Part shown: positions 1 to 64,000 of the stretch, in pieces | How the letters are laid out: each line of letters starts with the position of its first letter | Numbering within the stretch: position 1 is the stretch's first letter | IMG/VR virus record: IMGVR_UViG_3300029651_000001 | Location: 22,512-86,511 of that record | Source of the DNA: a virus | Reading direction: 5' to 3' (one strand) | DNA length: 64,000 bases | Notes under the pieces: model-generated | Told to the model about the DNA's origin: nothing | The model's input: only the letters and a program-made list of their open reading frames with translations | The model's database searches: none | Translations under genes and position numbers: made by a program

Positions 1-49
1 TCCGCCATTTGCATTACTTCCAGGATGTCTTTGGTGTTTATGCTCACTG

Positions 50-331
50 TTACTCTCCCGCCCAGCTCGATAGGTTGGCCGTCGGCTTGATGACGACGAC
101 CTTACGGGCCGGGACGTCGATCTGGGCGCCGGTCTGCGGGTTGCGAGCTTTCCGGGCCGGCCGCTCCTTTACACGTAAGGTGAAGAGGTTGCGCAGGTAG
201 ATGCTGTCGCCGGCATCAACCGCCTGCTCGATGGTTCTCTCCAGGGCATCCACGACGTCGTGGACAGCCGACCTGGTTAGCCCTGTGTAGGTGTTCTGGT
301 GGACTTTTTCGATCAGTTCTTTCTTGTTCAT
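50..331 (-). CDS. HU/IHF-family histone-like DNA-binding protein
   Basis: 93 aa. Starts MNKKELIEKV and carries the beta-arm motif RKARNPQTGAQIDVPARKVVVIKP typical of HU. Confidence 0.9.
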   Translation of the reverse strand: MNKKELIEKVHQNTYTGLTRSAVHDVVDALERTIEQAVDAGDSIYLRNLFTLRVKERPARKARNPQTGAQIDVPARKVVVIKPTANLSSWAGE

Positions 332-455
332 ATAAGCTCCAAAGGGTTAAGGTCCTCCCACAAAGAAGGCCCCCGACAACAGGGGCCAAGAGGAGGAGAA
401 CTATGCGCGGAAAACAGTCTAAATGTAGGGTGTTATAATTTGCTAGCTGGCTACC

Positions 456-674
456 TCACAGGTTTACTACTTGTTTGTTAGATACTCCACAAAGTAATTG
501 AATTGAGTCGTCCGTAAGGGATTCCATCCAGGTTCGCCCGGATTTAAGTGCTTGCCCCCGTGCCGAGAAAGACCATTTTGACTCAGCCAATCGAAGCTCC
601 TGACCCTCAACCGCGGCGAGTACGACGAACCGGTATCGGTTACGTTCAGTGTTGCGTTCGGCGATCAACCTCAT
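456..674 (-). CDS. hypothetical protein
   Basis: ORF track frame. ATG at 674 is preceded by TTTTGGAGGAG. Confidence 0.5.
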   Translation of the reverse strand: MRLIAERNTERNRYRFVVLAAVEGQELRLAESKWSFSARGQALKSGRTWMESLTDDSIQLLCGVSNKQVVNL

Positions 675-834
675 GGCAGTCTCCTCCAAAACACGGTCAC
701 GAATATACCGACCACCCCGACAGATTGAAGAAAAAGGACCTTCATGATTTGAATCAGATCCATGCCGCTGCGTTCCAGTAGCGTGCTGCTCACAAACAAG
801 CAGACCACCCCAAGGATGAACAGGATTAACCTCA

Positions 835-1611
835 TTACAGCGACTCCTTCATCTTCTCGGCCAGAACGAACAATGCTTTGTTCAGCCGGCGATCCTCATC
901 GATCGATGTGATCGGACGAGAGCGAGTGCGCCGGCCCTTCTCGGAAAAGGTACGGACACCTCCCTTGATCAGATTCTCCTGGACCCGGTTCATTGTGGTC
1001 CACAAGTCGTTGCCGTAATCATCCCGGCGGCGGGGCCGTAGGAGCCCCTCGATCGTGGCGGGGTTCGGCTTGTTGTCTGCGTCCTTCAACACCCAGGCGG
1101 CCTCCGCAAAGGCTCGCTGTTGCTGGGGTCGTAGCTCAATAGCCCGCATCTCTTGGGAGAGTTCCGCGACTTTCGGGAGGTCCTCGACCACGGTGAACAC
1201 GCCCTCGATCACGTCATCCATGGTATGGCCAGTGTGTCGCACCCGGTGTGAGGCAACCATCGAATCCGGAACACACATCTGGTTCGAGCAGATGCACCGG
1301 AACAGGCCGCCCTCGAAGATCCAGGCGGAAGCGCCGTCGTGGGAATTGATGAGGGAAATCTCGCCGATAATGTCGCCCTCCTCGAGCCGGTGATCGTGGC
1401 TACGCAGGGTGACGCGGTGCTTCATGTACCCGCGGCGATTTGCGTCTCGGGCTTTCGTTTGATACGCCCGGACCGGGTAGAACCCTTGCTTCTCCAATGC
1501 CTGCAGCACTTGCAAGGTGGAGAACTGAACGTATTTCTCGGAAAGGTTCGGGGCGTGGGTCGTGGTGGCGACGGACGGGGCTTTGCTTACGACTTGGTCT
1601 AAGGTCAACAT
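835..1611 (-). CDS. DUF932-family phage/plasmid protein
   Basis: Contains the LINSHDGASAW motif, and its size is typical of DUF932. ATG at 1611 lies 8 nt after the leader CCCTTTGGAGAC. Confidence 0.8.
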   Translation of the reverse strand: MLTLDQVVSKAPSVATTTHAPNLSEKYVQFSTLQVLQALEKQGFYPVRAYQTKARDANRRGYMKHRVTLRSHDHRLEEGDIIGEISLINSHDGASAWIFEGGLFRCICSNQMCVPDSMVASHRVRHTGHTMDDVIEGVFTVVEDLPKVAELSQEMRAIELRPQQQRAFAEAAWVLKDADNKPNPATIEGLLRPRRRDDYGNDLWTTMNRVQENLIKGGVRTFSEKGRRTRSRPITSIDEDRRLNKALFVLAEKMKESL

Positions 1612-1671
1612 AGGTTTTGTCTCCAAAGGGTAAATACAAGGAGGGCGCCGATGCTGCGGCGCCTTCGTGGG

Positions 1672-1914
1672 TTAAGATTTAAGGGCCTTCACCTCCATCA
1701 AAATCGCTTTGAAATCCTCGACGGCCAGGCGCAGGTCCATCTCAGTGCCGTGAGTGCTGCACAACCTCTCCGGATTCGCCCAACCTCTCCCTTTTGGGCA
1801 ACCCTCCCTCGACGAAGACAACTCCCTTGCCTCGACTACCCGCCTAAGGCGGTTGTACTGGCTGTCCAACTCTTCCATGAGTTTCTTGTGTCTGATTTTG
1901 GTCAGTACGGGCAT
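1672..1914 (-). CDS. hypothetical protein
   Basis: 80-aa ORF starting directly after the stop of the upstream gene. Confidence 0.6.
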   Translation of the reverse strand: MPVLTKIRHKKLMEELDSQYNRLRRVVEARELSSSREGCPKGRGWANPERLCSTHGTEMDLRLAVEDFKAILMEVKALKS

Positions 1915-1916
1915 AC

Positions 1917-2174
1917 TTACCTCGTCTCTGGTCCGCTGAAACCGATGCTAGGCTCCCGGTGCTGACGGGGCGGAGTGCGGAGTACGTGCTGTTTCTCCTC
2001 GGGCTCCGGATCCTTCGTAGCCCGGTACACGCCGTAACTGGTGAAGAACCCGCCCAAAGCCTCGATCGATTCGTCCAGGTGTCGAACTAAGAACTCCCGG
2101 CCGAAGTAGAAACCTCCGCCAGCGCCGATGAGGAAAACGAGGGTGAGCTTGGTAAACTCGGTTATGTCGATCAT
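1917..2174 (-). CDS. small membrane protein
   Basis: Hydrophobic segment LTLVFLIGAGGGFYF. Leader motif lies upstream of the ATG at 2174. Confidence 0.65.
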   Translation of the reverse strand: MIDITEFTKLTLVFLIGAGGGFYFGREFLVRHLDESIEALGGFFTSYGVYRATKDPEPEEKQHVLRTPPRQHREPSIGFSGPETR

Positions 2175-2211
2175 GCTTGTCTCCAAAGGTTGTGGTGATT
2201 AGCTCAGCAAA

Positions 2212-2478
2212 TTAAGTACCCGTCCTTAACAGCTCCTCGCTGCGATCGATCACCTCGACCTCGCCTGTGGTCTGTATCCAAACCTTTGCGCCGCAAGAGA
2301 GTGGGTTATCCGGCCGGTAAACGACTCGCGCCGCCTCCTTGCCGTCCTGTCCGTAGATGACCACCTCGTGGCCATAGGCGTTAGTCTTGCCTTGCTTGAC
2401 GGTCACCACCGGGAAGCGGAAGCCGTTCCTTGCGTTGGCTTTGATACGATGCTGGTTGACGTGGATGATCGATTTCAT
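2212..2478 (-). CDS. hypothetical protein
   Basis: Internal ATG at 2478 follows the leader AACCCTTTGGAGACC. The longer N-terminal extension in the track overlaps the upstream gene. Confidence 0.7.
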   Translation of the reverse strand: MKSIIHVNQHRIKANARNGFRFPVVTVKQGKTNAYGHEVVIYGQDGKEAARVVYRPDNPLSCGAKVWIQTTGEVEVIDRSEELLRTGT

Positions 2479-2498
2479 AAGGTCTCCAAAGGGTTGAG

Positions 2499-2990
2499 TT
2501 ATCTCATGTCCTTGCGATGAGCAAAGCAAGGGTTCAGGCTTGCGTTGTTCGGATATGCTTTGGTTGACTGCCCTGTCTTTAGGCATGTCCCGTAGCACAC
2601 CCATTTCCCGTTCTCCTTGCGTTGGAAAAAGCCACAGTCATTACAATCCGCGTCTATCTTCTGGCACTCGTAGGCTTCTTGGGCCTGTCCAGTCGACTTG
2701 CACTCCTTGTGACAAGGAGACTGGAAGGCCCACCAGTATGACGTCGTGGTGTCGAACGTCTTATCCGTGAGTGGTCCATTACAGAACCTGCACGTTTTGC
2801 TCGGACTGAGGTGCTTCAGCAAGAGGTAGGCCCGTAGGTACCGGTCTGGACTTGGGTCTAGTTCGGCTACCTCCAGTCTCTGGCCGGACAGAAGCGCCAG
2901 CTTCATGTCCTTTTCGGAGATGGGCAAAGGTCCTTCGAAGCCCAGGCTGAGGTGTTTTAGAAGTTGTCTATCTCGTTTGTCATTACTCAT
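2499..2990 (-). CDS. Cys-rich (zinc-binding-like) hypothetical protein
   Basis: Several CxxC-type cysteine pairs. Its ATG overlaps the upstream stop (ATGAGTAA). Confidence 0.65.
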   Translation of the reverse strand: MSNDKRDRQLLKHLSLGFEGPLPISEKDMKLALLSGQRLEVAELDPSPDRYLRAYLLLKHLSPSKTCRFCNGPLTDKTFDTTTSYWWAFQSPCHKECKSTGQAQEAYECQKIDADCNDCGFFQRKENGKWVCYGTCLKTGQSTKAYPNNASLNPCFAHRKDMR

Positions 2991-3135
2991 GGTCTTTCTC
3001 AAATACGAACGCCCCGCACTCCGGGCACTCCAGATCGGAGAACTGGTCGCCGGCTTCGTGGCGCAAATGGGCATCTTTTGCGGGGTTGGGGTCGGTTCCT
3101 TCCCAGGCGCAGTTTTGGCAAGCGTAAGTAATCAT
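2983..3135 (-). CDS. 50-aa zinc-ribbon mini-protein
   Basis: Hand translation gives MITYACQNCAWEG...ECPECGAFVFEKDHE. ATGA overlap at its start and an ATGAGTAA overlap with the downstream gene's start at its 3' end. Below the ORF-track length cut-off. Confidence 0.5.
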   Translation of the reverse strand: MITYACQNCAWEGTDPNPAKDAHLRHEAGDQFSDLECPECGAFVFEKDHE

Positions 3136-3641
3136 AAGGCATCCCTTGCCTCGAACTCAGTCCAGGACTTGAACACGCGTCCGCTCAAGTGAGTCCTCTT
3201 GAACCGGTAAACCTCTCCGTGCTGGGACAATCCGTATTGCCTTTTCCGATTGGTGACCTGAAGACCTGTAGGTTTGAGCCTGGGCTTGAGCTCGACGATG
3301 TCACCCTCCTCGAACTTAGTGTTCCGAGCGGCGTGATACCTCCTAACTCTCTCCCGCCACTCCTCGCTCGCCACCGGAACCATGTCGAGGTAGGAGAGCG
3401 GGCAGGTGTAATAGTAGGGGTGCATCGATTCACACATGTCCTTGTAACCCCATCGGCAATGTTCAGGGTGCCTCGACGCCTTACTGAGCAAGTAGCAGCC
3501 GATGAACCTGTCTTTGACTCCTTGTTCTACTGTCCACAAGGTGTTGCCGACTGTGCAGTGGGCGTAGACGGTGGCGCCGTTCCCTTCGACGAGGTGTCTG
3601 ATTAGGTCCTTACGAGTGGGTTCACAGAATAGCCAGCCCAT
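3132..3641 (-). CDS. hypothetical protein
   Basis: ATG at 3641 (MGWLFCEPTRKD...) immediately follows the upstream stop. The upstream part of the track ORF looks non-coding. Confidence 0.7.
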   Translation of the reverse strand: MGWLFCEPTRKDLIRHLVEGNGATVYAHCTVGNTLWTVEQGVKDRFIGCYLLSKASRHPEHCRWGYKDMCESMHPYYYTCPLSYLDMVPVASEEWRERVRRYHAARNTKFEEGDIVELKPRLKPTGLQVTNRKRQYGLSQHGEVYRFKRTHLSGRVFKSWTEFEARDAL

Positions 3642-3643
3642 AG

Positions 3644-3946
3644 TTATGTTCTCCCCTTGGCTTCTGCCAAAGCTTCTGCCACCATGTCGGCAAAATAATC
3701 GTCCTTGTACTTGGTGTAGAACTCTTCGGATGTCTTGTAACAGCAGCACCCGAGGTAGGCAGTACCGAGTTCCTTGCCATCCATCCAAGCAGACACCTTG
3801 GCGCGGAACCAGGCTAAATCTGTAATCTTCCGGTAGTCCTTTTCAGACCAGCCGCACTCCTTGATGAAGTGGTGGCGCATGGAAGTGTCTTCAGGCTCGG
3901 CCTCGAAACAGATGATGAAGCCATCTCGCTCAAATAGTGGGATCAT
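3644..3946 (-). CDS. hypothetical protein
   Basis: ATG at 3946 follows the leader TACCCTTTGGAGAA. Confidence 0.7.
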   Translation of the reverse strand: MIPLFERDGFIICFEAEPEDTSMRHHFIKECGWSEKDYRKITDLAWFRAKVSAWMDGKELGTAYLGCCCYKTSEEFYTKYKDDYFADMVAEALAEAKGRT

Positions 3947-4071
3947 AGGTTTTCTCCAAAGGGTAAATACAGGCTCCGTATGCTGCGGAGCCAAGAGTTA
4001 CTTCCGCCGCCGCAGCCAACGGCGCAGGACTCGGAACAAGGAGAGGTAAAAGTTAAGAATCCAACTGTGCA

Positions 4072-4401
4072 TCAGTCCTCTTCGAAGGCGGTGTGCCCAA
4101 TAACCAACGCCGCGGTCGTCCTCAACCCTCGCTCAAGCTCCTCGATCCGATCCAGCAACTTAAGCACGGTGGCAGGGTTGAAGGTGGCGATGTGTTTAGC
4201 GTTCACTTCCGCCGGCTCAATGTGTACGTGAATAGCCTCCGCGTGCCACGTCTTTCTACCGTGATACAGATACTCCACATCGATCGTCTGGGTAGGTAGG
4301 TCTGCTTCCTCCCCTGCAGGCAGGAGTTCTCCGAGTTTCCATTCACCTTGGTTCGCCGCCTCGGCGATGCGCCGAAGCCTCGCTAAATTCAATTCAGTCA
4401 T
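4072..4401 (-). CDS. Ead/Ea22-like protein (paralog A)
   Basis: Motifs AEAANQGEW and NAKHIATFNPATVLKLLDRIEELE. Confidence 0.7.
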   Translation of the reverse strand: MTELNLARLRRIAEAANQGEWKLGELLPAGEEADLPTQTIDVEYLYHGRKTWHAEAIHVHIEPAEVNAKHIATFNPATVLKLLDRIEELERGLRTTAALVIGHTAFEED

Positions 4402-4445
4402 TCTTTTGCCTCATGTTCTTCGATGGACTCAATCTCGTGCTTTGC

Positions 4446-4631
4446 CTACATTGCCGCACCGTCTGCACTGCGCCTAGACGTTAGATCAACACGAACCTGG
4501 TCTCCTTTCTCGATCCGCCACCCGTATGGGAACGGCTCCATCGCCTCCAAGTAAGTGATCTTTACCAACCAGCCCTTATGGCTGAACTCCTGTGCAACCA
4601 TATACGTCATCCCATTATCCAATTCGCTCAC
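4446..4631 (-). CDS. hypothetical protein
   Basis: GTG at 4631 overlaps the upstream stop (GTGA). The N-terminal part of the track ORF is Arg-rich and unlikely to be coding. Confidence 0.45.
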   Translation of the reverse strand: MSELDNGMTYMVAQEFSHKGWLVKITYLEAMEPFPYGWRIEKGDQVRVDLTSRRSADGAAM

Positions 4632-4936
4632 GGCTTGTCTCCCCATTCCAAGCAGTCGTCGATGTTCGCCCGCAAGTCGTAGCCGTTCTCCCGCTCGAAG
4701 TTCCTGGCGAGCCAAACGTCGCCCAGGCGGGAGGCGCCGGTCACCCGGTAACGCTCGCCCTGGTAGGTGCAGAAGAGCTTGAACTGCTTCATCCAAGGTC
4801 TGAAGTACGACTGGAACACCGCGTTCAGCCGCATGTGAAACAGAACGAAACGGGCGTAGTTCTCCTCGTGGGAGTAGTTGTCGATCCAGTCGTCGACGTG
4901 GGTCGGACTAGTAGATAAGGCGGATTCCGTTGTCAT
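4628..4936 (-). CDS. hypothetical protein
   Basis: 102-aa ORF in the operon frame. Confidence 0.65.
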   Translation of the reverse strand: MTTESALSTSPTHVDDWIDNYSHEENYARFVLFHMRLNAVFQSYFRPWMKQFKLFCTYQGERYRVTGASRLGDVWLARNFERENGYDLRANIDDCLEWGDKP

Positions 4937-5216
4937 CTTCTTCCTCGCTGGTAACTAAATCAGGTTCAAACACATCAACAACTTCGAAACTTTCCGGGCT
5001 GATCTCCACATGAGTGATCGGCCATCCTTTAGCCTCGGCATAGGCGTTGATCTCGATCTCGGTGGGAGCAAGGTCCTCTATGACCTGCTCCGGATCGAAC
5101 TGCCTTTCCTTCACTAGATTGTTGGCGATCTTCTCGGCTTGTTCCAAACTGTCCGCCTCAACCTCTATCTCGATGCCGACGGCAGCGCTGGCTTCGAAAT
5201 GGACTCGGTACTTCAT
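4908..5216 (-). CDS. acidic hypothetical protein
   Basis: 102-aa ORF rich in Glu and Asp. Confidence 0.7.
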   Translation of the reverse strand: MKYRVHFEASAAVGIEIEVEADSLEQAEKIANNLVKERQFDPEQVIEDLAPTEIEINAYAEAKGWPITHVEISPESFEVVDVFEPDLVTSEEEDDNGIRLIY

Positions 5217-5220
5217 ACCT

Positions 5221-5568
5221 TTACTCCGATGCTTTTAACCGGTCATCCCAACAACATTCGCCTATCCATTCGTCTTGGTGGAGGTGCGCGGTTTCTGGGC
5301 TCGCTATTTCGCCGCAGAGGCTGCACTTGACAGTTCCACAACCTTGGTCGAGTGGGATTGACGGCATCGGGCTTACGTCAGGCTCATAAGCGTCAGGGAT
5401 AGCCACTTCGTCGGGATGTATTTTGTACATCCAATCGATTAAACAAGATTGCTCGCCGGTATACTTCTGCATCTGTTCCGTTAGAAGCGCGGAGATCCCG
5501 TCACAAGCGCTGTCCTCGTCCTCGGCGTCAATTAGGAGCTGAACAACCGCGGTATAGGCTTTCTTCAT
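5221..5568 (-). CDS. Cys-containing hypothetical protein
   Basis: Start MKKAYTAVV. C-terminal motif CSLCGE...ECC. Confidence 0.65.
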   Translation of the reverse strand: MKKAYTAVVQLLIDAEDEDSACDGISALLTEQMQKYTGEQSCLIDWMYKIHPDEVAIPDAYEPDVSPMPSIPLDQGCGTVKCSLCGEIASPETAHLHQDEWIGECCWDDRLKASE

Positions 5569-5710
5569 CTTCCACCTCACTCACATGAATTTCTAACTCA
5601 CCCAACGCGGCCTCGATCCGGCCGCGCAGGATCTCCCGCGCCTCGTCTTCGGACGAGGCCTCGATTTCGTCCTCGAAGTTGTCTTCGAGGTAGCAATAGA
5701 ACTTAGCCAT
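5528..5710 (-). CDS. acidic hypothetical protein
   Basis: Start MAKFYCYLEDNFEDE. Confidence 0.55.
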   Translation of the reverse strand: MAKFYCYLEDNFEDEIEASSEDEAREILRGRIEAALGELEIHVSEVEDEESLYRGCSAPN

Positions 5711-5723
5711 TACTACTTCACTT

Positions 5724-6002
5724 TCAAGTCGGTCCAGCAGCAGCATTCTTCATTCTTTCCTGAAGTTTCCCGGCCTCCAGCAGCCACTGGCCGGGCGAGT
5801 GTCTCGTCACGATCTCCTCGAACTCCAGCGGGGCTTCGTCCATGACGAAATACCAGAGTTCCGAGAACCTCTGATGGACTTTGACATCTAGCCGTAGCTG
5901 CTTTAACTCTCGGATCGCGTCGTCGAAGAGTTGATCCGGCCGCTCGTCGATTATTGGGAAGCTGGCTTTGGCCACTTCCAACCTTTCCAGGATGTCTTTC
6001 AT
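5724..6002 (-). CDS. hypothetical protein
   Basis: 92-aa ORF with an ATGA-type junction to the upstream gene. Confidence 0.7.
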   Translation of the reverse strand: MKDILERLEVAKASFPIIDERPDQLFDDAIRELKQLRLDVKVHQRFSELWYFVMDEAPLEFEEIVTRHSPGQWLLEAGKLQERMKNAAAGPT

Positions 6003-6373
6003 GTCCTCACCTCTGTCCCCTTAGGCAGTAACGGGCAGTCAACACGCTGTATTTTTCCTGTGAACCGGGTGTTTCCATTCTTGAACCGTTTGTACTTACC
6101 AACGAAGCGGTAAACGCCGACCTCGGAGCAAGGCCCGTTGTTCCTGATCTGATCCCACATGAAATCCTGCCTGTCCGCAAAGTATCTTGGTCCTTCCCCG
6201 AAGGTGGGAAAGTCACTCTCAATCACTACCATATCCCCATGTTGGCCGTAGATGAACAGAAACGCGCCTTCATGCTCTGTCCCTGGTTCGGCTTCGAGGT
6301 GCCCAAAGGTCGCGTGCATGACCTGGGCTTTGTGTCTCGATTCCGATTCGACGAATGCGTCTGCTAAACTCAT
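5999..6373 (-). CDS. hypothetical protein
   Basis: 124-aa ORF. Confidence 0.7.
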   Translation of the reverse strand: MSLADAFVESESRHKAQVMHATFGHLEAEPGTEHEGAFLFIYGQHGDMVVIESDFPTFGEGPRYFADRQDFMWDQIRNNGPCSEVGVYRFVGKYKRFKNGNTRFTGKIQRVDCPLLPKGTEVRT

Positions 6374-6714
6374 ACTTTCACTCCCAGCTTCTCAAGTACT
6401 GCCCTCGCTCGATCCCTGGCCTCATAGTCGTAGTCCCGCTTGTCCTCTTCGTCCGCGATCTCTATCCAGTTTTCGAGGCAGGACGTGACCTGGGCGAGGA
6501 CCTCAGCGGCTTCGATGAGGTCGGGGAGGGCGTTGCGCATCTCAGCAACCAAGTCCAGGTTGGCTTGTCCGTCCTTAACCGCTCGTCTGTCCCCGTGAAA
6601 AGGTTCGAGGATGTAGTCCATGCCCCCTGGCGCGGGGACGGCGACTACAGCCCCGGTGGAAATCCATTCGCCCGGGGTTGCTTTGGCAAGCAGATCTTTT
6701 AATCGTTGGAGCAT
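6370..6714 (-). CDS. Ead/Ea22-like protein (paralog B)
   Basis: Motifs LLAKATPGEW and NALPDLIEAAEVL. Confidence 0.75.
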   Translation of the reverse strand: MLQRLKDLLAKATPGEWISTGAVVAVPAPGGMDYILEPFHGDRRAVKDGQANLDLVAEMRNALPDLIEAAEVLAQVTSCLENWIEIADEEDKRDYDYEARDRARAVLEKLGVKV

Positions 6715-7040
6715 TCGATTTCTCCTTTGAGCTTTTCCAGAATTTTCGAAACCACGTCGCCAGCTAACATACCTTGCGCCGTTTCTAAGAACTTCTCCCG
6801 ATCCTCATCCAGGTATGCCCCCCGCAAGATGTGCAGAGCCTCAGCGGCTTCGATGAGGTCGGGCATGAGGTTATGGGCGAGAACAATGAATTCCGTATCA
6901 GCCGAGTACTCTTTCAGTTCCCGCCCATAGTTGGTCCGACAAACTACAATCCCGTCGGCATCCGTGACATAAACCTCGGAGGCCTTTTCCCATTCCCCTG
7001 GCGTTGCTCTGGAAAGGGCATCTTTCAATCGGTGGAGCAT
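6699..7040 (-). CDS. Ead/Ea22-like protein (paralog C)
   Basis: Start MLHRLKDALSRATPGEW and motif NLMPDLIEAAEAL. Confidence 0.75.
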   Translation of the reverse strand: MLHRLKDALSRATPGEWEKASEVYVTDADGIVVCRTNYGRELKEYSADTEFIVLAHNLMPDLIEAAEALHILRGAYLDEDREKFLETAQGMLAGDVVSKILEKLKGEIECSND

Positions 7041-7423
7041 TTCTCTGCCTCCAGTTTGGATAACGCATCCCGCACCCTGCGAATGAGAGGCTGAGCTTCT
7101 CTGATCGGAAGTCGATCCCCAATGTGGGCAGACGAGAACTCGACCCAAGCTTGCATTGCCTCGATGGCTTCGATCAGATTCGGCATGCTGTTGTGGGCGG
7201 TGGTGATGAATTCGGCGTCACCGCGGTGAAACTCGAATAGGTCATGGTTTGTAGTTACGTACCTGTCCTTTACTTGTATGCTAGTGAATGGGCGTGCCTC
7301 GTACTCAGCACGGTTCTCTTCACTCAACTCCCAGATTGGCCCGTCGAAATCCTCGTGTTGCCTGCACGGTTTCCACTCCCCCGGCGTTGCCGCGGCGAGC
7401 GCGGCTTTCAGTTTCTCTAGCAT
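7025..7423 (-). CDS. Ead/Ea22-like protein (paralog D)
   Basis: Start MLEKLKAALAAATPGEW and motif NSMPNLIEAIEAM. Confidence 0.75.
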   Translation of the reverse strand: MLEKLKAALAAATPGEWKPCRQHEDFDGPIWELSEENRAEYEARPFTSIQVKDRYVTTNHDLFEFHRGDAEFITTAHNSMPNLIEAIEAMQAWVEFSSAHIGDRLPIREAQPLIRRVRDALSKLEAEKCSTD

Positions 7424-7623
7424 TCGTCGGTCTCCTCTCGAGCTGATTCGATGTAGTCCAGAATTTCCCCAATGGTCTTGTGTTGGAAATCCGGGTATTC
7501 AAAAGCAGGGATCAGTACACTCAGCGCGTCTTGTAGAAACTCGTCCTCGTCGTATACATCGGAAAGCACTTCGCCCAATCCATAGTGGTAGTAAATGTAT
7601 TTCTCAGCACGGTAGGGACTCAC
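7417..7623 (-). CDS. hypothetical protein
   Basis: 68-aa ORF overlapping both neighbours by a few nt. Confidence 0.6.
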   Translation of the reverse strand: MSPYRAEKYIYYHYGLGEVLSDVYDEDEFLQDALSVLIPAFEYPDFQHKTIGEILDYIESAREETDEC

Positions 7624-7958
7624 GAGCTACTCCCGACCACTTTGGCCAGCGCAGATAAACACTTGGCGTGAATCGCGTCCGCATCCTCCATTGTGAGAGC
7701 AGTGCGTCCGTCGATACGCTTGATTGCCTGCAGCGCCTCGATCAACTCCCTCACCACTCCATCCTCCAACGCCTCGGTCGGGATGCCCTCGCAGGCGTTG
7801 ACGCAGGCGACAATGCGGCGGGCGCTGGCCTCCTGAATCTCCGGCAGGAACTCGTCATTGTGTGTCAGGTAGAAAACCCACCCTTTATCATTTCCGATGA
7901 GGGTTATGTTTGCGTCCGGGTGGCTTTTGACGTGCCACGGTTCGGGCGGGTAGCTCAT
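7620..7958 (-). CDS. Ead/Ea22-like protein (paralog E, divergent)
   Basis: N-terminal PPEPWHV motif. Same size class and position as the other paralogs. Confidence 0.6.
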   Translation of the reverse strand: MSYPPEPWHVKSHPDANITLIGNDKGWVFYLTHNDEFLPEIQEASARRIVACVNACEGIPTEALEDGVVRELIEALQAIKRIDGRTALTMEDADAIHAKCLSALAKVVGSSS

Positions 7959-8302
7959 GCCTGGTCTCCTTTCAATCTAGATACAAACTCTCTGGCTGTA
8001 GCCATGGTCAGGGCCGGTATGATGTAAGCCGTGGTCCCGGCAGGTCCCTTCATGCTTATGCTTCGAGTGATGCACTCAAGGATATCGAGCAGGTCAGGTG
8101 CCGCCTCGATCAACTTTTGATTCCGTTCGCTCCGTTCCTCTGCGACCTTAGCCCTGCGGTCGCCCTCCTCGTCGGAGATTTCGTAACCATCAAAGACCCA
8201 GTGCCGCTGCTCACGGTTGGCTTCGAGGATGGTGTAGGCACCCTCGGTGTCGGGGTGGTGGACGACGGTCCAGGGACCGGGTGTGTGTGTGTCATTCGCC
8301 AT
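7955..8302 (-). CDS. Ead/Ea22-like protein (paralog F)
   Basis: Motifs THTPGPWTV and LIEAAPDLLDILE. Leader motif upstream. Confidence 0.7.
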   Translation of the reverse strand: MANDTHTPGPWTVVHHPDTEGAYTILEANREQRHWVFDGYEISDEEGDRRAKVAEERSERNQKLIEAAPDLLDILECITRSISMKGPAGTTAYIIPALTMATAREFVSRLKGDQA

Positions 8303-8371
8303 AATGTGTCTCCAAAGGGTGCGACGCCGTTTTGCGACGGCGCCGCAGGGTCAACTCCGGTCTCTGTGGGT

Positions 8372-8764
8372 TTACCCCTTGAGGGCGGCGATGCGGGCCT
8401 CGAGTTCTTCGACGCTGAGGTCCTTCAACGCTTCGTCCTTCTTGTGTTCCAGGACTTCCACCAGGCGCCCCAGTTCGGCCCTGCGCTGAGACGCGGCTTT
8501 CGCCTCTTCGCGCTCCTTGAGCTTGACGGCGATGATATGTTTCAAGATGTCCAGCTTGAGGGACAGCTCCTCGGACACCGGGCTTTTCTCGGTCACGAAG
8601 CTTTCCTCGGCCGACTCTTTCAGCTGAGCGTTGACGCCCTTCGCCACGATATCCAAGTCGAATCCGGTCTTGGACTGGAGTGGCAGATCCCACAGCTGTT
8701 CTGTGGATAAATCCCCGCGGATGCTGGAGAAACGGAGTTTCAAACGTGTAGCTTTTTCGAACAT
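8372..8764 (-). CDS. coiled-coil hypothetical protein, partner of the 660-aa ORF
   Basis: 130-aa ORF starting 10 nt after the stop of the 660-aa gene. Confidence 0.75.
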   Translation of the reverse strand: MFEKATRLKLRFSSIRGDLSTEQLWDLPLQSKTGFDLDIVAKGVNAQLKESAEESFVTEKSPVSEELSLKLDILKHIIAVKLKEREEAKAASQRRAELGRLVEVLEHKKDEALKDLSVEELEARIAALKG

Positions 8765-8773
8765 GTACCTACC

Positions 8774-10753
8774 TCAGAAAAGGATATTGAAAAGACGGGT
8801 GCTGTTTTCGGTGACCACCCGAACCGTCACCGTTTCCCGCTTGGTGGAGGAAAATCCCAAGCCAGCCAACTGCTCATCCGTGACAGGGCACTTGGTCTTA
8901 TCACCCAGGACCTCGAATACCTTGCGGTGCTTTTCCAGAGGACCTGCCAGGAATTCGTTGTAGATTCCCCGAAGCGGTTGGTCGGCCTTGCATCCTTCCA
9001 GGATGAAGAACCAATGCTTGTTGCCGACCGCGCTATCCCCCCAGTAATTGGGACTGAACAGAACGGTGCGGACCTTGACGAACTTCTCCGTGGGGATTCC
9101 CCACACTTTCTTCGAGATTCCTTCTCCGTTCAGCTTGGGGTGAATTCGCGCCTCCACGATGACACCATCCCTGACCACAAACGTGCCCACCTCCACGTTC
9201 CCCACCACACGGTGCGGATAGGTGTACTGCTTGACCCCATTACCGTCAGCGATCTCGGCAATGAAGCCCACGTCAGACGTTTCCCGGTTGGTGTACTGAT
9301 TGACATACACCTGATATACCCCATCCTTCGGTGCCTTGAACGCCACATTTTCAACCGGTTCTCGAGAGGTACCGCAGCCAGCATTCATGTCCACATCCAG
9401 CTTGCCGCTCTTGTTGGCGTAGTAGATGTGATTTCCATTGGGTTCCACCACATGAATGTCCAGATCGTCATAGTTGAACCAGGCCAGACTGAAGCGGAGT
9501 TTGGCGTCCACGTTGCCCCCAGCCTTCTTAACCTTTTCCGTGATACTGTCCGTCACGTTGCCGTTGTAAGACCAGGCAAAGCCGTTGTCCCACTTGAACA
9601 GCCGGCCGGAGTCGGTGTGTACCGGAGCCGTCACCGCGACCAGATTAGGGGTGTGCAAGTTCTTGAACAGAATGCTCATCTCCTTGGCGTTGGGCAGGAC
9701 TTCAGCCATGAACGCTTCGATGGTGACGTCCGCGGCCTGAGCGGTGTTGCCCGGCTTTCGCTCAACGGCTGCAGCCATCAGCAGATCCGCAACCCCACCC
9801 TTCATCATGGGGCGGACGGACCCATCCACCCAGAGAACGTCGTTGACGCTCACGTCGGAGATGGTCGCCAGCCTCCGCTCCAAGGCGGATTCAAGCCCCA
9901 AGCTTTCGATCGTTTCCATGGCTTGCTTGACCATGGCCGGTGTGATCAGCGCCGTCGTACGCTTGTAGTTCGCAGGCGCCACCTTGGTTTCGAAGGAACG
10001 GACAGCAGTTTCAAGGTCGACACCGTCCGACAGATCCGTGACGAGGGTGCCAATGACTGTATTGCGGAACCGCGCCGCCCGGCGAGTATAGTTGCTTGCG
10101 ATGAACAGCCGTCGTTCGGCCGGTTCCAAAGCCTTGTAGGTCCGCAAGCACTCAGCGAACTCCTTCAACGCCGGCAGATGTTCCTCGCCTCGGTACAAGC
10201 TCCCAGCGGCAATCAAGTCGAGGACCGTGTTGGCTGCCTCGACAGTCAACTCCTCCAACCCTCGCTCGAACACGGCCATAGTTGTGGCAGCTTCGCCCAC
10301 ATCCCGGTCGGGGGTACGGGTAAAATGCCGGTCGGCGATCCGACCATGGAAATGGTTCCAGATTTTGGTCTGGCCATCGACCACTTGTGGGGTCGCCGCC
10401 GCACCGTACTGCCGCTCCTTGGTACGGAAGACAGAGACGATAGGCTGGGCCAGGACATGCTCATGCAAGGCTTTGGAAACGACGTCATACGGGTGCTCCA
10501 ATCCGCTTACGTCCCAGAGCGTCTCTACCTTGCCGTCGACGATGGCAACTACTCCGCCCAGGTGTTTGATGAAGTTCCGGCAGCAGGAGCAGTCGTGTTC
10601 CGTATTCGTCCGATAGATCGGGTTTGTTCCTGCCGGAAAGGCGGCAAGATAGATGTCCCAAAGCTTGCTGGAATCGACCACGAAGAGCTCGTGGGCGGAC
10701 AGCTGGGCGAAGCGGGCGGCGGTCTTCTCGGCAAAGGGTTTGAAGTTTGGCAT
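8774..10753 (-). CDS. large conserved-looking early protein of unknown function
   Basis: 660 aa from the ATG at 10753 (SD AAAGGAGAC). N-terminal HDCSCCRNF motif. Central LDIHVVEPNG...LDVDMNAG block resembles the YfaP/DUF2135 type of fold. Confidence 0.85.
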   Translation of the reverse strand: MPNFKPFAEKTAARFAQLSAHELFVVDSSKLWDIYLAAFPAGTNPIYRTNTEHDCSCCRNFIKHLGGVVAIVDGKVETLWDVSGLEHPYDVVSKALHEHVLAQPIVSVFRTKERQYGAAATPQVVDGQTKIWNHFHGRIADRHFTRTPDRDVGEAATTMAVFERGLEELTVEAANTVLDLIAAGSLYRGEEHLPALKEFAECLRTYKALEPAERRLFIASNYTRRAARFRNTVIGTLVTDLSDGVDLETAVRSFETKVAPANYKRTTALITPAMVKQAMETIESLGLESALERRLATISDVSVNDVLWVDGSVRPMMKGGVADLLMAAAVERKPGNTAQAADVTIEAFMAEVLPNAKEMSILFKNLHTPNLVAVTAPVHTDSGRLFKWDNGFAWSYNGNVTDSITEKVKKAGGNVDAKLRFSLAWFNYDDLDIHVVEPNGNHIYYANKSGKLDVDMNAGCGTSREPVENVAFKAPKDGVYQVYVNQYTNRETSDVGFIAEIADGNGVKQYTYPHRVVGNVEVGTFVVRDGVIVEARIHPKLNGEGISKKVWGIPTEKFVKVRTVLFSPNYWGDSAVGNKHWFFILEGCKADQPLRGIYNEFLAGPLEKHRKVFEVLGDKTKCPVTDEQLAGLGFSSTKRETVTVRVVTENSTRLFNILF

Positions 10754-10784
10754 CGGGTCTCCTTTGAAAGGCGTTTCTTGATAG

Positions 10785-11105
10785 TTAGGAAGGGTCACTG
10801 TCGAGCTCCTTCAGAAACTCACGGATTACGGCTCGAGCTTTCTCCATGTTCTCGAGGACTTGTCTGTAGTCAGTGATGATTTCTGCCATCGCCGCTTCCT
10901 CTGCTGCTCGCATCTGCCGCAACAGTCTCAGCATCTCGGGCGCCGCTGCAAGCAGTCTGCCCGTCGCTTGGATTTCCGGCTCGTTAACCTCTCCGTAGAC
11001 AGTGGCTATGCGACCGTAAGGGTCATGGATCTCTAGGTTGTCGCTATCGTTCTCCCCTTCGCCGGGCTGGAGAAGTTGGTATGGGCCATCTATGGGTTTG
11101 CTCAT
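10785..11105 (-). CDS. Ead/Ea22-like protein (paralog G)
   Basis: Motif LLAAAPEMLRLLRQM and C-terminal FLKELDSDPS. Confidence 0.7.
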   Translation of the reverse strand: MSKPIDGPYQLLQPGEGENDSDNLEIHDPYGRIATVYGEVNEPEIQATGRLLAAAPEMLRLLRQMRAAEEAAMAEIITDYRQVLENMEKARAVIREFLKELDSDPS

Positions 11106-11123
11106 ACGTTGTCTCCTTAGGGT

Positions 11124-11336
11124 TTATGCAAACACTCGATAAGTGCAGGTCCGGTTATCCACCAGCGTCTTGCAAAGGACGTGTCCTTTAGACAAGTAGG
11201 TGGTGACTCCCAGGCCGTCCGGGTTCGTTCCCTCGTGCTGGTACTCGCCGGTCCATCCCTTGGAACGGAGCCACGCGGCGAAGTCGTGGTCGCCTTTGAA
11301 GTGGGTTTCTTTGAGGTTAGGAGGGATCATCGTCAA
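11124..11336 (-). CDS. hypothetical protein
   Basis: 70-aa ORF. Confidence 0.6.
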   Translation of the reverse strand: MTMIPPNLKETHFKGDHDFAAWLRSKGWTGEYQHEGTNPDGLGVTTYLSKGHVLCKTLVDNRTCTYRVFA

Positions 11337-11652
11337 TCTCCTTCAGGAAGTCGCTGATCTCCGCGTGTGCCTTGTCGCGGGCTTCGACCGCTAGTACGGA
11401 TTCCCGATGCGTGCAAAAGTAAGGCAGGTCACGAAGATGCGTGACAGCGTTATCCAGCCGCCGCAAGAGTTCCAGCATCCTCGGCGCCGCGGCGAACAGG
11501 CGGGCGAGGGCCATCTCGTCTACCGCTTCGAGGTGGTCGTGAACAGTAGCGACGATATCGTCGTTCTCGTCGTAAATGTCGACCATACCGTTAAGACTTT
11601 TGCGAACTGGGTAGGCAAATCGGTATTTACCGCCGATCACGACCTCAGTCAT
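11317..11652 (-). CDS. Ead/Ea22-like protein (paralog H)
   Basis: Motif LFAAAPRMLELLRRL and C-terminal FLKEIDDDPS. Confidence 0.7.
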   Translation of the reverse strand: MTEVVIGGKYRFAYPVRKSLNGMVDIYDENDDIVATVHDHLEAVDEMALARLFAAAPRMLELLRRLDNAVTHLRDLPYFCTHRESVLAVEARDKAHAEISDFLKEIDDDPS

Positions 11653-11986
11653 TGTCGATCTCCTTCAACAGCTCACCGATCTCGATATGCACCTTGTCGT
11701 GCTCGTCGAGCGCGGCTTCGTAAGTGGTTTTGTCGTAGCACTCCGGAGCCAGCAAGGCGTAGAGGGTGGCGTCGGCCTTGTGTTGTCGGCGCAGGAGGTT
11801 GAGCATCCTTGTCGATTCCTTTGCTAGCTGTGCGGATATCTCCGCGCTTTCCGAAACCAAAAACATCCAGCTTGGAATCTCGAAGTGTTCGAGCGCCGCT
11901 TGCACCCTGCTGAAGGGGTTATTCTCCTCCGGGATGTCGGAGTTCTCGGGTTGGTAGTCGTCAGGGATTGTCAGTAGGATTTGCAT
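11645..11986 (-). CDS. Ead/Ea22-like protein (paralog I, divergent)
   Basis: Motif TRMLNLLRRQ and C-terminal LLKEIDND. Confidence 0.6.
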   Translation of the reverse strand: MQILLTIPDDYQPENSDIPEENNPFSRVQAALEHFEIPSWMFLVSESAEISAQLAKESTRMLNLLRRQHKADATLYALLAPECYDKTTYEAALDEHDKVHIEIGELLKEIDND

Positions 11987-12367
11987 CTAAAGGTCCTCAC
12001 TCTTGTAGGGTTGAACATGCCGGCAGCCGCAGTTCAAGCAGTCGTCGTCGCACATGGCGGTCCAAACATCCGGCCATTCGAAGCCACACTTGGGGCACTT
12101 GTAGTAGTTCAGAAACTTTCGCTCTTTCTCGTCCGCCGGCTCGTCGTCGACCGCGGCCAACTTGATCGCATCGATAGGCTCCTGTCCTTCGTATGGGTTG
12201 TAGTCCAGGGATACCTCAGCCGTAGCCGGCTGGTCATCCAGCATCCCGAAATTCGCGTCCGCGCAATTGAAGAGTTCGGCCAACTTGCGCTTACCCTCCT
12301 CGACGCTATCGGCGCGGACCCGCATCGAGCAAGAGAGGATCAGGTCGAACAGGTATTCATGACTCAT
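11987..12367 (-). CDS. hypothetical protein with C-terminal zinc ribbon
   Basis: Cysteine motif CPKCG...CDDDCLNCGC. Start MSHEYLFD overlaps the upstream stop. Confidence 0.7.
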   Translation of the reverse strand: MSHEYLFDLILSCSMRVRADSVEEGKRKLAELFNCADANFGMLDDQPATAEVSLDYNPYEGQEPIDAIKLAAVDDEPADEKERKFLNYYKCPKCGFEWPDVWTAMCDDDCLNCGCRHVQPYKSEDL

Positions 12368-12635
12368 CGTCTTCCTCCTCGTTAAGGTCGTCTTCCTCGG
12401 CATACTCAACACACTCGAGGTCGCAAGAAGCTCGGAGCAGCTCCTCGACCACAGAGTAAAAGTCCGGATGGTCCACCAGGCTGGCCGGTGCCTCCACGAT
12501 CTCCGAAGTCCGGTAGGCGTCCGCTGCGCAGTCGATTCGATCCTGCTCGGCGGCCTCTAGCGTGTCCCAAGCGTGGACGTAGAGCTCGCTGGAAGTCCCA
12601 CCTTCTTGAACCAACAGATAAACCTTGTCACTCAT
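12357..12635 (-). CDS. acidic hypothetical protein
   Basis: Start MSDKVYLL at an ATGAGTGA junction. Confidence 0.65.
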   Translation of the reverse strand: MSDKVYLLVQEGGTSSELYVHAWDTLEAAEQDRIDCAADAYRTSEIVEAPASLVDHPDFYSVVEELLRASCDLECVEYAEEDDLNEEEDDES

Positions 12636-12843
12636 CGTCTTCTCCCATTCTGAAATCAAATACGGTCCCGTCGTGGTGACATTCCATGCACTCGATCAGG
12701 GAGTCCTCGTCCCAGACCACGTCTTCGTGATCACCGGTGCCGCTATCGTAAACTTCGAAGTACGTCTTGCACTCGATCTTGAACGGGCCTTCGCTCCCGC
12801 ACTTGGGGCAGGCCATGCCTTCTAGGCAGTTGGTGTTAGCCAT
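12628..12843 (-). CDS. zinc-ribbon mini-protein
   Basis: Start MANTNCLEGMACPKCG and motif ECMECHH. Confidence 0.65.
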   Translation of the reverse strand: MANTNCLEGMACPKCGSEGPFKIECKTYFEVYDSGTGDHEDVVWDEDSLIECMECHHDGTVFDFRMGEDDE

Positions 12844-13036
12844 GCTTTTCCCCTTCTGGCAACACATCCAGCCAGTCTGAAAAACGTTCGTACTTCTCCG
12901 GCCGCTTCTCGATCAGAAGCCTCAACTCTCGCCGGGTTAATCCGTTCTTCACCATGTCGAGGAAGGCCAGATTAAGTTCAGCGATCTTCCTCTGCTCTAG
13001 ATAGAAAATCTGAAGTTGGGTAGGTGGGTTAAACAT
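12836..13036 (-). CDS. hypothetical protein
   Basis: 66-aa ORF. Confidence 0.6.
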   Translation of the reverse strand: MFNPPTQLQIFYLEQRKIAELNLAFLDMVKNGLTRRELRLLIEKRPEKYERFSDWLDVLPEGEKHG

Positions 13037-13045
13037 TGGATGCTC

Positions 13046-13309
13046 CTAAACTTCTTTCAGACGCACATACTTCACCCTCAGCGCAATCACGCCAGGATTC
13101 CCCTCCTTAACGACAACGCCGTCCTTGATCCGCCCGATGTACAGTACTCTGGGGCCATTGCCCCAACGCCGGGTTAGCTCCTTTTGCAAGGAAGCCACGG
13201 AATCGTAACCGCCTCCTTCGGGATACGAGGCGGATCTCTTGAGGAACTCAATCCTACGAGTCCGGGTGTTGTAAAACCTGTCGAAAATCCTGACATCCAG
13301 CCTAGCCAT
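13046..13309 (-). CDS. hypothetical protein
   Basis: Start MARLDVRIF after TTTGGGAGACCCCGA. The upstream part of the track ORF is Arg/Thr-rich and unlikely to be coding. Confidence 0.6.
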   Translation of the reverse strand: MARLDVRIFDRFYNTRTRRIEFLKRSASYPEGGGYDSVASLQKELTRRWGNGPRVLYIGRIKDGVVVKEGNPGVIALRVKYVRLKEV

Positions 13310-13478
13310 TCGGGGTCTCCCAAACTTTGCGTAAGTAAAACTCGTTCCGGTAGTAGTCCAGCCCCGACACCAGGACAATCGACACTGACGTCGCCTTGTC
13401 CGGGATCGGGTTGTTGTAGATGTAGGCATGTCCGTCCTTGATCTCGATCGTTGTTCTTTCCTTACGGTGAGTCCTCAA
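13302..13478 (-). CDS. possible small ORF (TTG start)
   Basis: Hand translation gives ...TIEIKDGHAYIYNNPIPDKATSVSIVLVSGLDYYRNEFYLRKVWETPNG. Its stop overlaps the next ATG. The start is uncertain. Confidence 0.3.
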   Translation of the reverse strand: MRTHRKERTTIEIKDGHAYIYNNPIPDKATSVSIVLVSGLDYYRNEFYLRKVWETPNG

Positions 13479-13689
13479 TAAACTCCGGCGGGATCACTAC
13501 GCCGTAGTGATAAGCGTCGAACCAGATAAGGGAGTCGGGCGGGAAGATCTCTTTCGGAAGAGACCTCAAGAAATAACACCCGGCCGTTCCTCCTTCGGTG
13601 ATCTTGGAGCATAAAAGCCCCGCCGGCAGGGTAAGCTCCCCATATTCCCGAAAGTTAACCTTCGTCTCAGCCTTCAGTCTTGCAACCAT
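13462..13689 (-). CDS. hypothetical protein
   Basis: 75 aa. Leader motif upstream. Confidence 0.65.
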   Translation of the reverse strand: MVARLKAETKVNFREYGELTLPAGLLCSKITEGGTAGCYFLRSLPKEIFPPDSLIWFDAYHYGVVIPPEFIEDSP

Positions 13690-13704
13690 GTGTTCTCCAA
13701 AGGG

Positions 13705-13971
13705 TTAGTGAACCGTAACGGACTCAAATCCGTCGACATGACTCCGCGTCATGTCGAGCAGCATGTTCGCGAAGCTGATCCAGTCCTGTAGGTTGTCCGG
13801 GCGACCTCTCAAGCGCTGCAAGTGCAAGTAGAGCTTGGCCTGCAGGTTGCAAAGGATCGACAGCTTCAGGAGGATCTCGTCCGCGGGACTCTTAGCCAGG
13901 TCCTTGGTTTCTTTGGTTAGGAGAGCGCCGAGCTGGTCGGCGATCTCCTCGGGTTTGTTGAGGTTTGTCAT
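13705..13971 (-). CDS. hypothetical protein
   Basis: Start MTNLNKPEEI. Confidence 0.6.
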   Translation of the reverse strand: MTNLNKPEEIADQLGALLTKETKDLAKSPADEILLKLSILCNLQAKLYLHLQRLRGRPDNLQDWISFANMLLDMTRSHVDGFESVTVH

Positions 13972-14225
13972 TGGTCCTCGCTTTCGCCTTCTCTCAGGCG
14001 CCATAGTTCACCAGCGATGTCGAACGGGTCGCTACAGTCGATTCCTTCCGCTAAGCAAGGGTTGTTAGGAAGATCGTCATAGATGTCTTCTTTCCTGTCG
14101 GATCTGGATAGTCCCGCTGACTCCATAATCATCCGACGGGTTGTCAGAAGCTCGTCTTCGTGGAATACGGATGTGGTCCAGCCTTCCGCTGTGATGTCGA
14201 TCGTTACTCGGGTTGGTGTCTTCAC
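13968..14225 (-). CDS. hypothetical protein
   Basis: GTG start in a GTGA overlap with the upstream ORF. Confidence 0.6.
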   Translation of the reverse strand: MKTPTRVTIDITAEGWTTSVFHEDELLTTRRMIMESAGLSRSDRKEDIYDDLPNNPCLAEGIDCSDPFDIAGELWRLREGESEDQ

Positions 14226-14383
14226 GCTGCCTCCTCGATGGACTTGTCTAAGGTCAGGTCCTTAAGCTTCTCTTCCCTCTCGGCCTGCTGTCGGCGGAGG
14301 CGTTCCTCCGGCGTAAGGTCGTCGGCCAAGTGGCGGGCGCAATCAAGGACTACGGGGTCAGGAAGTTCAGGAAGTTCCGGCAT
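14222..14383 (-). CDS. 53-aa hypothetical protein
   Basis: Hand translation gives MPELPELPDPVVLDCARHLADDLTPEERLRRQQAEREEKLKDLTLDKSIEEAA. SD is TTGGAGGGTGAAG. Confidence 0.5.
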   Translation of the reverse strand: MPELPELPDPVVLDCARHLADDLTPEERLRRQQAEREEKLKDLTLDKSIEEAA

Positions 14384-14399
14384 CTTCACCCTCCAAGAG

Positions 14400-14723
14400 T
14401 TATCTGTGCGGCCTGATAAGCACCGCGATCTGCGCGATCTCTCGGGTGTTCTCGATATCGCGGATACCTTTGTCGTCAGCGATCCGGCTGCCGATGACTT
14501 CGCCGATGGCGCCGTGAAGGCCCTCCTGGTCGCTGTTGGCCCAGGCGCGATTGATGATGATGTGCGCCCAGTAGTTACCGTCGCTGGTACGGGCGACCTC
14601 GATCGCGCCCCCCGGGAATTCGATGATGTGCTCCGCTGACTCGGGCTTTTTGGCCTTGTCGCCGAAGAGTTCGATGCGCTTGGGGGCGCGTTTGAATTGG
14701 TACAGTTTGGCTGTGGCGGCCAT
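14400..14723 (-). CDS. hypothetical protein
   Basis: Start MAATAKLYQF after the leader motif. Confidence 0.7.
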   Translation of the reverse strand: MAATAKLYQFKRAPKRIELFGDKAKKPESAEHIIEFPGGAIEVARTSDGNYWAHIIINRAWANSDQEGLHGAIGEVIGSRIADDKGIRDIENTREIAQIAVLIRPHR

Positions 14724-14740
14724 GGTTGTCTCCAAAGGGA

Positions 14741-14998
14741 TCATTGAGCGGGACAGGGTTCCGGGTTCCAAAGGACGTAGTACACGCTCACCACGTCACG
14801 TAATCCTCGCAACTTGCGAACGGCTTCTTCGATGTCGTCCTTGGTGTGGTGGGGTTCCCAGAAAAGGGTGAAGTCGGCGCCGGCCCGACTGGCTAACTTA
14901 GAGGTGAAGTAAACGCCGTTGACACACTCGTGATTCCTGACTGCCCAGCAGTATTCGCGCCGGTAGAAGGCTTCGTCGAAGGTTTTAATTTCCCGCAT
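14741..14998 (-). CDS. hypothetical protein
   Basis: Start MREIKTFDEAF. Confidence 0.6.
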   Translation of the reverse strand: MREIKTFDEAFYRREYCWAVRNHECVNGVYFTSKLASRAGADFTLFWEPHHTKDDIEEAVRKLRGLRDVVSVYYVLWNPEPCPAQ

Positions 14999-15362
14999 GA
15001 TTGACCTCGAGTGCTGTCTCCCAAGCCTGGAAGTCGTTGGCGAAAGATTCACTGGCGTCCATGGAAACGTAATCGTCGCCCTGCATGCCCATCTCCGAGT
15101 AGCCTAGCCAACCTTTGCAAGGTATTCCTTGCTCTTCGAAGTGCTGTAGGACTTCTTTGAGGAATTCTGGATCGGTGTGGATGAGGCCGTCGGTGGCTGT
15201 GTCCCAGGTGGTTGGGTCAAAGAACAGGCGCAGCTCGGCGGCGATGAACTCCCCGTCCTCTTTGTACACGTCGAGTTCCAGGCCCGTGATGTGAACGGTT
15301 GTTTGCTTGGTGGACCAGTAGCCGGTTCCGTCAGTACGGAACCAAAGGTTGGTTGCGATCAT
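14985..15362 (-). CDS. hypothetical protein
   Basis: 125 aa. Preceded by the leader motif and a family-A palindrome. Confidence 0.7.
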   Translation of the reverse strand: MIATNLWFRTDGTGYWSTKQTTVHITGLELDVYKEDGEFIAAELRLFFDPTTWDTATDGLIHTDPEFLKEVLQHFEEQGIPCKGWLGYSEMGMQGDDYVSMDASESFANDFQAWETALEVNHAGN

Positions 15363-15422
15363 GGGTTGACCTCCAAAGGGTTAAGTACATGTCCTTGGCG
15401 CCGCGTGCTGGCGGCGCCCAAC

Positions 15423-15728
15423 CTACTTAATAATCTCGGTTTCGACGTCTTCCTCCCACTCCTCGTATTTAATGGGCGCATCCTTACCTTGCTCACCCTG
15501 AACGCAAGTCTCCGTCCAAGCGGCATATCCGAGCCCTTCGATATACAAACTCGTGGGTGGGCAGTGGCAGGCTAGCTGCTGCGCCACGTACTCGAACAAG
15601 GCGTCCGGATGGCTGTCCAGCTTGAACATGTAAGACTCAAACTCCGCCCTATACTCAGGCGTCAGGAGGTGGTCGGGAATATCAATCTCGTATTCCCGTT
15701 CGGTGATGACTCTGACTTTCTTCTTCAT
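15423..15728 (-). CDS. hypothetical protein
   Basis: Start MKKKVRVITE. Confidence 0.65.
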   Translation of the reverse strand: MKKKVRVITEREYEIDIPDHLLTPEYRAEFESYMFKLDSHPDALFEYVAQQLACHCPPTSLYIEGLGYAAWTETCVQGEQGKDAPIKYEEWEEDVETEIIK

Positions 15729-15922
15729 GCCGGCAACTCCCCATGTCGTACCCAATACACCAACTCTCCCCCAGACAGGGAGTCCGCAGTCAGTGATTGG
15801 GTGTTGTCATCGGGCACGTAGCCGTGCCTGTCCAGGTAGTCCGACTTGGCGGACTCGATGGTGTACTGGTCGAGGCTGTAGACCTCAACGCCATTAGGTC
15901 CGGTTACTCTTAACAGTTTCAT
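15725..15922 (-). CDS. hypothetical protein
   Basis: 65 aa with an ATGA-type junction. Confidence 0.6.
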   Translation of the reverse strand: MKLLRVTGPNGVEVYSLDQYTIESAKSDYLDRHGYVPDDNTQSLTADSLSGGELVYWVRHGELPA

Positions 15923-16089
15923 GTTGTTCTCTTCGTTCTAGCTCGTTGTTCCGCAAGATAGCTCTGCACCGCCTTCTCCGGCGTCGACATCCAATGCCAG
16001 CCGTCCGGATGTTTGAAGAGCTCTTGCCCGGTCACCTCCCCACGCTTGGTGAGGAGGTCGTAGGTTTGGCCTTTGTAGTCGAAGGTCAT
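15919..16089 (-). CDS. hypothetical protein
   Basis: Start MTFDYKGQTYD in an ATGA overlap with the upstream gene. Confidence 0.55.
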   Translation of the reverse strand: MTFDYKGQTYDLLTKRGEVTGQELFKHPDGWHWMSTPEKAVQSYLAEQRARTKRTT

Positions 16090-16538
16090 GCTGTATCCCA
16101 GGGCGCGTGTTTCCACATGTCGAGATCCCTTATGATGCCTTCGGCGAGGTCTCGCCGAATCTCCATCAGCTCCTTGTACGTCCGGCACCGCGGCACATCT
16201 CCTTCCGCGCACTGATACAATAAACAGTCCATGGCCTTGTACCAGTCCGTCTTTAGGGTTGGCGATGGGTCGTGAAGTAAAGAAATGAATTCGAACTTGA
16301 AGTCATCCAGAGGAATTCCGTCGGATTCCACTGTCCCTCGGCCGTAGCGCTGGTCCACGGCCTCGGAGTTCATGGCGAACAACCGCTTGCCGAGTTCGGT
16401 TAAGGCTTCTTCTTGCTGCGTAACGGAGTCGGTCGGAACAAAAACCTCGGCAAGGGTGAAAGCTTTCCAGTTCTTAGCCTGAACGATGTCTTGCAGGACG
16501 CGACACATGGTTGCGTCTGAGACGATGAATGCTGACAT
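16086..16538 (-). CDS. hypothetical protein
   Basis: Start MSAFIVSDATM after the leader motif. The long Arg/Pro-rich N-terminus in the track was rejected. Confidence 0.7.
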   Translation of the reverse strand: MSAFIVSDATMCRVLQDIVQAKNWKAFTLAEVFVPTDSVTQQEEALTELGKRLFAMNSEAVDQRYGRGTVESDGIPLDDFKFEFISLLHDPSPTLKTDWYKAMDCLLYQCAEGDVPRCRTYKELMEIRRDLAEGIIRDLDMWKHAPWDTA

Positions 16539-16587
16539 GCAATTTCTCCAAAGGGTTAGACTGCTTGTGCTGGGCGCCGCTAGCCGA

Positions 16588-16887
16588 CTACGTGGCGTTC
16601 TCGTTGCCGTGCTTCTTCGGCGGCCACTCCGGCTCCACCCATCCGGGATGCACGCCGATCTTCTCGGCGATCGAGTCAACGTCAGACCAGATCTGAACGG
16701 TGTGGTCGTTATCCGCGGGGTACGCCACGACGTCGGTGTTCTCGGCCAGCTCCGCAAACTTCTGGGGAGTGAAATTCAACCGGTGCCACAGAGCGCGGAC
16801 GTCGTCCGGATTCTCGAGTACGATCTCGAGGCGGATAGGGTTTTCAGGGGTGGGTGCGTGAATGGTGGATACGATTGCTGATTTCAT
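16588..16887 (-). CDS. hypothetical protein
   Basis: 99 aa. Leader motif upstream. Confidence 0.7.
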   Translation of the reverse strand: MKSAIVSTIHAPTPENPIRLEIVLENPDDVRALWHRLNFTPQKFAELAENTDVVAYPADNDHTVQIWSDVDSIAEKIGVHPGWVEPEWPPKKHGNENAT

Positions 16888-16929
16888 ATTGTCTCCAAAG
16901 GGTTGAAGGCGCCTGTGCTGGGCGCCGGA

Positions 16930-17169
16930 TCAAAAGCGTCGAAGGTTCTTGTATTCGCGGGAGATTCTCTCACCTCGTATAAAGTCGTCCGCCAGATTCT
17001 CCAGGGCCACGCCGAACAGGAGGCCTCGGCTGTGGTTGTCTGGATCGATTGCGCCCGAATCAAGCAGGCGCTTGACCTCTGCTAAGAACTGGTCTTTGAT
17101 TTCTTCAGCCCGCTTCCGGGCAAGGAGTTGAGTCTCTTCCCGATAGGTTAGATTGGGTCTCCAAACCAT
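16930..17169 (-). CDS. hypothetical protein
   Basis: 79-aa ORF. Confidence 0.6.
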   Translation of the reverse strand: MVWRPNLTYREETQLLARKRAEEIKDQFLAEVKRLLDSGAIDPDNHSRGLLFGVALENLADDFIRGERISREYKNLRRF

Positions 17170-17178
17170 TGCAGTCCT

Positions 17179-17448
17179 CTAGGCTACGGTCAGAGACTCG
17201 ACATCCTTGATGATGTCGTACTGTTGTACGAAGACGCTGTACTCTTCCCAGTCGATCCTGTCCTCGTGGATGACTATAGCGACCTTGTGTATCCCGCTCC
17301 CTGTGAGGTTCAAGGTCCTTAGAATCACAAGGCGATTCATGGCTACGTCCGCAACGCCTTTACGCTGCGCTATGACAAGGCGTCCGCCCGGCGGCAGGCT
17401 GCTCACTGCTTCTTTAATCTTTGGTAAAGAAAGTTCTATTGGGTGCAT
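17179..17448 (-). CDS. hypothetical protein
   Basis: Start MHPIELSLPK after the leader motif. Confidence 0.65.
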   Translation of the reverse strand: MHPIELSLPKIKEAVSSLPPGGRLVIAQRKGVADVAMNRLVILRTLNLTGSGIHKVAIVIHEDRIDWEEYSVFVQQYDIIKDVESLTVA

Positions 17449-17469
17449 ATTCGTCTCCAAAGGGTTGGT

Positions 17470-17646
17470 CTAGTGTTGTTCAAACATATCTACAAGCTTT
17501 CGCAACTGTTTTTTACGATCGTTGGACAACGACTGGGCAGCCCATATGCTGTCACTACAAAGTAGGTCAACGAGATCGTCGGCTGTGATACGTTCTTCGT
17601 CGAGCTCGTTGTCGAGATCGATCTTTACGGTGAGGGTAGTAGCCAT
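17470..17646 (-). CDS. hypothetical protein
   Basis: Start MATTLTVKIDL. Confidence 0.55.
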   Translation of the reverse strand: MATTLTVKIDLDNELDEERITADDLVDLLCSDSIWAAQSLSNDRKKQLRKLVDMFEQH

Positions 17647-17650
17647 AAAG

Positions 17651-18058
17651 TCACACCTTCTCGTAAATGTGGAAACAGAGCGCTTCATCTATCTCAGGCT
17701 CATCGTAAAGGTACTCACACTGCGGATCCTGACTGCCGATATACTCGCCCCACTTGTGCCAGCGCCAGCCGCCTTCCGGTGGTTGGTCGTCCTTGCGGAT
17801 ACGGGTAAGCGTAACGACAAACTGTCTGTCGCTATTCTCCAACTCGGGACATTTCTCGAGGAGGTTATCCAGGTTGTCGCAGACGCCGTAAGGGCCGACC
17901 GTAGTTTCGGGCCAGCTGTCGTAGTCGCGTAAAAAGTGGCTTCCGCCGAAGTGGTGTATCTCGTACACGCCTGGTCGTAGCTCCTGTCCAGGTTTTCCCT
18001 CAGCCAGTGCGTACAAGATAGGGTCGAGGGATAACGCGCGTGGTTCGCTGATTAGCAT
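17651..18058 (-). CDS. hypothetical protein
   Basis: 135 aa. Leader variant AACCTTTGGAGAC upstream. Confidence 0.7.
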   Translation of the reverse strand: MLISEPRALSLDPILYALAEGKPGQELRPGVYEIHHFGGSHFLRDYDSWPETTVGPYGVCDNLDNLLEKCPELENSDRQFVVTLTRIRKDDQPPEGGWRWHKWGEYIGSQDPQCEYLYDEPEIDEALCFHIYEKV

Positions 18059-18187
18059 TCCTGTGTCTCCAAAGGTTAAGAAAAATCACACCGGTCGATC
18101 CGATCCATCAGGCACATCTCGAATGCCAACGGGTGACCGGGTTGGTGGTTTGCCGGATTTCGTCGACGATGCCCTGGGAGGTTTTCC

Positions 18188-18436
18188 TCACCATAACCTC
18201 CGCCACAGCCTCTTCCACCAAGGCACCTTACGCATAGCCTCCCGGATCGGGGTCGTCATCCGTCGCCACAAATAATCGAACTCCAGCATCTCGTCCAGGT
18301 CACCGCCAACTGCGACCCAAGCAGAATCCCTGTAGACAAGAGGTTTACTAAGGAACCGGACATTCGCGGCTTTGACTACTTCTTGCAAGTCTCCTAGTCG
18401 ACCCGCGTCGACTCTGAAATACCTTGAAATCACCAC
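18188..18436 (-). CDS. hypothetical protein
   Basis: 82-aa ORF. Confidence 0.55.
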   Translation of the reverse strand: MVISRYFRVDAGRLGDLQEVVKAANVRFLSKPLVYRDSAWVAVGGDLDEMLEFDYLWRRMTTPIREAMRKVPWWKRLWRRLW

Positions 18437-18846
18437 ACCCTCCTATAAAGGGTGCACAAGTCATACGGTGCGGCGCCTTCGGTGACCCAGATCTCGTCGT
18501 ACTCGCCATCCGTAGTGACCACGATTGCTCCGGCAAGGCTCCCCATGTCAGGGGCGTATTGGTTCCGGAGTTCGTCGAGGGTGCTGCTGTCGGTGACCAA
18601 GGTACCCTGCAAGGCATCAAGGTATCTGTGGCTGGTCGGGAACAACTTGTTTCTCAGCCGGAAGATACAACCATCCATACTTCTGATGGTGTTCTCAGCC
18701 GTGCTAAGGTCTTCCTTGAGCTCACCAAGGGTTTCCTGCTCCTCATCGAGCCATGCCTCGATTCGCTCGGCCAACAGTTTAGCGAGCGGGTTGTCGTGGG
18801 CGTCCAGGGCAAGGGTGATGAGTTCGTCGGTGGTGAGGTGATTCAT
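18430..18846 (-). CDS. hypothetical protein
   Basis: 138-aa ORF. Confidence 0.65.
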   Translation of the reverse strand: MNHLTTDELITLALDAHDNPLAKLLAERIEAWLDEEQETLGELKEDLSTAENTIRSMDGCIFRLRNKLFPTSHRYLDALQGTLVTDSSTLDELRNQYAPDMGSLAGAIVVTTDGEYDEIWVTEGAAPYDLCTLYRRVW

Positions 18847-19049
18847 CTCACTCCTCCGGTGTTGATCAACACGAACTGCCCGTCACGGTATTCTGTGTGG
18901 CACACCACTCGTAGGTTTATGTCCAGTAAAGACCCGCCACCGTTGCGGGCAGCGGCGCACTCAACCAGCTCCTGCTTGGCAGACTTAAGGCCCTTGGCGT
19001 GGGCGTGTCGGCAGATGCCGTCGTACCAGCTGATAAAGAAAGTTTTCAT
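18843..19049 (-). CDS. hypothetical protein
   Basis: Start MKTFFISWYDG after the leader variant CCACCTTTGGGAA. Confidence 0.55.
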   Translation of the reverse strand: MKTFFISWYDGICRHAHAKGLKSAKQELVECAAARNGGGSLLDINLRVVCHTEYRDGQFVLINTGGVR

Positions 19050-19299
19050 CGATTCGGTTCCCAAAGGTGGTTTATGTGAGCAAATCCTGCAATACCATTG
19101 AGGCGTGCTCGATAGCATCTTCGAGTGTGGGAAAGTGGATCATCGTCGTCCCTCCCTTCTGGCTGGGCTCTCCCGATGGCTTCCAGTAAATCCCGTTTAG
19201 CTTAAGGGAAACCCCTCTAGCTACCGGTATGACCACTCCAACTTCCACCCCCCTTGTACTTCAGGTAGTAGATACCATTAGGCGAACGCCGTTTGGTTA

Positions 19300-19665
19300 T
19301 CATGACGGCAGCTCCGGCAGATCGATCTCGTCGCCGTATTTGCTGGCGACGAAGCAGCGCATGGCGGCAATGAGGGGTGTAGAACCACTTTGCACGCAAA
19401 CCCAAGAGTCACTCGGAAACGCTCGCCACTCAGCTTCGCCCCAAGTGTTCTTAGACATCTTGGCAGCTTCGCGAATACGGACGATTGCGATGCCTTGCTG
19501 CTCGATGATCGGTCCACCGAACATCCACTCTGTGGAGTATCGGAACGGGGCTGGTAGGTACAAGTTACCTGCTTTAAGGACACGCCCTTCAACGGCCCAC
19601 CCTTCCCACAGAGCGACAGCCAGATCTAGGTAAACACCTTCAAGGTCGCAGACTCTGTGTTTCAT
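19300..19665 (-). CDS. NinX/DUF2591-like protein
   Basis: Motifs LDLAVALWEGW and YSTEWMFGGPIIEQQGIAI. Confidence 0.7.
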   Translation of the reverse strand: MKHRVCDLEGVYLDLAVALWEGWAVEGRVLKAGNLYLPAPFRYSTEWMFGGPIIEQQGIAIVRIREAAKMSKNTWGEAEWRAFPSDSWVCVQSGSTPLIAAMRCFVASKYGDEIDLPELPS

Positions 19666-19668
19666 GTC

Positions 19669-19854
19669 TTATTCCTCCTCGATCCTGACGCTTTCACCCT
19701 GGCACAGCGCCATGTAGACCTGCCGCCAGCCGATGAGGAGGGCGCTGTAGGTGGTGTACCCTAGGTGATCTCGCTCAAACTCAGTCTGCTTCTCAATAGC
19801 TAGACGCAGTGCGGCCTTGAGGTTTGATCGCTTCATGGTTACGGGTTTGGACAT
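19669..19854 (-). CDS. hypothetical protein
   Basis: Start MSKPVTMKRS after GGGAGGAG. Confidence 0.55.
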   Translation of the reverse strand: MSKPVTMKRSNLKAALRLAIEKQTEFERDHLGYTTYSALLIGWRQVYMALCQGESVRIEEE

Positions 19855-19858
19855 CGGA

Positions 19859-20227
19859 TTACTCCTCCCACTCGACCGGGACCGTGGCGACATGGCCAAC
19901 ATCTACCTCGGCTAAGGCATCTTCCTCAGTGGGGTATACAGCTCCGGCAAACGGGTTCAGTTCACTAGCGGCTTTATATATGTTGATCCACCCCCGCTTC
20001 TTGACGGGGGCCATGACGAGGTCATGGTTCGATTTTCTATTTGTGAGGTATCTCCCTTCGGGAGTGTAAGTATATATACCCTCGTCCCCGTCCACGGGAT
20101 TAAGGACGAGGGCTACTATCGGGTATCGGGTTGTCGCTCGGTCAAAGCAAAGGATCCGAGCCGGGTCACCGTTTCGGGTTTGTACCGGGGCGCCGGCTAG
20201 GGCTGCTTCAAGATCAAGAGGCTTCAT
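19859..20227 (-). CDS. hypothetical protein, paralog of the C-terminal half of 21462..22040
   Basis: Start MKPLDLEAALAGAPV and motif DLVMAPVKKRGW. Leader motif upstream. Confidence 0.65.
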   Translation of the reverse strand: MKPLDLEAALAGAPVQTRNGDPARILCFDRATTRYPIVALVLNPVDGDEGIYTYTPEGRYLTNRKSNHDLVMAPVKKRGWINIYKAASELNPFAGAVYPTEEDALAEVDVGHVATVPVEWEE

Positions 20228-20355
20228 GGTTACCCTCCAAAGGGTTGTTTACTGATCTTTATGTCCTTGGGTCGGTGGGACCAGGCTGTGACCCTACGGC
20301 CGATGCTTGTTGACTGCGCAAACGGTGCGCAGCCAAAGGTTCCTTAACCGTTTGA

Positions 20356-20658
20356 TCATGAGTGAAAGCTCCACTCGCAGGGCTTAAGCTCATCTTCGCC
20401 CGGCAGGCTGCCGCGGTAGACGGCGCCCAAGGTGAATCGGTGGACGGATTGGGTGCTGGTGTAACCGGCGACGAACTCCATCTGCCGTTTGTTGAAGTAA
20501 ATGGAGACCCTGTCGTAGGCGTCCGGGCAGAAAGTGGCAAGCCGGCCGATCGCCTGCTGCATCTTGAGTATGCCGTCGGCGCCGTACAGCCTGTAGAGTT
20601 CGGCCTCAGTGTTCTGGAGGTCGGTGGGGTCGACGTGGAATTCAATCGTTCTCGACAT
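20356..20658 (-). CDS. hypothetical protein
   Basis: Start MSRTIEFHVD after the leader motif and a family-A palindrome. Confidence 0.65.
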   Translation of the reverse strand: MSRTIEFHVDPTDLQNTEAELYRLYGADGILKMQQAIGRLATFCPDAYDRVSIYFNKRQMEFVAGYTSTQSVHRFTLGAVYRGSLPGEDELKPCEWSFHS

Positions 20659-20722
20659 GGTTTGCTCCAAAGGGTTTAAGTACAGGTCCTTAACGCGGAC
20701 CAGACGGTTAACTCAACAGGTG

Positions 20723-21058
20723 CTACCGGCCACCAGCTTGGGTGTCTTCAAAAGGGTCAGATTCCTGCTTGCTTTCGCTGGCCCTCATCTTTTCCGCCAC
20801 ATAGTGAAGCGCTATCAATCCACAAGTCAGCAGCCCTTCGACCGGGTCCGTTTTCTCTTTCCAGCTAGGGTAAGCGCTGGAAATGTCGTAAAGTCGACCC
20901 CGCATCATAACAAGCTGGTCGCTAATGTCCTCGATAATCTGGCTCAGGGGTTTACGGAAATCCGTGCCGTAAACCGGACGTTCTCTTGCCTTTTCTGCCA
21001 ATTTCCGCAGACCTTCCTGAGTCCATCTACCGCATTCGCTGCAGTGTTCTTCTGACAT
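20723..21058 (-). CDS. hypothetical protein
   Basis: Start MSEEHCSECGRW. Confidence 0.6.
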   Translation of the reverse strand: MSEEHCSECGRWTQEGLRKLAEKARERPVYGTDFRKPLSQIIEDISDQLVMMRGRLYDISSAYPSWKEKTDPVEGLLTCGLIALHYVAEKMRASESKQESDPFEDTQAGGR

Positions 21059-21072
21059 AAGTTTCTCCGTGG

Positions 21073-21216
21073 TTAGAGTTTGGGGATACCAAAGATCGCC
21101 GCGGCTAACAAAAACCAACCCCAATCAGGGCTCCCGCGGTGGGCCAACACGCCTGACGTCACGACACATGTCAGGGTGATGACAACTTGGGAGAGAATAT
21201 GGATTGTTTCAAGCAT
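21073..21216 (-). CDS. 47-aa two-helix membrane mini-protein
   Basis: Hand translation gives MLETIHILSQVVITLTCVVTSGVLAHRGSPDWGWFLLAAAIFGIPKL. SD is GGAGTACTA. Confidence 0.4.
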   Translation of the reverse strand: MLETIHILSQVVITLTCVVTSGVLAHRGSPDWGWFLLAAAIFGIPKL

Positions 21217-21259
21217 TAGTACTCCTCTATGAAGCCCGCCCAGATCACTAACTTGATTG

Positions 21260-21472
21260 TTATGTCTCGCATAGCCTCGGGGCCCTCTTCAGCCGTCTTG
21301 CCTTCTTCGCCTTGCGTCGCTCCTCGGCCACGGCCAGGGCACGTTTGTCAGCCTCGGGGTCCTGCTTCTTAGGTAGCGCACGAGGCTGAGGCTGCGGGAG
21401 AGCCAGATCCAGTAGGCCGGGCCGCAGCGTGGCAAGAAGCCCCAGAGCAAGCAACGGGCTTCTACTTTTCAT
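21260..21472 (-). CDS. possible secreted basic protein
   Basis: Signal-like start MKSRSPLLALGLLATL followed by a Lys/Arg-rich tail. Confidence 0.4.
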   Translation of the reverse strand: MKSRSPLLALGLLATLRPGLLDLALPQPQPRALPKKQDPEADKRALAVAEERRKAKKARRLKRAPRLCET

Positions 21473-22040
21473 CCAGCACCTCCGTGCAATGCATTGCAAG
21501 GACTTCATAGGCTACCTGGCTTAGCTCATGCTCCATGCTCTCTTTGCTTTCGAAAATACCAGTCGTGAACACATATCCCATCTTGTCCCGATACAAGGCG
21601 TAGTGAACCTTCCTGATCTTCGGTTTCATGTAAAGAAAAGGTTCACCGAGACAGCCGTAGCCTTGCGCAGAGAGTGCGTGAACTCCCCCGGTATTGAGGT
21701 TAATCGTCACTACGCGGAATGCTGGACGCGCTTCCGTAACATAGGCAACGAATTTATGCTCGCTGCCGTCAGTGTCCACGGCCAGCTGGCCGGCCTTGAA
21801 AGCCTCCAAATTAAAAGGAATTCTGTTCACGTTTTCAGTCTCCAAAGGGTTGCGCAGGATTTTTAATTCCTCGGTAGGTCCGTATAACGCCATGGCCGGC
21901 TCGCCACCATTACCGTAATCCGTATACACCTTGAGCAGTCCATCTTGGGTTCTCACCACCCGGACGACCCGCTCGTTGTGTTTGGGGCCTCGATGACCAA
22001 TCCAATCACCAGGCATGAGGTCCTTAGCCTCAATCTTCAT
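21462..22040 (-). CDS. hypothetical two-domain protein with an in-frame internal leader motif
   Basis: 192 aa. An in-frame AACCCTTTGGAGAC plus GTG at 21830 precedes the C-terminal domain. Confidence 0.7.
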   Translation of the reverse strand: MKIEAKDLMPGDWIGHRGPKHNERVVRVVRTQDGLLKVYTDYGNGGEPAMALYGPTEELKILRNPLETENVNRIPFNLEAFKAGQLAVDTDGSEHKFVAYVTEARPAFRVVTINLNTGGVHALSAQGYGCLGEPFLYMKPKIRKVHYALYRDKMGYVFTTGIFESKESMEHELSQVAYEVLAMHCTEVLDEK

Positions 22041-22671
22041 TTTTAGCCCTCCAAAGGGTAATCAGGCCTGCAAGGATGAGGGTTGTAGTGGACGGCTCCG
22101 GCAGTTCACGGGTCTCTCTGTCCGGCGCCGCCTCCCTCACCTGTAGCCGGGTGATGTTCCCGCACACCCGAGGTACGGCGATGATGTACTCGCCCAGCCA
22201 GTACACCTCGGCTCGCTCGTAATGCAAGTCCTTGAAATTGGTTCGGGTTCCGTAACACATGCTGTTGCCGAACGCCATCGAATAGGTGGGAACATACCAA
22301 TGGTGGGTGTCTCTGACGCCTGCATTGCTGAACACCGCCTCGTCATCGGAATCCTTACGCTTGATCCGGTCGGTCAAAACCTTGGCGGAGTCCGTGTCTA
22401 CGCCGAGGGTCCGCAAGGCGGAGTAGATATCCCCCGTGAATGGGTGGCTGCCAGGATTGCCCCATTTGCAGCCGTAGCGGAGTTGAAGCGGCCTGTATTC
22501 CGGCTCCCTGATCGGTTCTACCAAATCGGCTGCGTTGCCCAGATCCGTAACACCGGTGGAGTCCGGAGTTGAGGGGGCGATTGTGACGGTCGTGATCGCC
22601 GCCGACAGCGGCAATGAAAAACACAAGCTCCCGACGATGAACCCTCGCCAGAATCTCGACGGTCTTTTCAT
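22030..22671 (-). CDS. exported PEP-CTERM-anchored protein
   Basis: N-terminal signal peptide MKRPSRFWRGFIVGSLCFSLPLSAA. C-terminal LPEPSTTTLILAGLITLWRAKNED has the PEP motif, a TM helix and a basic cluster. Confidence 0.8.
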   Translation of the reverse strand: MKRPSRFWRGFIVGSLCFSLPLSAAITTVTIAPSTPDSTGVTDLGNAADLVEPIREPEYRPLQLRYGCKWGNPGSHPFTGDIYSALRTLGVDTDSAKVLTDRIKRKDSDDEAVFSNAGVRDTHHWYVPTYSMAFGNSMCYGTRTNFKDLHYERAEVYWLGEYIIAVPRVCGNITRLQVREAAPDRETRELPEPSTTTLILAGLITLWRAKNED

Positions 22672-22716
22672 AGGAGGTCTCCAAAGGGTAAGTACATGTC
22701 CTTAAGGATTGAAGGA

Positions 22717-22745
22717 CATCGGCCGTGGTGAGAACACGGCCGATG
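22717..22745 (-). terminator. 11-bp GC-rich hairpin, possible end of the tmRNA transcription unit
   Basis: CATCGGCCGTG-7 nt-CACGGCCGATG. On the RNA strand it is followed by TCCTTCAATCCTT, which is only moderately U-rich. Confidence 0.35.
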
Positions 22746-22959
22746 GCTTGCCGGATAAGCTCCGGCGGGCTCTTGTTGCTGGACTTGTACGGCTTACAGC
22801 TCCCGTTTGGTTGTACCTTGATTTCCCCCTAATGCTTGCGGGCTGCAGGGTTTGTGCATCTTGGGTGCGCGAATTCCCATGTCCGGACGCAGTCCCAAGT
22901 AGCAATCAAAGCATTACCATCCAACCAATAATGGCTAGGTCGCAGCTCCCCGGATCGTG

Positions 22960-23370
22960 TCTGTTACCGGATAAGCTCCGGCGGGCTGTTGTCGCCAACG
23001 ACTGCGATTCGGTTGCCCGGCTTCTGTTCTCAAGCGCCGGGCAGGCTCGGCTTTAGGCGGCTGCCTTCAGCGGGGCATACGTATCATCGTTTGCCTTTGT
23101 GGTTTTGCGCGGTTAACGCCCGTCGCCTTTCGTGCTGCCATCTCTGCTTTGCTGCCCCGTCGAAACCTGGCTGGCCCATCAGAAGAAGGCTGTTAGAGCG
23201 TGCAGTAGGAGTCGAACCTTCTTTTGGTGGACCAGGCCGGAATTGAACCGGCGTCCGAGACAACTCCACTTCGATGGAGTTACAGCAATTCGGCGCCCAA
23301 TCTATTCGGCAGACTCCCACTGGACTAGGAGCGCATACTGCCGGCATCCCTACAGGGCGGCCAGGTCTGC
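22960..23370 (-). ncRNA. ssrA: circularly permuted (two-piece) tmRNA gene; outer boundaries approximate
   Basis: Acceptor piece ends TCGGACGCCGGTTCAATTCCGGCCTGGTCCACCA, with its 3' A at 23225. A 47-nt spacer follows. Coding piece starts GGGCCAGCCAGGTTTCGACGGGG at 23177. GGGCCAG pairs with CTGGTCC including a G3:U pair. Tag frame GCAAACGATGATACGTATGCCCCGCTGAAGGCAGCCGCCTAA lies at 23094..23053. Confidence 0.85.
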
Positions 23371-23495
23371 CTTATTGTGAAATCGGTAATATCCCTACAA
23401 AGTCCGTGTCTTCTCGTTCTCCAATTAGGGCGACCCCGTCCGGGCGTAATACATCCAGCTAGGATTAAAAATACCGGCGAGGTCGCGGAACACAT

Positions 23496-23522
23496 AATAA
23501 AAAAGCCGGCGTTGAGCCGGCT
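23496..23522 (-). terminator. rho-independent terminator
   Basis: AGCCGGC-GTTGA-GCCGGCT stem-loop, followed on the minus strand by TTTTTATT. Confidence 0.75.
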
Positions 23523-23546
23523 ATGGGGTCAGTTCACAAGGTTTGG

Positions 23547-23786
23547 CTAGCCGTGTGAGCTACACCACCGTTTCGATACGAAATATCCAATCTGGTGGCT
23601 GACTACCCGGTAAACACCTTGCCCAAACCAGCCCTGACTGGGGACACCGTGCTTCTTCCGGCCGTAGATGTCGGCCGCCGGCACTCCGAAGACCCACACG
23701 GCCATGGGCGTCAGGTCGCCTCCGCAAGCGGGGGCCAGGGCTAGGGCGATCGAGAGGTAAAGGGTTAAGGTGATTGTTGATGTCAT
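23547..23786 (-). CDS. small exported/membrane protein
   Basis: Start MTSTITLTLYLSIALALAPACGG after the leader motif. Confidence 0.6.
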   Translation of the reverse strand: MTSTITLTLYLSIALALAPACGGDLTPMAVWVFGVPAADIYGRKKHGVPSQGWFGQGVYRVVSHQIGYFVSKRWCSSHG

Positions 23787-23870
23787 ATGATCTCCAAAGG
23801 GTTGAGGTTGTACATCCTTGTCGGCCGTCCTTGGCCGCATCCTTAAGTACTTGTCCTTAAACTTTCCAGG

Positions 23871-24176
23871 TCAAGGCTGGAACCCGCTTAATGCGTTCTT
23901 CTGACCCTTCAGGAACTGCTGCTCCAACAAGGATCTGAGTTCCTGCTCGGTCAGGATGAAGATGTCTCCGTCCAGTTCGATGAGGCTACCCGCCATTTTC
24001 ACGGTTATCGGCTCGTCGTCGGCAAGGATCAGGTGAGCCAGCTCGTGAGCCAGCTCGTCTTTCAGATAACGGATCGCGTCATCCATGGTGCCGTATCGCG
24101 GGTCTTTCATGTAGGTTTGCTTTGCTCGGAAGCGCCTCTTCGGCAACTCGTTGGCGTCGAATATCTTGTCAAACAT
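23871..24176 (-). CDS. hypothetical protein
   Basis: Start MFDKIFDANEL after the leader variant TACCTTTGGAGAG. Confidence 0.65.
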   Translation of the reverse strand: MFDKIFDANELPKRRFRAKQTYMKDPRYGTMDDAIRYLKDELAHELAHLILADDEPITVKMAGSLIELDGDIFILTEQELRSLLEQQFLKGQKNALSGFQP

Positions 24177-24256
24177 CTTTACCTCTCCAAAGGTAGGACA
24201 TAAACGTCCATAAGGACAAGGGATTGAGGACGTGTACTTAATCAATGAATCCTGAA

Positions 24257-24445
24257 TTAAACGTCATGTTCGGAGAGCCGCTGATATTCGAGGTCGAACC
24301 ATTTCCACCAAATCGATCTCTCGGGCTCTGTTTTATATGGGTTTTCGTCGGCGCTTTGCTCTTGACCGGGACATTGATAATACCGACGAGCTGCTTGAAC
24401 AGCTTCAAGGGCGATTTTGTTTTCGTTCTGCTTATCGATGCTCAT
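24257..24445 (-). CDS. hypothetical protein
   Basis: 62-aa ORF. Confidence 0.5.
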   Translation of the reverse strand: MSIDKQNENKIALEAVQAARRYYQCPGQEQSADENPYKTEPERSIWWKWFDLEYQRLSEHDV

Positions 24446-24457
24446 TATTGTGCCCCG

Positions 24458-24649
24458 TTAGCGTGTCCTTCGGGGTGGCCGTTCGTCGATCTCAATACCT
24501 CGCCGTGCTGCTTCCAGCAATGCCAGCTGTGCGTAAGCCTTGCGGCCGGCGGCGGATTCCTTCTCGTAAACGCCGCGGACTTGGGCATCCGTACAGGTTT
24601 TGACGTAAAGCGTGAACTCGAGTCGATCTCGTTTGGTCATTGATTTCAC
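24458..24649 (-). CDS. hypothetical protein
   Basis: 63-aa ORF. An alternative start MTKRDRLEF lies at codon 4. Confidence 0.5.
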   Translation of the reverse strand: MKSMTKRDRLEFTLYVKTCTDAQVRGVYEKESAAGRKAYAQLALLEAARRGIEIDERPPRRTR

Positions 24650-24672
24650 CTTGATGTGTGGGTTGACGTTGT

Positions 24673-25347
24673 TCAGGGTTCCTCTGCAAGAAGGCTCAAT
24701 CGCTCCGCTTCGATCTCTTCGTCGGTCAGGTCGACGGGCTGGATCTTGCTGGCGAGGGCGGACAAGTCTTCCGTATGTTCCGTGAAGTTCTGCGGCGGCT
24801 GGCCTGCTCGCAAGGTGGCAAGGTAAGGGATTATGAAATGGTCCAGCGTGGATTTCATGATCTCTTTGGCCGCGTTTTGTAAGTGTATGGTTAACTTTTC
24901 GGCAATGATGCTTTCGGCTTCCGTGACTAGACTCCTCAGCAGTGTCGCTTCCGCTGTCTCTCGAACCTCAAAGACGGGCATTCCCGCCCGACCAAAGACC
25001 ACCCATTCGTCCGACAGGTCCAAACCAAACCGAGTACGCCGGTTGTTTCGGCTGTAAATCGACGTAATCGACAGGTTGTACTTCTGGACCCACTCGTCAA
25101 TAGGCCAAGTAATACCTCGAATAGTGAACGTCAGCACGGACTTACGAGTCCGGCGATCCCTAGGCTGCCCGTAGTCCGTATGACAGCGACAGCGGAACCG
25201 TCCTTGGTTCCACAAGGATGTGGAAATCGAGCGTAATCCCTCACAGGAATTACACATAGCAAGCCAGTGTTTCCCTCTTCTTCCCTCGGGTCCGTGAGAT
25301 GTCCCAATGACTTTGTACCCATTCTTAGTGTCGCCGATCTTTGGCAT
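24673..25347 (-). CDS. first gene of the leftward early operon; N-terminal Cys cluster, unknown function
   Basis: 224 aa with motif WLAMCNSCEG...FRCRCH. Lies directly downstream of the AT-rich intergenic region. Confidence 0.75.
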   Translation of the reverse strand: MPKIGDTKNGYKVIGTSHGPEGRRGKHWLAMCNSCEGLRSISTSLWNQGRFRCRCHTDYGQPRDRRTRKSVLTFTIRGITWPIDEWVQKYNLSITSIYSRNNRRTRFGLDLSDEWVVFGRAGMPVFEVRETAEATLLRSLVTEAESIIAEKLTIHLQNAAKEIMKSTLDHFIIPYLATLRAGQPPQNFTEHTEDLSALASKIQPVDLTDEEIEAERLSLLAEEP

Positions 25348-25913
25348 ACCATCACCTGTAAAAACTAAATAAGGCAGGAGTTCTACGCAAAATGGCGTAG
25401 ATTTAGTTTGATATTGTTAGTTTAAGTTTGATTTTGCGTCCGCGCAACAAAATCATTCTGCCATAACCCGTATGTACAAGAGAGTCGGGTATGATTCTGT
25501 CCATGCCAATCTGTGTGTACTTGCAACAGAAACGCTCGTTCAATAACTGAGATCATAGCCGGGTTTATTTGTCAATACATGCGCGCAAAAAGCATGTATA
25601 ACTTATGTACAACGCAGTTGGCCAGAAATTTTAGATTTTTGGGCGGCGATGTACAAAAAGTATAGCTACGGGGTCGTTAGTATTGCTGCCAGCGTTTTGA
25701 CGCGGTGTTGAGGAAAATCAATGGTATACCTGGGAGACTTTGACGCTGTGCAGCGTAAAGCAAGGTTTTAAGTCTTTTTCGATATTAGAAAATGCTAATG
25801 CGCTTCCTAAAACAACTTTCGCTCGCAGCAGCGAACCAGCAGGCGCGATTTACGCCCAATGAATTTTTCGACTTTGCTCCTCAAAATAAAAAAACTAACA
25901 ATACTTCAATAAT
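25348..25913. promoter_or_regulatory. AT-rich non-coding control region (candidate early promoter/operator or origin)
   Basis: No credible ORF. ATGTACAA occurs at 25472, 25605 and 25649. Palindrome ATACATGC-N9-GCATGTAT lies at 25575..25599. AACTAAAT...ATTTAGTT hairpin lies near 25365-25410. AGTTTGAT direct repeats are present. Confidence 0.6.
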
Positions 25914-26180
25914 CTATACATTAGAAGGCATGTTCTTTGCATCCTTATGATTTACGTTTAGAATCAAAGGGTTAGACCACTCTTGCCAAGTCCATACCTC
26001 TCCTTGCTGGACCACCCAACCCATTCCTGACTCGCCTTGTTCCTGGATAAACACGATTGCAAACTTCTCCCCAAGCTTCCTTGCCTGGGACACAGCGACA
26101 TCCCACCCCTCAACCACCCTCCCCAGCAACACCACCTCTTCTTGCAGCTCCACGCCGACCCTTACTTCATACCGACGCAT
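25914..26180 (-). CDS. hypothetical protein
   Basis: Start MRRYEVRVGV after AGAGAGGCAATT. Confidence 0.5.
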   Translation of the reverse strand: MRRYEVRVGVELQEEVVLLGRVVEGWDVAVSQARKLGEKFAIVFIQEQGESGMGWVVQQGEVWTWQEWSNPLILNVNHKDAKNMPSNV

Positions 26181-26347
26181 AATTGCCTCTCTTGCTGCCG
26201 GGCCACCAACTCCGCCTTGACTTCCGACATTTCCGCGGCCAATAAATCCCTCTCCACGCCTGGCGTCATCTTTGACAGCTGCCGTACCAACATCGACAGC
26301 GTCACCGTCAACACCTTCGTATCCTGACAAAGCCCCTCATTACTCAT
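26162..26347 (-). CDS. hypothetical protein
   Basis: 61 aa with an ATGA junction to the upstream gene. Confidence 0.45.
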   Translation of the reverse strand: MSNEGLCQDTKVLTVTLSMLVRQLSKMTPGVERDLLAAEMSEVKAELVARQQERQLCVGMK

Positions 26348-26556
26348 GCGAATAACCTCCCGACAGCGTTGTCTACGTCCTTGCGAGCTGCCAGCTCCCG
26401 CTTCAAGATCCGTATGGCTAGATTACAATCTAGCCTTACATTACCCGGATTCAAACGATCTCTGAGGATCTCCAGTTCGAGCAGACGTGCTCGGATTTGT
26501 TGCTCACTTGCTGTGTCGGCGAAGCGGGTGACATTCTTGATAAATTCTTCAGGCAT
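26344..26556 (-). CDS. hypothetical protein, paralog of 26754..26963
   Basis: Start MPEEFIKNVT after a family-A palindrome and the leader motif. Confidence 0.6.
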   Translation of the reverse strand: MPEEFIKNVTRFADTASEQQIRARLLELEILRDRLNPGNVRLDCNLAIRILKRELAARKDVDNAVGRLFA

Positions 26557-26585
26557 GACACATCTCCAAAGGGTAATGACAACCT

Positions 26586-26606
26586 CAAGGACAGCCGTCC
26601 TTAAGG
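26586..26606. promoter_or_regulatory. family-A palindrome
   Basis: CAAGGAC-AGCC-GTCCTTAAGG. Confidence 0.5.
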
Positions 26607-26608
26607 CA

Positions 26609-26635
26609 TGAAAAAAGCCGGCGATCAGCCGGCTT
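26609..26635 (-). terminator. rho-independent terminator
   Basis: AAGCCGGC-GATCA-GCCGGCTT stem-loop, followed on the minus strand by a T-run. Confidence 0.7.
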
Positions 26636-26753
26636 GCATCCATACAGCGTCAGCGACGCTGTGCAATACACATGTGTATTCGGTTTGCAGTTTTACGTGC
26701 CCCAAACCGGAAAAGACACGCTTAAGGACAACTGTCCCTAAGGTGTTACAGCG

Positions 26754-26963
26754 TCACTGACGCTGTTCATCCTTACGGTCGGCCGCGTAGCGGCTAGCCA
26801 ATTCCTTCTTTAACACTTCGACGGCGTGCTGCGCTGCCGCACGCGTACCGTCGTTCTCGCCGTGCTCGGCGAGAATGGCCAAAGCCACCAATTGAGCGAG
26901 GATGGTTTCCTCGCTTGCCTTGGAGGCAAGGAGGTCCACCCATTGGCAGAAATGTGTGGGCAT
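26754..26963 (-). CDS. hypothetical protein, paralog of 26344..26556
   Basis: Start MPTHFCQWVD. Its stop codon lies inside a family-B palindrome. Confidence 0.6.
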   Translation of the reverse strand: MPTHFCQWVDLLASKASEETILAQLVALAILAEHGENDGTRAAAQHAVEVLKKELASRYAADRKDEQRQ

Positions 26964-27032
26964 TTCAGGTTTCTCCAAGGACAGTATTCTTATGACTGAC
27001 GCTGTCAAGACAGCGTCGATGGGTTCGCATCC

Positions 27033-27052
27033 TTAAGGACGGCTGTCCTTAA
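27033..27052. promoter_or_regulatory. family-A palindrome (perfect 8+4+8)
   Basis: TTAAGGAC-GGCT-GTCCTTAA. Confidence 0.55.
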
Positions 27053-27297
27053 TGAGCGACGGCTCCCCCGCAATAGCCGCAGTCGCCGTGGCGTGTGCGG
27101 TCCCCGCCGTCGGGGCACTCACACCGGCGGGGCATAGGGGCAGGCAGCATCTCCCAAGTCACCCACTCCGCCCCTTGCGGGGCGTTTTCGAGTGTGTAAC
27201 GAGCAGCATCCTTGCCGGTCAGTTCCCCGTCGTGCTGAACGAGGAATGATCCTTGGTCGCAAAAGGCATCCCAGCCCCAGTAGACTCGGTACAACAT
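27049..27297 (-). CDS. hypothetical protein with C-terminal Cys cluster
   Basis: Start MLYRVYWGWD and motif CECPDGG...CGYCGG. Leader variant upstream. Confidence 0.6.
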   Translation of the reverse strand: MLYRVYWGWDAFCDQGSFLVQHDGELTGKDAARYTLENAPQGAEWVTWEMLPAPMPRRCECPDGGDRTRHGDCGYCGGAVAH

Positions 27298-27392
27298 AGG
27301 GATTCTCCAAAGGTAGGACAGCGTCAGCATTCATACGGCTGACGCTGTAGGGCTAAAAGGCCCCGAGTACAGGCGTACTCGGGGAGCGGGAA

Positions 27393-27686
27393 CTAGTCCC
27401 GCATGTCGAAGATGTGTAGGGCTTTCGCCTCGAACTGAGGCGGAGCCCCTTCCGGGGCTCGGTTGGCGTTCTCGAAGACGCCAACCATGAATGAGGAGGA
27501 CAGCCGCATAGCAGCGGCCGGATGGACTACGACGACGCCCTCGAAGGCGCCGCGCTCGTAAACCCACGATGGGCTTACGGTGAATGCGTCGGCGTCGCCG
27601 ACGCCGACCAGCTCGATCCCTTGCTCTGCGGCAAGGGATATCTGTTCGTGGGTGGGAGTGTGACGGCTGATAAATGCAAATCTCAT
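27393..27686 (-). CDS. hypothetical protein
   Basis: Start MRFAFISRHTPT after CGGAGATCC. Confidence 0.65.
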   Translation of the reverse strand: MRFAFISRHTPTHEQISLAAEQGIELVGVGDADAFTVSPSWVYERGAFEGVVVVHPAAAMRLSSSFMVGVFENANRAPEGAPPQFEAKALHIFDMRD

Positions 27687-27924
27687 TGTATGGATCTCCG
27701 ATGAAAGTACAGCGCCCACGTTTACCACATTGCCGCCCTGGGCGCGTAGGGCGGCAAGCTTGCCGACTACCCTACGGGCGGGTAGTCAGCGTCGGTAACT
27801 TCTGTGACGTCTAAGAACTCGACGATCATGGCGGTTCTCCAGGGGTTGAGGGAAACAGCGTCAATGACGCTGTCCCGGTCGAAGAAAGTAGGCACTAATT
27901 CCTTGTGCCGAGTGTGGGGTGTCC

Positions 27925-28245
27925 TTAGAATATACGGGTGACACCTTTGGCTTTGGGCGTCTCGCCCTGCCAAAAGACGACCTTGAGCCGCGGATAGTGC
28001 TGATCGCGGTACTTGATCGCGGTCTGAAACGGCGTGTTTTTATCGAATTCAATCCGAACGTCGCCGAATTCATCCTGAAGCGTTAAGGACCTGTACTTAA
28101 GCCAGCGTGTCTTTGCCGCGAGGTCATCCAATTCCGAGCCAGTGAATCCCTGGCCCAGGATCGGGCGAATCCGGCCGCGGCTGTCCACACGTTCGCCAAA
28201 CGCACGGCGGCGCCCATGGTGGGAATGGGGGGAATCTTCGTGCAT
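27925..28245 (-). CDS. hypothetical protein
   Basis: Start MHEDSPHSHHG after AATGGAGTC. Confidence 0.6.
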   Translation of the reverse strand: MHEDSPHSHHGRRRAFGERVDSRGRIRPILGQGFTGSELDDLAAKTRWLKYRSLTLQDEFGDVRIEFDKNTPFQTAIKYRDQHYPRLKVVFWQGETPKAKGVTRIF

Positions 28246-28264
28246 GGTTGACTCCATTTGAGTG

Positions 28265-28327
28265 CTAAGGACATGTCCCTAGCGGGTTAGGGACATGTCC
28301 TTAACAGCGCCGTCCTTGGCGCTGTCC
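28265..28327. promoter_or_regulatory. cluster of three palindromes
   Basis: CTAAGGACATGTCCCTAG at 28265..28282. TTAGGGACATGTCCTTAA at 28287..28304. ACAGCGCC-GTCCTT-GGCGCTGT at 28305..28326. Confidence 0.55.
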
Positions 28328-28330
28328 AGG

Positions 28331-29035
28331 TTATGCGCGGCGACGTCTCGGCTGAGTTGCCTTTTCCAGTTCAGCCACTAGAGTGGCGTTCATTGCCTTC
28401 AGGTTTTCGATTTCCTGATAAGCTGCAATCAGCTCTTCAACCATTTTGGCTTTGTCGCTATCGAGTGCCGCAACCTGATCACGAAGTTGCCTGTTTTCCT
28501 TAAGCACTTCCTGTATTTTGGCATTGGCGCTGTCGAGCCGTTCCTTCGCTGACTTTTCCCGCTCTTCCGGGTTAGGTTGACTTGCCCCAATGGCGGCCGC
28601 TTCTGCTGTCTGTGCAGGTGTTTCGTTCGCTTCAGGTGCAGGCAACCGCTTTGCACGTCCAGCGACAACACCCGCTTTACCTTCGCCACTGATACCGAAG
28701 GTTTTACCTTCGGGCAGTGACAAGGTGAACTGTCCACGTTTCCACCATTGCAAGACGCGTTCACGGACACGCCTAAGCGCTTCGGGTGAGTTGCGCTCAC
28801 TGTCTACGATCGCCTGCAGCACAGTGATCTTTTCTTCGTCCGTGCTGCGGGCACGGACAGCTGCAAGCGCTTTGCCTTCGTAGCTAGCTGCTTTCTGGTA
28901 CGCAGCAACAGCGAAGTCTTTCGCCTCATCGACTGTCAATGCTTGCAAGTCGTCAAAGCTGGCTTTTTCCAAGTCAACGGCCAGAATGAGTTCGCCAGAA
29001 ACAGCGCCAGTGTTTAAGTCTTTGTTTTCGCTCAT
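28331..29035 (-). CDS. coiled-coil protein, first leftward gene at the divergent switch region
   Basis: 234 aa with C-terminal heptad-like sequence and an RRRRA end. Confidence 0.75.
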   Translation of the reverse strand: MSENKDLNTGAVSGELILAVDLEKASFDDLQALTVDEAKDFAVAAYQKAASYEGKALAAVRARSTDEEKITVLQAIVDSERNSPEALRRVRERVLQWWKRGQFTLSLPEGKTFGISGEGKAGVVAGRAKRLPAPEANETPAQTAEAAAIGASQPNPEEREKSAKERLDSANAKIQEVLKENRQLRDQVAALDSDKAKMVEELIAAYQEIENLKAMNATLVAELEKATQPRRRRA

Positions 29036-29054
29036 CGTTTTATCTCCGAAAGTG

Positions 29055-29112
29055 TTAAGTACATGTCCCTAAGCGGGACTCGTTAAGTACACGTCCTTAA
29101 GGACGCTGTCCT
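29055..29112. promoter_or_regulatory. cluster of three family-A palindromes in the divergent intergenic region
   Basis: TTAAGTACATGTCCCTAAG, TTAAGTACACGTCCTTAA and the overlapping TTAAGGACGCTGTCCT. Confidence 0.55.
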
Positions 29113-29328
29113 CAGTAGGCGCACCCTTCCCGTGCCGGTCAGAACCAGCTCGACGGGGTGCGCCGTACTATTAAAGAGCAACCCGGCCGGGGTGCTATCT
29201 CAGCAAGCCCGCAGGGTGACAATAGTATTGACCCTGGCCATGACTTTTACTAGGGTGAGAATGGGCCTATATATAGCCCCACCCCACAAATTTTTGCCAA
29301 TCCGAAACCTATCCATTACAATTACTAC

Positions 29329-29703
29329 ATGGTCAAAGACACCATCACCAAACAAACCTCCACCGGCCTCGTCTACCAAGCCCGTCTCCGGGATCGGAAG
29401 ACCCGCCGGATCACTTATCTTGGGGTGTGCCACACCCGCGAGGAGCTCGATGCTCTCTACTCCTCCGCCTTATCGGCCCACAAAACAGGGCAACCTTTGC
29501 CGACCAAAACCAACAAGGTCAAAGTCGGTGACGCTGTCCTGACTCGAACCCAGTGGTACCAGGTCCTCAAGGTCTGCCAGCAAGCCGTTTACCAGGCTGC
29601 CGCTCGCCGCAACCTCTCCGTCGAAGAGGAAATATCCCGCCGGGCGAGCCTCCTAGATCCACCCCTTCTTGCCGAAAGAGTGAAAATCGTCTCGAATCCC
29701 TGA
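29329..29703 (+). CDS. AP2/ERF-like DNA-binding protein, first rightward gene
   Basis: Motif GLVYQARLRDRKTRRITYLGVCHTREELDALY resembles the AP2 beta-sheet/helix pattern. Confidence 0.65.
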   Translation: MVKDTITKQTSTGLVYQARLRDRKTRRITYLGVCHTREELDALYSSALSAHKTGQPLPTKTNKVKVGDAVLTRTQWYQVLKVCQQAVYQAAARRNLSVEEEISRRASLLDPPLLAERVKIVSNP

Positions 29704-29816
29704 GTCACCTCACAAATATCCCCACTCCTTGTGAGAACTCCCTCTATCTTCTAAATCTCCACTTCCACTAACCTATTGCCGTCCCTTCCTTCCTGGGGAC
29801 GATGGGTGCTTCCCCT

Positions 29817-29847
29817 GGCCCGCCGAACCTCGGCGGGCCTCTTTTTA
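29817..29847 (+). terminator. rho-independent terminator
   Basis: GGCCCGCCGA-ACC-TCGGCGGGCC followed by TCTTTTTA. Confidence 0.7.
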
Positions 29848-29918
29848 AGTATCCGACGACACGCAGCACCGTGTTTCAGGGAAACCAGGACGTAGCCCAT
29901 GGACGGGCAGGCTCACGG

Positions 29919-30398
29919 ATGAGCCGACACCACCTTTGGAGGCCGCTTCTGTTAAACAACCCCAATGGCGTCAACCTTGACGAGCTGATCGATTTCCTGA
30001 TCACCAGGAAACAATTCCTGCGGCCGGAACAACTTCAGCGTCTTCAGATTGCGTTTCCCGCGCCTAACGACCCTACACCCCCTCCCGTCACTCGCTTTGG
30101 CTCTGAGTTCGATCTCCTCGAGGAGATCCAGACCCAGATTAACGCTGTGCAGATTCTGCGCGACCGGGTGATTCAGGACGGTGAACTGGCGGAAGGAGTT
30201 TCGGTGCGAGATGCCAAGGAGGCGTTGTCTGCGGCAACCTCGCTGATCACCACGTTGAACAAGGTCTACCAGGAGATCGTCAACGCCAACCGGCTGCGGC
30301 AGGTTGAGCTGGCTACGGTGGAAGTCATCAAGGAGTTCCCGGAGGTGCACGCACATTTCTTTCCCTTGTTGAAAGCCAGACTGGAAAGCCTTGAGTAA
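29919..30398 (+). CDS. hypothetical protein (possible small terminase subunit; start uncertain)
   Basis: Helical protein of about 160 aa at the head of the late operon. The track N-terminus overlaps the terminator, so the later ATG was chosen. Confidence 0.45.
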   Translation: MSRHHLWRPLLLNNPNGVNLDELIDFLITRKQFLRPEQLQRLQIAFPAPNDPTPPPVTRFGSEFDLLEEIQTQINAVQILRDRVIQDGELAEGVSVRDAKEALSAATSLITTLNKVYQEIVNANRLRQVELATVEVIKEFPEVHAHFFPLLKARLESLE

Positions 30399-30403
30399 CA
30401 CCT

Positions 30404-30640
30404 ATGAATTTCAACCCAATCCACCTTTACTTCGAGAAACCGGACAACTGGCAGCTTGGTTCCCGGACCGGCTGGATTCACTGGCGGGCCTGCTTGGATG
30501 CCGAACAAGCTGTCAAGGTCGCCCGTGATGTCGTCAAGAGAGACGTATTGAAAGGCACGACCAGGTACAAGCTGGTGGACAAGCGCTCCGGCGAAGAGAT
30601 TGTGCGGAGTGTAGACACGCTGAAGGACATCGCGGTATGA
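30404..30640 (+). CDS. hypothetical protein
   Basis: 78-aa ORF. Confidence 0.6.
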   Translation: MNFNPIHLYFEKPDNWQLGSRTGWIHWRACLDAEQAVKVARDVVKRDVLKGTTRYKLVDKRSGEEIVRSVDTLKDIAV

Positions 30641-30864
30641 ACACATTGACGTCTGTCGGGATGCTTGAAAGACCCGCTTCCCAGTTCGTTCTCACCGGTT
30701 TCTCCAGACCCATCATGGCCGGCAAGCAGCTGGCGTACCACCAAGGTCAGGCTTATGCCCTGCCGAACGACGAGTACTGGATGTTCAAAAACCTGTTCCC
30801 GGACGTCGTTTTCAACCTGACCCACAACAAACTGTCGGCAGCAATAGCCAGGGAGATGCGATGA
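30637..30864 (+). CDS. hypothetical protein
   Basis: 75 aa with ATGA junctions on both sides. Confidence 0.6.
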   Translation: MNTLTSVGMLERPASQFVLTGFSRPIMAGKQLAYHQGQAYALPNDEYWMFKNLFPDVVFNLTHNKLSAAIAREMR

Positions 30865-31406
30865 GCGCCTTCGATCTATTGTCCCCGGAGATTTTGAGCT
30901 CGATCGACAGGTTCGCCGGCCCCGATCTGCCGCTCGACATGGTACGAGCCATGACTGTAGTCGAGTCCGGCGGCAACCCCTTCGCCTGGAGAACCGAGCC
31001 GAAGTATCGTTACTTGTGGAATAACGCTGCAAATACGCCGTTCAGGCCGCTAACGACGGCGGAGATCCTTTCCGAGATCGCACCTACCGACTTTTCCGTG
31101 CCGAAAGAGCTCAATTCTTCCCGGAATACCGAGTGGTGGGGGCAACAAGCATCGTGGGGGCCTCTTCAAATCATGGGCGCCGTCGCCCGTGAGTACGGTT
31201 TCAGGGGGCATTTCCCCCAACTTTGCACGGCCGAGGGCGTGAAATACGCCTGTCTGCACCTGAAGCGGCTGAGAAAGCGATTTTTGGCAGTTTTTGGGTG
31301 GGATGGGGTGATTTCCGCCTACAACCAGGGTTACCCGACGATGGTTGGAGCCAAGTTTAAGAACCAGAAGTACGTCGACAAGGTGTTAAAGCTGTGGCGT
31401 GGATGA
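30861..31406 (+). CDS. endolysin, SLT-type lytic transglycosylase
   Basis: Motifs VVESGGNPFAW, GPLQIMG and SAYNQGY. Confidence 0.85.
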   Translation: MSAFDLLSPEILSSIDRFAGPDLPLDMVRAMTVVESGGNPFAWRTEPKYRYLWNNAANTPFRPLTTAEILSEIAPTDFSVPKELNSSRNTEWWGQQASWGPLQIMGAVAREYGFRGHFPQLCTAEGVKYACLHLKRLRKRFLAVFGWDGVISAYNQGYPTMVGAKFKNQKYVDKVLKLWRG

Positions 31407-31570
31407 AATCTCGACTGAAAGTTAGCAGGGAAACCCAATTTTGGTGCTGGTTCGCCCTTTCTTGCCTGCTCGGGCTGCTCTCCAAGTCGGTCGGCGGACC
31501 CTTGAACGACTCCTTGGCCTGGAGTTTCTCTTTTTCTGCGGCAGTTATCGCGTTTTGGAGGTGCCGGTGA
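31403..31570 (+). CDS. 55-aa membrane protein (holin/spanin candidate)
   Basis: Hand translation gives MKSRLKVSRETQFWCWFALSCLLGLLSK...FSFSAAVIAFWRCR. ATGA junction with the endolysin gene. Confidence 0.5.
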   Translation: MKSRLKVSRETQFWCWFALSCLLGLLSKSVGGPLNDSLAWSFSFSAAVIAFWRCR

Positions 31571-31836
31571 TGTCAAAGGCGTGGTGGGAAGACTTTAGGG
31601 AATGGCTGAAGTGGTGTGTCGCCGGCGAGGAGCTGCGGAAGTTGGAACAGTACCGGACAACTGTCTGCACGTACCGGATGTGGTTGGCTGAGTTCAAGGA
31701 CATTTCTACGGTTTTGGACAATTTGAATGCTGAGGTCGAAGGTGGTGGATACCTAAACGCAAGCTCACCGCCTGGAGAGCAAGGTCCGTGGGAAATAGCT
31801 AGCCTCAGGGAAGTTGTGAGGTCAATCAGATGTTGA
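31570..31836 (+). CDS. hypothetical protein (lysis-cassette position)
   Basis: Start MSKAWWEDFREW in a TGATG junction. Confidence 0.55.
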   Translation: MSKAWWEDFREWLKWCVAGEELRKLEQYRTTVCTYRMWLAEFKDISTVLDNLNAEVEGGGYLNASSPPGEQGPWEIASLREVVRSIRC

Positions 31837-32003
31837 AGTGGCTCAGGGAGGCTTTTTGTTGGCACGAGCTGCGCTTTGTAAACCGACTGCGGCTGGTCAG
31901 GAAAAACAATTGGCTGGAGAGCGTCCCGGTTACCGAGCTGTGCTGTTGGAAGTGCGGCGCGGATGAGCAGAGGCTGCTCTCGTTATGGGGATTTTGGGCC
32001 TGA
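31830..32003 (+). CDS. 57-aa Cys-containing protein
   Basis: Hand translation gives MLKWLREAFCWHELRF...CCWKCGADEQRLLSLWGFWA. TGATG junction with the terminase gene. Confidence 0.45.
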   Translation: MLKWLREAFCWHELRFVNRLRLVRKNNWLESVPVTELCCWKCGADEQRLLSLWGFWA

Positions 32004-33790
32004 TGCACCCTCTTGTCGTTGAGTACTTTGATCGTATCCACGACGCTGTCCTTGAAACGTCTAGCCTGAGTCGCGTTTCGGACTGGATGACGAAGCGGAC
32101 CTTCCTGAACGGGAAACCTTTTAGCTTCAAGGATCACGAGTACCAGATCGAGATCGTCAATACCCAGCACCCGAACTCTTGTTGTATCAAGCCGTCCCAG
32201 GTAGGTATGTCGGAGGCGGAATACCGGATGACTCTTGGGTTGCTGGACATGACGCCCGATAGCGTTGCCCTGCTCCTCATGCCTACCGTCCACGAGGCTC
32301 AGCGTCAGGTCAAGAGCCGTATTGATCCGATCATCCAGGGCTCGAAACACTTGAATTCCAGATTGAATCCTGGAAGTGACTCGGCCAGCTTCAAAATGAT
32401 CGGAACTAGTCAGCTCCATGTTGGAGGGACTTACGGCAAGGCGATCATTTCTATCCCTTGCTCTATGGTAATCGTCGATGAACGGGATTTCTGCAACCCA
32501 GAAGCGTTGATCACCGCGGAGTCCCGCTTGTCGCATGCGCCGCATGTCGACGAAAAGACCGGTCTCCGTGGATTTCGGCGGGAATTTTCGACGCCGACGG
32601 CGTCAGGCATAGGGGTATCGGAATCGTTCGAGCAGTCGGATCAGAAGCGCCGGCTAGTCAAATGCAAGCGCTGTGGTCATTGGTTTTGGCCTAATCTGTT
32701 GGTCCACGGGGTGATCCCAGGGTTCGACCGGAGTCTGGAGGACATCACCTACCTGGATGTCCGGGCGTTGGAAGCCAAAGGGCAGATCGCTAATGCCAAA
32801 ATCCTTTGCGAAAAGTGCCACAACCCGATTACCAAAGAGAATTTGGGGCCGGAGTACCGGGAGTGGGTGGCGGCCCACCCAGAACGGTATCTGGTGGAGG
32901 GGTTCGCGGTAAGTCCGTTTGATTTGCCGGAGTACCACACGGCCCCGACCTTGTTGCGGAAGTTGATCAAGTTCAAGAACGAGTTCGGCCACTGGAAGAA
33001 CTTCACGCTGGGGCTGTCCCACGACGACGCCAGTAACTCTATCCTCGACGAGGTCGTCGAGGAAAACACTGTAATCAAGCCGATCCCTCCGGACGTGGCG
33101 GAGGCGATGAAGCTGCACGGCTGCATTGCCGGGCTCGACGTTGGTAAAACGTCGTGGCTGACGATCGGCAAGGTGGTCGGCCGGAAGGTCCACATCCTGT
33201 GGGTCGAACAGATCCGGCTTCGAGGCGAGAACGGCGACGGCCTGAAGGAGCATGTCATCAAGCGGCTCAAGCAGTATGGCGTCATCCGCTTCGTATCTGA
33301 CGCCCTACCTTACACCGACACGATTCTTAGTATTCGAGACGCGATGCCGGACCAGTTGGTGTACCCCTGCATGTACACCTTGACCGACAAGAAACTGCCG
33401 GCATACGTCCCCAAGGAAACGGAGGGAGAGCGTCAGGTGGACGCCAACCGAACCAAGACGTTGAACCGGGTGGCCAAGCGGGTGAATGGTGGTGAGGTCC
33501 TGTTTCCGATGATGGACGAGATGGAAACCGTTCGGGACCATTTTCAAGGGATGAAGCGGGTGGATCAGACCGACGACCACGGCGAGGTCGAGCAAAACTG
33601 GGTCAAAGGCAGCCGGGACGACCACTACTTTCACGCAGCCAATTACTTGCTGATCGCGGCGGACATGATGGAGGAGTACTACGGGGACTGGGCGCCGGTG
33701 CCTTCGATCACGCAGATCGAGGTCGGTAAAAAAGCAATAGTTGACAAACCGCCCTTGTTCTTGAGGCCGGCCTCCACTAAGATACTGTAA
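32003..33790 (+). CDS. terminase large subunit (GpA-like)
   Basis: About 595 aa. Motifs KPSQVGMSEAEY (Walker-A-like region of the GpA family) and IVDERD. Sits upstream of the portal gene. Confidence 0.85.
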   Translation: MHPLVVEYFDRIHDAVLETSSLSRVSDWMTKRTFLNGKPFSFKDHEYQIEIVNTQHPNSCCIKPSQVGMSEAEYRMTLGLLDMTPDSVALLLMPTVHEAQRQVKSRIDPIIQGSKHLNSRLNPGSDSASFKMIGTSQLHVGGTYGKAIISIPCSMVIVDERDFCNPEALITAESRLSHAPHVDEKTGLRGFRREFSTPTASGIGVSESFEQSDQKRRLVKCKRCGHWFWPNLLVHGVIPGFDRSLEDITYLDVRALEAKGQIANAKILCEKCHNPITKENLGPEYREWVAAHPERYLVEGFAVSPFDLPEYHTAPTLLRKLIKFKNEFGHWKNFTLGLSHDDASNSILDEVVEENTVIKPIPPDVAEAMKLHGCIAGLDVGKTSWLTIGKVVGRKVHILWVEQIRLRGENGDGLKEHVIKRLKQYGVIRFVSDALPYTDTILSIRDAMPDQLVYPCMYTLTDKKLPAYVPKETEGERQVDANRTKTLNRVAKRVNGGEVLFPMMDEMETVRDHFQGMKRVDQTDDHGEVEQNWVKGSRDDHYFHAANYLLIAADMMEEYYGDWAPVPSITQIEVGKKAIVDKPPLFLRPASTKIL

Positions 33791-33975
33791 TGTTGCTGGT
33801 ACGCACGGACGAGGGTCAGCACACCCTCGCCCGCACTTCCGGTATTTCTGACAACGGGGGACCGACTGAACCCCGCCCTTTGGAGACCTTATGATCATCC
33901 AGTCAGGCTTTCAGGGTATGAGACATCTCACAAAAAGTCAACCTTTGACGTGAGCTACCTCACAAGGATTCGTGA

Positions 33976-35448
33976 ATGGCAGCTCCGAAAAGGACTTCTA
34001 AAGGGTCTGTAGACCCTATAAAGCTTCCTAACTCCCTTATTAAAGGGGTCAGGACGGCGACCCCGGCGTCAGGAAAGGATGCCGATTCGTCTATTTCCAA
34101 CACACTGACTTCGGCCTTCAACAGGTCGATTACAGATCTCCGCACCCTCGAGGATAAAGAGGCATTGCGCCTGCTTGCTCGAGCCTACGGAGATGTCTCG
34201 ACAGCAGTCTGGTCTACCTTGAGCCTGGCGAACACGCCGTTGAAGGTGCTGGCCTACGACAGCCAACATCAGATCAGCTTCGACGGCACGATGCTGACCA
34301 AGACGATCCTGACTCGGATGAATTACACGTCGGACTACACCAAAGGGTTCGACGATCGGCCGTCTCTGGAAGGGATCAAAAACTCTCTTCTGAGAGACAT
34401 CCTTCTGGCGGGCGCGTGCGGGGGAGAGTTGGTTCTCGATGAACAACGCCTCCCCAACCAATTCAGAGTCACATCAACCAAGACTCTTAAGTTCAAGACC
34501 GGTACCAAACGGAGTGGTACGTCCTACAACATTGTGCCAGTGCAGAAAGTAGGCTCTGACGAAGTCATACTTAGTTTCCCCACCTTTTTCTATGAGGCTT
34601 TGGATCAGGATCCGGAGTCCGCGTACGCGTTCTCGCCTCTTGAGCCGGCACTGAATTCGGCTCCGCAGTACACGGAGTTGCTGGAGGATGTTCGCCGAGT
34701 GGTCCGGCGGTCCGGACATTCCCGCCTAGTGGTCAAACTGATCACTGAACAGATCATTAAATCTGCACCGCCGGAATACAAAGGTGACCCGGACAAGATG
34801 CAGACCTGGATGACCACGCTGCGGGACCAGATTAAGGAGGAACTGGAGAACCTGAGCCCGGAAACGGCGTTGGTGTTGTTCGATACGCTGGAGGCCGACT
34901 ATCTCAATTCCCAGATTGGCGGACAGTCAGAGTATGGGCCGTTGGTCGAAACTTTTGACGGGGTTCAGTCCACAGCACTCAAGACACCTCCCTCGGTTCT
35001 GGGCAAACGGATGGGGGGGTCCCAGAACGTCTCATCCACTGAGTCGCTGCTTTTCATCAAGACCGCATCAAGAATCCAACCCCCTGTCGCTGCGGTGCTA
35101 TCTAGGGCGATGACCCTAGCCGTCCGGCTCTACGGGTTCGACGGGTACGTGATGGTCTCATTTGACCCAATCGATTTGCGGCCGGAGCACGAGCTCGAAG
35201 CCTTCAAGCAAATGAAACAGCAGAGGGTGTTGGAGCTCTTGTCACTCGGGTTCCTGACTGACGACGAGGCCGCGGAGGAGTTGCGCACCGGGATGAGAGC
35301 CCCGGGAGCGCCCAAGTTGAGCGGGACATTCTTCTACCAAAACCAAGGATTAGGAGCCCCTCCCAACCCAAACGGGGACCCCGCTAAGCGGGCGTTAACC
35401 GGCGACTCTCCGAAGTCCAGCGGAGGTCGGGACAATGCACAAAGGTGA
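33976..35448 (+). CDS. portal protein
   Basis: 490 aa, located between the terminase and the S49 protease. Confidence 0.75.
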   Translation: MAAPKRTSKGSVDPIKLPNSLIKGVRTATPASGKDADSSISNTLTSAFNRSITDLRTLEDKEALRLLARAYGDVSTAVWSTLSLANTPLKVLAYDSQHQISFDGTMLTKTILTRMNYTSDYTKGFDDRPSLEGIKNSLLRDILLAGACGGELVLDEQRLPNQFRVTSTKTLKFKTGTKRSGTSYNIVPVQKVGSDEVILSFPTFFYEALDQDPESAYAFSPLEPALNSAPQYTELLEDVRRVVRRSGHSRLVVKLITEQIIKSAPPEYKGDPDKMQTWMTTLRDQIKEELENLSPETALVLFDTLEADYLNSQIGGQSEYGPLVETFDGVQSTALKTPPSVLGKRMGGSQNVSSTESLLFIKTASRIQPPVAAVLSRAMTLAVRLYGFDGYVMVSFDPIDLRPEHELEAFKQMKQQRVLELLSLGFLTDDEAAEELRTGMRAPGAPKLSGTFFYQNQGLGAPPNPNGDPAKRALTGDSPKSSGGRDNAQR

Positions 35449-35710
35449 CATCGAGTGGCATAGCGGCGTTCTCCGTGTCTTCGCCCCTGGCAAGAGCAAA
35501 CAAAACCGAGACCACTATGTCTGGTGTTGCACAGTCCAGCGGGTAGGAGACACCGCAATCCTGTCCGGGGTGCTCGAAGCTCCAAGCGCGACCATCAGAA
35601 AGGCAGGAATACAAGCCCTTGCCTCGCAAGGTGTAAGGTTCGTTGAGTGGGAACGCTGGGAACCGGGGTCCAGCGAACCGAGAAAGAAAATCAGAGTAAG
35701 AATTGCATGA
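35435..35710 (+). CDS. hypothetical protein
   Basis: 91-aa ORF. Confidence 0.5.
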   Translation: MHKGDIEWHSGVLRVFAPGKSKQNRDHYVWCCTVQRVGDTAILSGVLEAPSATIRKAGIQALASQGVRFVEWERWEPGSSEPRKKIRVRIA

Positions 35711-36018
35711 TGGATCAGTTCACCACCACAGAACCTTCGATAAAAACTTGGATAGGACTGATTAGTACAGTCGCACTATCCGCGGCAGGTTCCGCCATCG
35801 CTGCGATAAAGTGGACAGTTAATAAGTACATACAGAAGATCGAAGCCACTGAGACCAAGATAACCGAGCTGCAGAGAACATACGTCTCCCGCACCGAACT
35901 AGAGTCTTACCTCGCCAAGCTGGAATCCCGCCTGGAGACGCAGACGGTGTCTGGTTTCAACTCCATGCATCGGCGCCTAGACGAGCTCTATCAAACGCTG
36001 TTGAACAGCTCCAAGTAA
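35707..36018 (+). CDS. membrane-anchored coiled-coil protein
   Basis: TM segment WIGLISTVALSAAGSAIAAI followed by coiled-coil sequence. Confidence 0.6.
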   Translation: MMDQFTTTEPSIKTWIGLISTVALSAAGSAIAAIKWTVNKYIQKIEATETKITELQRTYVSRTELESYLAKLESRLETQTVSGFNSMHRRLDELYQTLLNSSK

Positions 36019-36075
36019 CATCTGAATTACTAGCTTGTATCGTCCCTGCTACAGTGATATAACATTGTCAGCTCA

Positions 36076-37488
36076 ATGTCAGGGATCGACATGCACCGCT
36101 TCGAACTATGGATGGGGAATTCCGCCTCGCTGGATGACTATATCCAGCGCATTCAGGCTGTTTCCAAGGGGCTTTACGCCTACTCTGATGACGATAGCCC
36201 GGATCCGGTCTATTTCGACCTACAAGGCAACCTCGGCATCGTTCCCATTAAGGGGTCGTTGACCAACAGCGACGCCTGGTACAACCGGTTCCTTGGCCTC
36301 ACCTCTTACACCCAAATCCGCAATGCCTTGATCGAGGCGTCTCAACACCCGGACGTCGAGACCATTCTCATGACGGTCGACTCGGGAGGAGGCTCTGCCT
36401 CCGGCGTTTCCGATCTCGGTCAACTCATCAAGCTGATCAATGCCGACGTCAAGCCGGTAGTCGCACACACCAGTGGCACGATGGCTTCCGCCGCGTATTG
36501 GCTTGGCGCTTCGGCCGGCAAGGTTTACGCCTCGGACACCGCGGCCGTCGGCAGTGTTGGCGTTATCGCCGTCCACATGGACATCTCGAAGTCGCTGCAG
36601 CAGGACGGCATCAAAGCCACAGTGTTCCGCGCTGGGGACTACAAGGCGCTCGCCAACCCGTACGAACCCTTGTCCGACCGGGCCAAGGCGCAGATGCAGA
36701 GCCAGCTTGACACCCTGTACAGCATTTTTGTCGACCACGTCGCAGACGCTCGAGGCGTGAGCGCGGCCTACGTCAAGGAGCACATGGCCGACGGCAAGGA
36801 GTTCATTGGCAAGGACGCCAAAGACGCTGGGCTGGTGGACGAAATCCTGTCCCTCGATCAGCTCGTTCAGAAATTGCAGGCCGAGAAGCCTGCTGACTCA
36901 CGATACAAGGAGGTATCCGTGGCACAGAAATCCCGCAAATTGACCGATAAGACGGTGGCTGCGATTGCAGCCGGCGTCGACGTGAAGACCGCTCTGGAAC
37001 AAGCGCCGGAAAGCGAAACGGAGACGACCGAGACGCGTACAGACCCTACCCCCGAGGCGAATACCGAGCTCCCCGCAACGGACCCCACGCCTGCGGCTGA
37101 GGACTCCGAGCCCAAGACTTCTCAGGACCAGGCGCCCCTCGTCAATTATCTGCAAACCCAATTGGACGCCAAGACCAGCGAGCTTGTCGATCTGAAGGCT
37201 GCCAACAAGCAGCTGGAAGCTCAGCTGGCCGGTTACAAGGCCAATGAACCTGAGCTCTGCAAGATCGTGGCGCAGTACACCAACAAGATGCAGATCGCTT
37301 TAGGTGGCATAGCCGTGGATCTATCCAAGCTGCCGGCCGACACCTTGCTGGCACAGTGCGCTCAGGTCCAGGAAACCTTCAACAAAACCTTCCCGGTTGG
37401 GGGCGTAACGGCGACCCCGTCCATGGAGGAATCCCCGACAGCCGAAGCGGACCCCGCCAAGCTCAGAGCCGTTAAGCTGAAGAAATAA
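36076..37488 (+). CDS. S49-family head maturation protease fused to a scaffold-like C-terminus
   Basis: Motifs VDSGGGSASG and GTMASAAYWLG. The C-terminal half is acidic and coiled-coil. An alternative start lies at 36091. Confidence 0.85.
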   Translation: MSGIDMHRFELWMGNSASLDDYIQRIQAVSKGLYAYSDDDSPDPVYFDLQGNLGIVPIKGSLTNSDAWYNRFLGLTSYTQIRNALIEASQHPDVETILMTVDSGGGSASGVSDLGQLIKLINADVKPVVAHTSGTMASAAYWLGASAGKVYASDTAAVGSVGVIAVHMDISKSLQQDGIKATVFRAGDYKALANPYEPLSDRAKAQMQSQLDTLYSIFVDHVADARGVSAAYVKEHMADGKEFIGKDAKDAGLVDEILSLDQLVQKLQAEKPADSRYKEVSVAQKSRKLTDKTVAAIAAGVDVKTALEQAPESETETTETRTDPTPEANTELPATDPTPAAEDSEPKTSQDQAPLVNYLQTQLDAKTSELVDLKAANKQLEAQLAGYKANEPELCKIVAQYTNKMQIALGGIAVDLSKLPADTLLAQCAQVQETFNKTFPVGGVTATPSMEESPTAEADPAKLRAVKLKK

Positions 37489-37514
37489 CTCTTGCGTAAC
37501 AAGGAGGTTCGCAG

Positions 37515-37958
37515 ATGACCACGTTTGCTTTTACCGAGTTAGTGCCCACCGAGAAGGTGCTTTCCACCGCCTTAGGTCCGGACGCCAACACCAAGTTTGC
37601 CGACGCGGATGTCGGCAAGGCTGTGAAGTTGGGTACTGCCAACAACTATGTCGCAGTCGTCGCCGACGACGAGATCGAGGGCTTTGTGACTTCGATCGAG
37701 CCGTTCACCGTGAATAGTGGGTTTTCGTTTGGAGGTGTCGTCGTCTCTGGCCGGGTCACGGCCGAAGTTGGCGCCAACCAGGGCGTGACCCCAATGGCCG
37801 TGGGCGACTACGTCGTCGCCGACACCCCGGTGGCCTTGGGCACCGCGGGCAAAGCGAAGGTGAAAACCGGTGCGCCGTCGAAATATCTCTGGCGGTGCGT
37901 CCGGATCATCTCCGGCACCGGAGCAGCGGGCAGCACCGTCCTGCTCGAAAGAACTTAA
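37515..37958 (+). CDS. head decoration/cement-like protein (DUF2190-like)
   Basis: 147 aa, Gly/Val-rich beta protein between the protease and the major capsid gene. SD is AAGGAGG. Confidence 0.65.
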   Translation: MTTFAFTELVPTEKVLSTALGPDANTKFADADVGKAVKLGTANNYVAVVADDEIEGFVTSIEPFTVNSGFSFGGVVVSGRVTAEVGANQGVTPMAVGDYVVADTPVALGTAGKAKVKTGAPSKYLWRCVRIISGTGAAGSTVLLERT

Positions 37959-37990
37959 TTTATCTCATCGGGCAAGGAGGCCTTACAGAG

Positions 37991-39181
37991 ATGCCACAAA
38001 TCAGAGACCGAGAAGGAAAAGTCCAGGAAGTCGACGTGACCCTGGAGGACTACAGGGGGGCCGTTGACTCGGGGATGAGTTTCCCGGCGTACCTCAAAAC
38101 CAAATTCAAGACCGACGAGGAGAAGTACGGGACACCGTTCGAGCAAATGCTGGCCTCCAGCGGCTTCTTCTTGCGAGAAGACCGGGCCTCCGGCATCCGT
38201 CCGCCGACCGTGAAGCAGATGCTGGAGTACAACGGCAACTCGATCAGCATGGGCCCGCTGGTCCGTCCGGACGGTTCGCAGGCGCTGACCATTACGGGTC
38301 GACTGCTGTTCGCGACGACCGTGATGGAATTGGTGGAAAGCGCTCTACTGGAAGACACCAGCTCGTATGCGGCCATGTGGAACCGGCTCATTGCCGTAAC
38401 TACGTCGGTGGACACGCCTCGGGTGGACATTCCGATCATCACGTCGACCGGGCCGCGTGCTGACCGTAGTCAGCCGATCGCTCAGTTGGCGACGCCGCCC
38501 AACATGACCAGCATCACGCTTAGCTCGAAGAGCTATCGGATGCCGACGTTCTCGATCGGTCTCGAAATTTCGTACGAGGCGCAAGCAGCGGTGACACTGG
38601 ATCTGGTCAACATCATCCTGAAGCAGCAAGCTGAAGGCGAGCGGATGGCGTTGATCGACGAGGCGATCAAAAGGCTGGTCGACGGCGACACCGACTGGGG
38701 TTTGTCGGCGCTGTCCGCAGACCTGATCACCGCGTACGACAGTACCATTAACACCAACGGCAAGATGACCCAGGAGGCATGGGTCAAGTGGCTGCGCTCG
38801 GATCGGCGTCGCAAGACCATCAATTGGGTGATCGGAGACCTGAACGCTTATCTGGCTGTTGAAGGTCGCGAGAACCGCCCGACGGTCACTAACAACAAGG
38901 GCACCGACGAGCGGATCAACTCCGTACCGGTCTTGGCCGATATCGGGTTGCCGCAGCAGGTCAACTTCTTCGACATCGACACCGATATCCTCGGCGCCAA
39001 TACGATCGTCGGCGTGGATACCTCCAAGGCGATTCGCAAATGGGTATACACGGGGGCGGAGTATGAGGCTATCGAGCAGTTCGTGCTGCGTAAAGCTACT
39101 GCGCTTCGCATCGACTGGTCCGAAGCCTACGGCCGAATCTTCGACGAAGCCTTCAAGAAGACCACGCTGACTACTTCTTAA
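37991..39181 (+). CDS. major capsid protein
   Basis: 396 aa. SD is CAAGGAGG. Identified by position, and it is followed by a strong terminator. Confidence 0.75.
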   Translation: MPQIRDREGKVQEVDVTLEDYRGAVDSGMSFPAYLKTKFKTDEEKYGTPFEQMLASSGFFLREDRASGIRPPTVKQMLEYNGNSISMGPLVRPDGSQALTITGRLLFATTVMELVESALLEDTSSYAAMWNRLIAVTTSVDTPRVDIPIITSTGPRADRSQPIAQLATPPNMTSITLSSKSYRMPTFSIGLEISYEAQAAVTLDLVNIILKQQAEGERMALIDEAIKRLVDGDTDWGLSALSADLITAYDSTINTNGKMTQEAWVKWLRSDRRRKTINWVIGDLNAYLAVEGRENRPTVTNNKGTDERINSVPVLADIGLPQQVNFFDIDTDILGANTIVGVDTSKAIRKWVYTGAEYEAIEQFVLRKATALRIDWSEAYGRIFDEAFKKTTLTTS

Positions 39182-39187
39182 CCGATG

Positions 39188-39218
39188 GGCCGGGGCTAAG
39201 AACCCCGGCCTAATTTTG
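39188..39218 (+). terminator. rho-independent terminator after the capsid gene
   Basis: GGCCGGGG-7 nt-CCCCGGCC followed by TAATTTTG. Confidence 0.7.
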
Positions 39219-39219
39219 C

Positions 39220-39420
39220 TTGATGAGTGACTCGATTTCTCAACTTCGCGCCAGGCTACAGGAGCCATCTACTCGTATCGGGATTGTGTTTCTCGTTGGA
39301 CTGCTGGGGCACAAGATCTCGATCGAATGGACGCAGAACGCCATCGACGCGTTTTTGCTCATCCTGTCCCTGTATGAAATTTGGCGCAAAGAGCACGCAC
39401 ACAAGGAGAACCCCCCGTGA
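39220..39420 (+). CDS. small membrane protein
   Basis: Hydrophobic segments IGIVFLVGLLG and AFLLILSLY. Confidence 0.5.
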   Translation: MMSDSISQLRARLQEPSTRIGIVFLVGLLGHKISIEWTQNAIDAFLLILSLYEIWRKEHAHKENPP

Positions 39421-39920
39421 GACGGACACTTAACGTACTTTTGTTTACTGGGTTAGCGGCGTTTTCGTCGATTAGCCACCCGGCAGCTCTTTCCGATTAC
39501 CTGGAAAACAAACTTGTCGACTATTTGCTGCGAGGCCAAGCCTATTCGGCTCCGGCATCTGTTTATGTCACCTTGGCCACTACTTCCGGCAGTGATGCGG
39601 CTTGTGGCACCGAGGTCTCCGGAGGTAGCTTCGCACGGGTTGAGGTCACCAGTTCGCTTTCGAACTGGGCAGGCACTCAGTCCGCGGGGTCTACTACAGT
39701 ATCCAGCGGCACCGGTGGTACGACGTCGAATAACGCGGCTATCACCTTCCCGGCGCCGACGGCGAACTGGGGTCAGGTGACCGAGTTTTGCGTTTTCGAT
39801 GCAGCAACAGATGGCAACCTCTTGTTTCGATCAGCACTAACTACCCCGAAGACGATAAACAACGGGGACGCGGCCCCGAGCTTCGCGATCGGAGCGCTCA
39901 CGTTCCAGATCGATAATTGA
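39417..39920 (+). CDS. virion-module protein with signal-peptide-like N-terminus
   Basis: GTG start in a GTGA overlap. Start MRRTLNVLLFTGLAAFSSISHPAA. The body carries NNAAITFPAPTANWGQVTEF. Confidence 0.65.
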   Translation: MRRTLNVLLFTGLAAFSSISHPAALSDYLENKLVDYLLRGQAYSAPASVYVTLATTSGSDAACGTEVSGGSFARVEVTSSLSNWAGTQSAGSTTVSSGTGGTTSNNAAITFPAPTANWGQVTEFCVFDAATDGNLLFRSALTTPKTINNGDAAPSFAIGALTFQIDN

Positions 39921-39929
39921 GGAGACGTC

Positions 39930-40352
39930 ATGACTCGCTTACTGTTGGCTTATTTAGCTGCCACGGCATTGCTGTCGGGTTGCGCAGGATTCGGCCGCAC
40001 TGAGGCGCTCGGCCTCACTCAGGCACTGCTTGCCGCTATCCCTCAAGACGCCATCACTCAAGGCACCTTCCTGACTGGCACTTTGGCGGATTCAGGCTCG
40101 TTCGAGACGGCTGTGGCGCCGGTGAAGACCAGGCTGGCTGTCGTTCGCCGGTCAGCTGCCAAGGCCGTGAGAGAGAAACGCATCAACATGGCGACAGCTA
40201 AAGAGATCTTGAGGCTGTCCGACAAAGCGGACGCCAAGATCAACCTCGCCTGGTCCGACAAGCAGGGCACCCTCGCGGCCAAGCTAGCCCTTGCGGATGC
40301 CGAAGCGCTGTTGGATCAGGCCGATACTTTGCTGGAAGGAACACGTAAATGA
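39930..40352 (+). CDS. lipoprotein
   Basis: Lipobox LLSGC after MTRLLLAYLAATA. Confidence 0.7.
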   Translation: MTRLLLAYLAATALLSGCAGFGRTEALGLTQALLAAIPQDAITQGTFLTGTLADSGSFETAVAPVKTRLAVVRRSAAKAVREKRINMATAKEILRLSDKADAKINLAWSDKQGTLAAKLALADAEALLDQADTLLEGTRK

Positions 40353-40513
40353 AAGTGGATGTTGCACTGAGGCTGTCGGCAGCCTTGCTAGAGGCTGCGG
40401 AGAAGGCTATCAAGAAAGGTCAGAACGAGTTCGATCTGATGGAAGCCTTGTCAGATGAAGCCGCGTCCGCCCGTGCGGACTTGGTCGAAGCTATCCAGGA
40501 AGCGCAGCCGTAA
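40349..40513 (+). CDS. 54-aa helical protein
   Basis: Hand translation gives MKVDVALRLSAALLEAAEKAIKKGQNEF... with an AATGA junction. Confidence 0.45.
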   Translation: MKVDVALRLSAALLEAAEKAIKKGQNEFDLMEALSDEAASARADLVEAIQEAQP

Positions 40514-40599
40514 TCCTTTTGTCTCGTCTGACACTGACGATCGAACTGGGTTGCGTGTTCCGTTGAGAGGTTTGTCCGAGGGCGTGACGAGTATGGGTC

Positions 40600-41040
40600 A
40601 TGGACTACCAGGCACTTAAAACTGAAATCGAAACCGGACCGCTGTCAGCCGAGATCGCGCCGTATCTTGCAAATGGCAACTTGGACGGCGTGCTCGGTGT
40701 ACTCAACGATCTCCGGTTTTCTCGAGTCGCAGACACATATGTTAATGCGCGGCGGCTGATGTCGTTGCTCGGTGCCGCCGAAGCTGTCGTGATCCTCGAC
40801 AAGCTTGATGCGGCCAAGGCCAGCGATGCGCGGCTCAAGTGGGCGATGAACTTCATGGTTAACGGCGGAGTTAACTTGGGGGATCCAGAAACCCGGCTAG
40901 CATTAGAAGACCTGGCGTTGTCGGGAGTGCTTACGAACGAAGAACGCGACACACTTAAAGCATTGGCGGAAGTGCCTGCGAGCCGAGCCGAACTGCTGTT
41001 CGGCCGACGACTTACTTTGCCTGACTTGTGGAGGCTTTGA
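40600..41040 (+). CDS. hypothetical virion-module protein
   Basis: 146-aa ORF. Confidence 0.65.
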   Translation: MDYQALKTEIETGPLSAEIAPYLANGNLDGVLGVLNDLRFSRVADTYVNARRLMSLLGAAEAVVILDKLDAAKASDARLKWAMNFMVNGGVNLGDPETRLALEDLALSGVLTNEERDTLKALAEVPASRAELLFGRRLTLPDLWRL

Positions 41041-41041
41041 A

Positions 41042-41437
41042 GTGACTGCTTTAGCCGCCAATTGGCGCATTCAAATTAAAAATTCAACCGGCGCCACGTC
41101 TGGAGCTGTGTCGGTCAAAGGCAAGCGCTGGGTACCCGGCAGCTCCGGGGAGATAAATTTCGAGGACAGCGAACAGACGTTCGCTTCCGACACGACAATT
41201 GCGTCCGGCGCATATCTCTCAGGCTCGTCAATCAGTAACGACGGTGTGGGAGAAGGGTATCACGGCGTCCAACTGTCAATTTCAATTACAAATGGATCGA
41301 GCGCCGGCAACTACGAGTTGTATTTGCAGCACTCGTCTGATGGTGGCACAACCTGGCCCGATGCTGGTGAGGGTGAGCTGATCGGCGTGGTAAATGTCGG
41401 CGCGAGCGCCACGAAAAAGACGAGCTTAGTTATTTAA
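41042..41437 (+). CDS. hypothetical virion-module protein
   Basis: 131 aa with a GTG start. Confidence 0.6.
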   Translation: MTALAANWRIQIKNSTGATSGAVSVKGKRWVPGSSGEINFEDSEQTFASDTTIASGAYLSGSSISNDGVGEGYHGVQLSISITNGSSAGNYELYLQHSSDGGTTWPDAGEGELIGVVNVGASATKKTSLVI

Positions 41438-43362
41438 TGTCGGTGATCACCCTTCCAAGCCGCAAGATCCGACTACGGGATTTCAAGCCGGATTTTCCGG
41501 TTCGGGCAAAGCCCAAGCTGGATCTGCTGTTTTGGCCTGGATCCCCTGTCGATCTCGCTCGCCGGCAACCAGTTGTCCACGGGGCAAATGGCCAGTCAGC
41601 AGTAACTGATGAGGGTCGCGCTTGGCGAGTAGCCTCCGGATCGGACGCCCATGTGTACATCGATTCCGCGATATCCGGATCCGTCCCAGCGACCTATTTG
41701 GCTGTTATCAGGTTCAACACCCTCACGGGCACGACGTTCAGTGGGATCAGCGCTAACAACAGCGGAGCAGTGATTGTATCCCAGCGCGAGGTAGATGCTG
41801 ACAGGTCACTAACATTTTGCGTGTCCAATAATGCCACATCCGGCAGCGCCGTCATGGGGTTATGGTTCGGGTTGGACTCCGTTGGTAACGCGAGGGGCAG
41901 AAAAGGGGGGACGGCGATCACGACCGGGCGCTGGTATCACGTGGCTGGCACATTCGATCCAGCAGTTGGATTCCCTAACGGATGTCATGTTTATGTAGAT
42001 GGCAACCTGGATGATGCGGCAACATCCAACATCGGTACAGCCACGACATTCAGTGGCAGCCGCACGCGGCTAGGTGCCCACCATTTGTGGCCGAATACTG
42101 CGGATGATGACGCGGATATTGAAATCTCATATATAGCTAGACTACCGGTGGCACTGAGCGCTTCGGAAATTGCAAAATGGCATGTTGACCCATTCGGCTA
42201 TGTGGTTGAGCCTCTCCGCCGCCGCATCTTTGTCATGCTCGATGTAGGGGGTGGCGCCGCGGAGCTTACCAGTGCGGCGTCAAGTCAAGCTGAGAGCTCT
42301 GGCAGCATCACTGCAGCCATCCCTTTATTATCCGCAGCCGCTTCCGTAACCACAGCATCCGGTGATCTCACCGCCTCTATCCCTCTGTCCGCGGTAGCTG
42401 CAATGCTGTCAACTGGCAGCGGCGCACTTACCGCCCAGATTAAGCTGTCCGCGGCCTCAGTAGTTCAAGCTTTGGCTTCGGCTGGTTTGGATCTGTCTAC
42501 CCTGTTCAGCGGGAATGTCCAGGCTGAAGCTGTTGCCACCGGACAGTTGTCCACATCAATACTTCTGTCTGCCAATGCCTTGACTCAAATCTCCGCGTCC
42601 GGAGCTTTCGAGAGCTCCTCAGCTGCATTGGTCGGGAACGCAGAAACCCAGACGTCCGCGTCGGCCAATCTCTCTATCCAGATCAAACTTTCCGGTGCTG
42701 CGATTGCTGAGTCCCTGCTTTCGGGTGGTCTCGCCACCACCATCCCACTGGCTACTGAAGCCCTCAGTAGAGCAGTCTCGGCAGGACAAATCCAGACTAC
42801 CAGCCATCTAGCCGGAGGTGCTGCCAACGACGTTACCGTGTCCGGCGACCTGACTGCGCCTGGCGATACGTCGATGTATGGGCAAGCCTCTGGATTGACG
42901 CAAACAACAGGCCAACTGACGACCGCCATTTTGACAGGCTCCGCAGCTCTTGCCCTGTCCTCCAGTTCCGGATCCCTGACCACGTTGATTCCCTTAAGTG
43001 GGGCGTCCGTGGCCTTGGCTGCCGGCGGCGGCGATCTGACCGCGACGATAGCCTTGTCAGCATCGGTGCTAGCCCAAGCTCTCGCGACTGGCCAACTAGA
43101 CTCAGACGCTGCTGAACTTTTCAGCGGAGTAACCTCCGAGGTGCAAAGTTTAGGGGAGCTTACAACGTACATCCGATTGAACACCCAGGCCCTCGTGCAG
43201 GCTTATGTTGCGGGACAGATGACCACCGGTATCCCCTTCTCAACATTAGCCAAAGCGTCGTCCACCGCCACCGCGTTACTTGCTGGCACCGGCTTGGGTC
43301 GAGGGTATAATGCGAGTATCGAGAATGTGACACCGGCAAGGACGCTAGAGCGTGTACATTAG
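41437..43362 (+). CDS. LamG/concanavalin-like domain protein with a long Ala/Ser/Thr tandem-repeat tail
   Basis: Motif GRWYHVAGTFD...CHVYVDGNLDD. Then about 17 degenerate repeats of roughly 20 aa, of the form SGxLTTxIxLSAxAxxxA. Confidence 0.8.
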   Translation: MSVITLPSRKIRLRDFKPDFPVRAKPKLDLLFWPGSPVDLARRQPVVHGANGQSAVTDEGRAWRVASGSDAHVYIDSAISGSVPATYLAVIRFNTLTGTTFSGISANNSGAVIVSQREVDADRSLTFCVSNNATSGSAVMGLWFGLDSVGNARGRKGGTAITTGRWYHVAGTFDPAVGFPNGCHVYVDGNLDDAATSNIGTATTFSGSRTRLGAHHLWPNTADDDADIEISYIARLPVALSASEIAKWHVDPFGYVVEPLRRRIFVMLDVGGGAAELTSAASSQAESSGSITAAIPLLSAAASVTTASGDLTASIPLSAVAAMLSTGSGALTAQIKLSAASVVQALASAGLDLSTLFSGNVQAEAVATGQLSTSILLSANALTQISASGAFESSSAALVGNAETQTSASANLSIQIKLSGAAIAESLLSGGLATTIPLATEALSRAVSAGQIQTTSHLAGGAANDVTVSGDLTAPGDTSMYGQASGLTQTTGQLTTAILTGSAALALSSSSGSLTTLIPLSGASVALAAGGGDLTATIALSASVLAQALATGQLDSDAAELFSGVTSEVQSLGELTTYIRLNTQALVQAYVAGQMTTGIPFSTLAKASSTATALLAGTGLGRGYNASIENVTPARTLERVH

Positions 43363-43657
43363 TTTCGTCATCCCTTCTGGGTTCGGAAACACCTCCGAAA
43401 TCCGCCTGAAATTGGGCGCCAGCATTATTGATCACACGCAAATCACTCGCGCTCAGTTGGTCGTTGATCGCACAATTGTGCTCGACAGCGAGACTGCACC
43501 CGACTTGTTCGACCGGACTCAAACAGACCGACTCATCCTTCGTTTGGGTGCAGCCGGGCTAGCCTTAGGTCATCACACTGCCAAGTTGATTACCTACGAC
43601 GGTACAAACCCCTTGGGCGTGTTGTGGAACACACCCATTCGACTAATCGTTATCTAA
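43352..43657 (+). CDS. hypothetical protein
   Basis: 101-aa ORF. Confidence 0.55.
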   Translation: MYISFVIPSGFGNTSEIRLKLGASIIDHTQITRAQLVVDRTIVLDSETAPDLFDRTQTDRLILRLGAAGLALGHHTAKLITYDGTNPLGVLWNTPIRLIVI

Positions 43658-43667
43658 GGAGAGATGT

Positions 43668-43907
43668 ATGAGTGCTACAGGGACTACCAAAGCCGCGGAA
43701 GGATCCAAGACGTCCGCAGCGCCACCCATGGCAAACGATAAGCCGAAGAAGCCTGAACCCAAAACAATCCGGCTGGTCACCACGTGTGACTTGTTGGAGC
43801 CTATCGGGAAGACGTGGTTTCGTGCCGGACAACCAGTTGCGGTCGATAAAATCACCGGGTGGATGCAGTCCCAAATCAACGCCCACTTGATGGAAGTCGT
43901 TGAATGA
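43668..43907 (+). CDS. hypothetical protein
   Basis: 79 aa. SD is TAAGGAGAG. Confidence 0.6.
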   Translation: MSATGTTKAAEGSKTSAAPPMANDKPKKPEPKTIRLVTTCDLLEPIGKTWFRAGQPVAVDKITGWMQSQINAHLMEVVE

Positions 43908-44365
43908 TCGAAGTCCTTTACACGGACACCGACCGGATCCGAGAGGCCTTACAGATCACGGTAGAAGACCTGGCTGACGAGCGATTCAGCAAAGGCACCC
44001 TGGAGCTGGATTTGATGCTGGATCTTGATGACTGGATCCCGACCCACGCTACGATTTACGCAGCGGGGTTGGGGGCCCCTACGCAAGTTCAGCTTAAGCA
44101 ACACCATCTGCTGGTCGCCTACAGTACCTATTTCTGTGCTGATCAGACACTCCACACCGGCCCTCTGTCGATGCCGCAGAACATCAGCGACGGCAAGAAC
44201 ACTATTGAGCGGCTTGACGACCGGCAGAGGCTTGTGGAGTTCATTGCCGGGCGCATGGCCAAGTACAAGAATCTGCTGACTGAGGCAGTGACTGGCTCTG
44301 CTGTGGCCCGTGGCGGCCACCTTATCGGTGTAGGGTCCGCTTACGATCCGGTAACGGGGGCTTAA
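43904..44365 (+). CDS. head-tail connector candidate
   Basis: 153 aa. Called from its position between the head and tail modules. Confidence 0.6.
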   Translation: MIEVLYTDTDRIREALQITVEDLADERFSKGTLELDLMLDLDDWIPTHATIYAAGLGAPTQVQLKQHHLLVAYSTYFCADQTLHTGPLSMPQNISDGKNTIERLDDRQRLVEFIAGRMAKYKNLLTEAVTGSAVARGGHLIGVGSAYDPVTGA

Positions 44366-44943
44366 TGAACCTTAAAGGTGCCGCCAGTTATTTCGCCAGA
44401 ACCCAGATCGACGGTTGGAACGGGTCGGATTGGGATTTAGACATAGCTCGCGGTGCTTATCTTCCGTTTGATCGATTCATTTCGGAGCGAGAATTTGGGA
44501 ACAAGCGTCGGCACTTACTGTGCAACCCTGACTCGTCCATTCCCGAGGATTACAAAGTCGTCCGGTTGAACGACGAAATCTTCCTGCTCGGTGTCCGTAA
44601 CGACGACAGGCAGGGCAGCGTTTACAGTCATGTTTTCTTGCTCCACCGCGCCCCATTTCAAGCAGACTTGATGGAGTACACGAAAACCACAGCGGCTTCC
44701 GGGGTCGCAGGGTCGGCTGTGAAGACGTCGGTTGGGGTTTACCATTGCGATGCCGAACGCATGAGCTACATGAATTCACGAGAGTTCGACGCTATGCGGT
44801 TCTCCGAGATGCAAATCCTGCTGCCGTCGAACTGCCCGGCCACCATCGAGCACGAGCTGAAAATCGGCGATTACTTTTATGAGGTAGAGGAAGTGTTCCC
44901 TTCCTCTGGGTTTGTCGCCTGCCGAGCGGTGAGAAAGAAATGA
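44365..44943 (+). CDS. head-tail connector/tail completion candidate
   Basis: 192 aa with an ATGA junction. Confidence 0.6.
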   Translation: MNLKGAASYFARTQIDGWNGSDWDLDIARGAYLPFDRFISEREFGNKRRHLLCNPDSSIPEDYKVVRLNDEIFLLGVRNDDRQGSVYSHVFLLHRAPFQADLMEYTKTTAASGVAGSAVKTSVGVYHCDAERMSYMNSREFDAMRFSEMQILLPSNCPATIEHELKIGDYFYEVEEVFPSSGFVACRAVRKK

Positions 44944-45389
44944 GCTACGAAATCTTCCCCCTCGCCGTCAAATCCACCATCGACAAGCTCGCCATAGGCT
45001 TGGCGGACAGCGAGTCCCTAGCATACATCGATATTGACGGAGTGCTCTTAGAGGCTGCGCTCGTGGAGTCAGACCAACCGGCCCTAGGTTGGAGTCTGTC
45101 CACAATGGCCGACTCCCCCATGGACCCGATGTATTACCTGGAATTCGAGATCGGGGGTATCACAGCGATCGACCCGGCACAGTACAAGGCCTTAGATATC
45201 GTCGGTTTGACGCGCAGCGTGTTTAAGCCAGGCACGGACATCCCCGTCTTCGACTACAGCGGGGAGGTCGCAGGCGTCGAGCAACTGGGTATCATCCACG
45301 TTACTTGGTCTGGAGTAGCACCAAAACAATTCGATCGAGCCGCCGGCCTTCGCATGGCAACCGTTCAGGCTCGTGCCTTGAGGTTTTAA
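44940..45389 (+). CDS. tail completion candidate
   Basis: 149 aa with an ATGA junction. Confidence 0.6.
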   Translation: MSYEIFPLAVKSTIDKLAIGLADSESLAYIDIDGVLLEAALVESDQPALGWSLSTMADSPMDPMYYLEFEIGGITAIDPAQYKALDIVGLTRSVFKPGTDIPVFDYSGEVAGVEQLGIIHVTWSGVAPKQFDRAAGLRMATVQARALRF

Positions 45390-45390
45390 G

Positions 45391-46239
45391 TTGGCCAGGG
45401 CCAGCGTACGGACATGGGTCAGGAACAGGTCGGATATCCGGATTGCTGTTCGCGCATTGACAAGGGAAAAGGCCGAATATCTTGCCCTTGCCAAGGAAAT
45501 CCAGATCAGCAAATTCATGGCCGGGTATTTTTCCAACACCTTGTTGGCTGTCAGAGACATACTCGACAACCCTGGTATTCCAGTGACTTCCGGGCAGGGG
45601 AAAGGACTGAGGTTCGCCGCTCGCCGGCCGACTCAGGTCAGAATACCAAAGGCAGGTAAGCTGCTGAGTGTCGGAGGACAACAAACCAAGGCATCCCAGC
45701 AATTTGCTGTTGAACAAACAGCTGTGGTCACCGTGGCGTCCGGACTGTACGAACGTTTCCGCTGGAAGCCGCTTACGAAACGGTGGATCATGACCGGCGC
45801 CAGGCAAGGCTTGCGCTCTCGTGTCTACTGGAAGAAGACAGGTAAACTCGCGTCCGTTTACCGGGGAAACTTGCCTCACGCCCTGTCTGTGGCCCGCAAC
45901 AGCGTGAATTACGGCCGAAGTGCAACCAAGCTCGGAGATGCCGCGATTACCCAGGAAATTCGAGTTGGTAGACTAGGCTCCAAGGCAACCGCGAAGAATG
46001 CTGTTGTGGTTCGCTTAAACCTTAAGAGACCTAAGCTGAGCCAGGTGTTCGACGACATCCTGGCCTCTCCGTTTTTCTCCGAGGAGCTGGACATGGCGAG
46101 ACCACCGAACGTCCCGTTCGGACTGTATAGCGTGGTTGACATAAATAGGCTACGCTATCCCGAGTATCATAGACCCTGGATACGTAGATTTGCTATGATG
46201 ATGGGGCGCAGGATGCGCTCCGATCTGAAAAAGTTATAG
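45391..46239 (+). CDS. basic hypothetical virion protein (TTG start)
   Basis: 282-aa ORF immediately after the upstream stop. Confidence 0.55.
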   Translation: MARASVRTWVRNRSDIRIAVRALTREKAEYLALAKEIQISKFMAGYFSNTLLAVRDILDNPGIPVTSGQGKGLRFAARRPTQVRIPKAGKLLSVGGQQTKASQQFAVEQTAVVTVASGLYERFRWKPLTKRWIMTGARQGLRSRVYWKKTGKLASVYRGNLPHALSVARNSVNYGRSATKLGDAAITQEIRVGRLGSKATAKNAVVVRLNLKRPKLSQVFDDILASPFFSEELDMARPPNVPFGLYSVVDINRLRYPEYHRPWIRRFAMMMGRRMRSDLKKL

Positions 46240-46278
46240 CTTTTTCACTCACCTAACTTCGTCAAGGAGGACGATGTA

Positions 46279-47103
46279 ATGGCACTAGGATCCCCTAAAA
46301 CCCGTCAGTTCCGAATCGGCACCTTTGAGGTCCGAATCGGCCCCATGTCCAGCGCCGGACGACTGAGCGCCGCGCACTCGATCGGTATCCTCGATCAGGT
46401 CACTTTGAACATTGAACAGACGTCGGTGGACCTCTTGGGAGGTTTCCCACAGAAGATCATTGATACCGCGCTGACGTCGCAGGCATCCAGCATCTCTGCG
46501 ACGTTGCGAGAGTACAGCCGACGCAATTTGAACGTCATGCTCGGTAACGCGGTAGCTGATTATGATTCTACTGATACCAAATCCACTGTCGACACCACCG
46601 CCCCGATTGCTGCTGATGCAACAAGTATCACACTGACGGACGCCACCGGGTTTGCTGAGGACGACATTATCGTCATATTCGAAGTCGGCAAACCGGAGTC
46701 GGTCACGGTCTCCAAGATCGACAGCATTGCTGCCAACGTACTTACCCTGGTTACCGGGCTGGGCACCGTCGCCGCATTCGCCGCAGGCGCCAACGTGGTT
46801 TGCTACAAATCCCCGGCCGTGGCCATCGGCGGTTTGTCCGACGTCAACTACTTTGCAGTCCAGCTGCTGCAGGTGGAGCGAGGTACCAGCCGTCCGATGG
46901 GTTTCAACTTCTGGAAGGCCGCGATCGGCGGGAATGTTTCCGTCGGCGCATCCCCAACGGAGTTCTCGTCCACCGAAATGACTTTGAAACTGCTCGAGCC
47001 GGCCGCCAGCGAATACGCCACCGGCGGCGATCTGGAGCACCTGGCAGGAGTTATCCCGAGCTACCCCACTGGCATGCTGTTCATGTCGTCCGACGCGGCT
47101 TAA
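46279..47103 (+). CDS. major tail protein
   Basis: 274 aa. SD is CAAGGAGG. Lies upstream of the chaperone and tape measure genes and is followed by a terminator. Confidence 0.7.
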   Translation: MALGSPKTRQFRIGTFEVRIGPMSSAGRLSAAHSIGILDQVTLNIEQTSVDLLGGFPQKIIDTALTSQASSISATLREYSRRNLNVMLGNAVADYDSTDTKSTVDTTAPIAADATSITLTDATGFAEDDIIVIFEVGKPESVTVSKIDSIAANVLTLVTGLGTVAAFAAGANVVCYKSPAVAIGGLSDVNYFAVQLLQVERGTSRPMGFNFWKAAIGGNVSVGASPTEFSSTEMTLKLLEPAASEYATGGDLEHLAGVIPSYPTGMLFMSSDAA

Positions 47104-47148
47104 CTGCGAGGCCGCTTTTGGCGGCCGGTCCGGACTTACCAGGGACCT

Positions 47149-47177
47149 CTGGCCGCCTTCGGGCGGCCAGCTTTTAT
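47149..47177 (+). terminator. rho-independent terminator after the major tail gene
   Basis: CTGGCCGCC-TTCG-GGCGGCCAG followed by CTTTTAT. Confidence 0.75.
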
Positions 47178-47188
47178 CGAGGCATTGA

Positions 47189-47749
47189 ATGGGTTCCATA
47201 TTCAACAAGGCACACCGTCCTTTTGCCATACCATTACTTGCCTTCGAACGATTTTCAGAGCTTCGTCAGCAGCTTACAAATGAAGCCAAAGTCCTTGAAT
47301 CCGTAGTAATACCAACCCTTGTCGAGTGCTGCAGCATAGTCGATCCGACCGAGCAAGACATCGAATACTTCCTCGAACGTCTGGAGCGTGTAGGAAAGGA
47401 GGCCAACTCCTTGTCAGATGCTCCAAAACCGTCTTCCGCTAGGACACTCGGGTCAGCGTACGCCGGCGCCCTACGGAAACTGGATACTGCTGGACTGATT
47501 CTCTATATGTGCGCCTATGACTTCAATAAGGCGAACTACGTATATACCAAATTAGATCGGGACATCGCCCTTGAAATGGTCGACTCGTTCCTCGAACTGA
47601 AAGCCCAGGAGAACAACCTGCTGTTCGAATCATGCCTGTACGGTTTTGGTGGCAAGTACACCACTGATGGCGAAGCCGAAGTGGTGGACCTGGATCTCAG
47701 CAACGACAACGATATCGCCCAACTCGCACAGATCTTCGCCAGGCATTAA
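47189..47749 (+). CDS. tail assembly chaperone candidate
   Basis: 186 aa, acidic, directly upstream of the tape measure gene. Confidence 0.55.
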   Translation: MGSIFNKAHRPFAIPLLAFERFSELRQQLTNEAKVLESVVIPTLVECCSIVDPTEQDIEYFLERLERVGKEANSLSDAPKPSSARTLGSAYAGALRKLDTAGLILYMCAYDFNKANYVYTKLDRDIALEMVDSFLELKAQENNLLFESCLYGFGGKYTTDGEAEVVDLDLSNDNDIAQLAQIFARH

Positions 47750-47760
47750 AGGAGCCAAGG

Positions 47761-50700
47761 ATGGCTGACAAAATTCAGTTAGACGCGATCGTCGACTACG
47801 TCATCAAAGCCGGTGAGGTCGTAAACCCGGCTGAGTCCCAGAAAGAATTTGACAAACTGGCTGCCGCTCTTGCCAAGCAGCTCAAGATCCAGCCGATCGG
47901 CCTGGACATCGACGTCGACCCAAATCTAAAGTTTTCCCCTCAGCAGCTGGCCGGGTTTCGCAGACAGGTACAGAACCTGAACAACTCCCTGGCCAGGGCA
48001 TTTTTCAGCGGCGATGCCAATGACCTGGAGTTAGCCGACAGGTTAAGGAAACAGTTTGGGAACCTGACCAATCAACAGGCGCATAACGTCAAGAAGTTCC
48101 TCGACAGCGTCCTGTCTGCGTATAACACGCCCGCCACCCGTGAATTTTCCAAGAAGCAAAGGGAAGTATTGTCCAAAGTGCTCGGAGGCACATCCGTCCT
48201 GGACCTTACCGAGTACGAGCGCAGGCTGGCCAAGGAAGCGTCAGCGATCCAAAAGGCCCAGGGACGAGTTCTCCGGAAGGTTTTGCAGGCGTTCAAGTCT
48301 GTAGTTCCGCAGCAAGGGGCCGCTGAGGCTCCGTCCGAGCTTTCCAGGATTCAGACCCTCTTGCTTCCTCAGTTGGAGACATCCATCCAGGAGTCGGATA
48401 AGGCTGTCCGCAGACTGGACAAACTGCTGGATGCTGATCGCGCCTCCGAAGCCAAAAGGTTACAGGACTTGCGGACCCGTCGAGGGACCAATCAGTTGGA
48501 GGTCTCCGCTGCAAAACAGGCGGAGAGAGAAGATAAACAGTTTGCCGACCGGCTGGCTGCTGAGCGCAGAAGGGACGCAGCTCTCCGGGTTAAGGACGTC
48601 CAGCGCGAGCGAGCGTTGTCGTTCCTGACCGGCGCCGCCGGCCGTGAATTGGAAACAGTTGGGGGAGACGTTGCACGGGCCGGCAAAGATTTCGACTTCA
48701 GACTCGTCAGAAGAGCACTCAATTCAAGGATCCAGCAGCAACTGCGTGCGGCTGAGGAAGCAATCACCGAAGCCGCGGCACAGGACGCCTTTACTAATGT
48801 TCGATCTTTAGAGGACCTCAAGCAAAAGCTGGACGAACGCCGCCGCGAAGTCCAAGGCACCACGCTAGGACGCTCGCTCACCAAGAAGAGGCAACTTGCT
48901 GAGGAGTCCTCGCAGTTCGCCGATAGGTTACTCGGACAGGGAAGGTTAGAGACCCTTGATGACCCTACCAGAAAGGCTATCAAGGACGCTCTGAGCCGGG
49001 CCGTCGCCTCGTCCCGTGCGTACCGGGAGGCTGCGGCCGGCAGCAAGGATTCCATCGAGGCGGAGAAACTTTATCTGTCCTTGTTGGAAAAGGAGATCAA
49101 GTTTAAGCGGGAGCTGAAAGCGATCGAGTCTGCCAGACAGCAGGCAGCGCCTCGCGCAGACCGAACCCGGATTGACCAGAAGCTTGCTGACCTCCGAGCA
49201 TTAGGCGCCCAGCGCGGACGAGGTGGACGAGCCATCGAATCTGTCGGCGGCGTGTCCAACGTGTTGGACCTCCCCAAGGATACTTACGAAGACGCCCTGG
49301 TTTTTCTGAAGAGCGAACAGCAGCGTATCCAGAGGCGAATCAAAGACAGCGATGCCGGCACTGGCCCCCGCCTCACCCCTTCCGAGATCAGTGATCTGAA
49401 CCGGCAGTTCGCGGAGCAAGCGGTCGCCATCAAAAAGGTCAACGCCGAGCTCCGGGGCAACGTCGGCATCTGGCATCAGGCCTCCCTGGCTGTCCGAGCA
49501 TTCTTCCGCTACGCGATCCTGTATGGATCAGGCTTCGCCTTGTTGGAGGGCATCCGCCGGCTCACCGGGGAGGTGTTCAACCTAGAGGAGTCCCTGAAAG
49601 GTATTCAGGCTGTAGCCCAAGCCACAGCTGAGGACATGCGGAGTATCGAGTCCGCTATCAAGCAGACGGCGACTACCACTCAGTTCTCCGTACAGGAAAT
49701 CGCGGAGGCGACGCAGACTTTAGCACAAGCCGGTGTTGAGGCGGCCGACATCCCGAAAGCTATCGAAAACGTAGCGTTATTCGCGGGAGCCACCAAGAGC
49801 TCCTTGCAGACAGCCGCGGACGTCATAGCCTCTTTACGGATGGTGTTTTCCGACCTATCGGACCGCACATTAGCGGACCAGCTGACCAACGCTGTCAACA
49901 TCTCCAGGCTGACCGCAGAAGATCTGAAGGTCCTCATCAGCTTACAGGCGCAGACCGCCAAGTCGTTTGGACTGAGTTCGAAGCAAATTCTTGGGCTCGA
50001 TGCGACTTTGTCTAACATTGGTATCAAGCCGTCGACAATCGCGACTGGATCCCGAGAAGCCCTGATTGAGATCTTGTCTCCGGACGAGAAGACGATCAAA
50101 GCTCTGATCCCGCTCTATCAGAAGACGTTCAATCGGATTCTGACCGGGCGGGAGATTCGCCAGAGGTTCCTGGACTTCCAGAAGGAAGAGAACCCTTTAC
50201 TGGCGGCGTTACAGGAGTACCGGAGGTTGGGTATTGGCGGAGGGGGCCCCAACACTGACGCTTTCCGAGGCGTCCTGGAGCGGCGAGCGGAGAACGTGTT
50301 TCTTCCCTTGCTGGACTCTCTCGACATCCTCGAGCGAAACATCACCCAGGTGTCCAGGGCGGGTGCCGCGGCCGAGGGGTCCGAGACCCAGATGGAAGCC
50401 GCCAACAACCAGATCCGTCGGTTCGGTCAGACGATCCTGACTCTGACTCACACCATCGTCAGCGATGGTCTGCCCGTCGTCAGCCGGTTTTTCAAATCTT
50501 TGGCGGACGGGGCGAAATCGCTGCAGGACAGGATTGTCGACCGCAAGGCAACTCTGGGGGAAGACACGTCCAGAGCTGCACTGTCCGGTCTGGGCGCAGG
50601 CCTTCTGACATATCTGCTTTCCCCGGGCACACGTCTGGCTCGGGGAGCGTTGGGAGTGGTTGGAGGTATCGCAGGGACGTTGGGATCCTTGACTGCGTCT

Positions 50701-53235
50701 CCGGACAACCGAAATGCCAGATACTTGTCGGAGCTGAGTGGCATCGCTGGCGTGGGTATCGCTGCCGTGGGTGGAGCAATAGCCGGATTCCAAGGCTTCC
50801 TGACACTGGTTAAGGGCTTCGCCACCAAGTTCTCCGGAGCATTGAAGGTCATCTCCACCGCGTCGTCCTGGTCGCCCCTCGGGCGACTCATCACCCTGTT
50901 ATCCTTGGGATTGGCTGCTGGCAAAGGGATCTACGACCGGTTCGTCCCCGGCAATTCATCCCTGGAAACACGCCTGCAAGGTCTGGAGGAGCAACGGGCG
51001 AGCCGTCAGCAGCGGGTAGACGATGTTCGTCAGCAGTTCGCCCCGTTCTCCGCAGATACTCAGGGAGGCCCTGCTGAAGAGGCCAGACAGTTGGCTGATC
51101 AGCTGTACGGTAAGGGGTTGGACGATCTTTCCTTTCAGCTACTTCAAAAGAGACTGGGCACGATCAAACAGAACCTGCTGGACGAGCTTAAGCGGATCTC
51201 CAGCCGTCAGGCGTCAGGCCAGGATCTGGACGAGTCGGAAGAGGCAAAACTCAAGGAGTTTGAAAGGCTTTACGGCTCAGAGCTGTTCTCCGGTGCCTTG
51301 CCATCTACTGTCGAAGGCGCCAAAGCGTTCGTCACATCCCTGCAAAGCTTTTACGCTGGGCTGGAGGAGCGCGGACAAGAGATTGTAGCCGGTCAGGGGG
51401 ACCTCGAGGCCCTGACGGACAAAATCAAGGCGATTAACGCTGAAAGCCAGATACGCCTGGCTTCCACGGACATGACATCACTCCTGATTAGTATTCAGGA
51501 TGCGGCGGTTAATGGCCAGGAGGAAATCCTTGAAGAACTGCGCATCCAGATCAACAAGGCGATCTACATACTGATCAGTCAGGGCAAGGACTCGCTGAAG
51601 AACGTCGACTACGTGCGTCTGTTGAACCTGAGAGATACGGTAGAGCCTGCCATCGAACAGGCTGAGCGGCGGTCCAGGGAGATTGCCCAGGACAAAGATA
51701 GGCTCCAGGCTCTCCGGGAGCGTACTGCTCAAGCTCAGGATCAGGAAGGGGATAAGGATCTTGGCGCGAAGGAGATCGACCGTCTCGACAAGATCCTGGA
51801 AACCAAGCGACGGGTTGTAGATGAACAGATAGCCGTAGCCAAGGATGAGCAGGATCAGGAGAGACTGAGAGCCCTGATTCTGGAGCGTGCCGGCGTCGAG
51901 GAAGCTATTAACCGCTTGTTGACGAAGAAGGCTCAGCTCGAAGGGGTCATCACGGACGACCTGATTCAGCAGGAGGCCGAGCTGCGTCGCAAGCAAAACG
52001 AAGAGCATTCGAAGCGGCTGATCCTTGAGCAGGGGGCTTCCAAGGAGATCGAGAAATCCAACAAGCAGCTCACAACCCAGCGCAACAAGCTGCAAAAGAT
52101 CAATGAGAGGCTGAGTAACGCCGAGCAGCGTTATCGAGAGTCGGTTGACAAACTGAACGAGGCCAGGGGGAAGCAGGCGGAATCCGCCAATTTCTTTGCG
52201 GATGCCAAGCGCGAGCTGTCGGGGCAGCAGATTACTCCGTCCGATCGTATCCGGGAGCTGCTGGATCGTGCGAGGAAACAGCTCAAGGGCGGAGCCTACG
52301 ACGAGGCCGAGTCATCTGCCCGCGGTGTCGTCGATTTCGTCAGATCCGGCGTGCAGGAGGGTACTATCTCCCAGTTCGATGCCGGTAGTGTCGTCGACGA
52401 GGCGGCCAAGATCGCCGCCGACTCTCAGAAAAGGAAAGTCGGTACGGCCGAGGAGCGGGCGATCAGGGACAGGAACGCCCTGATCCAGGTGCAGGCGGAT
52501 GCTGCGGCCGTACAAGCCAAGATCAACGAGCTGGAACGACGGATCGAAGATCTCGGAAAACTGAAGGTAAGCTTCGACCCTAAACAAGTCGATGCTGTGG
52601 CGGACCAGCTTCTGGCTCAACTGGATGCCAAGATTCAAGCACATCCCGTGCAGATCCAAGCTGTCGGCCCGGACGGCAAGCCTGTTGAAACGGAGACTCC
52701 TGGAGGAGGCTCACCGGAGACTGCAACCTCGGCACCGGTTACACCTGATGAGCAGTTCCCGAGGATCTTCAGTTACATCGATAAGTCTGGCCGGCGGGTT
52801 TTCTCTGATAAATCCACTCCCATCGAGAGTGGCCCGGCTTCGACCTTGCCGGACAGCTTGATCGATCGAGCCAACCAGGCGCTGCCTGAGATCACGTTCA
52901 GCAACCCGGCCAACGGGGTTGAGGGAATCTCTCTGGCCGACTCGGAGCGGTACAAGGAACGGCTGAGTCGGGGCGGCCCGAGATTCGGCAACATCTCGGC
53001 TCTGGCTGAACGGGCGGCTCGGATTCAGCCGCCGGACGTGACCGTCCCCAATATCTCTTTACCGGCGACGAGTCCCGCTTCGATCTTGTCCCAGGCAGCT
53101 GAGCAGATGTCCAACAAGACTCCGGTGAACTTGTACATCGGTGGCGAGAAGGTCCCCGTCTTGGCCGATAGTAATGCAGCTGATACACTGCAACGACTAC
53201 TTTCACTCCAAGCGCTCAAGGAAGGGCGACGCTGA
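47761..53235 (+). CDS. tail tape measure protein
   Basis: 1824 aa. Long coiled-coil stretches and a central Gly-rich hydrophobic block (GIAGVGIAAVGGAIAGFQGFL). Confidence 0.9.
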   Translation: MADKIQLDAIVDYVIKAGEVVNPAESQKEFDKLAAALAKQLKIQPIGLDIDVDPNLKFSPQQLAGFRRQVQNLNNSLARAFFSGDANDLELADRLRKQFGNLTNQQAHNVKKFLDSVLSAYNTPATREFSKKQREVLSKVLGGTSVLDLTEYERRLAKEASAIQKAQGRVLRKVLQAFKSVVPQQGAAEAPSELSRIQTLLLPQLETSIQESDKAVRRLDKLLDADRASEAKRLQDLRTRRGTNQLEVSAAKQAEREDKQFADRLAAERRRDAALRVKDVQRERALSFLTGAAGRELETVGGDVARAGKDFDFRLVRRALNSRIQQQLRAAEEAITEAAAQDAFTNVRSLEDLKQKLDERRREVQGTTLGRSLTKKRQLAEESSQFADRLLGQGRLETLDDPTRKAIKDALSRAVASSRAYREAAAGSKDSIEAEKLYLSLLEKEIKFKRELKAIESARQQAAPRADRTRIDQKLADLRALGAQRGRGGRAIESVGGVSNVLDLPKDTYEDALVFLKSEQQRIQRRIKDSDAGTGPRLTPSEISDLNRQFAEQAVAIKKVNAELRGNVGIWHQASLAVRAFFRYAILYGSGFALLEGIRRLTGEVFNLEESLKGIQAVAQATAEDMRSIESAIKQTATTTQFSVQEIAEATQTLAQAGVEAADIPKAIENVALFAGATKSSLQTAADVIASLRMVFSDLSDRTLADQLTNAVNISRLTAEDLKVLISLQAQTAKSFGLSSKQILGLDATLSNIGIKPSTIATGSREALIEILSPDEKTIKALIPLYQKTFNRILTGREIRQRFLDFQKEENPLLAALQEYRRLGIGGGGPNTDAFRGVLERRAENVFLPLLDSLDILERNITQVSRAGAAAEGSETQMEAANNQIRRFGQTILTLTHTIVSDGLPVVSRFFKSLADGAKSLQDRIVDRKATLGEDTSRAALSGLGAGLLTYLLSPGTRLARGALGVVGGIAGTLGSLTASPDNRNARYLSELSGIAGVGIAAVGGAIAGFQGFLTLVKGFATKFSGALKVISTASSWSPLGRLITLLSLGLAAGKGIYDRFVPGNSSLETRLQGLEEQRASRQQRVDDVRQQFAPFSADTQGGPAEEARQLADQLYGKGLDDLSFQLLQKRLGTIKQNLLDELKRISSRQASGQDLDESEEAKLKEFERLYGSELFSGALPSTVEGAKAFVTSLQSFYAGLEERGQEIVAGQGDLEALTDKIKAINAESQIRLASTDMTSLLISIQDAAVNGQEEILEELRIQINKAIYILISQGKDSLKNVDYVRLLNLRDTVEPAIEQAERRSREIAQDKDRLQALRERTAQAQDQEGDKDLGAKEIDRLDKILETKRRVVDEQIAVAKDEQDQERLRALILERAGVEEAINRLLTKKAQLEGVITDDLIQQEAELRRKQNEEHSKRLILEQGASKEIEKSNKQLTTQRNKLQKINERLSNAEQRYRESVDKLNEARGKQAESANFFADAKRELSGQQITPSDRIRELLDRARKQLKGGAYDEAESSARGVVDFVRSGVQEGTISQFDAGSVVDEAAKIAADSQKRKVGTAEERAIRDRNALIQVQADAAAVQAKINELERRIEDLGKLKVSFDPKQVDAVADQLLAQLDAKIQAHPVQIQAVGPDGKPVETETPGGGSPETATSAPVTPDEQFPRIFSYIDKSGRRVFSDKSTPIESGPASTLPDSLIDRANQALPEITFSNPANGVEGISLADSERYKERLSRGGPRFGNISALAERAARIQPPDVTVPNISLPATSPASILSQAAEQMSNKTPVNLYIGGEKVPVLADSNAADTLQRLLSLQALKEGRR

Positions 53236-53759
53236 TGGGATGGACAACACGCAATTTCGCTATCGGGACCGCGATCATCGAAGTTCCCCAGGCGCTCCAG
53301 TTTTCCCAGACCTACGAAGAGTTCGGCGGCGTCAACACGCTCCGCATGGCGGACGGATCGGCGGTTCGTCAATCCAACTGGTCCAAGCTTCGCACAACCT
53401 TGTCCGGGGAAGGGTTCGTCCCACCCGGACTTGCCGGTATCACCTGGAAAACTCAACAGACCTTGAAGTGCAGCATTGCACGAGCCATCCAATCCTCGAA
53501 CAACGTCATCGCCATACCGGCCGCCCGACGCACAGACGCTGGCTATGAAGTCAAGGGGTACGCCCTGAAGGATGGGATGTGGAGACCATCACCCGTCGAG
53601 GTTGTTTCCAACACAGCTACCGTGACCGCTGTTTCCGGGGCGGTTGCCTATATGGTCGAATATTTCCCGCAATTTACGGCGTTTATCGAGGCGCCTCAGA
53701 CCGACTTCAACCGGACGACTGGGACCTTTCGCTGGACGATCAATGCAGAGGAGATTTAA
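53235..53759 (+). CDS. distal tail protein candidate
   Basis: 174 aa with an ATGA junction to the tape measure gene. Confidence 0.6.
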   Translation: MGWTTRNFAIGTAIIEVPQALQFSQTYEEFGGVNTLRMADGSAVRQSNWSKLRTTLSGEGFVPPGLAGITWKTQQTLKCSIARAIQSSNNVIAIPAARRTDAGYEVKGYALKDGMWRPSPVEVVSNTATVTAVSGAVAYMVEYFPQFTAFIEAPQTDFNRTTGTFRWTINAEEI

Positions 53760-53762
53760 AAC

Positions 53763-54653
53763 GTGGCTTTGGTAATTCGGGACCGAGCAAAAGTACTGTC
53801 CACATCAACAGGCACCGGTGATTTTACCCTTGGAGCTGCCGTATCCGGCTTTCAGGAGTGGGCAGCGGCCGATGGGGATCAGGCATACTATGTCATCGCC
53901 GATTTTAATGGGAATTTTGAAGTCGGCTTCGGGGATATCATAGTCAGTGGAGGCACGACTCTCGTACGGACAACTGTGCTGGACGGATCAAATGGACCTG
54001 GCAACCTGGTGAACTTCCCTGCCGGTGACAAGCATGTGGGAATCAACATTCCGGCCCACACATATAAATCGATCGCTGTGGGTCCGCCTAATCCGTTCGT
54101 ATCCTTTACTTATCCGAAGGCAAGCGATGTGGGGGGTTTCGCTGTCGGGGATGGGGCATTTGCTGATGCCGGAAACGCAATAGCTATAGGGCCTCGATCT
54201 TACAGTCGACTCTTCGGCGAAATTGCAATGGGTAACGGGAACGCCCTTACTGGGGGGAGTGGTATAGCTCATCGCAGTTTTATCGGACTATCTAGTCTTA
54301 CGACCGATGCGACCCCCAGCACACTGCTTACAGCCGATTTAGGGGAGATAGACTTCTTAGCTGAAACAGCCTGCTTGATGGATATCTCTCTTGTCGCAAG
54401 GAATACGTCGGGTACGGAATCCAGGTTCTTCAGGGTTGAAGACCTAGGAATCCGCGTAGACGCTTCGAACCCTCCTGTCATTGTGGGTACTCCTACCCTC
54501 ACGTCGTTCGGGGACGCGGGCACAACCTCTTGGGCTTTGGACTCCCCAACCATAGTCGAAGGAGCCCTCAGGCTAACGGTGACCGGGGAAGCAGGAAAAA
54601 CCATTCACTGGTACGCCAGTGTGCAGGCCGTGTTTGTTGGTTACGTCGGGTAA
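53763..54653 (+). CDS. tail-tip protein
   Basis: 296 aa with a GTG start. Confidence 0.65.
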   Translation: MALVIRDRAKVLSTSTGTGDFTLGAAVSGFQEWAAADGDQAYYVIADFNGNFEVGFGDIIVSGGTTLVRTTVLDGSNGPGNLVNFPAGDKHVGINIPAHTYKSIAVGPPNPFVSFTYPKASDVGGFAVGDGAFADAGNAIAIGPRSYSRLFGEIAMGNGNALTGGSGIAHRSFIGLSSLTTDATPSTLLTADLGEIDFLAETACLMDISLVARNTSGTESRFFRVEDLGIRVDASNPPVIVGTPTLTSFGDAGTTSWALDSPTIVEGALRLTVTGEAGKTIHWYASVQAVFVGYVG

Positions 54654-54665
54654 CGTGTAGCCTAT

Positions 54666-57437
54666 ATGAGCATCCTGAACAACAGCATCGCGGAAGATGT
54701 TATCGCATCTACAGGAGGGGCCGATACCGACTCCGGCTTAACGGGCGCTGCCGTCAGTTCTGCGGAAGTAGTAGGTGAGCTAACCACTAGCATACCCCTT
54801 GCCGGCGATGCTCAGGCTCAAGTAGCTTCAGGACCCACGTCCCTGCACACGATCATTGGTGTCGAGACCTTCTCTGCCACGTTCGAACAGATTATTTACG
54901 AGTTCGGATCGATCACTGCCACGCTAGAGCAGCAGATTACTGCCGACGTCTATTCCCTCAAGGCCCAGATACAGCAAGTCGTTTACGAAGCCGGTACGAT
55001 ATCGACTACTGTCGAACAGCAGATTGTCGACTACGAGGTAGGCACACTATCAATAAGCCTGGAAATTCAGGTTTACACTACTGGTACGATTGCTATCACA
55101 GTCGAACAACAGATTTATGACCCTGACTCCCTCTTCCCCATAGCAGGGGACACCCAGCTCTGGGCTGTAAAGGTCTACTTAGAAGATATCGACGTCTCCG
55201 CCAGCATCACAGGTCTGGTCACGGTCGATGCTGAAGAAGGCTCCGCACGCATTGCCACTTTCGTTCTGAGGCCAACTTTTGGACCTATCTCGATAACCTC
55301 CTGGGTCAATAAGCCGGTCCGGATTGATTATCAGTTGGCGACGCCAGGCGGCACAGTGACTAGAGCTTTGTTCGTGGGCAGAGTGGATACACCGGAGTAC
55401 GACCCGAACACTCGACTGACCACTTTCAAGTGCTCGGACTTCTTGCAGAAGCGTTGGGAGCAGTCGTCGCGCAAGAAGATCCTGGCTGATCTCGGAGGGT
55501 ATTGGTCCAGCACCGTCTTCGACGAACATGCCAGCAACGTGGACTATGCCAATGACGTGCTCTCCACGATTCCAGCAAGTTATGACCTGACAGTCGACGG
55601 TGTCGGTAGGTTGACCTACTGGCACACAGCATCAGCGCAGGATTTTACGTTCTCCGAAGCACACATCATGGACAGATCGCTAACAGTCGAACTTGCATCG
55701 AGCCGGAGCGTGCTTAACCAGCTAGAACTTGAGGTAGGGTTCCGGTTTGACCGTATCCACGAACAACACCAACGATATTATTGGGACTTTTTCCTGTCAT
55801 CATTCAGTTTGAGCTGGAATGACGTAGGGGTTAACGGCATCCCTCTCCCGACCACTGGCATGATTCAGGACGCCATCAAAGGTGTGGATTGGCCGTTGGT
55901 AGGGGCGCCGGTGTTCTTTGCTCCACCTTCTTACACAGAGTATTACACAACAAGCTCGGACGGCTCGTTGAATGTCGGTTACCTGATTAACCCCCCGGGG
56001 CTCTGCATTGGGGCCAACTTCACCTTGGCCAAGCGCTGGGCGCAGCAGATCACAGAGCGCAGCCGATTCGTCGTGAAAGCTCCCCAAAGTATCGAGCAGA
56101 TGGGACTTGTTCGGGAGGAGCGGAGCTACGCCTACGAACCGGATCCCAGCTCACATCGCTTCTATAACGTCTTTGAAGAGACCTGGAACAAACCCTATGT
56201 CGAGGGTCGTGTCGGATCGGCTTCGGTCGTCAGCCAGCAGTTTGAGCCGGCCGATGCCGTCGCCGGGAGTTATGTCTGGTACCGTTACCCATTCCCATCC
56301 GCAGCAAACAGCACCGATTACGGCAAGTATGTGGACCTCGACGATATCCAGATCGTGAACCTTTTGCCCAGCCCTGAAACATTCTCAACATGGTCAGGGA
56401 GTGCTGGGGTAATCGATAACGTCGACATCAACCTCGACGGAGAAGCCAAGGGGGCCAAGTTGTTTGTCTATTCGGGCACGTACCGGGAGACATCTGTCAA
56501 TGTGGAATCTGCCGCCACGTATACAGCATCCGTTTATTTGAAGACGGACGCCGTGAACAGCGGTCGGACGACTTACTTGACCGCGTCGGATGATGACGGC
56601 GTCATGGAAGCCGTGGTATGTCATCTGTCCACTCAATGGGCGAGGTATAGCGTCACCCTCACTACAGGTCAAAACGCTGATACCCTTACGCTCAGGATTG
56701 GTGAGGGTGACGCCGCGGTTGTCTTCGCCGACCGGGCTATGGTCAACGAGGGCCCTCTCCTCGAATACACGTCCGGCACAGGTAAGTCCAGCCGACAGCT
56801 AGCCCAGGAGGCTATCGTCTGTGCTCAAGCACAGGCCAGGACATCGATTTTGGCGTCCCACCGGCAGAACTACGTACAATTCCAAACCACACTGAACCCC
56901 TTGCTGGAACGGTTCCACAAGATACGGATCGACACCGAGACTGTGCAGGCGACCGGCAAGGTAAAGCAGATCACACATGAGATGGACACCTTAAACGGGG
57001 CTGCTTTGACAACGGTTCGGTTGGCGATTAGTAAAGTGGTAGCTACATCCGTGCCGGATGAAACTGTTCTGTCCGCCCCAGCCAAAGCCGTGTCAGCTCC
57101 TGTCGTGCCGGATGCTGACGAAGCTTATTCAGTTGGCAGGTTAGGGACTTGGATAGGCTTCCTTGAGAACGAAGTGCCTGGCGCACCCTACGACTATGCG
57201 TCAGGAATCAATGGCACAGCATACTTGTCCCATGATCCGATCTATGGGTATATCGCCGATGCTACGTCTACCCGCTACAACTTCGACTTGAGCAAAACCT
57301 ACTATGGATATGGAGAACCTCGTTTCGTCATTGGGACTCCGGCGATCCACCGCAGTAACACCGACGAGATAATCCGATATAATCAAGACGAGGTGATCGT
57401 CGCCATTCCAGACGACGAGCTTGTGATGGCGGCCTAA
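54666..57437 (+). CDS. large tail-tip/host-specificity protein
   Basis: 923 aa with N-terminal repeats of the TxEQQI type. Confidence 0.75.
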   Translation: MSILNNSIAEDVIASTGGADTDSGLTGAAVSSAEVVGELTTSIPLAGDAQAQVASGPTSLHTIIGVETFSATFEQIIYEFGSITATLEQQITADVYSLKAQIQQVVYEAGTISTTVEQQIVDYEVGTLSISLEIQVYTTGTIAITVEQQIYDPDSLFPIAGDTQLWAVKVYLEDIDVSASITGLVTVDAEEGSARIATFVLRPTFGPISITSWVNKPVRIDYQLATPGGTVTRALFVGRVDTPEYDPNTRLTTFKCSDFLQKRWEQSSRKKILADLGGYWSSTVFDEHASNVDYANDVLSTIPASYDLTVDGVGRLTYWHTASAQDFTFSEAHIMDRSLTVELASSRSVLNQLELEVGFRFDRIHEQHQRYYWDFFLSSFSLSWNDVGVNGIPLPTTGMIQDAIKGVDWPLVGAPVFFAPPSYTEYYTTSSDGSLNVGYLINPPGLCIGANFTLAKRWAQQITERSRFVVKAPQSIEQMGLVREERSYAYEPDPSSHRFYNVFEETWNKPYVEGRVGSASVVSQQFEPADAVAGSYVWYRYPFPSAANSTDYGKYVDLDDIQIVNLLPSPETFSTWSGSAGVIDNVDINLDGEAKGAKLFVYSGTYRETSVNVESAATYTASVYLKTDAVNSGRTTYLTASDDDGVMEAVVCHLSTQWARYSVTLTTGQNADTLTLRIGEGDAAVVFADRAMVNEGPLLEYTSGTGKSSRQLAQEAIVCAQAQARTSILASHRQNYVQFQTTLNPLLERFHKIRIDTETVQATGKVKQITHEMDTLNGAALTTVRLAISKVVATSVPDETVLSAPAKAVSAPVVPDADEAYSVGRLGTWIGFLENEVPGAPYDYASGINGTAYLSHDPIYGYIADATSTRYNFDLSKTYYGYGEPRFVIGTPAIHRSNTDEIIRYNQDEVIVAIPDDELVMAA

Positions 57438-57451
57438 ACACGGAGGTTGAA

Positions 57452-57880
57452 GTGGCTCTATCTTTCAAACTGTATACGGACGCAGGGCTTACTACCCCTT
57501 TGGTGAGCAACCTGGTGTGCGCCCAGAAGGCCGACGGCAGTTCCGACCCCGTGGACAAGGTGGTTTATCTGGGGTCTACTACGGCAAATCGTAAAATTGA
57601 GGCAGACTCCAATCCTGGAGTGGATCAGATCGTGGTCAGCATCGTCGATGCAGCCCCCGGTTCCGGGCACCCGGCGACCGAGGTCAAGTTGGCAACTACT
57701 CTGCTAGGGTTGGGCTCGGCAACAGGAGGCGACCCCTTGAATCTGGGGACGTCAATCTTGTCTGGCGTTGAGAATGCTGTTCCTATCTATATTCGCGTGG
57801 ACGACACAACCGGTGTCGTAGGCACATCCACGGAATTGTCTATTGCCATTGCTGCTGTCCGAGAGACGGATACCGCGTAA
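57452..57880 (+). CDS. tail-tip accessory protein
   Basis: 142 aa with a GTG start after ACGGAGG. Confidence 0.6.
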   Translation: MALSFKLYTDAGLTTPLVSNLVCAQKADGSSDPVDKVVYLGSTTANRKIEADSNPGVDQIVVSIVDAAPGSGHPATEVKLATTLLGLGSATGGDPLNLGTSILSGVENAVPIYIRVDDTTGVVGTSTELSIAIAAVRETDTA

Positions 57881-58257
57881 TGACTGACGAGGTGAACAAG
57901 GCCTGGAAGGGCCGCACGGACGAAAGACTAGCCGATGAGATCAGCAAGCTCTCGTCCCCCGAGAAAAAGAAGAACCAGACCTTAGGCCCAGCACGGTCGA
58001 CAAAGTCGATCGAGGCCAGCATTGGGATAGGCAAATTAACTGTCGCAGACGTGGGGACTGGTTCCGGAAGTGGTGGAGGAATTGCACCCCCTCTGACTGA
58101 GGAGGATGTCTCCCAGCGGGTTTATTGGGATGACCAAGTCAGCACGTCTTCAGATGGGCTGTTCACCATTGAAGTCTCCCCGATACAATCGATCACGTTG
58201 ATGGATGCAAACGGCAACCCAGTGGTCATCAACTTTGCTGAACCTAACCTATTATGA
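57880..58257 (+). CDS. tail-tip accessory protein
   Basis: 125 aa with an ATGA junction. Confidence 0.6.
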   Translation: MTDEVNKAWKGRTDERLADEISKLSSPEKKKNQTLGPARSTKSIEASIGIGKLTVADVGTGSGSGGGIAPPLTEEDVSQRVYWDDQVSTSSDGLFTIEVSPIQSITLMDANGNPVVINFAEPNLL

Positions 58258-59957
58258 GTCACCCGGACATGAAGCGACAACTGGGAAAGCTTCAGGTATG
58301 GGGCAACCCACTGCACGGATTGGTTAAGGGAGGTAAGCTCTGGCTTCCGGAAACCACTCAGCCGGCGATTTCTGGCGGCAACTACTACCTAGCCAATGGT
58401 TTGCAATGCTTTTGGGACGCAGCGGAGGGTCGATATTACCTCCCTTGTGAGCAGCCTCATGGAGTGGTGTACTCCGAGTATGGTAGAGCTTTACGGCTTA
58501 AGCGCCCCGGCTGGACTGCGCCGAGCCGAACGGCTGGACAACTGGCTGAAGACGAGATCAACGGGTTCTCGTGGCGTCCAGAATCTATAATGTCAGGCGC
58601 CAGAGGGAAGATTTACCGGAAAGATACGTTTGGTTCGTGGGTATACTTTGCTAGTGATAACTCAAGGTGGTTGGTCAAGATTACGTCGGTTGCAGTTAAT
58701 TCTTCGGCCAACAACGCCACTATGGCCATCACGATGGTCCGGTTCGGGGAGTTTGGCAAAGCGCCGGAAAGTAAAAACTACACAATTGAATGGGAGGATA
58801 TTGGGGGGTCCTTCTCTCCACTGCCGTCCGGATGGGCCATAGTTAATGATTGGTTGTTGGAGGATTGCAAGTCGGATGGGTCCGTTGCAGTATTCTCTAT
58901 CCGTGCGAGATATGTAGGCTCAGATGTTTTCTGGCAATCCGGAGTTTCTTCCGACTTAAAGACCCACCAACGAGCAGCATCCCTTATATCCCTGACCATC
59001 GACTATAACTCTCTCAGTTCGGAGTTCTCGTTCACCCCATCAGTTCACTTGCCATACAGTTCCGTTAGAGGATCTAACACATTGTTGAACAATGGTAGTC
59101 AGGTAACCTATGACAAGATAGCAACTGTAGTCCCCAACGAGCAGTGGGTGCGAGGGCTAACGACCACCTACCAAAGATCAAGCTCAGTAACAGATATTGT
59201 GTTGGGCGGGTTTTTTGATGACAATGATGTTTTCCAGGTAGTTAAAGTCAACAGTGAATCCGCGATGAGCGGTGAAGGTTCGATGACCCCCTTACCCGAT
59301 GAAGCACCTAGTTGGAGTGGATCTGCGTCCTCCACTCACTCAGGCACATTTTCTCTCTCCTTATGGTTAAATGATGAAAATCTTTACTCAGTCCCGGTTA
59401 CCTATTCTGCCGAGGAGCATAAGGATTTTTCCTGGGCCGGGTTTGTTCCTGTCGGTACCACAATAGGTTCAGTAACAACCTCAAAAACTTGGAATGCTCT
59501 AGGTCAACAAGGCACTCTTGAAACTACTGACGTAGTTTCGGTTCTTGCATCTCCCGTTGGAACTTTCACTATAGGCGCAGGTCCAAATCCCCTCCCAGGC
59601 ATCATGCCTGATGTACAAGGTTTGTCTTTTAATGCTGGGTTTTCTTCTCCTGTGTCTACCTATGATGGGTGGATAGCCTTCGAGACTGGATCTAGTCAGC
59701 TTGATCGACAGGACATCATCCCGATTATCCTAAGACCATCTAACAAATTGTTCGTAATTGTTTTAGGTATCCTCACAACAACACTGAATAATGGGGCGCC
59801 TGTCGGATCCAGTGTGGAGTATATCTCTGCAATAGCTGTTCACCCGGCGGGGACGACCGAACTCCCTGGTCCATTTGATGCTCTCCCAGTCTATGGGTCA
59901 TACGACCCCTACACGCAGGAAGTAGCTGTAGGGACAGAGCCGATGTGTTTCGTGTGA
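58254..59957 (+). CDS. tail fibre/receptor-binding candidate
   Basis: 567 aa. Last gene of the late operon. Confidence 0.65.
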   Translation: MSHPDMKRQLGKLQVWGNPLHGLVKGGKLWLPETTQPAISGGNYYLANGLQCFWDAAEGRYYLPCEQPHGVVYSEYGRALRLKRPGWTAPSRTAGQLAEDEINGFSWRPESIMSGARGKIYRKDTFGSWVYFASDNSRWLVKITSVAVNSSANNATMAITMVRFGEFGKAPESKNYTIEWEDIGGSFSPLPSGWAIVNDWLLEDCKSDGSVAVFSIRARYVGSDVFWQSGVSSDLKTHQRAASLISLTIDYNSLSSEFSFTPSVHLPYSSVRGSNTLLNNGSQVTYDKIATVVPNEQWVRGLTTTYQRSSSVTDIVLGGFFDDNDVFQVVKVNSESAMSGEGSMTPLPDEAPSWSGSASSTHSGTFSLSLWLNDENLYSVPVTYSAEEHKDFSWAGFVPVGTTIGSVTTSKTWNALGQQGTLETTDVVSVLASPVGTFTIGAGPNPLPGIMPDVQGLSFNAGFSSPVSTYDGWIAFETGSSQLDRQDIIPIILRPSNKLFVIVLGILTTTLNNGAPVGSSVEYISAIAVHPAGTTELPGPFDALPVYGSYDPYTQEVAVGTEPMCFV

Positions 59958-59970
59958 GCGCGTAAAGCAC

Positions 59971-60561
59971 TTATTCCTTTCTGACTCTCCCTGCCGGCGT
60001 CATAGTCAAGGTTTTTGTGCTATGGGGCCACGTCATCGTCAGCGTGTACGATATGATCTCATTCGGAGCCCCGGATGTGGCTGACCCTGACATGTCGTAA
60101 CCGAGGGAATACGTCGTGGAGCCATCTGGCTTGGTCAAGGAAACCGCTGCTTTCGGCGCGTCCATCACTTTCAGTATTTCATCACACAAACCCTTCAGCT
60201 TTTTGGCCGCGTCACAGCTAGCGTCGTAATCGTAGGCTAGGTTGCGATTCACGTCGACGAAGGTCATAACCCCCTTACTCCAATCTGAACCACACTCCTT
60301 GCCAGGACTGTCGACAGCTACACTCTCGTCCGTGGCGCACAAAGCCACCACTTTTCCTCGCTTGATAGCTTCGGATCTTGCGAACGCAAGATGGGACAAC
60401 CAGCTGTTGACTTCGGCGGAGGCCCGGTTCCTTTGCAGCATGTCGTTGAATGACGGCACCCCAATGGTTAGTAAAATAGCCGACACAGCTATCGTTACCA
60501 TAAGCTCGATCAGTGTTACGCCCCTCATACGCACCCCTACAAAATGCCACAGGGTAAGCAT
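59971..60561 (-). CDS. FimT/GspH-family minor (pseudo)pilin with a prepilin leader
   Basis: Motif RG|VTLIELMVTIAVSAILLTIGVPSF is a type IV prepilin cleavage/methylation motif. Confidence 0.8.
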   Translation of the reverse strand: MLTLWHFVGVRMRGVTLIELMVTIAVSAILLTIGVPSFNDMLQRNRASAEVNSWLSHLAFARSEAIKRGKVVALCATDESVAVDSPGKECGSDWSKGVMTFVDVNRNLAYDYDASCDAAKKLKGLCDEILKVMDAPKAAVSLTKPDGSTTYSLGYDMSGSATSGAPNEIISYTLTMTWPHSTKTLTMTPAGRVRKE

Positions 60562-60678
60562 AGTTCATGTGACAAATTTGTGCCTTTGCACAATGCCACA
60601 CATGTATGTTAACGCCGGTGTTGCAACGGTCGGCCTGCGTTAACTCCTTGATTTAACTATACTTCACATTATGTAGGA

Positions 60679-60726
60679 GCATTCATAATGCGGGTGTCGG
60701 CGGTTCAAGTCCGCCCGTAGCTACCA
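60679..60726 (+). other. 3' fragment of a tRNA with CAU anticodon (Met or Ile2 type), candidate attP core
   Basis: GCA-TTCATAA-TGCGG-GTGTC-GGCGG-TTCAAGT-CCGCC-CGTAGCT-A-CCA. No matching 5' acceptor, D arm or full anticodon stem lies upstream. Confidence 0.7.
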
Positions 60727-60742
60727 AGTTTTTCAACGACTT

Positions 60743-60771
60743 AGGCCCACTTTATGTGGGCCTTTCTTTTG
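60743..60771 (+). terminator. rho-independent terminator downstream of the tRNA fragment
   Basis: AGGCCCAC-TTTAT-GTGGGCCT followed by TTCTTTTG. Confidence 0.7.
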
Positions 60772-60813
60772 TGGTTGTACCATTTTTGTGCTATTTCCTC
60801 CTTTTTAGTCCCC

Positions 60814-61005
60814 ATGACCCATCGGGACGAAGAAAGCATCTTCGATGCCCAAAGTCTTCCTCTCCCAAAAGGCGTCAGGAATGAAGTCGATGTTTGCGAG
60901 GAGCTTTCCATGAACTATGTCGACTACCTCGTGGCACCGGGCAAAGGTCCTACCCACCCCGATGCCTTGAAGCTCACCGTTGACGACCTTGTGGAGTTGA
61001 TCTAA
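60814..61005 (+). CDS. doubtful small ORF
   Basis: Start MTHRDEESIF with no clear SD. An equally long antisense ORF (60805..61017) exists, so strand and reality are unresolved. Confidence 0.25.
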   Translation: MTHRDEESIFDAQSLPLPKGVRNEVDVCEELSMNYVDYLVAPGKGPTHPDALKLTVDDLVELI

Positions 61006-61013
61006 GTCGGTAA

Positions 61014-62123
61014 TCAACGCACTCTCCTATTCAAATTGATCAGCGTCAGCTCCGGCGCCTGATCCCGCTCACACAGTTTCTCGACGGCGTTGATTAAATT
61101 CCGTATCTCGGCAGCCGAGTAGTGTGTGGTGATCCGGCCGGACTTGTGCCCCATAAGATCCTGCCGATCCTCGAGACTCACTTCAGCCGATCGGAGTCGT
61201 CTTCCGAACGTGTGGCGAAGATTGTGAGGACCCGACAATACAAGCTTCCCCGTAGGCAACCCGGCCTCTCGCCAGGCTTGTCGCCAAGCCCTGTTGTTCA
61301 TCCTATCCAACCGACTCCCTTTGTAAGGGAAGACGTAAGTTTCATCGATTCCTCGTTGAGCTTCGATCACCGATCTCGCCACTTTATTTAAAGGGACGAT
61401 GCGCTCCACCGCCTTTCCCTCCTGCCCTTTGACGACCCATTCCGGCAAGATGAAGACCGAGGTGCCGAGCGTCGGGAGTTTCTCCTCCCACTCCCAGCGA
61501 AGCTGGCAGATTTCCTGCTCCCGGCACCCGGTATTCACCGCGAACAAAGCCATGTTCGCCAGATACTCCGGCAGCAACTTGAAGAGCTTCCCTTGCTCCT
61601 CCCATGACAAGGGGTAAGGTCTTCGTTTAGGTCCTACTACATTGATGATCTTCGGGGCTGTTTCCAACCACGTCTTGCCGGTCAGCTCATCTCGCCAGAG
61701 GGTCGCCGCCAGGTTCAGGATGTTCCTGACAACGGCGAGGTCCCGGTTTATCGTACCGGCGGCAATCCCGGCCGCCCTCCTGTCCTTGATGAACTGGGAT
61801 AGGGAGCCCATATGGACCTGTTCCAAAGTGAGTTTATTCAAATACTCGTCCAACAAGGTGATCGAGACTGCGTCGCGATCGATACTCTTCTTTCTAGCCT
61901 CCTCCAGATACTTCACTGCAGCCTGTACCCACGTCCTTGTGGGGCGAACACCGTGAACTACCTGACGTTCGATCTCGGCGAGCCGCCTTGCGAGGTAAGC
62001 TTCCGCCCTTTCGATCTCGCGTTCGCCAGTGCTTTCTCTAAGCGGTCCATATCCTTTGACGTTCTTTCGGACATGCCAGATGTTACCGCGGAGGGTAAGA
62101 CCCGGGGTTTTTCTCTTTGACAT
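61014..62123 (-). CDS. int: tyrosine recombinase (phage integrase)
   Basis: 369 aa with motifs NTGCREQE, HNLRHTFGRRL and LMGHKSGRITTHY. Confidence 0.92.
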   Translation of the reverse strand: MSKRKTPGLTLRGNIWHVRKNVKGYGPLRESTGEREIERAEAYLARRLAEIERQVVHGVRPTRTWVQAAVKYLEEARKKSIDRDAVSITLLDEYLNKLTLEQVHMGSLSQFIKDRRAAGIAAGTINRDLAVVRNILNLAATLWRDELTGKTWLETAPKIINVVGPKRRPYPLSWEEQGKLFKLLPEYLANMALFAVNTGCREQEICQLRWEWEEKLPTLGTSVFILPEWVVKGQEGKAVERIVPLNKVARSVIEAQRGIDETYVFPYKGSRLDRMNNRAWRQAWREAGLPTGKLVLSGPHNLRHTFGRRLRSAEVSLEDRQDLMGHKSGRITTHYSAAEIRNLINAVEKLCERDQAPELTLINLNRRVR

Positions 62124-62353
62124 TTGTCGTCTCCTTCATCATTTGCAGCTTCAGGAGGCCGACCGTTGCGCCTCTTATGATCGTCGGCCCATTCGTTGAG
62201 TTCAAGTAGGTCGAACCGGACGCCGATTTCGCCGATGCGGATCTCGGTCAGCTTGGGCCGGACCACAGCGTTGAAAAAGTTTCTGTTGACGGACAGGTAA
62301 TGACACGCCTGAACCGTCCGCATGAACCGCGGGGGAAAGGATAGGTCTGCCAT
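61958..62353 (-). CDS. excisionase/AlpA-like HTH protein
   Basis: Motif RTVQACHYLSVNRNFFNAVVRPKLTEIRIGEIGVRFDLLELNEW. Leader motif upstream. Its 3' end overlaps int. Confidence 0.65.
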   Translation of the reverse strand: MADLSFPPRFMRTVQACHYLSVNRNFFNAVVRPKLTEIRIGEIGVRFDLLELNEWADDHKRRNGRPPEAANDEGDDKCQREKPRVLPSAVTSGMSERTSKDMDRLEKALANARSKGRKLTSQGGSPRSNVR

Positions 62354-62372
62354 AAGGTCTCCAAAGGGTTGA

Positions 62373-62570
62373 CTAGATGTTGTCTTCTGGAAAGAGATCC
62401 CGGCGCCGAATCCCTCGGGCCAACAACCCCAACCTAACCTTGTTCATGGCTTCCTTCTCTATTTGCTCGACACGGCACCGGCTGATGCCCAACTCTTGGG
62501 CAATCTCGCGGTAAAGGGCGCCGTCTTTGTTGGAGTGATCTGGTAAATCAGAGGCGTTCTGTTCGGACAT
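62373..62570 (-). CDS. sigma-70 region-4-like HTH mini-protein
   Basis: Motif YREIAQELGISRCRVEQIEKEAMNKVR. Leader motif upstream. Confidence 0.7.
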   Translation of the reverse strand: MSEQNASDLPDHSNKDGALYREIAQELGISRCRVEQIEKEAMNKVRLGLLARGIRRRDLFPEDNI

Positions 62571-62748
62571 TGGTTGGCTCCAAAGGGGTCAGAATATGGA
62601 CGCACCGATACCGGATCCTCCCAGTCACCTCCTTGTAGGCTTCAGCCCGGTCGCAGTGCGGTTCGTATTTGTCGTAAATTCGATAGATTGGATCGTGGCC
62701 GGATTTCCAATCCGGCTCGACAAGCTCCTGGATGGTGTCAGCTAACAC
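62548..62748 (-). CDS. hypothetical protein (GTG start uncertain)
   Basis: The ORF frame is continuous between its neighbours. Confidence 0.35.
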   Translation of the reverse strand: MLADTIQELVEPDWKSGHDPIYRIYDKYEPHCDRAEAYKEVTGRIRYRCVHILTPLEPTNVRTERL

Positions 62749-62980
62749 GGTTCTGCCACCTATCCAAAGGTGCTGTGCATTTACACTCCCGGCACCGGGC
62801 AATCGCCTTGGCCGGATTGTTCCGGTCGCCGCAGAACTGAACCTGCGGCGACTGGCACAAGGGGCAAGGGAGTGGCTTGGGCCAGGTTCCCGGGAATAGT
62901 TTTTCCCGCAGCGCCTCCACAGAGGAGGCGACCCGAATGTGTTGCTCGAGCTGGGTGCAAAGTTGTTCGAAGGTGCTCAT
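62738..62980 (-). CDS. zinc-ribbon protein, Lar-like restriction-alleviation candidate
   Basis: Motif CPLCQ...CRECKCTAPLDRWQNR. ATGA junction with the upstream gene. Confidence 0.45.
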   Translation of the reverse strand: MSTFEQLCTQLEQHIRVASSVEALREKLFPGTWPKPLPCPLCQSPQVQFCGDRNNPAKAIARCRECKCTAPLDRWQNRVS

Positions 62981-63576
62981 GCGGCCTTCTTTAACCCAGC
63001 TTCTGCTCGCTCCCATTGAGTCACGACAAACCGGCCGAACGGTCCTTTGCACGCCGGCCGGAAATCCCCTAGGCCGACTCGCTTGCCGGCATCGTCCACG
63101 ATCTGACGGAGCAGGCTTGCCGACATGAAGTCGTCATCTAGTTCCAACGTGAAGCTCAGTTGCCAGTCATTGAAGATCGGCCGGTGAGCCAGAATTCTGC
63201 CGCCAGTGCTTGGGATGCGGACGGCGCGGGTGTCGACCATCCAACCTTCCTTCGAGATGATCGGGATCTCTACCTCGCTGATCGCGACGCAAGCCGGAAT
63301 CAGCGAGCTTTTCTGGGTGGTGATCTTGGACTTACCGGCCTTGTGAAAAGCTCCGCCTGCGATGATACAGGCAAAGACGTTCGGGGAAGGAACGATCAAG
63401 GTTTCTCCGTCCACCGACCAGTACAGCTTCTTTTCGGCCTGTGCCTTGGGTGAGCCTTTCTCATTGCCGACGACAGCCGTCCGGGTCCCGGACGTCGCCG
63501 ACATGGCAGCTTCGTCGGTGAAGCGGTTCAGGATCAGCGGGGAAATACCTTCGATACGTATAGTAAAGTCGACCAT
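62977..63576 (-). CDS. hypothetical protein
   Basis: 199 aa. Leader motif upstream. C-terminal Gly-rich motif GLGDFRPACKGPFGRF. No family recognised. Confidence 0.7.
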   Translation of the reverse strand: MVDFTIRIEGISPLILNRFTDEAAMSATSGTRTAVVGNEKGSPKAQAEKKLYWSVDGETLIVPSPNVFACIIAGGAFHKAGKSKITTQKSSLIPACVAISEVEIPIISKEGWMVDTRAVRIPSTGGRILAHRPIFNDWQLSFTLELDDDFMSASLLRQIVDDAGKRVGLGDFRPACKGPFGRFVVTQWERAEAGLKKAA

Positions 63577-63659
63577 TTCAATCTCCAAAGGGTTAAGTTG
63601 CCTTGCTATTTGGTGAAGTGCTCACCAGAACTGCCCTCTCAAGAGAGGGCAGCCTACTG

Positions 63660-63740
63660 ATTACTCCGCCCTTGCCTCGCAGAGCCTTGCCACGCCGTAC
63701 CTTGCCTAGCCATACCTAGCCACGCCATGCCTAGCCATGC
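63660..63740. repeat. cluster of degenerate 10-12 bp iterons
   Basis: Successive units CCTTGCCTCGC, CCTTGCCACGC, CCTTGCCTAGC, CCTAGCCACGC, CATGCCTAGC. Confidence 0.6.
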
Positions 63741-64000
63741 AGGGCCCGACCTTGCGGAGTTGGTACCGAAGTACCGGAAAAACCACTCTTCCGAATGGTT
63801 AATCCGCTACTACCGTAGCCCTTGCCCTGCATTGCCTCGCCCTACCCAGCCATGCCTAGCCATGCCTAGCCGGGCAGGGCCCGACCTTGCGGAGTTGGTA
63901 CCGAAGTACCGGAAAAACCACTCTTCCGAATGGTTAATCCGCTACTACCGTAGCCCTTGCCCTGCATTGCCTCGCCCTACCCAGCCCTGCCTAGCCATGC
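63741..64000. repeat. 135-bp tandem direct repeat, at least 1.9 copies, truncated by the window end
   Basis: AGGGCCCGACCTTGCGGAGTTGGTACCGAAGTACCGGAAAAACC... starts at 63741 and again at 63876. Each unit carries the GGTAC-CGAA-GTACC palindrome. Confidence 0.85.

Follow-up and report, generated by a model that had tools for sequence, protein, structure and literature searches.

Why do some 25 genes of one phage, nearly all in the same orientation, carry the same short leader just ahead of their start codons, and can more of it than GGAG be accounted for by pairing with the ribosome? The source is an uncultured temperate siphovirus of ~93 kb, probably with a proteobacterial host. The motif, ACCCTTTGGAGA (12 bases), was studied in a window of 64,000 nucleotides, the whole stretch of DNA that was analysed.

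Occurrence of the motif and its companion elements

With at most one mismatch, ACCCTTTGGAGA / TCTCCAAAGGGT is matched 23 times in the window, against 0.44 +/- 0.70 times in shuffled sequences. Allowing two mismatches, the minus strand holds 29 matches, 26 of which sit 4-8 nt 5' of a start codon (25 ATG, one GTG) that opens a reading frame of 65-258 aa. In the other three (10728, 34337 and 61692) the GGAG is broken, and they appear to be chance matches. The 9-nt core CCTTTGGAG is invariant among the copies with at most one mismatch, variation being confined to the outer positions (8/8 single mismatches at positions 1, 2 or 12); on the minus strand it is found 25 times and is followed by ATG in 24 cases. 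The motif-bearing starts form a discrete class, as the bimodal PWM scores show. The 24 positions listed in a first-pass annotation all hold the motif, with offsets of 0-8 nt. Three further sites were absent from that list: 21839 (in frame, inside an ORF), 11112 (the variant ACCCTAAGGAGA) and 33875 (plus strand). The individual copies are given below, "exact" denoting ACCCTTTGGAGA.

336-347, minus: ACCCTTTGGAGC; 4 nt to ATG 331, 93-aa HU-like gene
1620-1631, minus: exact; 8 nt to ATG 1611, 258-aa DUF932 gene; CAGCAT-loop hairpin 1644-1663 upstream
2180-2191, minus: AACCTTTGGAGA; 5 nt to ATG 2174
2483-2494, minus: exact; 4 nt to ATG 2478; right-hand edge of a strain-specific insertion of a 163-aa gene
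3953-3964, minus: exact; 6 nt to ATG 3946; CAGCATA-loop hairpin 3972-3992 upstream
8309-8320, minus: exact; 6 nt to ATG 8302
11112-11123, minus: variant ACCCTAAGGAGA; 6 nt to ATG 11105
13694-13705, minus: exact; 4 nt to ATG 13689
14729-14740, minus: TCCCTTTGGAGA; 5 nt to ATG 14723
15370-15381, minus: ACCCTTTGGAGG; 7 nt to ATG 15362; shares one base with palindrome 15381-15398; CAGCAC hairpin 15397-15418 upstream
16545-16556, minus: exact; 6 nt to ATG 16538
16892-16903, minus: exact; 4 nt to ATG 16887; CAGCACA hairpin 16908-16926 upstream; right-hand repeat of a two-gene indel
17454-17465, minus: exact; 5 nt to ATG 17448; left-hand repeat of the same indel
18066-18077, minus: AACCTTTGGAGA; 7 nt to ATG 18058
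20234-20245, minus: ACCCTTTGGAGG; 6 nt to ATG 20227
20664-20675, minus: ACCCTTTGGAGC; 5 nt to ATG 20658; adjoined by palindrome 20676-20693
21839-21850, minus: exact; within the 192-aa ORF 21462-22040, 8 nt to in-frame GTG 21830
22048-22059, minus: ACCCTTTGGAGG; 7 nt to ATG 22040
22678-22689, minus: exact; 6 nt to ATG 22671; overlapped by two bases by palindrome 22688-22705
23791-23802, minus: exact; 4 nt to ATG 23786
24184-24195, minus: TACCTTTGGAGA; 7 nt to ATG 24176
26563-26574, minus: exact; 6 nt to ATG 26556
27304-27315, minus: TACCTTTGGAGA; 6 nt to ATG 27297
33875-33886, plus: GCCCTTTGGAGA, the sole rightward copy; opens a 20-aa ORF (33891-33953) in the terL-portal interval
62358-62369, minus: exact; 4 nt to ATG 62353, 131 aa
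62577-62588, minus: CCCCTTTGGAGC; 6 nt to ATG 62570, 65-aa Sigma70_r4-like protein
63582-63593, minus: exact; 5 nt to ATG 63576, 199 aa
16908-16926, minus: representative companion hairpin, GGCGCC-CAGCACA-GGCGCC (others at 1644-1663, 3972-3992 and 15397-15418)
22688-22705, minus: representative 18-bp palindrome, TTAAGGACNNGTACTTAA on the sense strand (family of 13)

GTG 21830 is a possible internal start of ORF 21462-22040. The plus-strand copy has a CAGCAC hairpin upstream (33810-33829), and its arrangement is kept in the relative L001, where the peptide is not conserved. The hairpins form a family, invariably on the sense strand, in which the GC-rich stems differ between copies and the loop, CAGCAY(A), is conserved; the window contains six, versus 0.02 expected. 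They lie 1-58 nt from the motif (1-15 nt for many copies) and are missing upstream of most of its copies. The 13 copies of the palindrome all fall between 2.2 and 29.1 kb, and three adjoin a motif (15370, 20664 and 22678).

Gene distribution, ribosome pairing and conservation

The first-pass annotation had described an extended leader shared by the leftward genes and avoided by the late genes. The avoidance is borne out: the motif is missing from all 35 called rightward genes and from the virion genes, as it is from the 13 rightward genes that follow a gap (p = 7e-4), and the late genes at 37515, 37991 and 46279 indeed have plain AAGGAGG. On the leftward side the claim stands for about 25 genes, but not for the class as a whole, which numbers about 79 (the motif is thus found on ~1/3 of the non-structural genes). 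What the motif tags is the first gene after an intergenic gap, rather than every leftward gene. Leftward genes with an upstream gap of at least 15 nt carry it in 21 of 41 cases, so that about half of them lack it, versus 2 of 36 for those with a smaller gap or an overlap (p = 1e-5). The median upstream gap is 62 nt for motif genes and 3.5 nt for the other leftward genes. The motif is mostly absent from leftward genes that overlap their upstream neighbour, to which they are presumably translationally coupled. A signal of the early genes, as had been proposed, is therefore retained only in part: the motif is non-random, one-way, placed at Shine-Dalgarno distance and missing from virion genes, but "early-class" as such is not established, as the tagged first genes lie in a ~62-kb non-structural arm that includes replication genes too. 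Core replication genes (ligase, PolA, dUTPase and RNR) are among those preceded by the motif.

The GGAG of the motif is a correctly spaced, weak Shine-Dalgarno sequence. Its duplex with the E. coli 16S tail, which may not be that of the host, amounts to -6.4 kcal/mol, versus -12.2 kcal/mol for the late-gene sequence AAGGAGGU. The earlier view that only GGAG can pair, and that the upstream ACCCTTT is not complementary, agrees with these comparisons: CCCTTT finds no partner in the E. coli tail (the host's 16S may differ), and against the entire E. coli 16S rRNA, with the same proviso, the upstream part shows no better complementarity than its own shuffles. The late genes use a purine-extended AGGAG(G), and a pyrimidine-rich stretch lies upstream in 1 of 12 of them versus 31 of 58 leftward genes. 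The predicted probability that the ribosome-binding site is unpaired is 0.54 for motif genes, against values of 0.47 and 0.46 (p = 0.003 and 0.001). This difference in accessibility is small.

At orthologous sites in relatives the motif is 85% identical, versus 65% for the 40-nt flanks (p = 6e-5), and it is retained in relatives with as little as 61% primase identity. More distant relatives have GGAGAC with a variable T-rich tract instead. In one strain pair, the crossover of a two-gene indel of 562 bp lies within two copies of the motif (16892 and 17454). Two further replacement boundaries lie at a motif, or at a hairpin plus motif; other indel boundaries between strains lie away from motifs. 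That so many copies are strictly identical may be due in part to their spread by recombination, and not to selection on each base.

A candidate initiation signal and its alternatives

We see about an even chance that the motif works as a start-associated signal for translation initiation, acting at the mRNA level and consisting of two parts. GGAG(A) would serve as a short Shine-Dalgarno sequence, 5-9 nt ahead of the start codon, and (UA)ACCCUUU, the invariant pyrimidine tract directly 5' of it, as a sequence-specific recognition or enhancer element. Such a module would be used where ribosomes load afresh, i.e. at the first gene after a gap or hairpin in the non-structural arm, and would be dispensable for overlapping (coupled) genes and for virion genes with their strong AAGGAGG. 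As a side effect, the identical copies may provide short homologies for the gain and loss of gene cassettes. That translation would be affected we infer from the geometry of the sites alone. Our guess is that CCCUUU is read by something sequence-specific, be it a factor that the phage encodes or a component of the ribosome, and not by generic S1 binding, because distant relatives use variable T-rich tracts whereas this clade keeps 9 nt invariant. Among the mostly unannotated early proteins, no RNA-binding or translation-factor domains were found.

It is unlikely, in our view, that the motif is instead the site at which a phage-specified endoribonuclease or translational repressor would act to shut off or process the non-structural mRNAs late in infection. 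T4 offers precedents: RegB cuts GGAG in early Shine-Dalgarno sequences and RegA binds early ribosome-binding sites. The two arms differ in their leaders, the invariant core would suit a sequence-specific protein, and the sense-strand hairpins with varied stems close upstream of many copies could be part of a recognition or processing site. However, no RegB/RegA-like or other RNase or RNA-binding domain was detected in the phage proteins, the hairpins are too variable in distance and too often missing to fit well, and GGAG is present in the late AAGGAGG sites as well.

Rather improbable is a legacy of cassette shuffling, in which expression would depend on GGAG and a loosely pyrimidine-rich spacer alone, and 12-15 identical nt persist because genes enter and leave via homologous recombination between copies. 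The crossover inside two copies, the two other boundaries and the more relaxed leaders of the distant relatives agree with this, as do the PeSL cassettes of T4-like phages (PMC4122927). Against it, conserved core replication genes also carry the motif, which persists at orthologous sites over 39% protein divergence, where the flanks have drifted; moreover, homologous exchange is unlikely to be efficient over so short a stretch as 12 nt, and other indel boundaries lie away from the motif.

We regard as least probable a DNA-level element, i.e. a compact phage-specific promoter or transcription start, or an oriented, stoperator-like regulator site, with GGAG as an incidental ribosome-binding site. 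The many intergenic copies in one orientation resemble stoperators, an operator-like palindrome adjoins three of them, the phage encodes the small Sigma70_r4-like protein, and the ESAS elements of Cluster K phages were found to hold promoters (PMC11373665). In the long leftward arm, sigma-70-like sites show no enrichment (8 versus 8.5), and therefore something else would have to drive its transcription. Yet a perfect GGAG and a tight spacing of 4-8 nt to ATG are what a ribosome-binding site requires, not a promoter. No -35/-10-like element was found at constant spacing from the motif, nor, beyond TTA, anything conserved at a set distance upstream of it, and no phage RNA polymerase was detected. 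Some copies directly follow a terminator T-run, which leaves a promoter no room, and the divergent control region that adjoins the putative repressor gene contains only a degenerate AACACTTTCGGAGA. Judged by its sequence, the motif would thus not be a promoter. (The 947-aa protein of the phage is a primase.)

Comparison with known systems

Like the T4 RegB and RegA sites, the motif represents a class-specific flavour of early-gene ribosome-binding sites centred on GGAG, but it is far longer and more uniform, and homologues of the two proteins were not found. The T7 gene 10 "epsilon" and S1-type U-rich enhancers likewise place a pyrimidine- or U-rich element directly 5' of the Shine-Dalgarno sequence, and UUAACCCUUU-GGAGA superficially resembles the epsilon UUAACUUUA...GGAGA. 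Epsilon is a feature of a single gene, with a proposed pairing to 16S nt 458-466; the motif, in contrast, is found on dozens of genes, and its upstream part shows no such pairing with E. coli 16S beyond the level of shuffles.

The PeSL (promoter-early stem-loop) elements of T4-like phages likewise recur as composite elements in the intergenic spacers between small early genes, include a stem-loop, and have indel or replacement junctions of close relatives within the repeats (PMC2839356, PMC4122927). PeSL carries a sigma-70 early promoter, whereas none is detectable here and conservation falls on the ribosome-binding region itself. Cluster A mycobacteriophages have stoperators, 20-30 asymmetric intergenic repeats of 13 bp that share one orientation; these are repressor-binding DNA sites and match the operator at the early promoter (PMC3203893). 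The motif shares their asymmetry, location, orientation and copy number; repressor binding and the operator match do not hold for it, and stoperators lack the fixed start-codon distance and the Shine-Dalgarno sequence that it has.

A close precedent is found in the SAS elements of Cluster K mycobacteriophages, described in 2011 (PMC3203893), the role of which is still undefined (PMC11373665, PMC12699233). Both are short and asymmetric (13 against 12-13 nt), occur in many copies per genome in a single orientation, 3-9 nt ahead of mostly ATG starts, and stay within the non-structural arm, the phage being a temperate siphovirus in each case. In both, a Shine-Dalgarno core is flanked by conserved bases unable to pair with 16S rRNA, and a subset has inverted repeats upstream, the palindrome-motif layout resembling the ESAS repeats. 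SAS is virtually absent from known host genomes, and clustering of the motif was not found in any of the species-representative bacterial genomes. The differences are that the sequences are unrelated (ACCCTTTGGAGA versus GGGATAGGAGCCC), as are the phage lineages, the host here being probably a proteobacterium; that the copies here are more numerous (26 in the window and about ten elsewhere in the leftward arm); that the conserved flank is on the 5' side only; and that conserved-loop, RNA-type hairpins and an 18-bp palindrome accompany the motif upstream, instead of 17-bp repeats with a SigA promoter. The best reading appears to be that the motif is a counterpart, by analogy and with unrelated sequence, of SAS/ESAS in a putative proteobacterial phage.

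Occurrence of the leader motif in the two arms of the genome

The leader motif, a 12-nt sequence with a 9-nt core, was found just 5' of start codons on the minus strand. Searched as TCTCCAAAGGGT on the plus strand, the reverse complement of ACCCTTTGGAGA, it gives 23 matches with at most one mismatch (0.44 +/- 0.70 expected from dinucleotide-preserving shuffles), 22 of which are ACCCTTTGGAGA on the minus strand. When two mismatches are allowed there are 29 minus-strand matches in the window; 26 of these are followed, after a spacer of 4-8 nt, by a start codon (25 ATG, 1 GTG) that opens an ORF of 65-258 aa, and in the remaining three the GGAG is broken and no ORF follows. In total the window carries 26 copies on the minus strand and one on the plus strand. 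The core CCTTTGGAG occurs 25 times on the minus strand, with an ATG after 24 of them, and the eight single mismatches in the set with at most one mismatch fall at positions 1, 2 or 12 only, none of them in the core. An alignment of 34 copies yields the consensus (TT)AACCCTTTGGAGA(C) and revealed no conserved element at a fixed distance upstream, beyond a preference for TTA.

The motif positions listed in the first-pass annotation are all right to within a few bases; missing from the list were a variant ACCCTAAGGAGA at 11112, the plus-strand copy at 33875 and an internal, in-frame copy at 21839. The latter (21830-21850) is an exact leader motif inside a 192-aa ORF (21462-22040, minus strand), 8 nt before an in-frame GTG, and is kept in all three strain variants examined. 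It could allow internal initiation, with a predicted C-terminal product of 122 aa.

The window is part of a genome of ~93 kb (ENA ERZ27257335, contig k141_10347, 93,085 bp), which must be circularly permuted relative to the window, since the ends of that contig fall within the window coordinates. Genes were called by a heuristic of our own and cross-checked against the JGI and ENA calls. The rightward genes (plus strand, virion) occupy 29.1-59.96 kb and include terminase, portal, protease, major capsid and tape measure. All other genes form a single leftward, non-structural arm of ~62 kb that extends past both window ends and has the integrase at its far end. Within the window this arm holds ~80 small genes, mostly without annotation; outside it are found an HU-like gene, DNA ligase, primase, SNF2 helicase, PolA, dUTPase, SbcCD-like genes and RNR. 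About ten further motif copies lie in the outer part of the arm, before the ligase, the dUTPase, the SbcC-like gene and others, and the PolA gene is preceded by a variant one base shorter.

The presence of the motif follows the intergenic gaps. The upstream gap of leftward motif genes has a median of 62 nt, versus 3.5 nt for the other leftward genes, which mostly overlap or abut. Of the 41 leftward genes whose upstream gap is 15 nt or more, 21 carry the motif, versus 2 of the 36 with a smaller one (p = 1e-5), and the position-weight score is bimodal, with 24 genes scoring high and very few intermediate. None of the 13 rightward genes with a gap carries it (p = 7e-4), nor does any of the 35 called rightward genes; the lone plus-strand copy precedes just a 20-aa ORF. 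The motif is not shared by all leftward genes but is concentrated on those that follow a gap, and, as proposed, it is avoided by late genes. It thus heads each run of overlapping non-structural genes, the members of which are presumably coupled in translation, to judge from the overlaps. The two arms also differ in the flavour of their ribosome-binding sites: GGAG occurs before 58 of 79 leftward genes, mostly as T-GGAG-A and with a pyrimidine-rich 5' side in 31 of the 58, versus 12 of 35 rightward genes, where the form is mostly the purine-extended AGGAG(G) and the 5' side is pyrimidine-rich in one of the 12.

Megablast against known phages gave no match at the DNA level, and protein identity to cultured phages reaches at most 36% for the portal and 53% for DUF8224. 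The phage is an uncultured temperate siphovirus of ~93 kb, and its host is probably a proteobacterium. The sole clue to that host is a permuted (two-piece type) tmRNA at 22987-23342 (minus strand), in an 875-nt stretch without a called gene between genes 22671 and 23547. It scores 119 bits with Rfam beta_tmRNA RF01850 (gathering score 84) and 124 bits with tmRNA_permuted RF04321, and ARAGORN gives the tag ANDDTYAPLKAAA; its betaproteobacterial type hints at a betaproteobacterial host. A scan of genomes with the MCP, scans of IMG/VR with the repressor and DUF932, and the literature on the sample accessions yielded nothing on the host. At the start of the rightward arm TTGCCA-17-TACAAT is found at 29294-29331 (plus strand), ending 6 nt before the ATG at 29329, and the first rightward gene, which opens there (124 aa, no family match), has a predicted leaderless-type start. 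Beside the integrase, a 196-aa gene (59971-60561, minus strand) has pseudopilin-like Pfam matches (GspH / N_methyl; JGI annotation of an identical contig) and may be a moron, i.e. accessory and dispensable for phage growth.

Companion elements, conservation and recombination

Repeated elements and the variable cassette in the window
1644-1663, minus strand: CAGCAY(A)-loop hairpin
3972-3992, minus strand: CAGCAY(A)-loop hairpin
15397-15418, minus strand: CAGCAY(A)-loop hairpin
16908-16926, minus strand: CAGCAY(A)-loop hairpin
29858-29875, plus strand: CAGCAY(A)-loop hairpin
33810-33829, plus strand: CAGCAY(A)-loop hairpin
2212-29100, leftward arm only: 13 sites of the 18-bp palindrome TTAAGKACNNGTMCTTAA, e.g. 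22688-22705, 28287-28304, 29055-29072 and 29083-29100
26644-26662, 26748-26766 and 27855-27873, with variants at 26998, 27318 and 28304: second palindrome family, ACAGCGTC-N3-GACGCTGT
~16904-17465: two-gene cassette (strain locus L187, 11402-11941, versus L185)

GC-rich hairpins lie 1-58 nt upstream of motif copies. Their stems vary between copies, and the loop is kept as CAGCAC(A) or CAGCAT(A). In both arms every one of them lies on the sense (transcribed) strand. The window has six, versus 0.02 expected from Markov simulations; more occur elsewhere in the genome and in relatives (loci L002, L003, L006, L001 and L188). Some are followed by a T-run, as in intrinsic terminators. A loop conserved over varying stems, always on the transcribed strand, suggests an RNA hairpin that is read through its loop. 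The terL-portal interval (33810-33953, plus strand) combines a CAGCAC hairpin, the sole rightward motif copy and the 20-aa ORF. Both the arrangement and the ORF length, but not the peptide, are kept in a relative with 85% MCP identity (L001, 5830-5973), which speaks for a regulatory role of this upstream ORF, not for a protein product.

The 18-bp palindrome reads TTAAGGACNNGTACTTAA on the sense strand and occurs in 13 copies (0 expected), all within 2.2-29.1 kb. Its GGAC half is 5' and its GTAC half 3' on the sense strand in seven of the 13, and the order is reversed in two. Paired copies stand at two places beside the 234-aa gene 28331-29035, namely the divergent control region (29.05-29.10 kb) and 28.27-28.30 kb, and three copies adjoin a leader motif. 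The palindrome resembles an operator or stoperator. Elsewhere the genome encodes a CRP-like regulator (L006, 2044-2748). The second palindrome family is limited to the immunity-proximal region of 26.6-28.3 kb.

In the relative with 85% MCP identity (IMG/VR contig 3300021184_000030; L001, L103) the motif again stands before leftward genes, and a plus-strand copy likewise precedes the portal. In L188, from a relative with 61% primase identity, it precedes the orthologous 140-aa and 246-aa genes; the PolA gene shows TCCCTTTGGAGA, downstream of a CAGCACA hairpin, and the dUTPase gene GCCTTTTGGAGA. Over eight orthologous pairs, one of them under-counted owing to a 1-nt shift, identity is 85% in the motif and 65% in the 40 nt before it (p = 6e-5). 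The distant relatives, with 25-29% primase identity and the same gene order (e.g. L249 and L189), lack the motif, as does L250. L249 combines GGAGAC with a variable T-rich tract, 4-6 nt before the ATG and often directly after a terminator, and L189 shows its own small family, AACCRATAGAGGAATCAAC-ATG, and a different palindrome.

Among the matches listed by an exact pattern scan of IMG/VR, only chance singletons were found apart from the known relative. An exact scan with the TTA-prefixed form of 185,579 species-representative bacterial and archaeal genomes, a collection that may not include the host, gave 58 single matches spread over many phyla, and at no locus did two good copies occur together. 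This number is of the same order as our rough estimate of the chance yield. With single matches only, scattered over the genomes scanned, the leader is probably not a host-wide feature. It is also absent from 58 DUF8224 loci, many of which have unrelated repeats of their own. Several unrelated phages (IMG/VR loci L013, L015, L024, L056, L058 and L065, each around a DUF8224 homologue) have many-copy repeats of 12-16 nt in an early region of this kind; examples are GGGGCACCGCTACTGC (13 copies, about half with an ATG within 16 nt downstream) and TTGGAATGGATC (17 copies). The DUF8224 protein of the phage itself (659 aa; 8774-10753, minus strand) belongs to phrog_1735 (E = 3.5e-233). Even between widely differing phages (N4-like, Vi1-like, cyanophage, Rhodoferax prophages) its identity is 45-60%, which is unusually high for a protein without an assigned function; it is widespread and uninformative on relatedness.

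Between near-identical strains a 562-bp cassette of two genes (89 aa and 79 aa) is present or absent, and its crossover falls within the motif copies on either side. Of the remaining replacement boundaries, two coincide with a motif or with a hairpin and motif together, and others lie elsewhere. Motif copies also act as recombination joints. Further strain-specific replacements were seen downstream of the ligase gene and near 2495-3000 of the window. An integron attC site is an imperfect palindrome of 57-141 bp with conserved R and L boxes in its stems; the hairpins here, with variable stems and a conserved loop, show the opposite pattern, and an attC cassette boundary was rejected.

Possible functions of the leader motif

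With moderate confidence, we take the leader motif to be a start-associated translation signal that acts at the mRNA level. It would join a sequence-specific 5' element to a Shine-Dalgarno that is weak yet well placed, and would serve at each point of the non-structural arm where ribosomes have to load anew. That only GGAG can be explained as a Shine-Dalgarno is borne out against the E. coli 16S rRNA, which may differ from that of the host: GGAG alone pairs with the tail, and we found no complementarity to the full motif. The same holds for the 16S 3' tail that is conserved among proteobacteria. Pairing of GGAG with the E. coli tail gives -6.4 kcal/mol versus -12.2 kcal/mol for the late-gene AAGGAGGU, and the upstream part UUAACCCUUU pairs with the whole E. 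coli 16S no better than shuffled sequences (-9.3 versus a mean of -9.25 kcal/mol). A plain extended Shine-Dalgarno was rejected on this basis. The predicted openness of the ribosome-binding site is 0.54 at motif sites versus 0.47 and 0.46 (p = 0.003 and 0.001), so that motif sites would be somewhat more open.

The geometry, the distribution over gene classes, the conservation and the lack of pairing with E. coli rRNA are observed; the effect on translation and the nature of the reader are what we infer. We favour a sequence-specific reader over generic S1 binding, since the relatives manage with variable T-rich tracts and this clade freezes nine bases; among the phage proteins, mostly without annotation, no candidate reader emerged. 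If a specific reader exists, the motif would provide compact, portable control of a whole gene class at the ribosome-binding site. More tentatively, the motif might be a private code for translation or RNA processing, in which a phage-encoded protein reads UAACCCUUU beside a deliberately weak GGAG and a hairpin reader may join in, cutting or insulating the polycistronic transcript into independently translated units. The phage could then turn these genes on or off as a class, independently of the virion genes with their AAGGAGG sites, and this independent second example could finally explain the start-associated sequences (SAS) of mycobacteriophages.

It is doubtful that the motif is the target of an RNase or a repressor for temporal shut-off. 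No homologue of a RegB-type RNase, a phage endoribonuclease that cuts within GGAG, was found by Pfam or PHROGs. Comparison by eye with consensus sequences gave no match to a CsrA/RsmA site, the RNase E consensus or the lambda boxA/boxB order. It is conceivable, if improbable, that the motif copies are a legacy of recombination in which only GGAG is functional. A promoter or regulator site at the DNA level is unlikely and the least probable of these explanations: the phage encodes a 65-aa Sigma70_r4-like protein, but no -35/-10 stands at a constant distance upstream, sigma-70-like sites show no enrichment, the genome revealed no phage RNA polymerase (the large 947-aa protein, considered as such, was identified as the primase), some copies directly follow a terminator T-run, and the tight motif-ATG spacing fits the needs of a ribosome-binding site.

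Comparison with start-associated sequences and early stem-loop cassettes

The SAS of Cluster K mycobacteriophages are asymmetric 13-bp repeats, present in 11-19 copies, 3-7 nt before mostly ATG starts (PMC3203893). They are confined to the non-structural arm and have a Shine-Dalgarno core with conserved flanks unable to pair with rRNA; host genomes virtually lack them, and inverted repeats stand upstream of about half of the copies (PMC3203893). Although they were described in 2011 (PMC3203893), papers of 2024 and 2025 still describe their role as ill-defined (PMC11373665, PMC12699233); the extended elements (ESAS) now appear to hold promoters (PMC11373665).

Judged from its sequence, the leader motif agrees with the description of SAS. 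It is a short asymmetric repeat in many copies and one orientation, with more in the rest of the arm, 4-8 nt before starts (25 ATG, 1 GTG), inside the 3-9 nt of the SAS class, and is restricted to non-structural genes (0 of 35 called rightward genes). Two further likenesses are putative: the flank beside the GGAG core does not pair with the 16S of E. coli, from which the host's may differ, and the TTA-prefixed form is not clustered in any of 185,579 species genomes, a set that may not include the host. It is an analogue and not a member of the Cluster K SAS, since the sequence is unrelated (GGGATAGGAGCCC in Cluster K versus (TT)AACCCTTTGGAGA(C) here) and the upstream companions differ. ESAS lie ~50 bp upstream and carry an imperfect 17-bp inverted repeat holding a SigA-like -35/-10, whereas here the 18-bp palindrome is found at three sites, hairpins at others, and no -35/-10.

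The coincidence of motif copies with indel and replacement junctions between close relatives recalls the promoter-early stem-loop (PeSL) cassettes of T4-like phages (PMC4122927). In PeSL, however, a stem-loop is followed by a sigma-70 early promoter, whereas the stem-loops here lack a promoter consensus and the separation from the motif is short, 1-15 nt at many copies.

New here are the association of the motif with the heads of gene blocks and the crossover inside the repeat; the conserved-loop hairpins possibly add a second RNA element. This independent case shows that the start-associated phenomenon is not peculiar to mycobacteriophages: neither the sequence nor the phage is related to theirs, and the host is probably a proteobacterium. 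The recurrence of the SAS geometry, of the non-structural restriction and of the kind of upstream repeats offers a comparative handle.

Follow-up and report, generated by a model that had tools for sequence, protein, structure and literature searches.

The leftward early arm of an uncultivated phage carries one short palindrome many times over, and the question is what, if anything, reads it. The phage is 86 kb in size, integrase-carrying and siphovirus-like. About 15 strong copies of an 18-20 bp sequence, termed family A, are found between early genes in the window, i.e., the whole 64,000-nucleotide stretch of DNA that was analysed. Judged from their sequence, they are most likely DNA docking sites for a putative dimeric regulator, which would be a familiar kind of phage gene control.

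Occurrence and placement of the family-A palindromes

The pattern TTAAGKAC-N2-4-GTMCYTAA (family-A consensus TTAAGGACATGTCCTTAA, half-site centres spaced 10 bp) has 15 strong copies in the window, and both halves hold the 8-nt consensus at these 15 loci. With at most two mismatches per half, the sites are at 2212, 15381, 20676, 22688, 23843, 24224, 26585, 26722, 27033, 28083, 28265, 28287, 29055, 29083 and 29097. The palindrome family described in an earlier note on this DNA is thus real and its coordinates were right to within 1 nt. All copies listed there, the outliers 15381 and 20676 included, were recovered, but the copy at 2212 had been missed. Searched in its exact form, the pattern has 15 strand matches, which fall at 10 sites; 100 dinucleotide-preserving shuffles have none. 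The note had also proposed a weight-matrix scan of the whole phage, with a chance frequency as the outcome that would speak against the family. A half-site matrix run over the 86.4-kb genome yields 21 sites at a cut-off of at least 14 bits, six of them outside the matrix training set, where Markov simulations average 0.3; the frequency is not that of chance.

Counting both strands, the window has 25 exact copies of the half-site 8-mers TTAAGGAC and TTAAGTAC, and 20 of these are inside palindromes. By our own count and estimate, ~5 stand alone where ~4 are expected by chance; lone half-sites are not enriched, which points to the pair as the functional unit. Each half has G or T at position 6 irrespective of the other (6 GG, 9 GT and 0 TT sites, with 7.4, 6.3 and 1.4 expected), i.e., the degeneracy of the two halves is independent. 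Where two spacing classes, N2 and N4, had been proposed, the 15 strong sites fall into three: N2 (11 sites), N3 (one) and N4 (three).

All 21 sites are in the leftward minus-strand early arm, and the whole-genome scan shows none in the 31-kb late arm. Thirteen are inside the 8.5 kb adjoining the divergent control region. Coding sequence makes up ~84% of the arm, yet 13-14 of the 15 strong copies are located between genes; one, 28083, is within a coding frame. Pile-ups are found as the note had claimed, with two sites at 28.27 kb and three at 29.05-29.11 kb in a 293-bp divergent gap; the three head the early operon and the two are in the next gap. The statement that most copies abut the leader aACCCTTTGGAGa does not hold, as only 4-5 do so directly and the remainder are 20-165 nt 5′ of the start codon. 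This leader is a genome-wide ribosome-binding signal; it serves ~38 minus-strand genes, and the majority of these lack a palindrome.

Individual sites and their conservation

The divergent control region (29036..29328) separates the leftward gene 1 (28331-29035, minus strand) from a rightward 124-aa gene. It has three sites in its left 80 bp and, on the plus strand at 29294-29322, a sigma-70-like TTGCCA-17-TACAAT. The outermost site, of the N3 class (29097..29115, transcript sense CTGAGGAC-AGC-GTCCTTAA, 22.9 bits), reads TTGGGGAC-AGT-GTCCTTAA in variant L071 and overlaps its neighbour by 4 bp. That second site (29083..29100, transcript sense TTAAGGAC-GT-GTACTTAA, 28.6 bits) is identical in L071 despite substituted flanks, and the third (29055..29072, TTAGGGAC-AT-GTACTTAA, 25.7 bits), 19 nt upstream of the gene 1 start codon, is identical in all variants.

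The gap after gene 1 holds two tandem sites that are 22 bp apart centre to centre: 28287..28304 (TTAAGGAC-AT-GTCCCTAA) and 28265..28282 (CTAGGGAC-AT-GTCCTTAG), the latter 19 nt upstream of the gene for a 106-aa protein. Directly upstream of the double site is a GC-rich hairpin (28305..28327, minus strand, ACAGCGCC-AAGGAC-GGCGCTGT, -16.2 kcal/mol). It shows a compensatory A-T to G-C change in L071 and L074, and in L075 it has the same stem and an AAGGAA loop. Hairpin and both sites form a conserved block: beside a gene 1 allele of only ~65% nucleotide identity, where it precedes a different gene, the block is ~91% identical, both GGACATGTCC cores are the same and 28287 is kept at 18 of 18 positions. 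Cores that stay the same while flanks at ~65% identity carry scattered changes argue for constraint and not recent copying. Among variants, 28265 keeps its GGACATGTCC core and has CTAG, TTAG, TTGA or TTGG at the outer positions; 28287 is a perfect palindrome in L074.

The site within the 106-aa frame (27925-28245) is reversed (28083..28100, transcript sense TTAAGTAC-AG-GTCCTTAA) and is identical in L094, which has 92% identity over the stretch. Further into the operon is a perfect palindrome of the N4 class (27033..27052, TTAAGGAC-AGCC-GTCCTTAA, 29.6 bits, RNA fold -8.6 kcal/mol) that overlaps the stop codon of an 82-aa gene and differs in six variants by its spacer only (AGCC to AACC). Two more N4 sites follow: 26722..26741 (TTAGGGAC-AGTT-GTCCTTAA, -8.3 kcal/mol), which is terminator-like by consensus scan, and 26585..26604 (TTAAGGAC-GGCT-GTCCTTGA, -8.6 kcal/mol), which has a 70-aa gene 28 nt further on and, 10 nt before it, the T-run (TTTTTT) of a canonical intrinsic terminator.

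The remaining strong sites are of the N2 class. A reversed copy is in the gap ahead of a 101-aa gene (24224..24241, TTAAGTAC-AC-GTCCTCAA, 24.8 bits). The copy ahead of a 79-aa gene (23843..23860, TTAAGGAC-AA-GTACTTAA, 28.6 bits) is followed by a small hairpin, GGCC-AAGGAC-GGCC. Site 22688..22705 (TTAAGGAC-AT-GTACTTAC, 24.3 bits) abuts the leader of a 213-aa gene downstream of the tmRNA gene. The leader is 2 nt away at 20676..20693 (TTAAGGAC-CT-GTACTTAA, 28.6 bits) and 1 nt away at 15381..15398 (CCAAGGAC-AT-GTACTTAA, 22.0 bits), which is directly past a CAGCAC-loop hairpin. The intergenic copy at 2212..2229 (TTAAGGAC-GG-GTACTTAA, 28.6 bits) has a start codon 37 nt on. A weaker match in coding DNA (14248..14265, 20.7 bits) and weak matches at window positions 7255, 11173 and 19574 and genome positions 5060 and 20392 (outside the window) are of uncertain status.

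Strain variants keep every site, with changes confined to spacers or outer positions. The earlier note had named absence from related phages as a reason to give up a regulatory role, and the motif is indeed absent from the more distant relatives L046, L047/L090, G002 and G003, but not from the close variants. The absence is weak counter-evidence, since related phages often have different immunity and operator specificities and the close variants keep all sites.

DNA sites, transcript elements and other readings

The palindromes may represent double-stranded DNA binding sites for a symmetric, probably dimeric, regulator, and together a putative dispersed operator array spanning the leftward early arm; our confidence in this is about even. 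Operators of a dimeric phage regulator, as the note had suggested, are the best fit to the dyad symmetry, the tandem arrays, the lack of a lone half-site excess, the independent degeneracy of the halves and the core conservation, although the search for a binder described below found none. The two tandem arrays (three sites heading the early operon, two in the following gap) would act on initiation or early elongation, and single sites at ~ten further gene junctions might be extra operators or roadblocks that shut or tune the long early transcription unit. We infer that a protein binds the sites, that it represses and that it is phage-encoded.

Several observations count against an operator. 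Spacers of two, three and four nucleotides should not be expected of a rigid dimer and are more typical of hairpins, and the N3 and N4 sites have stable folds. Seven of the nine mixed sites share one orientation relative to transcription and two have the opposite one, a bias that is not significant at this sample size; together with the 4-5 sites that abut the ribosome-binding leader, this hints at a transcript-tied function. No convincing sigma-70 promoter overlaps the family-A sites, neighbouring sites at distances of 14.5, 22, 24 and 28 bp have no constant helical phase, and distant relatives are without the motif.

The alternative offered in the note, 5′-UTR RNA hairpins, is disfavoured for the N2 class, but the sites with longer spacers, three N4 and one N3, may be of that kind. 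As RNA, 10 of the 11 N2 sites are essentially unstructured, folding at only -0.3 to -1.8 kcal/mol, and overall 9 of the 15 sites would have a G.A or U.C mismatch at position 6/13; the N4 and N3 sites fold at -7.4 to -8.6 kcal/mol. In a broader form, small stem-loops or protein-binding sites in polycistronic early transcripts, just 5′ of ribosome-binding sites, could possibly regulate translation as operators, direct transcript processing or stability, or load an antiterminator in the manner of nut sites. Such an RNA-level element agrees with the confinement of sites to gaps in the transcribed leftward arm, often 0-2 nt from the leader, and with the variable spacer length. Several left-half A-to-G changes would keep G.U pairs in the transcript sense, positions 1/18 of 28265 change together (C..G to T..A; T..G in L074), true hairpins with compensatory changes share the same gaps, and the 106-aa protein has an arginine-rich N-terminus. 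However, A.C mismatches would arise at 28287, 24224 and 15381, mixed and symmetric versions would differ in RNA shape and yet follow one DNA consensus, and two sites are reversed. We consider an RNA-level role unlikely, but worth weighing.

There is a slim chance that the oriented TTAAGGAC-NN-GTACTTAA plus leader marks starts for a phage-modified or alternative RNA polymerase holoenzyme. The 7 to 2 orientation bias, the 4-5 sites whose distance to the leader is short and fixed, and a phage-encoded 65-aa sigma-70 region-4-like protein are consistent with this, and in our own reading AGGACA-17-TACTTA spans 29097 and 29083. A strong intrinsic terminator stands immediately ahead of 26585, which means that genes beyond this site depend on either read-through or a fresh start. 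Yet genome profile scans found no phage RNA polymerase or full sigma factor, the element is dyad-symmetric, unlike promoters, and the -10-like hexamer does not have the invariant final T. Moreover, many genes after terminator-like hairpins have the leader and no site, one site is in coding DNA and two are reversed.

Equally improbable are inert or recombination-related junction repeats that were copied locally along with the leader cassette, or mark the borders of modules, with no regulator reading them. The two tandem arrays do have a near-identical 26-nt segment in common, the right half-site overlaps the common extended leader CTTAAC-CCTTTGGAG, the double site in variants is at the edge of a replaced segment ahead of a different gene, and distant relatives have no sites. 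Against this stand the cores unchanged amid diverged flanks, the consensus held in both halves at 15 loci, the intergenic placement and the clustering at the control region.

Candidate binders and known systems

If the sites are DNA operators, a binder might be encoded by the phage. As the note had found, the phage has no recognisable CI/Cro-like repressor; ~120 reading frames scanned against Pfam and PHROG gave no CI, Cro, XRE, RHH or S24 family match, which counts against an operator. Two proteins are specific to site-bearing genomes, the gene 1 product and the 106-aa protein, and no DNA-binding fold was seen in either, which also weighs against it. Other DNA-binding proteins in the genome are a Crp/Fnr-like protein, encoded outside the window, and the 65-aa sigma-70 region-4-type HTH and an HU-like protein, both encoded inside it; none of the three could be linked to family-A sites.

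A further reading keeps the operator mechanism and takes as binder the Crp/Fnr-like protein of the phage (genome 6956-7660, minus strand) or else a global regulator of the host; it has little probability. In its favour, the gene for this cNMP-binding and HTH_Crp_2 protein is in the same arm at a distance of 36-44 kb, Crp/Fnr proteins are dimers on palindromes, and AAGGA-N4-TCCTT and AAGGA-N6-TCCTT can, in our own reading, be picked out inside N2 and N4 sites. However, the recognition helix of the protein retains the Arg-Glu pair that CRP, Vfr and Clp share, all readers of TGTGA-type boxes, and a near-CRP box, GGTGA-N6-TCACA, is ~90 nt upstream of its own gene, whereas family A has no such core.

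Dispersed operators have precedents. Cluster A mycobacteriophages (L5 gp71, TipsytheTRex repressor) carry more than 20 copies of one short site across the genome, mostly in short intergenic gaps and with more copies at the early promoter; these stoperators are thought to block initiation and elongation, and are asymmetric 13-mers bound by a two-domain monomer in a strictly orientation-dependent function (PMC9283540). Family A likewise has many copies of one site, mostly intergenic, with further copies at the early control region, but its 18-20 bp sites have dyad symmetry and all lie in one arm, and no gp71-like repressor was detected in the phage genome.

In plasmid RK2, short perfect palindromes at many transcription units are read by the small dimeric HTH repressors KorA and KorB. 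The palindromes here are also short and dispersed, and the 65-aa HTH has a faint KorA-family match (E 0.002, below Pfam's cut-off); RK2, however, is a plasmid with unrelated operator sequences, and the 65-aa HTH is not linked to the sites. The phiC31 repressor binds 17-bp conserved inverted repeats (CIR) in gaps near early promoters and terminators, and phage P1 has dispersed, asymmetric C1 operators. Both have a known binder, one repressor serving well over a dozen operators scattered through early genes. The many scattered copies among early genes are similar, but host phyla and proteins are unrelated, the P1 operators lack symmetry, and for family A no binder was found.

Lambda-type OL/OR operators are dyad-symmetric sites of ~17-18 bp in tandem groups of two or three, a few bp apart, and these arrays head early operons in a divergent control region. 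Unlike lambda, the phage here has no cI or cro between or beside the arrays, ~ten single sites are far downstream inside the operon, and the within-site spacer varies from 2 to 4 bp. The tandem arrays of three and two, with dyad sites heading an early operon in a divergent control region, nevertheless resemble OL/OR-type arrays.

Occurrence and placement of the palindromes

The 86,511-bp record, which has a 127-bp terminal repeat, represents a siphovirus-like phage. Its rightward late arm encodes a large terminase (31985-33790), an S49 prohead protease (36076-37488) and a tape-measure protein (47761-53235); a tyrosine integrase is found on the leftward strand (61014-62123). Minus-strand genes extend from the divergent gap at 29036-29328 to window position 1 and on round the circle to the xis/int end. 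The replication genes, encoding a family A DNA polymerase, a primase, an SNF2 helicase, SbcCD-like proteins and a ligase, are outside the window, likewise on the minus strand.

The exact family-A pattern, TTAAGKAC-N2-4-GTMCYTAA, gives 15 strand matches at 10 sites in the window and none in 100 shuffles. The earlier note had counted about 15 copies; its twelve core copies and two outliers are recovered with at most two mismatches per half, together with an extra copy at 2212. The scan of the whole phage that it proposed was carried out with a half-site weight matrix trained on the 15 strong sites (spacers of 2-4 bp, threshold at least 14 bits). This places the sites far above chance, with 21 detected in the whole genome against 0.3 expected in simulated sequence. 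Six of the 21 are weaker sites absent from the training set. The minus-strand arm holds all of them, 13 within 20.6-29.1 kb, and the 31-kb late arm none.

When gene starts are checked by hand, 13-14 of the 15 strong sites prove to be intergenic, while coding sequence takes up ~84% of the arm; site 28083 is within the reading frame of a 106-aa protein (27925-28245). Single sites at gene junctions mostly adjoin a hairpin or terminator. Most copies had been described as abutting the ribosome-binding leader, but contact is found at just four or five sites. Nor is the leader a particular partner of the palindrome. This strong ribosome-binding sequence, aACCCTTTGGAGa, is a general translation signal on ~38 minus-strand genes, with the form (C)TTAAC-CCTTTGGAGA ahead of the start codon (e.g. 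22677-22687, 20663-20673 and 15369-15379), and is mostly missing from late plus-strand genes. The sequence is similar to the T7 gene 10 leader with its epsilon enhancer and Shine-Dalgarno sequence.

The 80 bp upstream of gene 1 (28331-29035, minus strand), which heads the leftward early operon, is filled by three sites, 29097, 29083 and 29055. The next gap displays a GC-rich hairpin and then sites 28287 and 28265, the double site. A near-identical 26-nt segment is common to the three-site and two-site arrays; duplicated control regions share such segments. No reading frame is present within the gap separating the divergent genes. A sigma-70-like promoter was seen only for the rightward 124-aa gene (TTGCCA-17-TACAAT, 29294-29331, plus strand). 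Its TACAAT ends 6 nt before the ATG at 29329, so the transcript of this gene may be leaderless.

DNA site or RNA hairpin

In transcript sense the consensus is TTARGGAC-N2-4-GTMCTTAA, with a spacer of 2 bp in 11 of the strong sites (N2 class), 3 bp in one and 4 bp in three. The stable fold expected of a 5′ UTR RNA hairpin fails in the N2 class (11/15 sites), whose 2-nt loop is too short to close. By RNAfold, the N2 sites reach just -0.3 to -1.8 kcal/mol in ten of eleven cases and -6.3 kcal/mol in the other, 28265; N3/N4 sites have values of -7.4 to -8.6 kcal/mol and the neighbouring ACAGCGTCA...TGACGCTGT hairpins -12 to -19 kcal/mol. In nine of the 15 sites GGAC is paired with GTAC, and folding would leave a G.A or U.C stem mismatch at position 6/13, the paired G/T position of the two half-sites. 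The N3/N4 sites do have stable folds, and variants of the phage show only spacer changes in them.

Both halves fit a single 8-nt matrix, the site being an 18-20 bp dyad. At position 6 there are 6 GG, 9 GT and 0 TT sites (7.4, 6.3 and 1.4 expected); the G/T choice behaves as if two equal half-sites were degenerate independently of each other. Counting both strands, the window has 25 exact half-site 8-mers, 20 of them inside palindromes by manual count. The five lone copies are close to the chance estimate of about four, so that the pair is the unit. In N2 sites the half-site centres are 10 bp apart, which is one helical turn. Together, the weak folding, independent halves, paired half-sites and 10-bp spacing point to a symmetric dimer on double-stranded DNA and not to a conserved RNA fold.

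The chances are about even that the family-A sites are operators of a dimeric regulator, which would act both where the early-left operon begins and at many of its internal junctions. A role at the RNA level is the next best reading, an unlikely one that nonetheless has several points in its favor: spacer length is not constant, seven of the nine mixed GGAC/GTAC sites are oriented the same way, though not significantly so (binomial p about 0.18), and several outer-position changes preserve G.U pairs in transcript sense. Against it stands the poor folding of the main class. Rfam covariance models run over the whole window matched the tmRNA only, with no match to family A. GGA recognition of the CsrA/RsmA type and sequestration by SD/anti-SD pairing were both rejected for the palindromes: GGA is within the stem of the stable versions, and the main class does not fold.

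It is quite improbable that the sites are promoters. A sigma-70 scan detected no convincing host-type promoter over the palindromes, and the family-A element is symmetric, unlike the asymmetric ~20-bp promoters of single-subunit RNA polymerases. No gene for such a polymerase was found: the 947-aa protein is a primase, and the 674-aa protein is a member of a widespread family of unknown function.

Conservation of the sites and search for a binder

Many near-identical copies of the phage and several variants are present in public assemblies. In variants at 99.4% identity every site is kept, and the few changes are in a spacer (27033, AGCC to AACC) or at outer positions. Four variants (L075, L077, L092 and L102), otherwise 99.4% identical, carry a second allele of gene 1 with ~65% DNA and 59% protein identity. 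The left breakpoint of the allele swap (window 28246-28983 vs L075:6250-7105) is within gene 1, near 28983. The 3′ block of hairpin, site and site is still ~91% identical; both GGACATGTCC cores are unchanged, and the scattered changes fall in the loop, in the spacer between the two sites and at the outermost bases. Cores that are kept beside a diverged allele suggest constraint and argue against recent copying. That the sites, for all their placement at gene junctions, are inert repeats is given little credence. An extra gene, for a 41-aa hydrophobic membrane peptide, accompanies the second allele and separates the double site from the 106-aa gene. The GC-rich hairpin beside the double site has a compensatory A-T to G-C change in variants L071 and L074, which shows how a true pairing constraint appears in this genome.

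Relatives L047 and L090, from one metagenome, have no family-A site, no 106-aa gene and a different gene 1. Their control region is shared with the phage in its right part; also common to both are the ACAGCGTCA hairpins and the genes for the 82-aa, 97-aa and 124-aa proteins, the last with 63% identity in L047. The motif is absent from L046 (89% terminase identity) and from two 85-kb phages (~30% terminase identity), and none of the relatives found via the terminase (L046-L068, G001-G005) has it; the palindrome CGTTACCGGTAACG is present in three copies in L059. The exact palindrome has only single-copy chance matches in IMG/VR, and palindrome plus leader has no match in viral or metagenome contigs. 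Among metagenome and genome contigs the double-site pattern was detected in one contig of the same lineage, L102, the rest being unrelated tandem repeats or long hairpins. In a text search, half-site words matched primers and an unrelated direct-repeat box, and nothing else. Megablast of 12 kb had no match among cultured phages, none of which is close to this phage in DNA sequence. As motif scans of viral, metagenome and genome collections reach this lineage only, the motif is lineage-specific. Immunity specificities are frequently lineage-specific.

A Bacteroidaceae MAG (L113:2900-2965) displays three tandem TGAAGGAC-TR-GTCCTTAR palindromes with 22-bp spacing upstream of a small gene, adjoining a HigBA-like pair and an HU-like gene. 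The core is that of family A and the genome is unrelated; these may be chance matches or an unrelated operator array.

The absence of a recognizable CI/Cro-like repressor, reported in the earlier note, was borne out: Pfam and PHROG searches of ~120 frames detected no CI, Cro, XRE, RHH or S24 protein and no gp71-type repressor (N-terminal HTH plus stoperator domain). HTH_3, CI, Cro and Peptidase_S24 have no match anywhere in the genome, and the early small proteins have no Pfam or PHROG matches. Of the early proteins just two, gene 1 and the arginine-rich 106-aa protein, track with the sites, and both are orphans, gene 1 after an exhaustive HMMER search. AlphaFold predicts for gene 1 (pLDDT 77) a confident helical domain and a long C-terminal helix, a putative coiled coil; the model of the 106-aa protein is poor (pLDDT 60). 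Foldseek searches with the two models gave nothing significant and matched no DNA-binding folds, and PDB sequence searches with the gene 1, 124-aa and 106-aa proteins gave no matches. The 124-aa, 97-aa and 82-aa proteins are unlikely binders because homologues occur in the site-free L047 and L090. A 65-aa protein with a sigma-70 region-4-type HTH (62373-62570, beside xis/int) has a faint KorA match; its homologues are near-identical only and thus uninformative, and it is absent from L046. Also recognizable as DNA-binding proteins are an HU-like protein (50-331) and a candidate AlpA-like excisionase judged by eye. With the tools used, no candidate protein can be tied to the sites.

Within the operator reading, there is a slim chance that the binder is a Crp-like protein or host factor. 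The replication module, outside the window, includes the gene for a Crp/Fnr-like protein (cNMP_binding plus HTH_Crp_2; genome 6956-7660, minus strand; L069). This protein most resembles Xanthomonas Clp and Vfr and retains the Arg-Glu pair of CRP type; ~90 nt upstream of its own gene is a CRP-like box, GGTGA-N6-TCACA. The family-A sites have neither a TGTGA-N6-TCACA nor a TTGAT-N4-ATCAA core, and were rejected as Crp/Fnr sites.

With 15 strong and six weaker sites, three at the early operon head, the array is like the stoperators of cluster A mycobacteriophages, which number >20, mostly in short intergenic gaps, and include early-promoter sites. Stoperators are asymmetric 13-bp sites bound by a monomer, and by analogy the family-A array would work like them and the cluster A operators in function (PMC9283540). 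Family A differs in being an 18-20 bp dyad and falls outside the stoperator family, since stoperators are asymmetric 13-mers read by a monomer. In orientation, which for stoperators follows the direction of transcription, the nine mixed family-A sites show a seven-to-two bias short of significance, and the composition of left and right half-sites does not differ significantly (Fisher p about 0.11). The tandem family-A arrays look like lambda OL/OR; the phage is without a cI/cro pair, and no sigma-70-like promoter was found over these arrays. Dispersed repressor sites are also known in phiC31 and P1, which the family-A array would be like in function.

A narrower proposal, which we regard as unlikely, is that a repressor of unrecognized fold uses the array as a silencing network, much as with stoperators, in this phage, whose host is probably betaproteobacterial. 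Spacers of 2-4 bp would then be tolerated because the coiled coil would tether the DNA-binding domains flexibly. Dispersed operator arrays are an already known kind; particular to this one are the lack of a recognizable repressor and the variable spacer. Should binding be confirmed, the array would be one more example of temperate phages controlling long early operons by a dozen or more operator copies, and not solely by a single OL/OR switch. Its source would be an uncultivated lineage that has no recognizable repressor and probably belongs to Betaproteobacteria as hosts. In practical terms the gain is modest: the motif marks the phage early control region for annotation and is a bait for the regulator, which may belong to an undescribed family, in DNA pull-down.

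Neighboring elements of the genome

A circularly permuted tmRNA gene of betaproteobacterial type (22987-23342, minus strand; Rfam beta_tmRNA 119 bits, tmRNA_permuted 124 bits; ARAGORN tag ANDDTYAPLKAAA) is flanked by a strong terminator (23522-23504) and site 22688. The type of this tmRNA suggests a betaproteobacterial host.

The second hairpin family, ACAGCGTCA-loop-TGACGCTGT, is found in the same gaps as family A (26640-26665, 26745-26765, 26990-27020, 27315-27345 and 27850-27872) and is kept at L047:51-101 and L090:560-620. As they have no T-run, these hairpins are probably not terminators but elements of RNA processing or stability. Small GC-stem hairpins with a hexaloop of AAGGAC, AAGGAA or AAGGAT are present at 28305-28327 and ~23812-23825, and at L090:425-445 and 1650-1790; about eight tandem copies of GTTTCGTAAGGATGC are upstream of a gene in L090. 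These GGA-in-loop motifs are reminiscent of CsrA/RsmA binding sites and of sponge RNAs.

A 569-bp AT-rich non-coding stretch (25348-25916) contains three copies of ATGTACAA and sigma-70-like hexamers; G + C is 48.6% over 24001-26000 compared with 55-57% nearby. Behind it is a 224-aa orphan gene (24673-25347, minus strand) that is missing the common leader. The two may form a unit that is independently expressed, moron-like or expressed in lysogeny. A GspH/FimT-like minor pseudopilin (Pfam E 1.4e-9), whose N-terminus has a methylation motif, is encoded on the minus strand at 59971-60561, in the stretch separating the tail genes from the integrase. The 674-aa protein of unknown function (8774-10798, minus strand; phrog_1735, E 4e-233) has homologues (44-53% identity) in many phages, among them N4-like and Vi1-like ones and 'EBPR siphovirus 2'. 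A non-coding tandem repeat of ~135 bp (window 63600-64000 plus genome 1-250), located between the nrdB-like and 203-aa genes, yields a spurious open frame spanning the ends of the record.

Follow-up and report, generated by a model that had tools for sequence, protein, structure and literature searches.

The question raised by this locus is whether a permuted ssrA gene lying among phage early genes belongs to the phage or to a bacterial chromosome, and what a tmRNA whose tag ends in KAAA may do for its carrier. The window (the whole stretch of DNA analysed, 64,000 nt) carries a structurally complete, circularly permuted ssrA gene of the two-piece type, which is encoded by the phage and is not the ssrA locus of the host. 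The favoured reading, which is considered probable while leaving appreciable room for others, is that a temperate Methylocaldum phage carries this complete gene as an accessory cassette within its early region, where it would add ribosome-rescue capacity.

A complete permuted ssrA gene

The gene was called as a permuted tmRNA by ARAGORN (22962-23317, minus strand; tag ANDDTYAPLKAAA, closed by a stop) and matched two Rfam 15 models over their entire, untruncated length. These are RF04321 tmRNA_permuted (124.3 bits against a gathering score of 47, E 7.5e-24, model positions 1-213 of 213) and RF01850 beta_tmRNA (119 bits against a gathering score of 84, E 1.2e-35, model positions 1-331 of 331). 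Weaker overlapping matches of the same clan were dropped by clan competition, and beta_tmRNA is the top-scoring permuted Rfam subtype for the gene. The first-pass annotation, made from the letters, had proposed a permuted tmRNA with this tag and had named covariance models as its check; the permuted ARAGORN call and the two significant Rfam matches bear the proposal out, and every position and letter it contained was re-derived on the minus strand (Table 1). A second ARAGORN call, a one-piece tmRNA at 23225..23634 with the tag GSTPAFLLCVPRPRRYF, is an artefact that borrows the same 3' tRNA-like half and has no RF00023 match.

The order of the parts is permuted: on the minus strand, the CCA-ending tRNA-like 3' half (...GGACGCCGGTTCAATTCCGGCCTGGTCCACCA) terminates at 23225, upstream of the 5' half (GGGCCAGCCAGGTTTCGACGGGG), which begins with G1 at 23177. 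The 47-nt spacer proposed between them is present, and its own stem (AAGAAGG/CCUUCUU, given as 9-bp in the cofold) is found both in the sequence and in the cofold. The tag frame reads GCA AAC GAT GAT ACG TAT GCC CCG CTG AAG GCA GCC GCC TAA. The tRNA-Ala-like domain has all its expected parts, that is, a 7-bp acceptor stem (GGGCCAG/CUGGUCC) with the G3:U70 alanine identity pair already reported for it, the discriminator A73, an encoded CCA and a T-arm with GGUUCNANUCC.

Table 1. Features of the permuted ssrA gene, its cassette and the surrounding phage genome (positions in the window).
Feature	Position	Strand	Basis or remark
Whole permuted ssrA gene (5' leader, acceptor piece, intervening segment, coding piece)	22962..23342	-	ARAGORN, Rfam
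Rfam extents on the tmRNA gene	beta_tmRNA 22987-23342; tmRNA_permuted 23053-23287	-	Rfam
Acceptor piece	23225..23289	-	Sequence, Rfam structure line, unconstrained cofold
P2 5' strand, in acceptor piece	23287-23255	-	Rfam structure line
T-arm, GCCGG-UUCAAUU-CCGGC	23252-23236	-	Sequence, Rfam, cofold
3' acceptor strand, CUGGUCC plus ACCA	23235-23225	-	Sequence
Intervening segment, 47 nt	23224-23178	-	Sequence, cofold
Coding piece	22962..23177	-	Sequence, Rfam, cofold
5' acceptor strand, GGGCCAG	23177-23171	-	Sequence
GGUUUCGAC D-loop analogue and PK1 region, both within coding piece		-	Sequence, Rfam
P2 3' strand, in coding piece	23159-23133	-	Rfam
Tag reading frame, resume codon GCA to TAA, encoding ANDDTYAPLKAAA	23094-23053	-	ARAGORN; Rfam resume-codon alignment agrees
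Post-stop hairpin	23042-23015	-	In coding piece
Terminal CCGG-loop-CCGG hairpin of the tmRNA 3' end	22995-22964	-	Sequence
Intrinsic terminator, 7-bp GC stem and T-run	23522-23499	-	Closes upstream ORF, bounds cassette on the 5' side
GC-rich hairpin, 11 bp	22745-22717	-	Directly ahead of next early-gene leader
Downstream phage ORF, 213 aa, without known family	22030..22671	-	Leader motif at 22678-22705
Upstream small phage ORF	23547..23840	-	Leader motif at 23791-23867
Structural module: TerL, portal, protease, major head, tape measure (1824 aa)	31985..53235	+	
attP core, 3' 48 nt of a tRNA-Met(CAT) gene	60679-60726	+	Beside integrase
Tyrosine integrase adjoining attP	61014..62123	-	phrog_1, PF00589

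With regard to the fold, the strands of P2 pair in the Rfam alignment, save for one weak 4-bp sub-helix in which two of four pairs are mismatched. When the two pieces were cofolded without constraints (RNAcofold), the T-arm, P2 and the intermolecular acceptor stem were recovered, 28 of the 33 pairs being intermolecular; the P2 pairing looked for in a joint fold is seen, therefore, both in the minimum-energy cofold and in the Rfam alignment. In energy the cofold does not surpass shuffles (z = -1.1), which counts against the favoured reading, and for this reason thermodynamics was not used as evidence for the two-piece fold. The structural support for the predicted fold is comparative, coming from pairing across permuted tmRNAs. 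In a set of 29 distinct permuted tmRNAs (IMG/VR plus the window gene), 97.5% of the cells at stem positions left free by the search pattern are paired, compared with 64% (maximum 72%) when partners are shuffled; these positions show 2-5 pair types each, and the stems of the window gene itself are fully paired. In the hairpin preceding the resume codon, at the position of PK1, two of four pairs are non-canonical, pseudoknots lying outside the Rfam covariance model. The last 3' hairpin is poorly formed in the Rfam alignment and the beta_tmRNA score falls below the 130-197 bits of host-type beta tmRNAs; these two points, like the non-canonical pairs before the resume codon and the mismatches in P2, also count against the favoured reading.

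The cassette is set between terminator-type structures, the 11-bp GC hairpin probably marking its 3' boundary. The approximately 290 nt that lie 3' of the tmRNA are strongly structured (22672-22995, minus strand, folds with z = -3.7). A 32-nt segment that forms the 3'-terminal hairpin of the gene (22964-22995) recurs 216 nt downstream, at 22748-22779 on the minus strand, with 91% identity, and this repeat is possibly a recombination scar. No sigma-70-type promoter was recognised upstream of the tmRNA, which is a further point against the favoured reading, and a search for a riboswitch or other Rfam element flanking the gene gave nothing credible at E <= 1.

Phage genome, integration site and host

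Phage genes extend for more than 20 kb on each side of the tmRNA. In addition to the structural module and the integrase, they encode HU, DNA ligase, an SNF2 helicase and PolA (left of the window) and a sigma-70 region-4 protein, a ribonucleotide reductase small subunit, a dNMP kinase, SbcCD-like proteins and RNase T (right of the integrase). For the leader motif CCTTTGGAG, 27 copies were counted where 0.89 would be expected, usually with an ATG 5-10 nt downstream. The motif flanks the tmRNA on both sides (22679-22687 and 23792-23800) and is also found past the integrase, in agreement with the earlier description of flanking early genes that share a leader. The window exactly matches ENA contig k141_10347 (93 kb), and near-identical contigs are present in many JGI and SRA samples. 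Since the integrase region is present at both ends of the ENA contig, the genome size is estimated at ~86.4 kb, and the phage is a temperate, siphovirus-like phage of ~86 kb. ARAGORN found no tRNA genes in it, and it has no SmpB (best tblastn E = 10; PF01668 absent from the gene tables). At least seven contigs from several samples carry the same phage and tmRNA; in the seven further contigs the tmRNA is 99.5-100% identical and the tag frame is identical. Strain SNPs number 0 in the mature RNA against ~1.9 expected, with 23 in the surrounding 4 kb, a difference that is not significant; this close similarity of all available copies also weighs against the favoured reading. The sole diverged homologue of the downstream 213-aa ORF has 59% identity and the same leader motif; in this relative the tmRNA is absent upstream of the homologue and the gene order differs. 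Because it is missing from the homologous spot, the tmRNA behaves as an accessory, moron-like cassette.

The integration site of the phage is a tRNA gene, with an attP 37 kb and an integrase 38 kb from the tmRNA. The ENA contig starts with 93 non-phage nt, made up of a TTGACA-N18-TACTAT promoter and the 5' half of a complete tRNA-Met, and this start is the attL junction to the complete tRNA-Met of the host. A 63-nt stretch of the attL flank exactly matches a single metagenome contig of 361,614 bp, in which a different island follows this same complete tRNA-Met. On that contig, the YqaA-family protein adjoining the tRNA-Met is 89% identical to that of a Methylocaldum sp., while a glycogen phosphorylase encoded on a sister contig shares 99% identity with that of Methylocaldum sp. 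14B and 87% with that of M. szegediense, compared with only 73-78% in Methylocalor, Methylomagnum and Methylococcus. From the attL flank match and the 89-99% identity of these neighbouring proteins, the host was assigned to Methylocaldum (Methylococcales, Gammaproteobacteria), a methanotroph. Other routes to the host were set aside: the closest cultured phages gave no megablast match and a best TerL identity of 33%, to Vibrio phages; comparison of the tRNA-Met with plasmids and phages gave uninformative matches of 80-85% over many Proteobacteria; and a scan of genome contigs with a 28-mer from the T-arm and acceptor gave two matches, both to tRNA genes (Vicinamibacterales and Longispora).

These results bear on the alternative, already named in the first-pass annotation, that the gene is simply the host ssrA at a prophage junction, or that the tmRNA serves as attP and integration regenerates the host ssrA. 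Prophages often insert in ssrA (PMC4383910; PMC12924245 for Methylococcus), and an integrase is indeed present in the window. This integrase, however, lies 38 kb away and has the 3' 48 nt of tRNA-Met as its attP, the corresponding attL with the host tRNA-Met has been recovered, and phage genes with the phage-specific leader surround the tmRNA on both sides. Apart from the copy 216 nt downstream, the window holds no tmRNA fragments, none being found near the integrase, and the Islander-type combination of an integrase beside its target with a displaced 3' fragment of the same gene is not seen at the tmRNA. With integration taking place at tRNA-Met, 37 kb from the tmRNA, this alternative is ruled out for practical purposes, and the earlier claim of a phage-encoded rather than host-flanking gene holds, given the structural, integrase and replication genes around it.

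The documented distribution of permuted ssrA genes comprises the Alphaproteobacteria, one betaproteobacterial lineage and one cyanobacterial lineage (PMC9004378, PMC11915505), from which it follows that Methylocaldum presumably uses a one-piece tmRNA; the supplements of the tmRNA database hold no order-level breakdown of gene form.

Phage tmRNAs and the tag

The listing of phage ssrA genes goes back to the mycobacteriophage Bxz1 group and Bacillus phage G (PMC4131195). When 18,146 phage genomes were surveyed in 2021, 402 proved to contain tmRNA, with 133 unique forms, 53 of which were two-piece according to ARAGORN (PMC9004378). The OM43 myophage Melnitz was the worked example of that survey, whose Table S1 includes Stenotrophomonas, Citrobacter, Streptomyces and cyanobacterial phages among the carriers of permuted forms. 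The 2025 tmRNA database contains 79 bacteriophage sequences (PMC11915505). In IMG/VR, at least 120 contigs match a generic permuted pattern, and ARAGORN confirmed 118 among the matches listed; when the best 12 were put through Rfam, 11 were assigned to beta_tmRNA. The rarity implied for the gene at first is therefore not sustained, as phage-borne permuted tmRNAs are both catalogued and common in IMG/VR. With such phages already on record, the gene is a fresh example and not a fresh kind.

The most similar tmRNA among those sampled, at 72% identity, is that of the cultured Stenotrophomonas phage vB_Sm_QDWS359, where an unannotated permuted tmRNA lies beneath a CDS labelled 'hypothetical protein'. 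Among the best nhmmer matches are also three tmRNAs (L077, L126 and L041) with the odd tag ends ...VAANA and ...VAAYA; in two of them, L077 and L126, the tmRNA is phage-embedded, between DnaB-helicase and terminase genes. On their 3' side, the L126 and L041 tmRNAs likewise end in the CCGG-loop-CCGG hairpin. A 'phage clade' of odd-tag beta-type tmRNAs was considered and rejected: identities to phage-embedded and host-type sequences all fall within 63-72%, and the contigs share no proteins with the Methylocaldum phage.

Comparison with known systems places the gene more closely. Like the Methylocaldum phage, Melnitz carries a complete permuted ssrA between terminators, lacks SmpB and has a tmRNA of a type that does not obviously match its host lineage, related pelagimyophages and cyanophages also having two-piece forms (PMC9004378). 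Melnitz is, however, a 141-kb lytic, T4-like marine myophage of Methylophilales, with an alpha-type tmRNA and a glutamine riboswitch (PMC9004378), whereas the Methylocaldum phage is ~86 kb, temperate and siphovirus-like, with a beta-type tmRNA, no riboswitch found and a tag ending in AAA. The betaproteobacterial two-piece tmRNA (RF01850; Sharkady & Williams 2004, as relayed by PMC9004378) has the same order of pieces, P2 and an ANDx.YA tag start, but the gene described here is carried by a phage of a gammaproteobacterial host and has a longer tag ending in KAAA, not LAA. Since it sits in a phage of Methylocaldum, it resembles the beta subtype without being a chromosomal member of that lineage. 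Permuted tmRNAs are also carried by the Stenotrophomonas phages Mendera, Moby, YB07 and IME-SM1, Citrobacter phage Mordin and Streptomyces phage BRock (PMC9004378, Table S1), and by vB_Sm_QDWS359, all with hosts from lineages without recorded permuted ssrA, as is the case for Methylocaldum. The tags of these cultured phages end in IAA or are LAA-like, in contrast to AAA, and the vB_Sm_QDWS359 tmRNA adjoins tRNA genes, whereas the Methylocaldum phage has none and is temperate. Finally, the phage-borne ssrA homologues of the Bxz1 group, phage G and DS6A rely on host SmpB, as the Methylocaldum phage gene would; those of the Bxz1 group and phage G are one-piece with the standard gene order and that of DS6A has no tag ORF, unlike the permuted and complete gene of the Methylocaldum phage (PMC4131195).

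The tag ANDDTYAPLKAAA opens like ordinary gamma- and betaproteobacterial tags (ANDD.YA) and ends in AAA; it keeps the terminal Ala-Ala and has Ala in place of Leu, Val or Met at the antepenultimate position. The departure from the usual LAA or VAA noticed at the outset is a rare one: among the 118 permuted tags from IMG/VR contigs in the matches listed, 107 end in LAA, VAA or MAA and only one other in AAA. The tag is thus somewhat unusual, which counts against the favoured reading, while the phage context is well resolved. In E. coli, the terminal Ala-Ala-COO- groups are the main determinants for ClpX (PMC7652416), and, as summarised there from Flynn 2001, a change of the antepenultimate Leu raises the KM of ClpXP only modestly.

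Proposed role and its rivals

With respect to expression, processing, charging, tagging and benefit, we infer the following course for the favoured reading. The cassette would be transcribed as a single precursor, from which host RNase P and 3'-end enzymes would excise the 47-nt segment, as suggested by what is known of two-piece tmRNAs, to give an acceptor piece of ~65 nt with a CCA end and a coding piece of ~215 nt. Pairing in the 7-bp acceptor stem and in P2 would keep the two together. Charging would be performed by the host AlaRS via G3:U70 and A73, and host SmpB and EF-Tu would carry the RNA to stalled ribosomes, where translation would restart at GCA and ANDDTYAPLKAAA would be appended. 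For the phage, the likely benefit would be more ribosome rescue in infected or lysogenic cells.

Several other readings address the same gene. Rescue could be normal, yet ...PLKAAA might be a poor substrate for ClpXP/SspB, so that tagged proteins would be spared or re-routed. The rarity of the AAA end, the odd tags of L077, L126 and L041 and the KM effect of the antepenultimate Leu all speak for this altered degron. The dominant ClpX determinants are nevertheless kept and the Leu effect is modest; the tmRNAs of phage tRNA clusters, among the matches listed, mostly retain LAA, MAA or VAA, which means that altered ends are not typical of phages at large; and the odd-tag phage relatives are no closer to the gene than several host-type sequences, at 67-72% identity throughout. 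This reading is therefore unlikely, the idea of altered targeting or of a decoy is weakly grounded, and tagged products are probably still degradable. A bolder form of it, which must be regarded as quite improbable, is that the phage has imported a foreign-type, beta-like permuted tmRNA whose ...PLKAAA end re-routes rescued polypeptides, by escape from ClpXP/SspB or through another reader, in lysogens or infected cells. If true, trans-translation would be a phage-controlled switch and not mere extra rescue, and the ...VAANA and ...VAAYA tags would be part of the same strategy.

The gene might, on the other hand, be a decaying passenger that was captured by recombination, is no longer functional and persists because the capture is recent. 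An Rfam score below that of host-type genes with several weakened stems, the unrecognised promoter, the absence of the tmRNA from the only diverged relative found, the 32-nt duplication suggestive of a recombination scar and a closest sampled relative no nearer than 72% identity are all compatible with decay. Yet the tRNA-like domain has lost none of its identity elements, the tag frame runs open from a canonical ANDD.YA start to an in-frame TAA, and terminator-type hairpins bound the cassette neatly. Moreover, the stems still pair although every sampled relative is about 30% diverged, which implies that selection has acted since the split, and decay is decidedly unlikely. An inhibitor or decoy of host trans-translation that titrates SmpB or ribosomes has a precedent in the tRNA-like-domain-only RNA of mycobacteriophage DS6A, which inhibits tmRNA in E. 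coli (PMC4131195, PMC11915505), and it would suit a phage without its own SmpB and a beta-like tmRNA whose type may differ from that of the host. In DS6A the mRNA-like domain and tag ORF are missing, whereas the Methylocaldum phage gene keeps a full coding piece, with mRNA-like domain, resume codon and tag ORF, as well as P2, none of which a simple SmpB sponge needs, and this role is very improbable.

General tmRNA biology is unchanged by the finding. The gene is a well-anchored addition to the catalogue of phage tmRNAs, coming from a temperate phage with a mapped tRNA-Met att site and a named host genus. The case of vB_Sm_QDWS359 illustrates that annotation pipelines still overlook such genes. 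Methylocaldum is a methanotroph of industrial and environmental relevance, and its phage offers a tractable system for two questions, namely why phages carry tmRNA and whether the SmpB of a host presumed to use the one-piece form can work with a permuted tmRNA.

Leader signature, repeats and early genes

Across the phage, an upstream signature recurs that, in the minus-strand reading, consists of TTAAGGAC-N4-GTACTTAA, followed by ACCCTTTGGAGA and, after 5-10 nt, by ATG. Its core, CCTTTGGAG, occurs 27 times in the window, against the 0.9 occurrences expected. The palindromic part of this signature resembles an operator or promoter element; the remainder resembles an extended ribosome-binding leader. 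In L143, a locus from a diverged relative of this phage, a TnpB-like zinc-ribbon protein of the IS605 type survives as a C-terminal remnant directly upstream of a leader motif; the early gene order of this relative is mosaic when compared with that of the window.

A 34-nt repeat (family D8) is common to tandem small ORFs and recurs at spacings of 338 and 320 nt, which points to a series of paralogous early genes. The 32-nt segment that closes the tmRNA on its 3' side, a CCGG-loop-CCGG hairpin, has a second copy 216 nt downstream (91% identity). The duplicated segment may represent a scar, left by recombination or att-like in nature; alternatively, it may be a second hairpin for processing.

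Location of the features discussed
Feature	Location	Strand	Remarks
Leader signature	27 sites, window 337 to 63591, e.g. 22678-22705 and 23791-23867	minus-strand reading	
Tandem small ORFs	window 6370-7423	-	
Hairpin, tmRNA 3' end	window 22964-22995		
Hairpin, second copy	window 22748-22779		
One-piece ARAGORN call	window 23225-23634	-	rejected
vB_Sm_QDWS359 permuted tmRNA	L141 2803-3220; record ~34.7-35.1 kb		adjoins tRNA-fMet and tRNA-Ile
Beta-type permuted tmRNAs, extended tags	L077 5904-6249; L126 5893-6239; L041 1955-2288		
TnpB-like remnant	L143 1-285		
Pseudopilin-like gene	window 59971-60561	-	
attP	window 60679-60726; L016 (comparison locus) 11398-11474	+	window segment is the 3' 48 nt of a tRNA-Met(CAT) gene; integrase at window 61014-62123 (-)
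Genes downstream of tRNA-Met	L142 1272-6011; L144 2306-9500		phage-free contigs

Permuted tmRNAs elsewhere

The Stenotrophomonas phage vB_Sm_QDWS359 (ON331942.1) carries an unannotated permuted tmRNA with the tag ANDSVYAQAIAA (108.7 bits with RF04321, the Rfam permuted tmRNA model), which is overlapped on the opposite strand by the annotated 'hypothetical protein' vBSmQDWS359_42. In the beta-type permuted tmRNAs of three IMG/VR contigs (L077, L126 and L041), the tags run beyond the usual VAA end (ANDAQFLVAANA, ANDAEFKVAAYA and ANDANFKVAANA); in L077 and L126, the two whose context was examined, the gene sits between a DnaB helicase gene and terminase genes.

The one-piece tmRNA also called by ARAGORN in the window, with the tag GSTPAFLLCVPRPRRYF, is a false positive, supported by none of the Rfam tmRNA models, and its 3' tRNA-like half is borrowed from the permuted gene.

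Integration at tRNA-Met

In the matching ENA contig, an attL junction fuses a host promoter and the 5' half of the tRNA to phage sequence, and the attP form is likewise read through. Since both are contained in one contig, the assembly represents a mixture of integrated and circular genomes.

The tail module ends with a GspH/N-methyl pseudopilin-like gene, which immediately adjoins attP and may be a lysogenic-conversion gene; a different allele (184 aa) is present in the variant phage L015.

Downstream of the same tRNA-Met, phage-free Methylocaldum-like contigs (L142 and L144) carry integrase remnants and PIN/VapC, ParE and HTH genes. The tRNA-Met locus is an integration hotspot.
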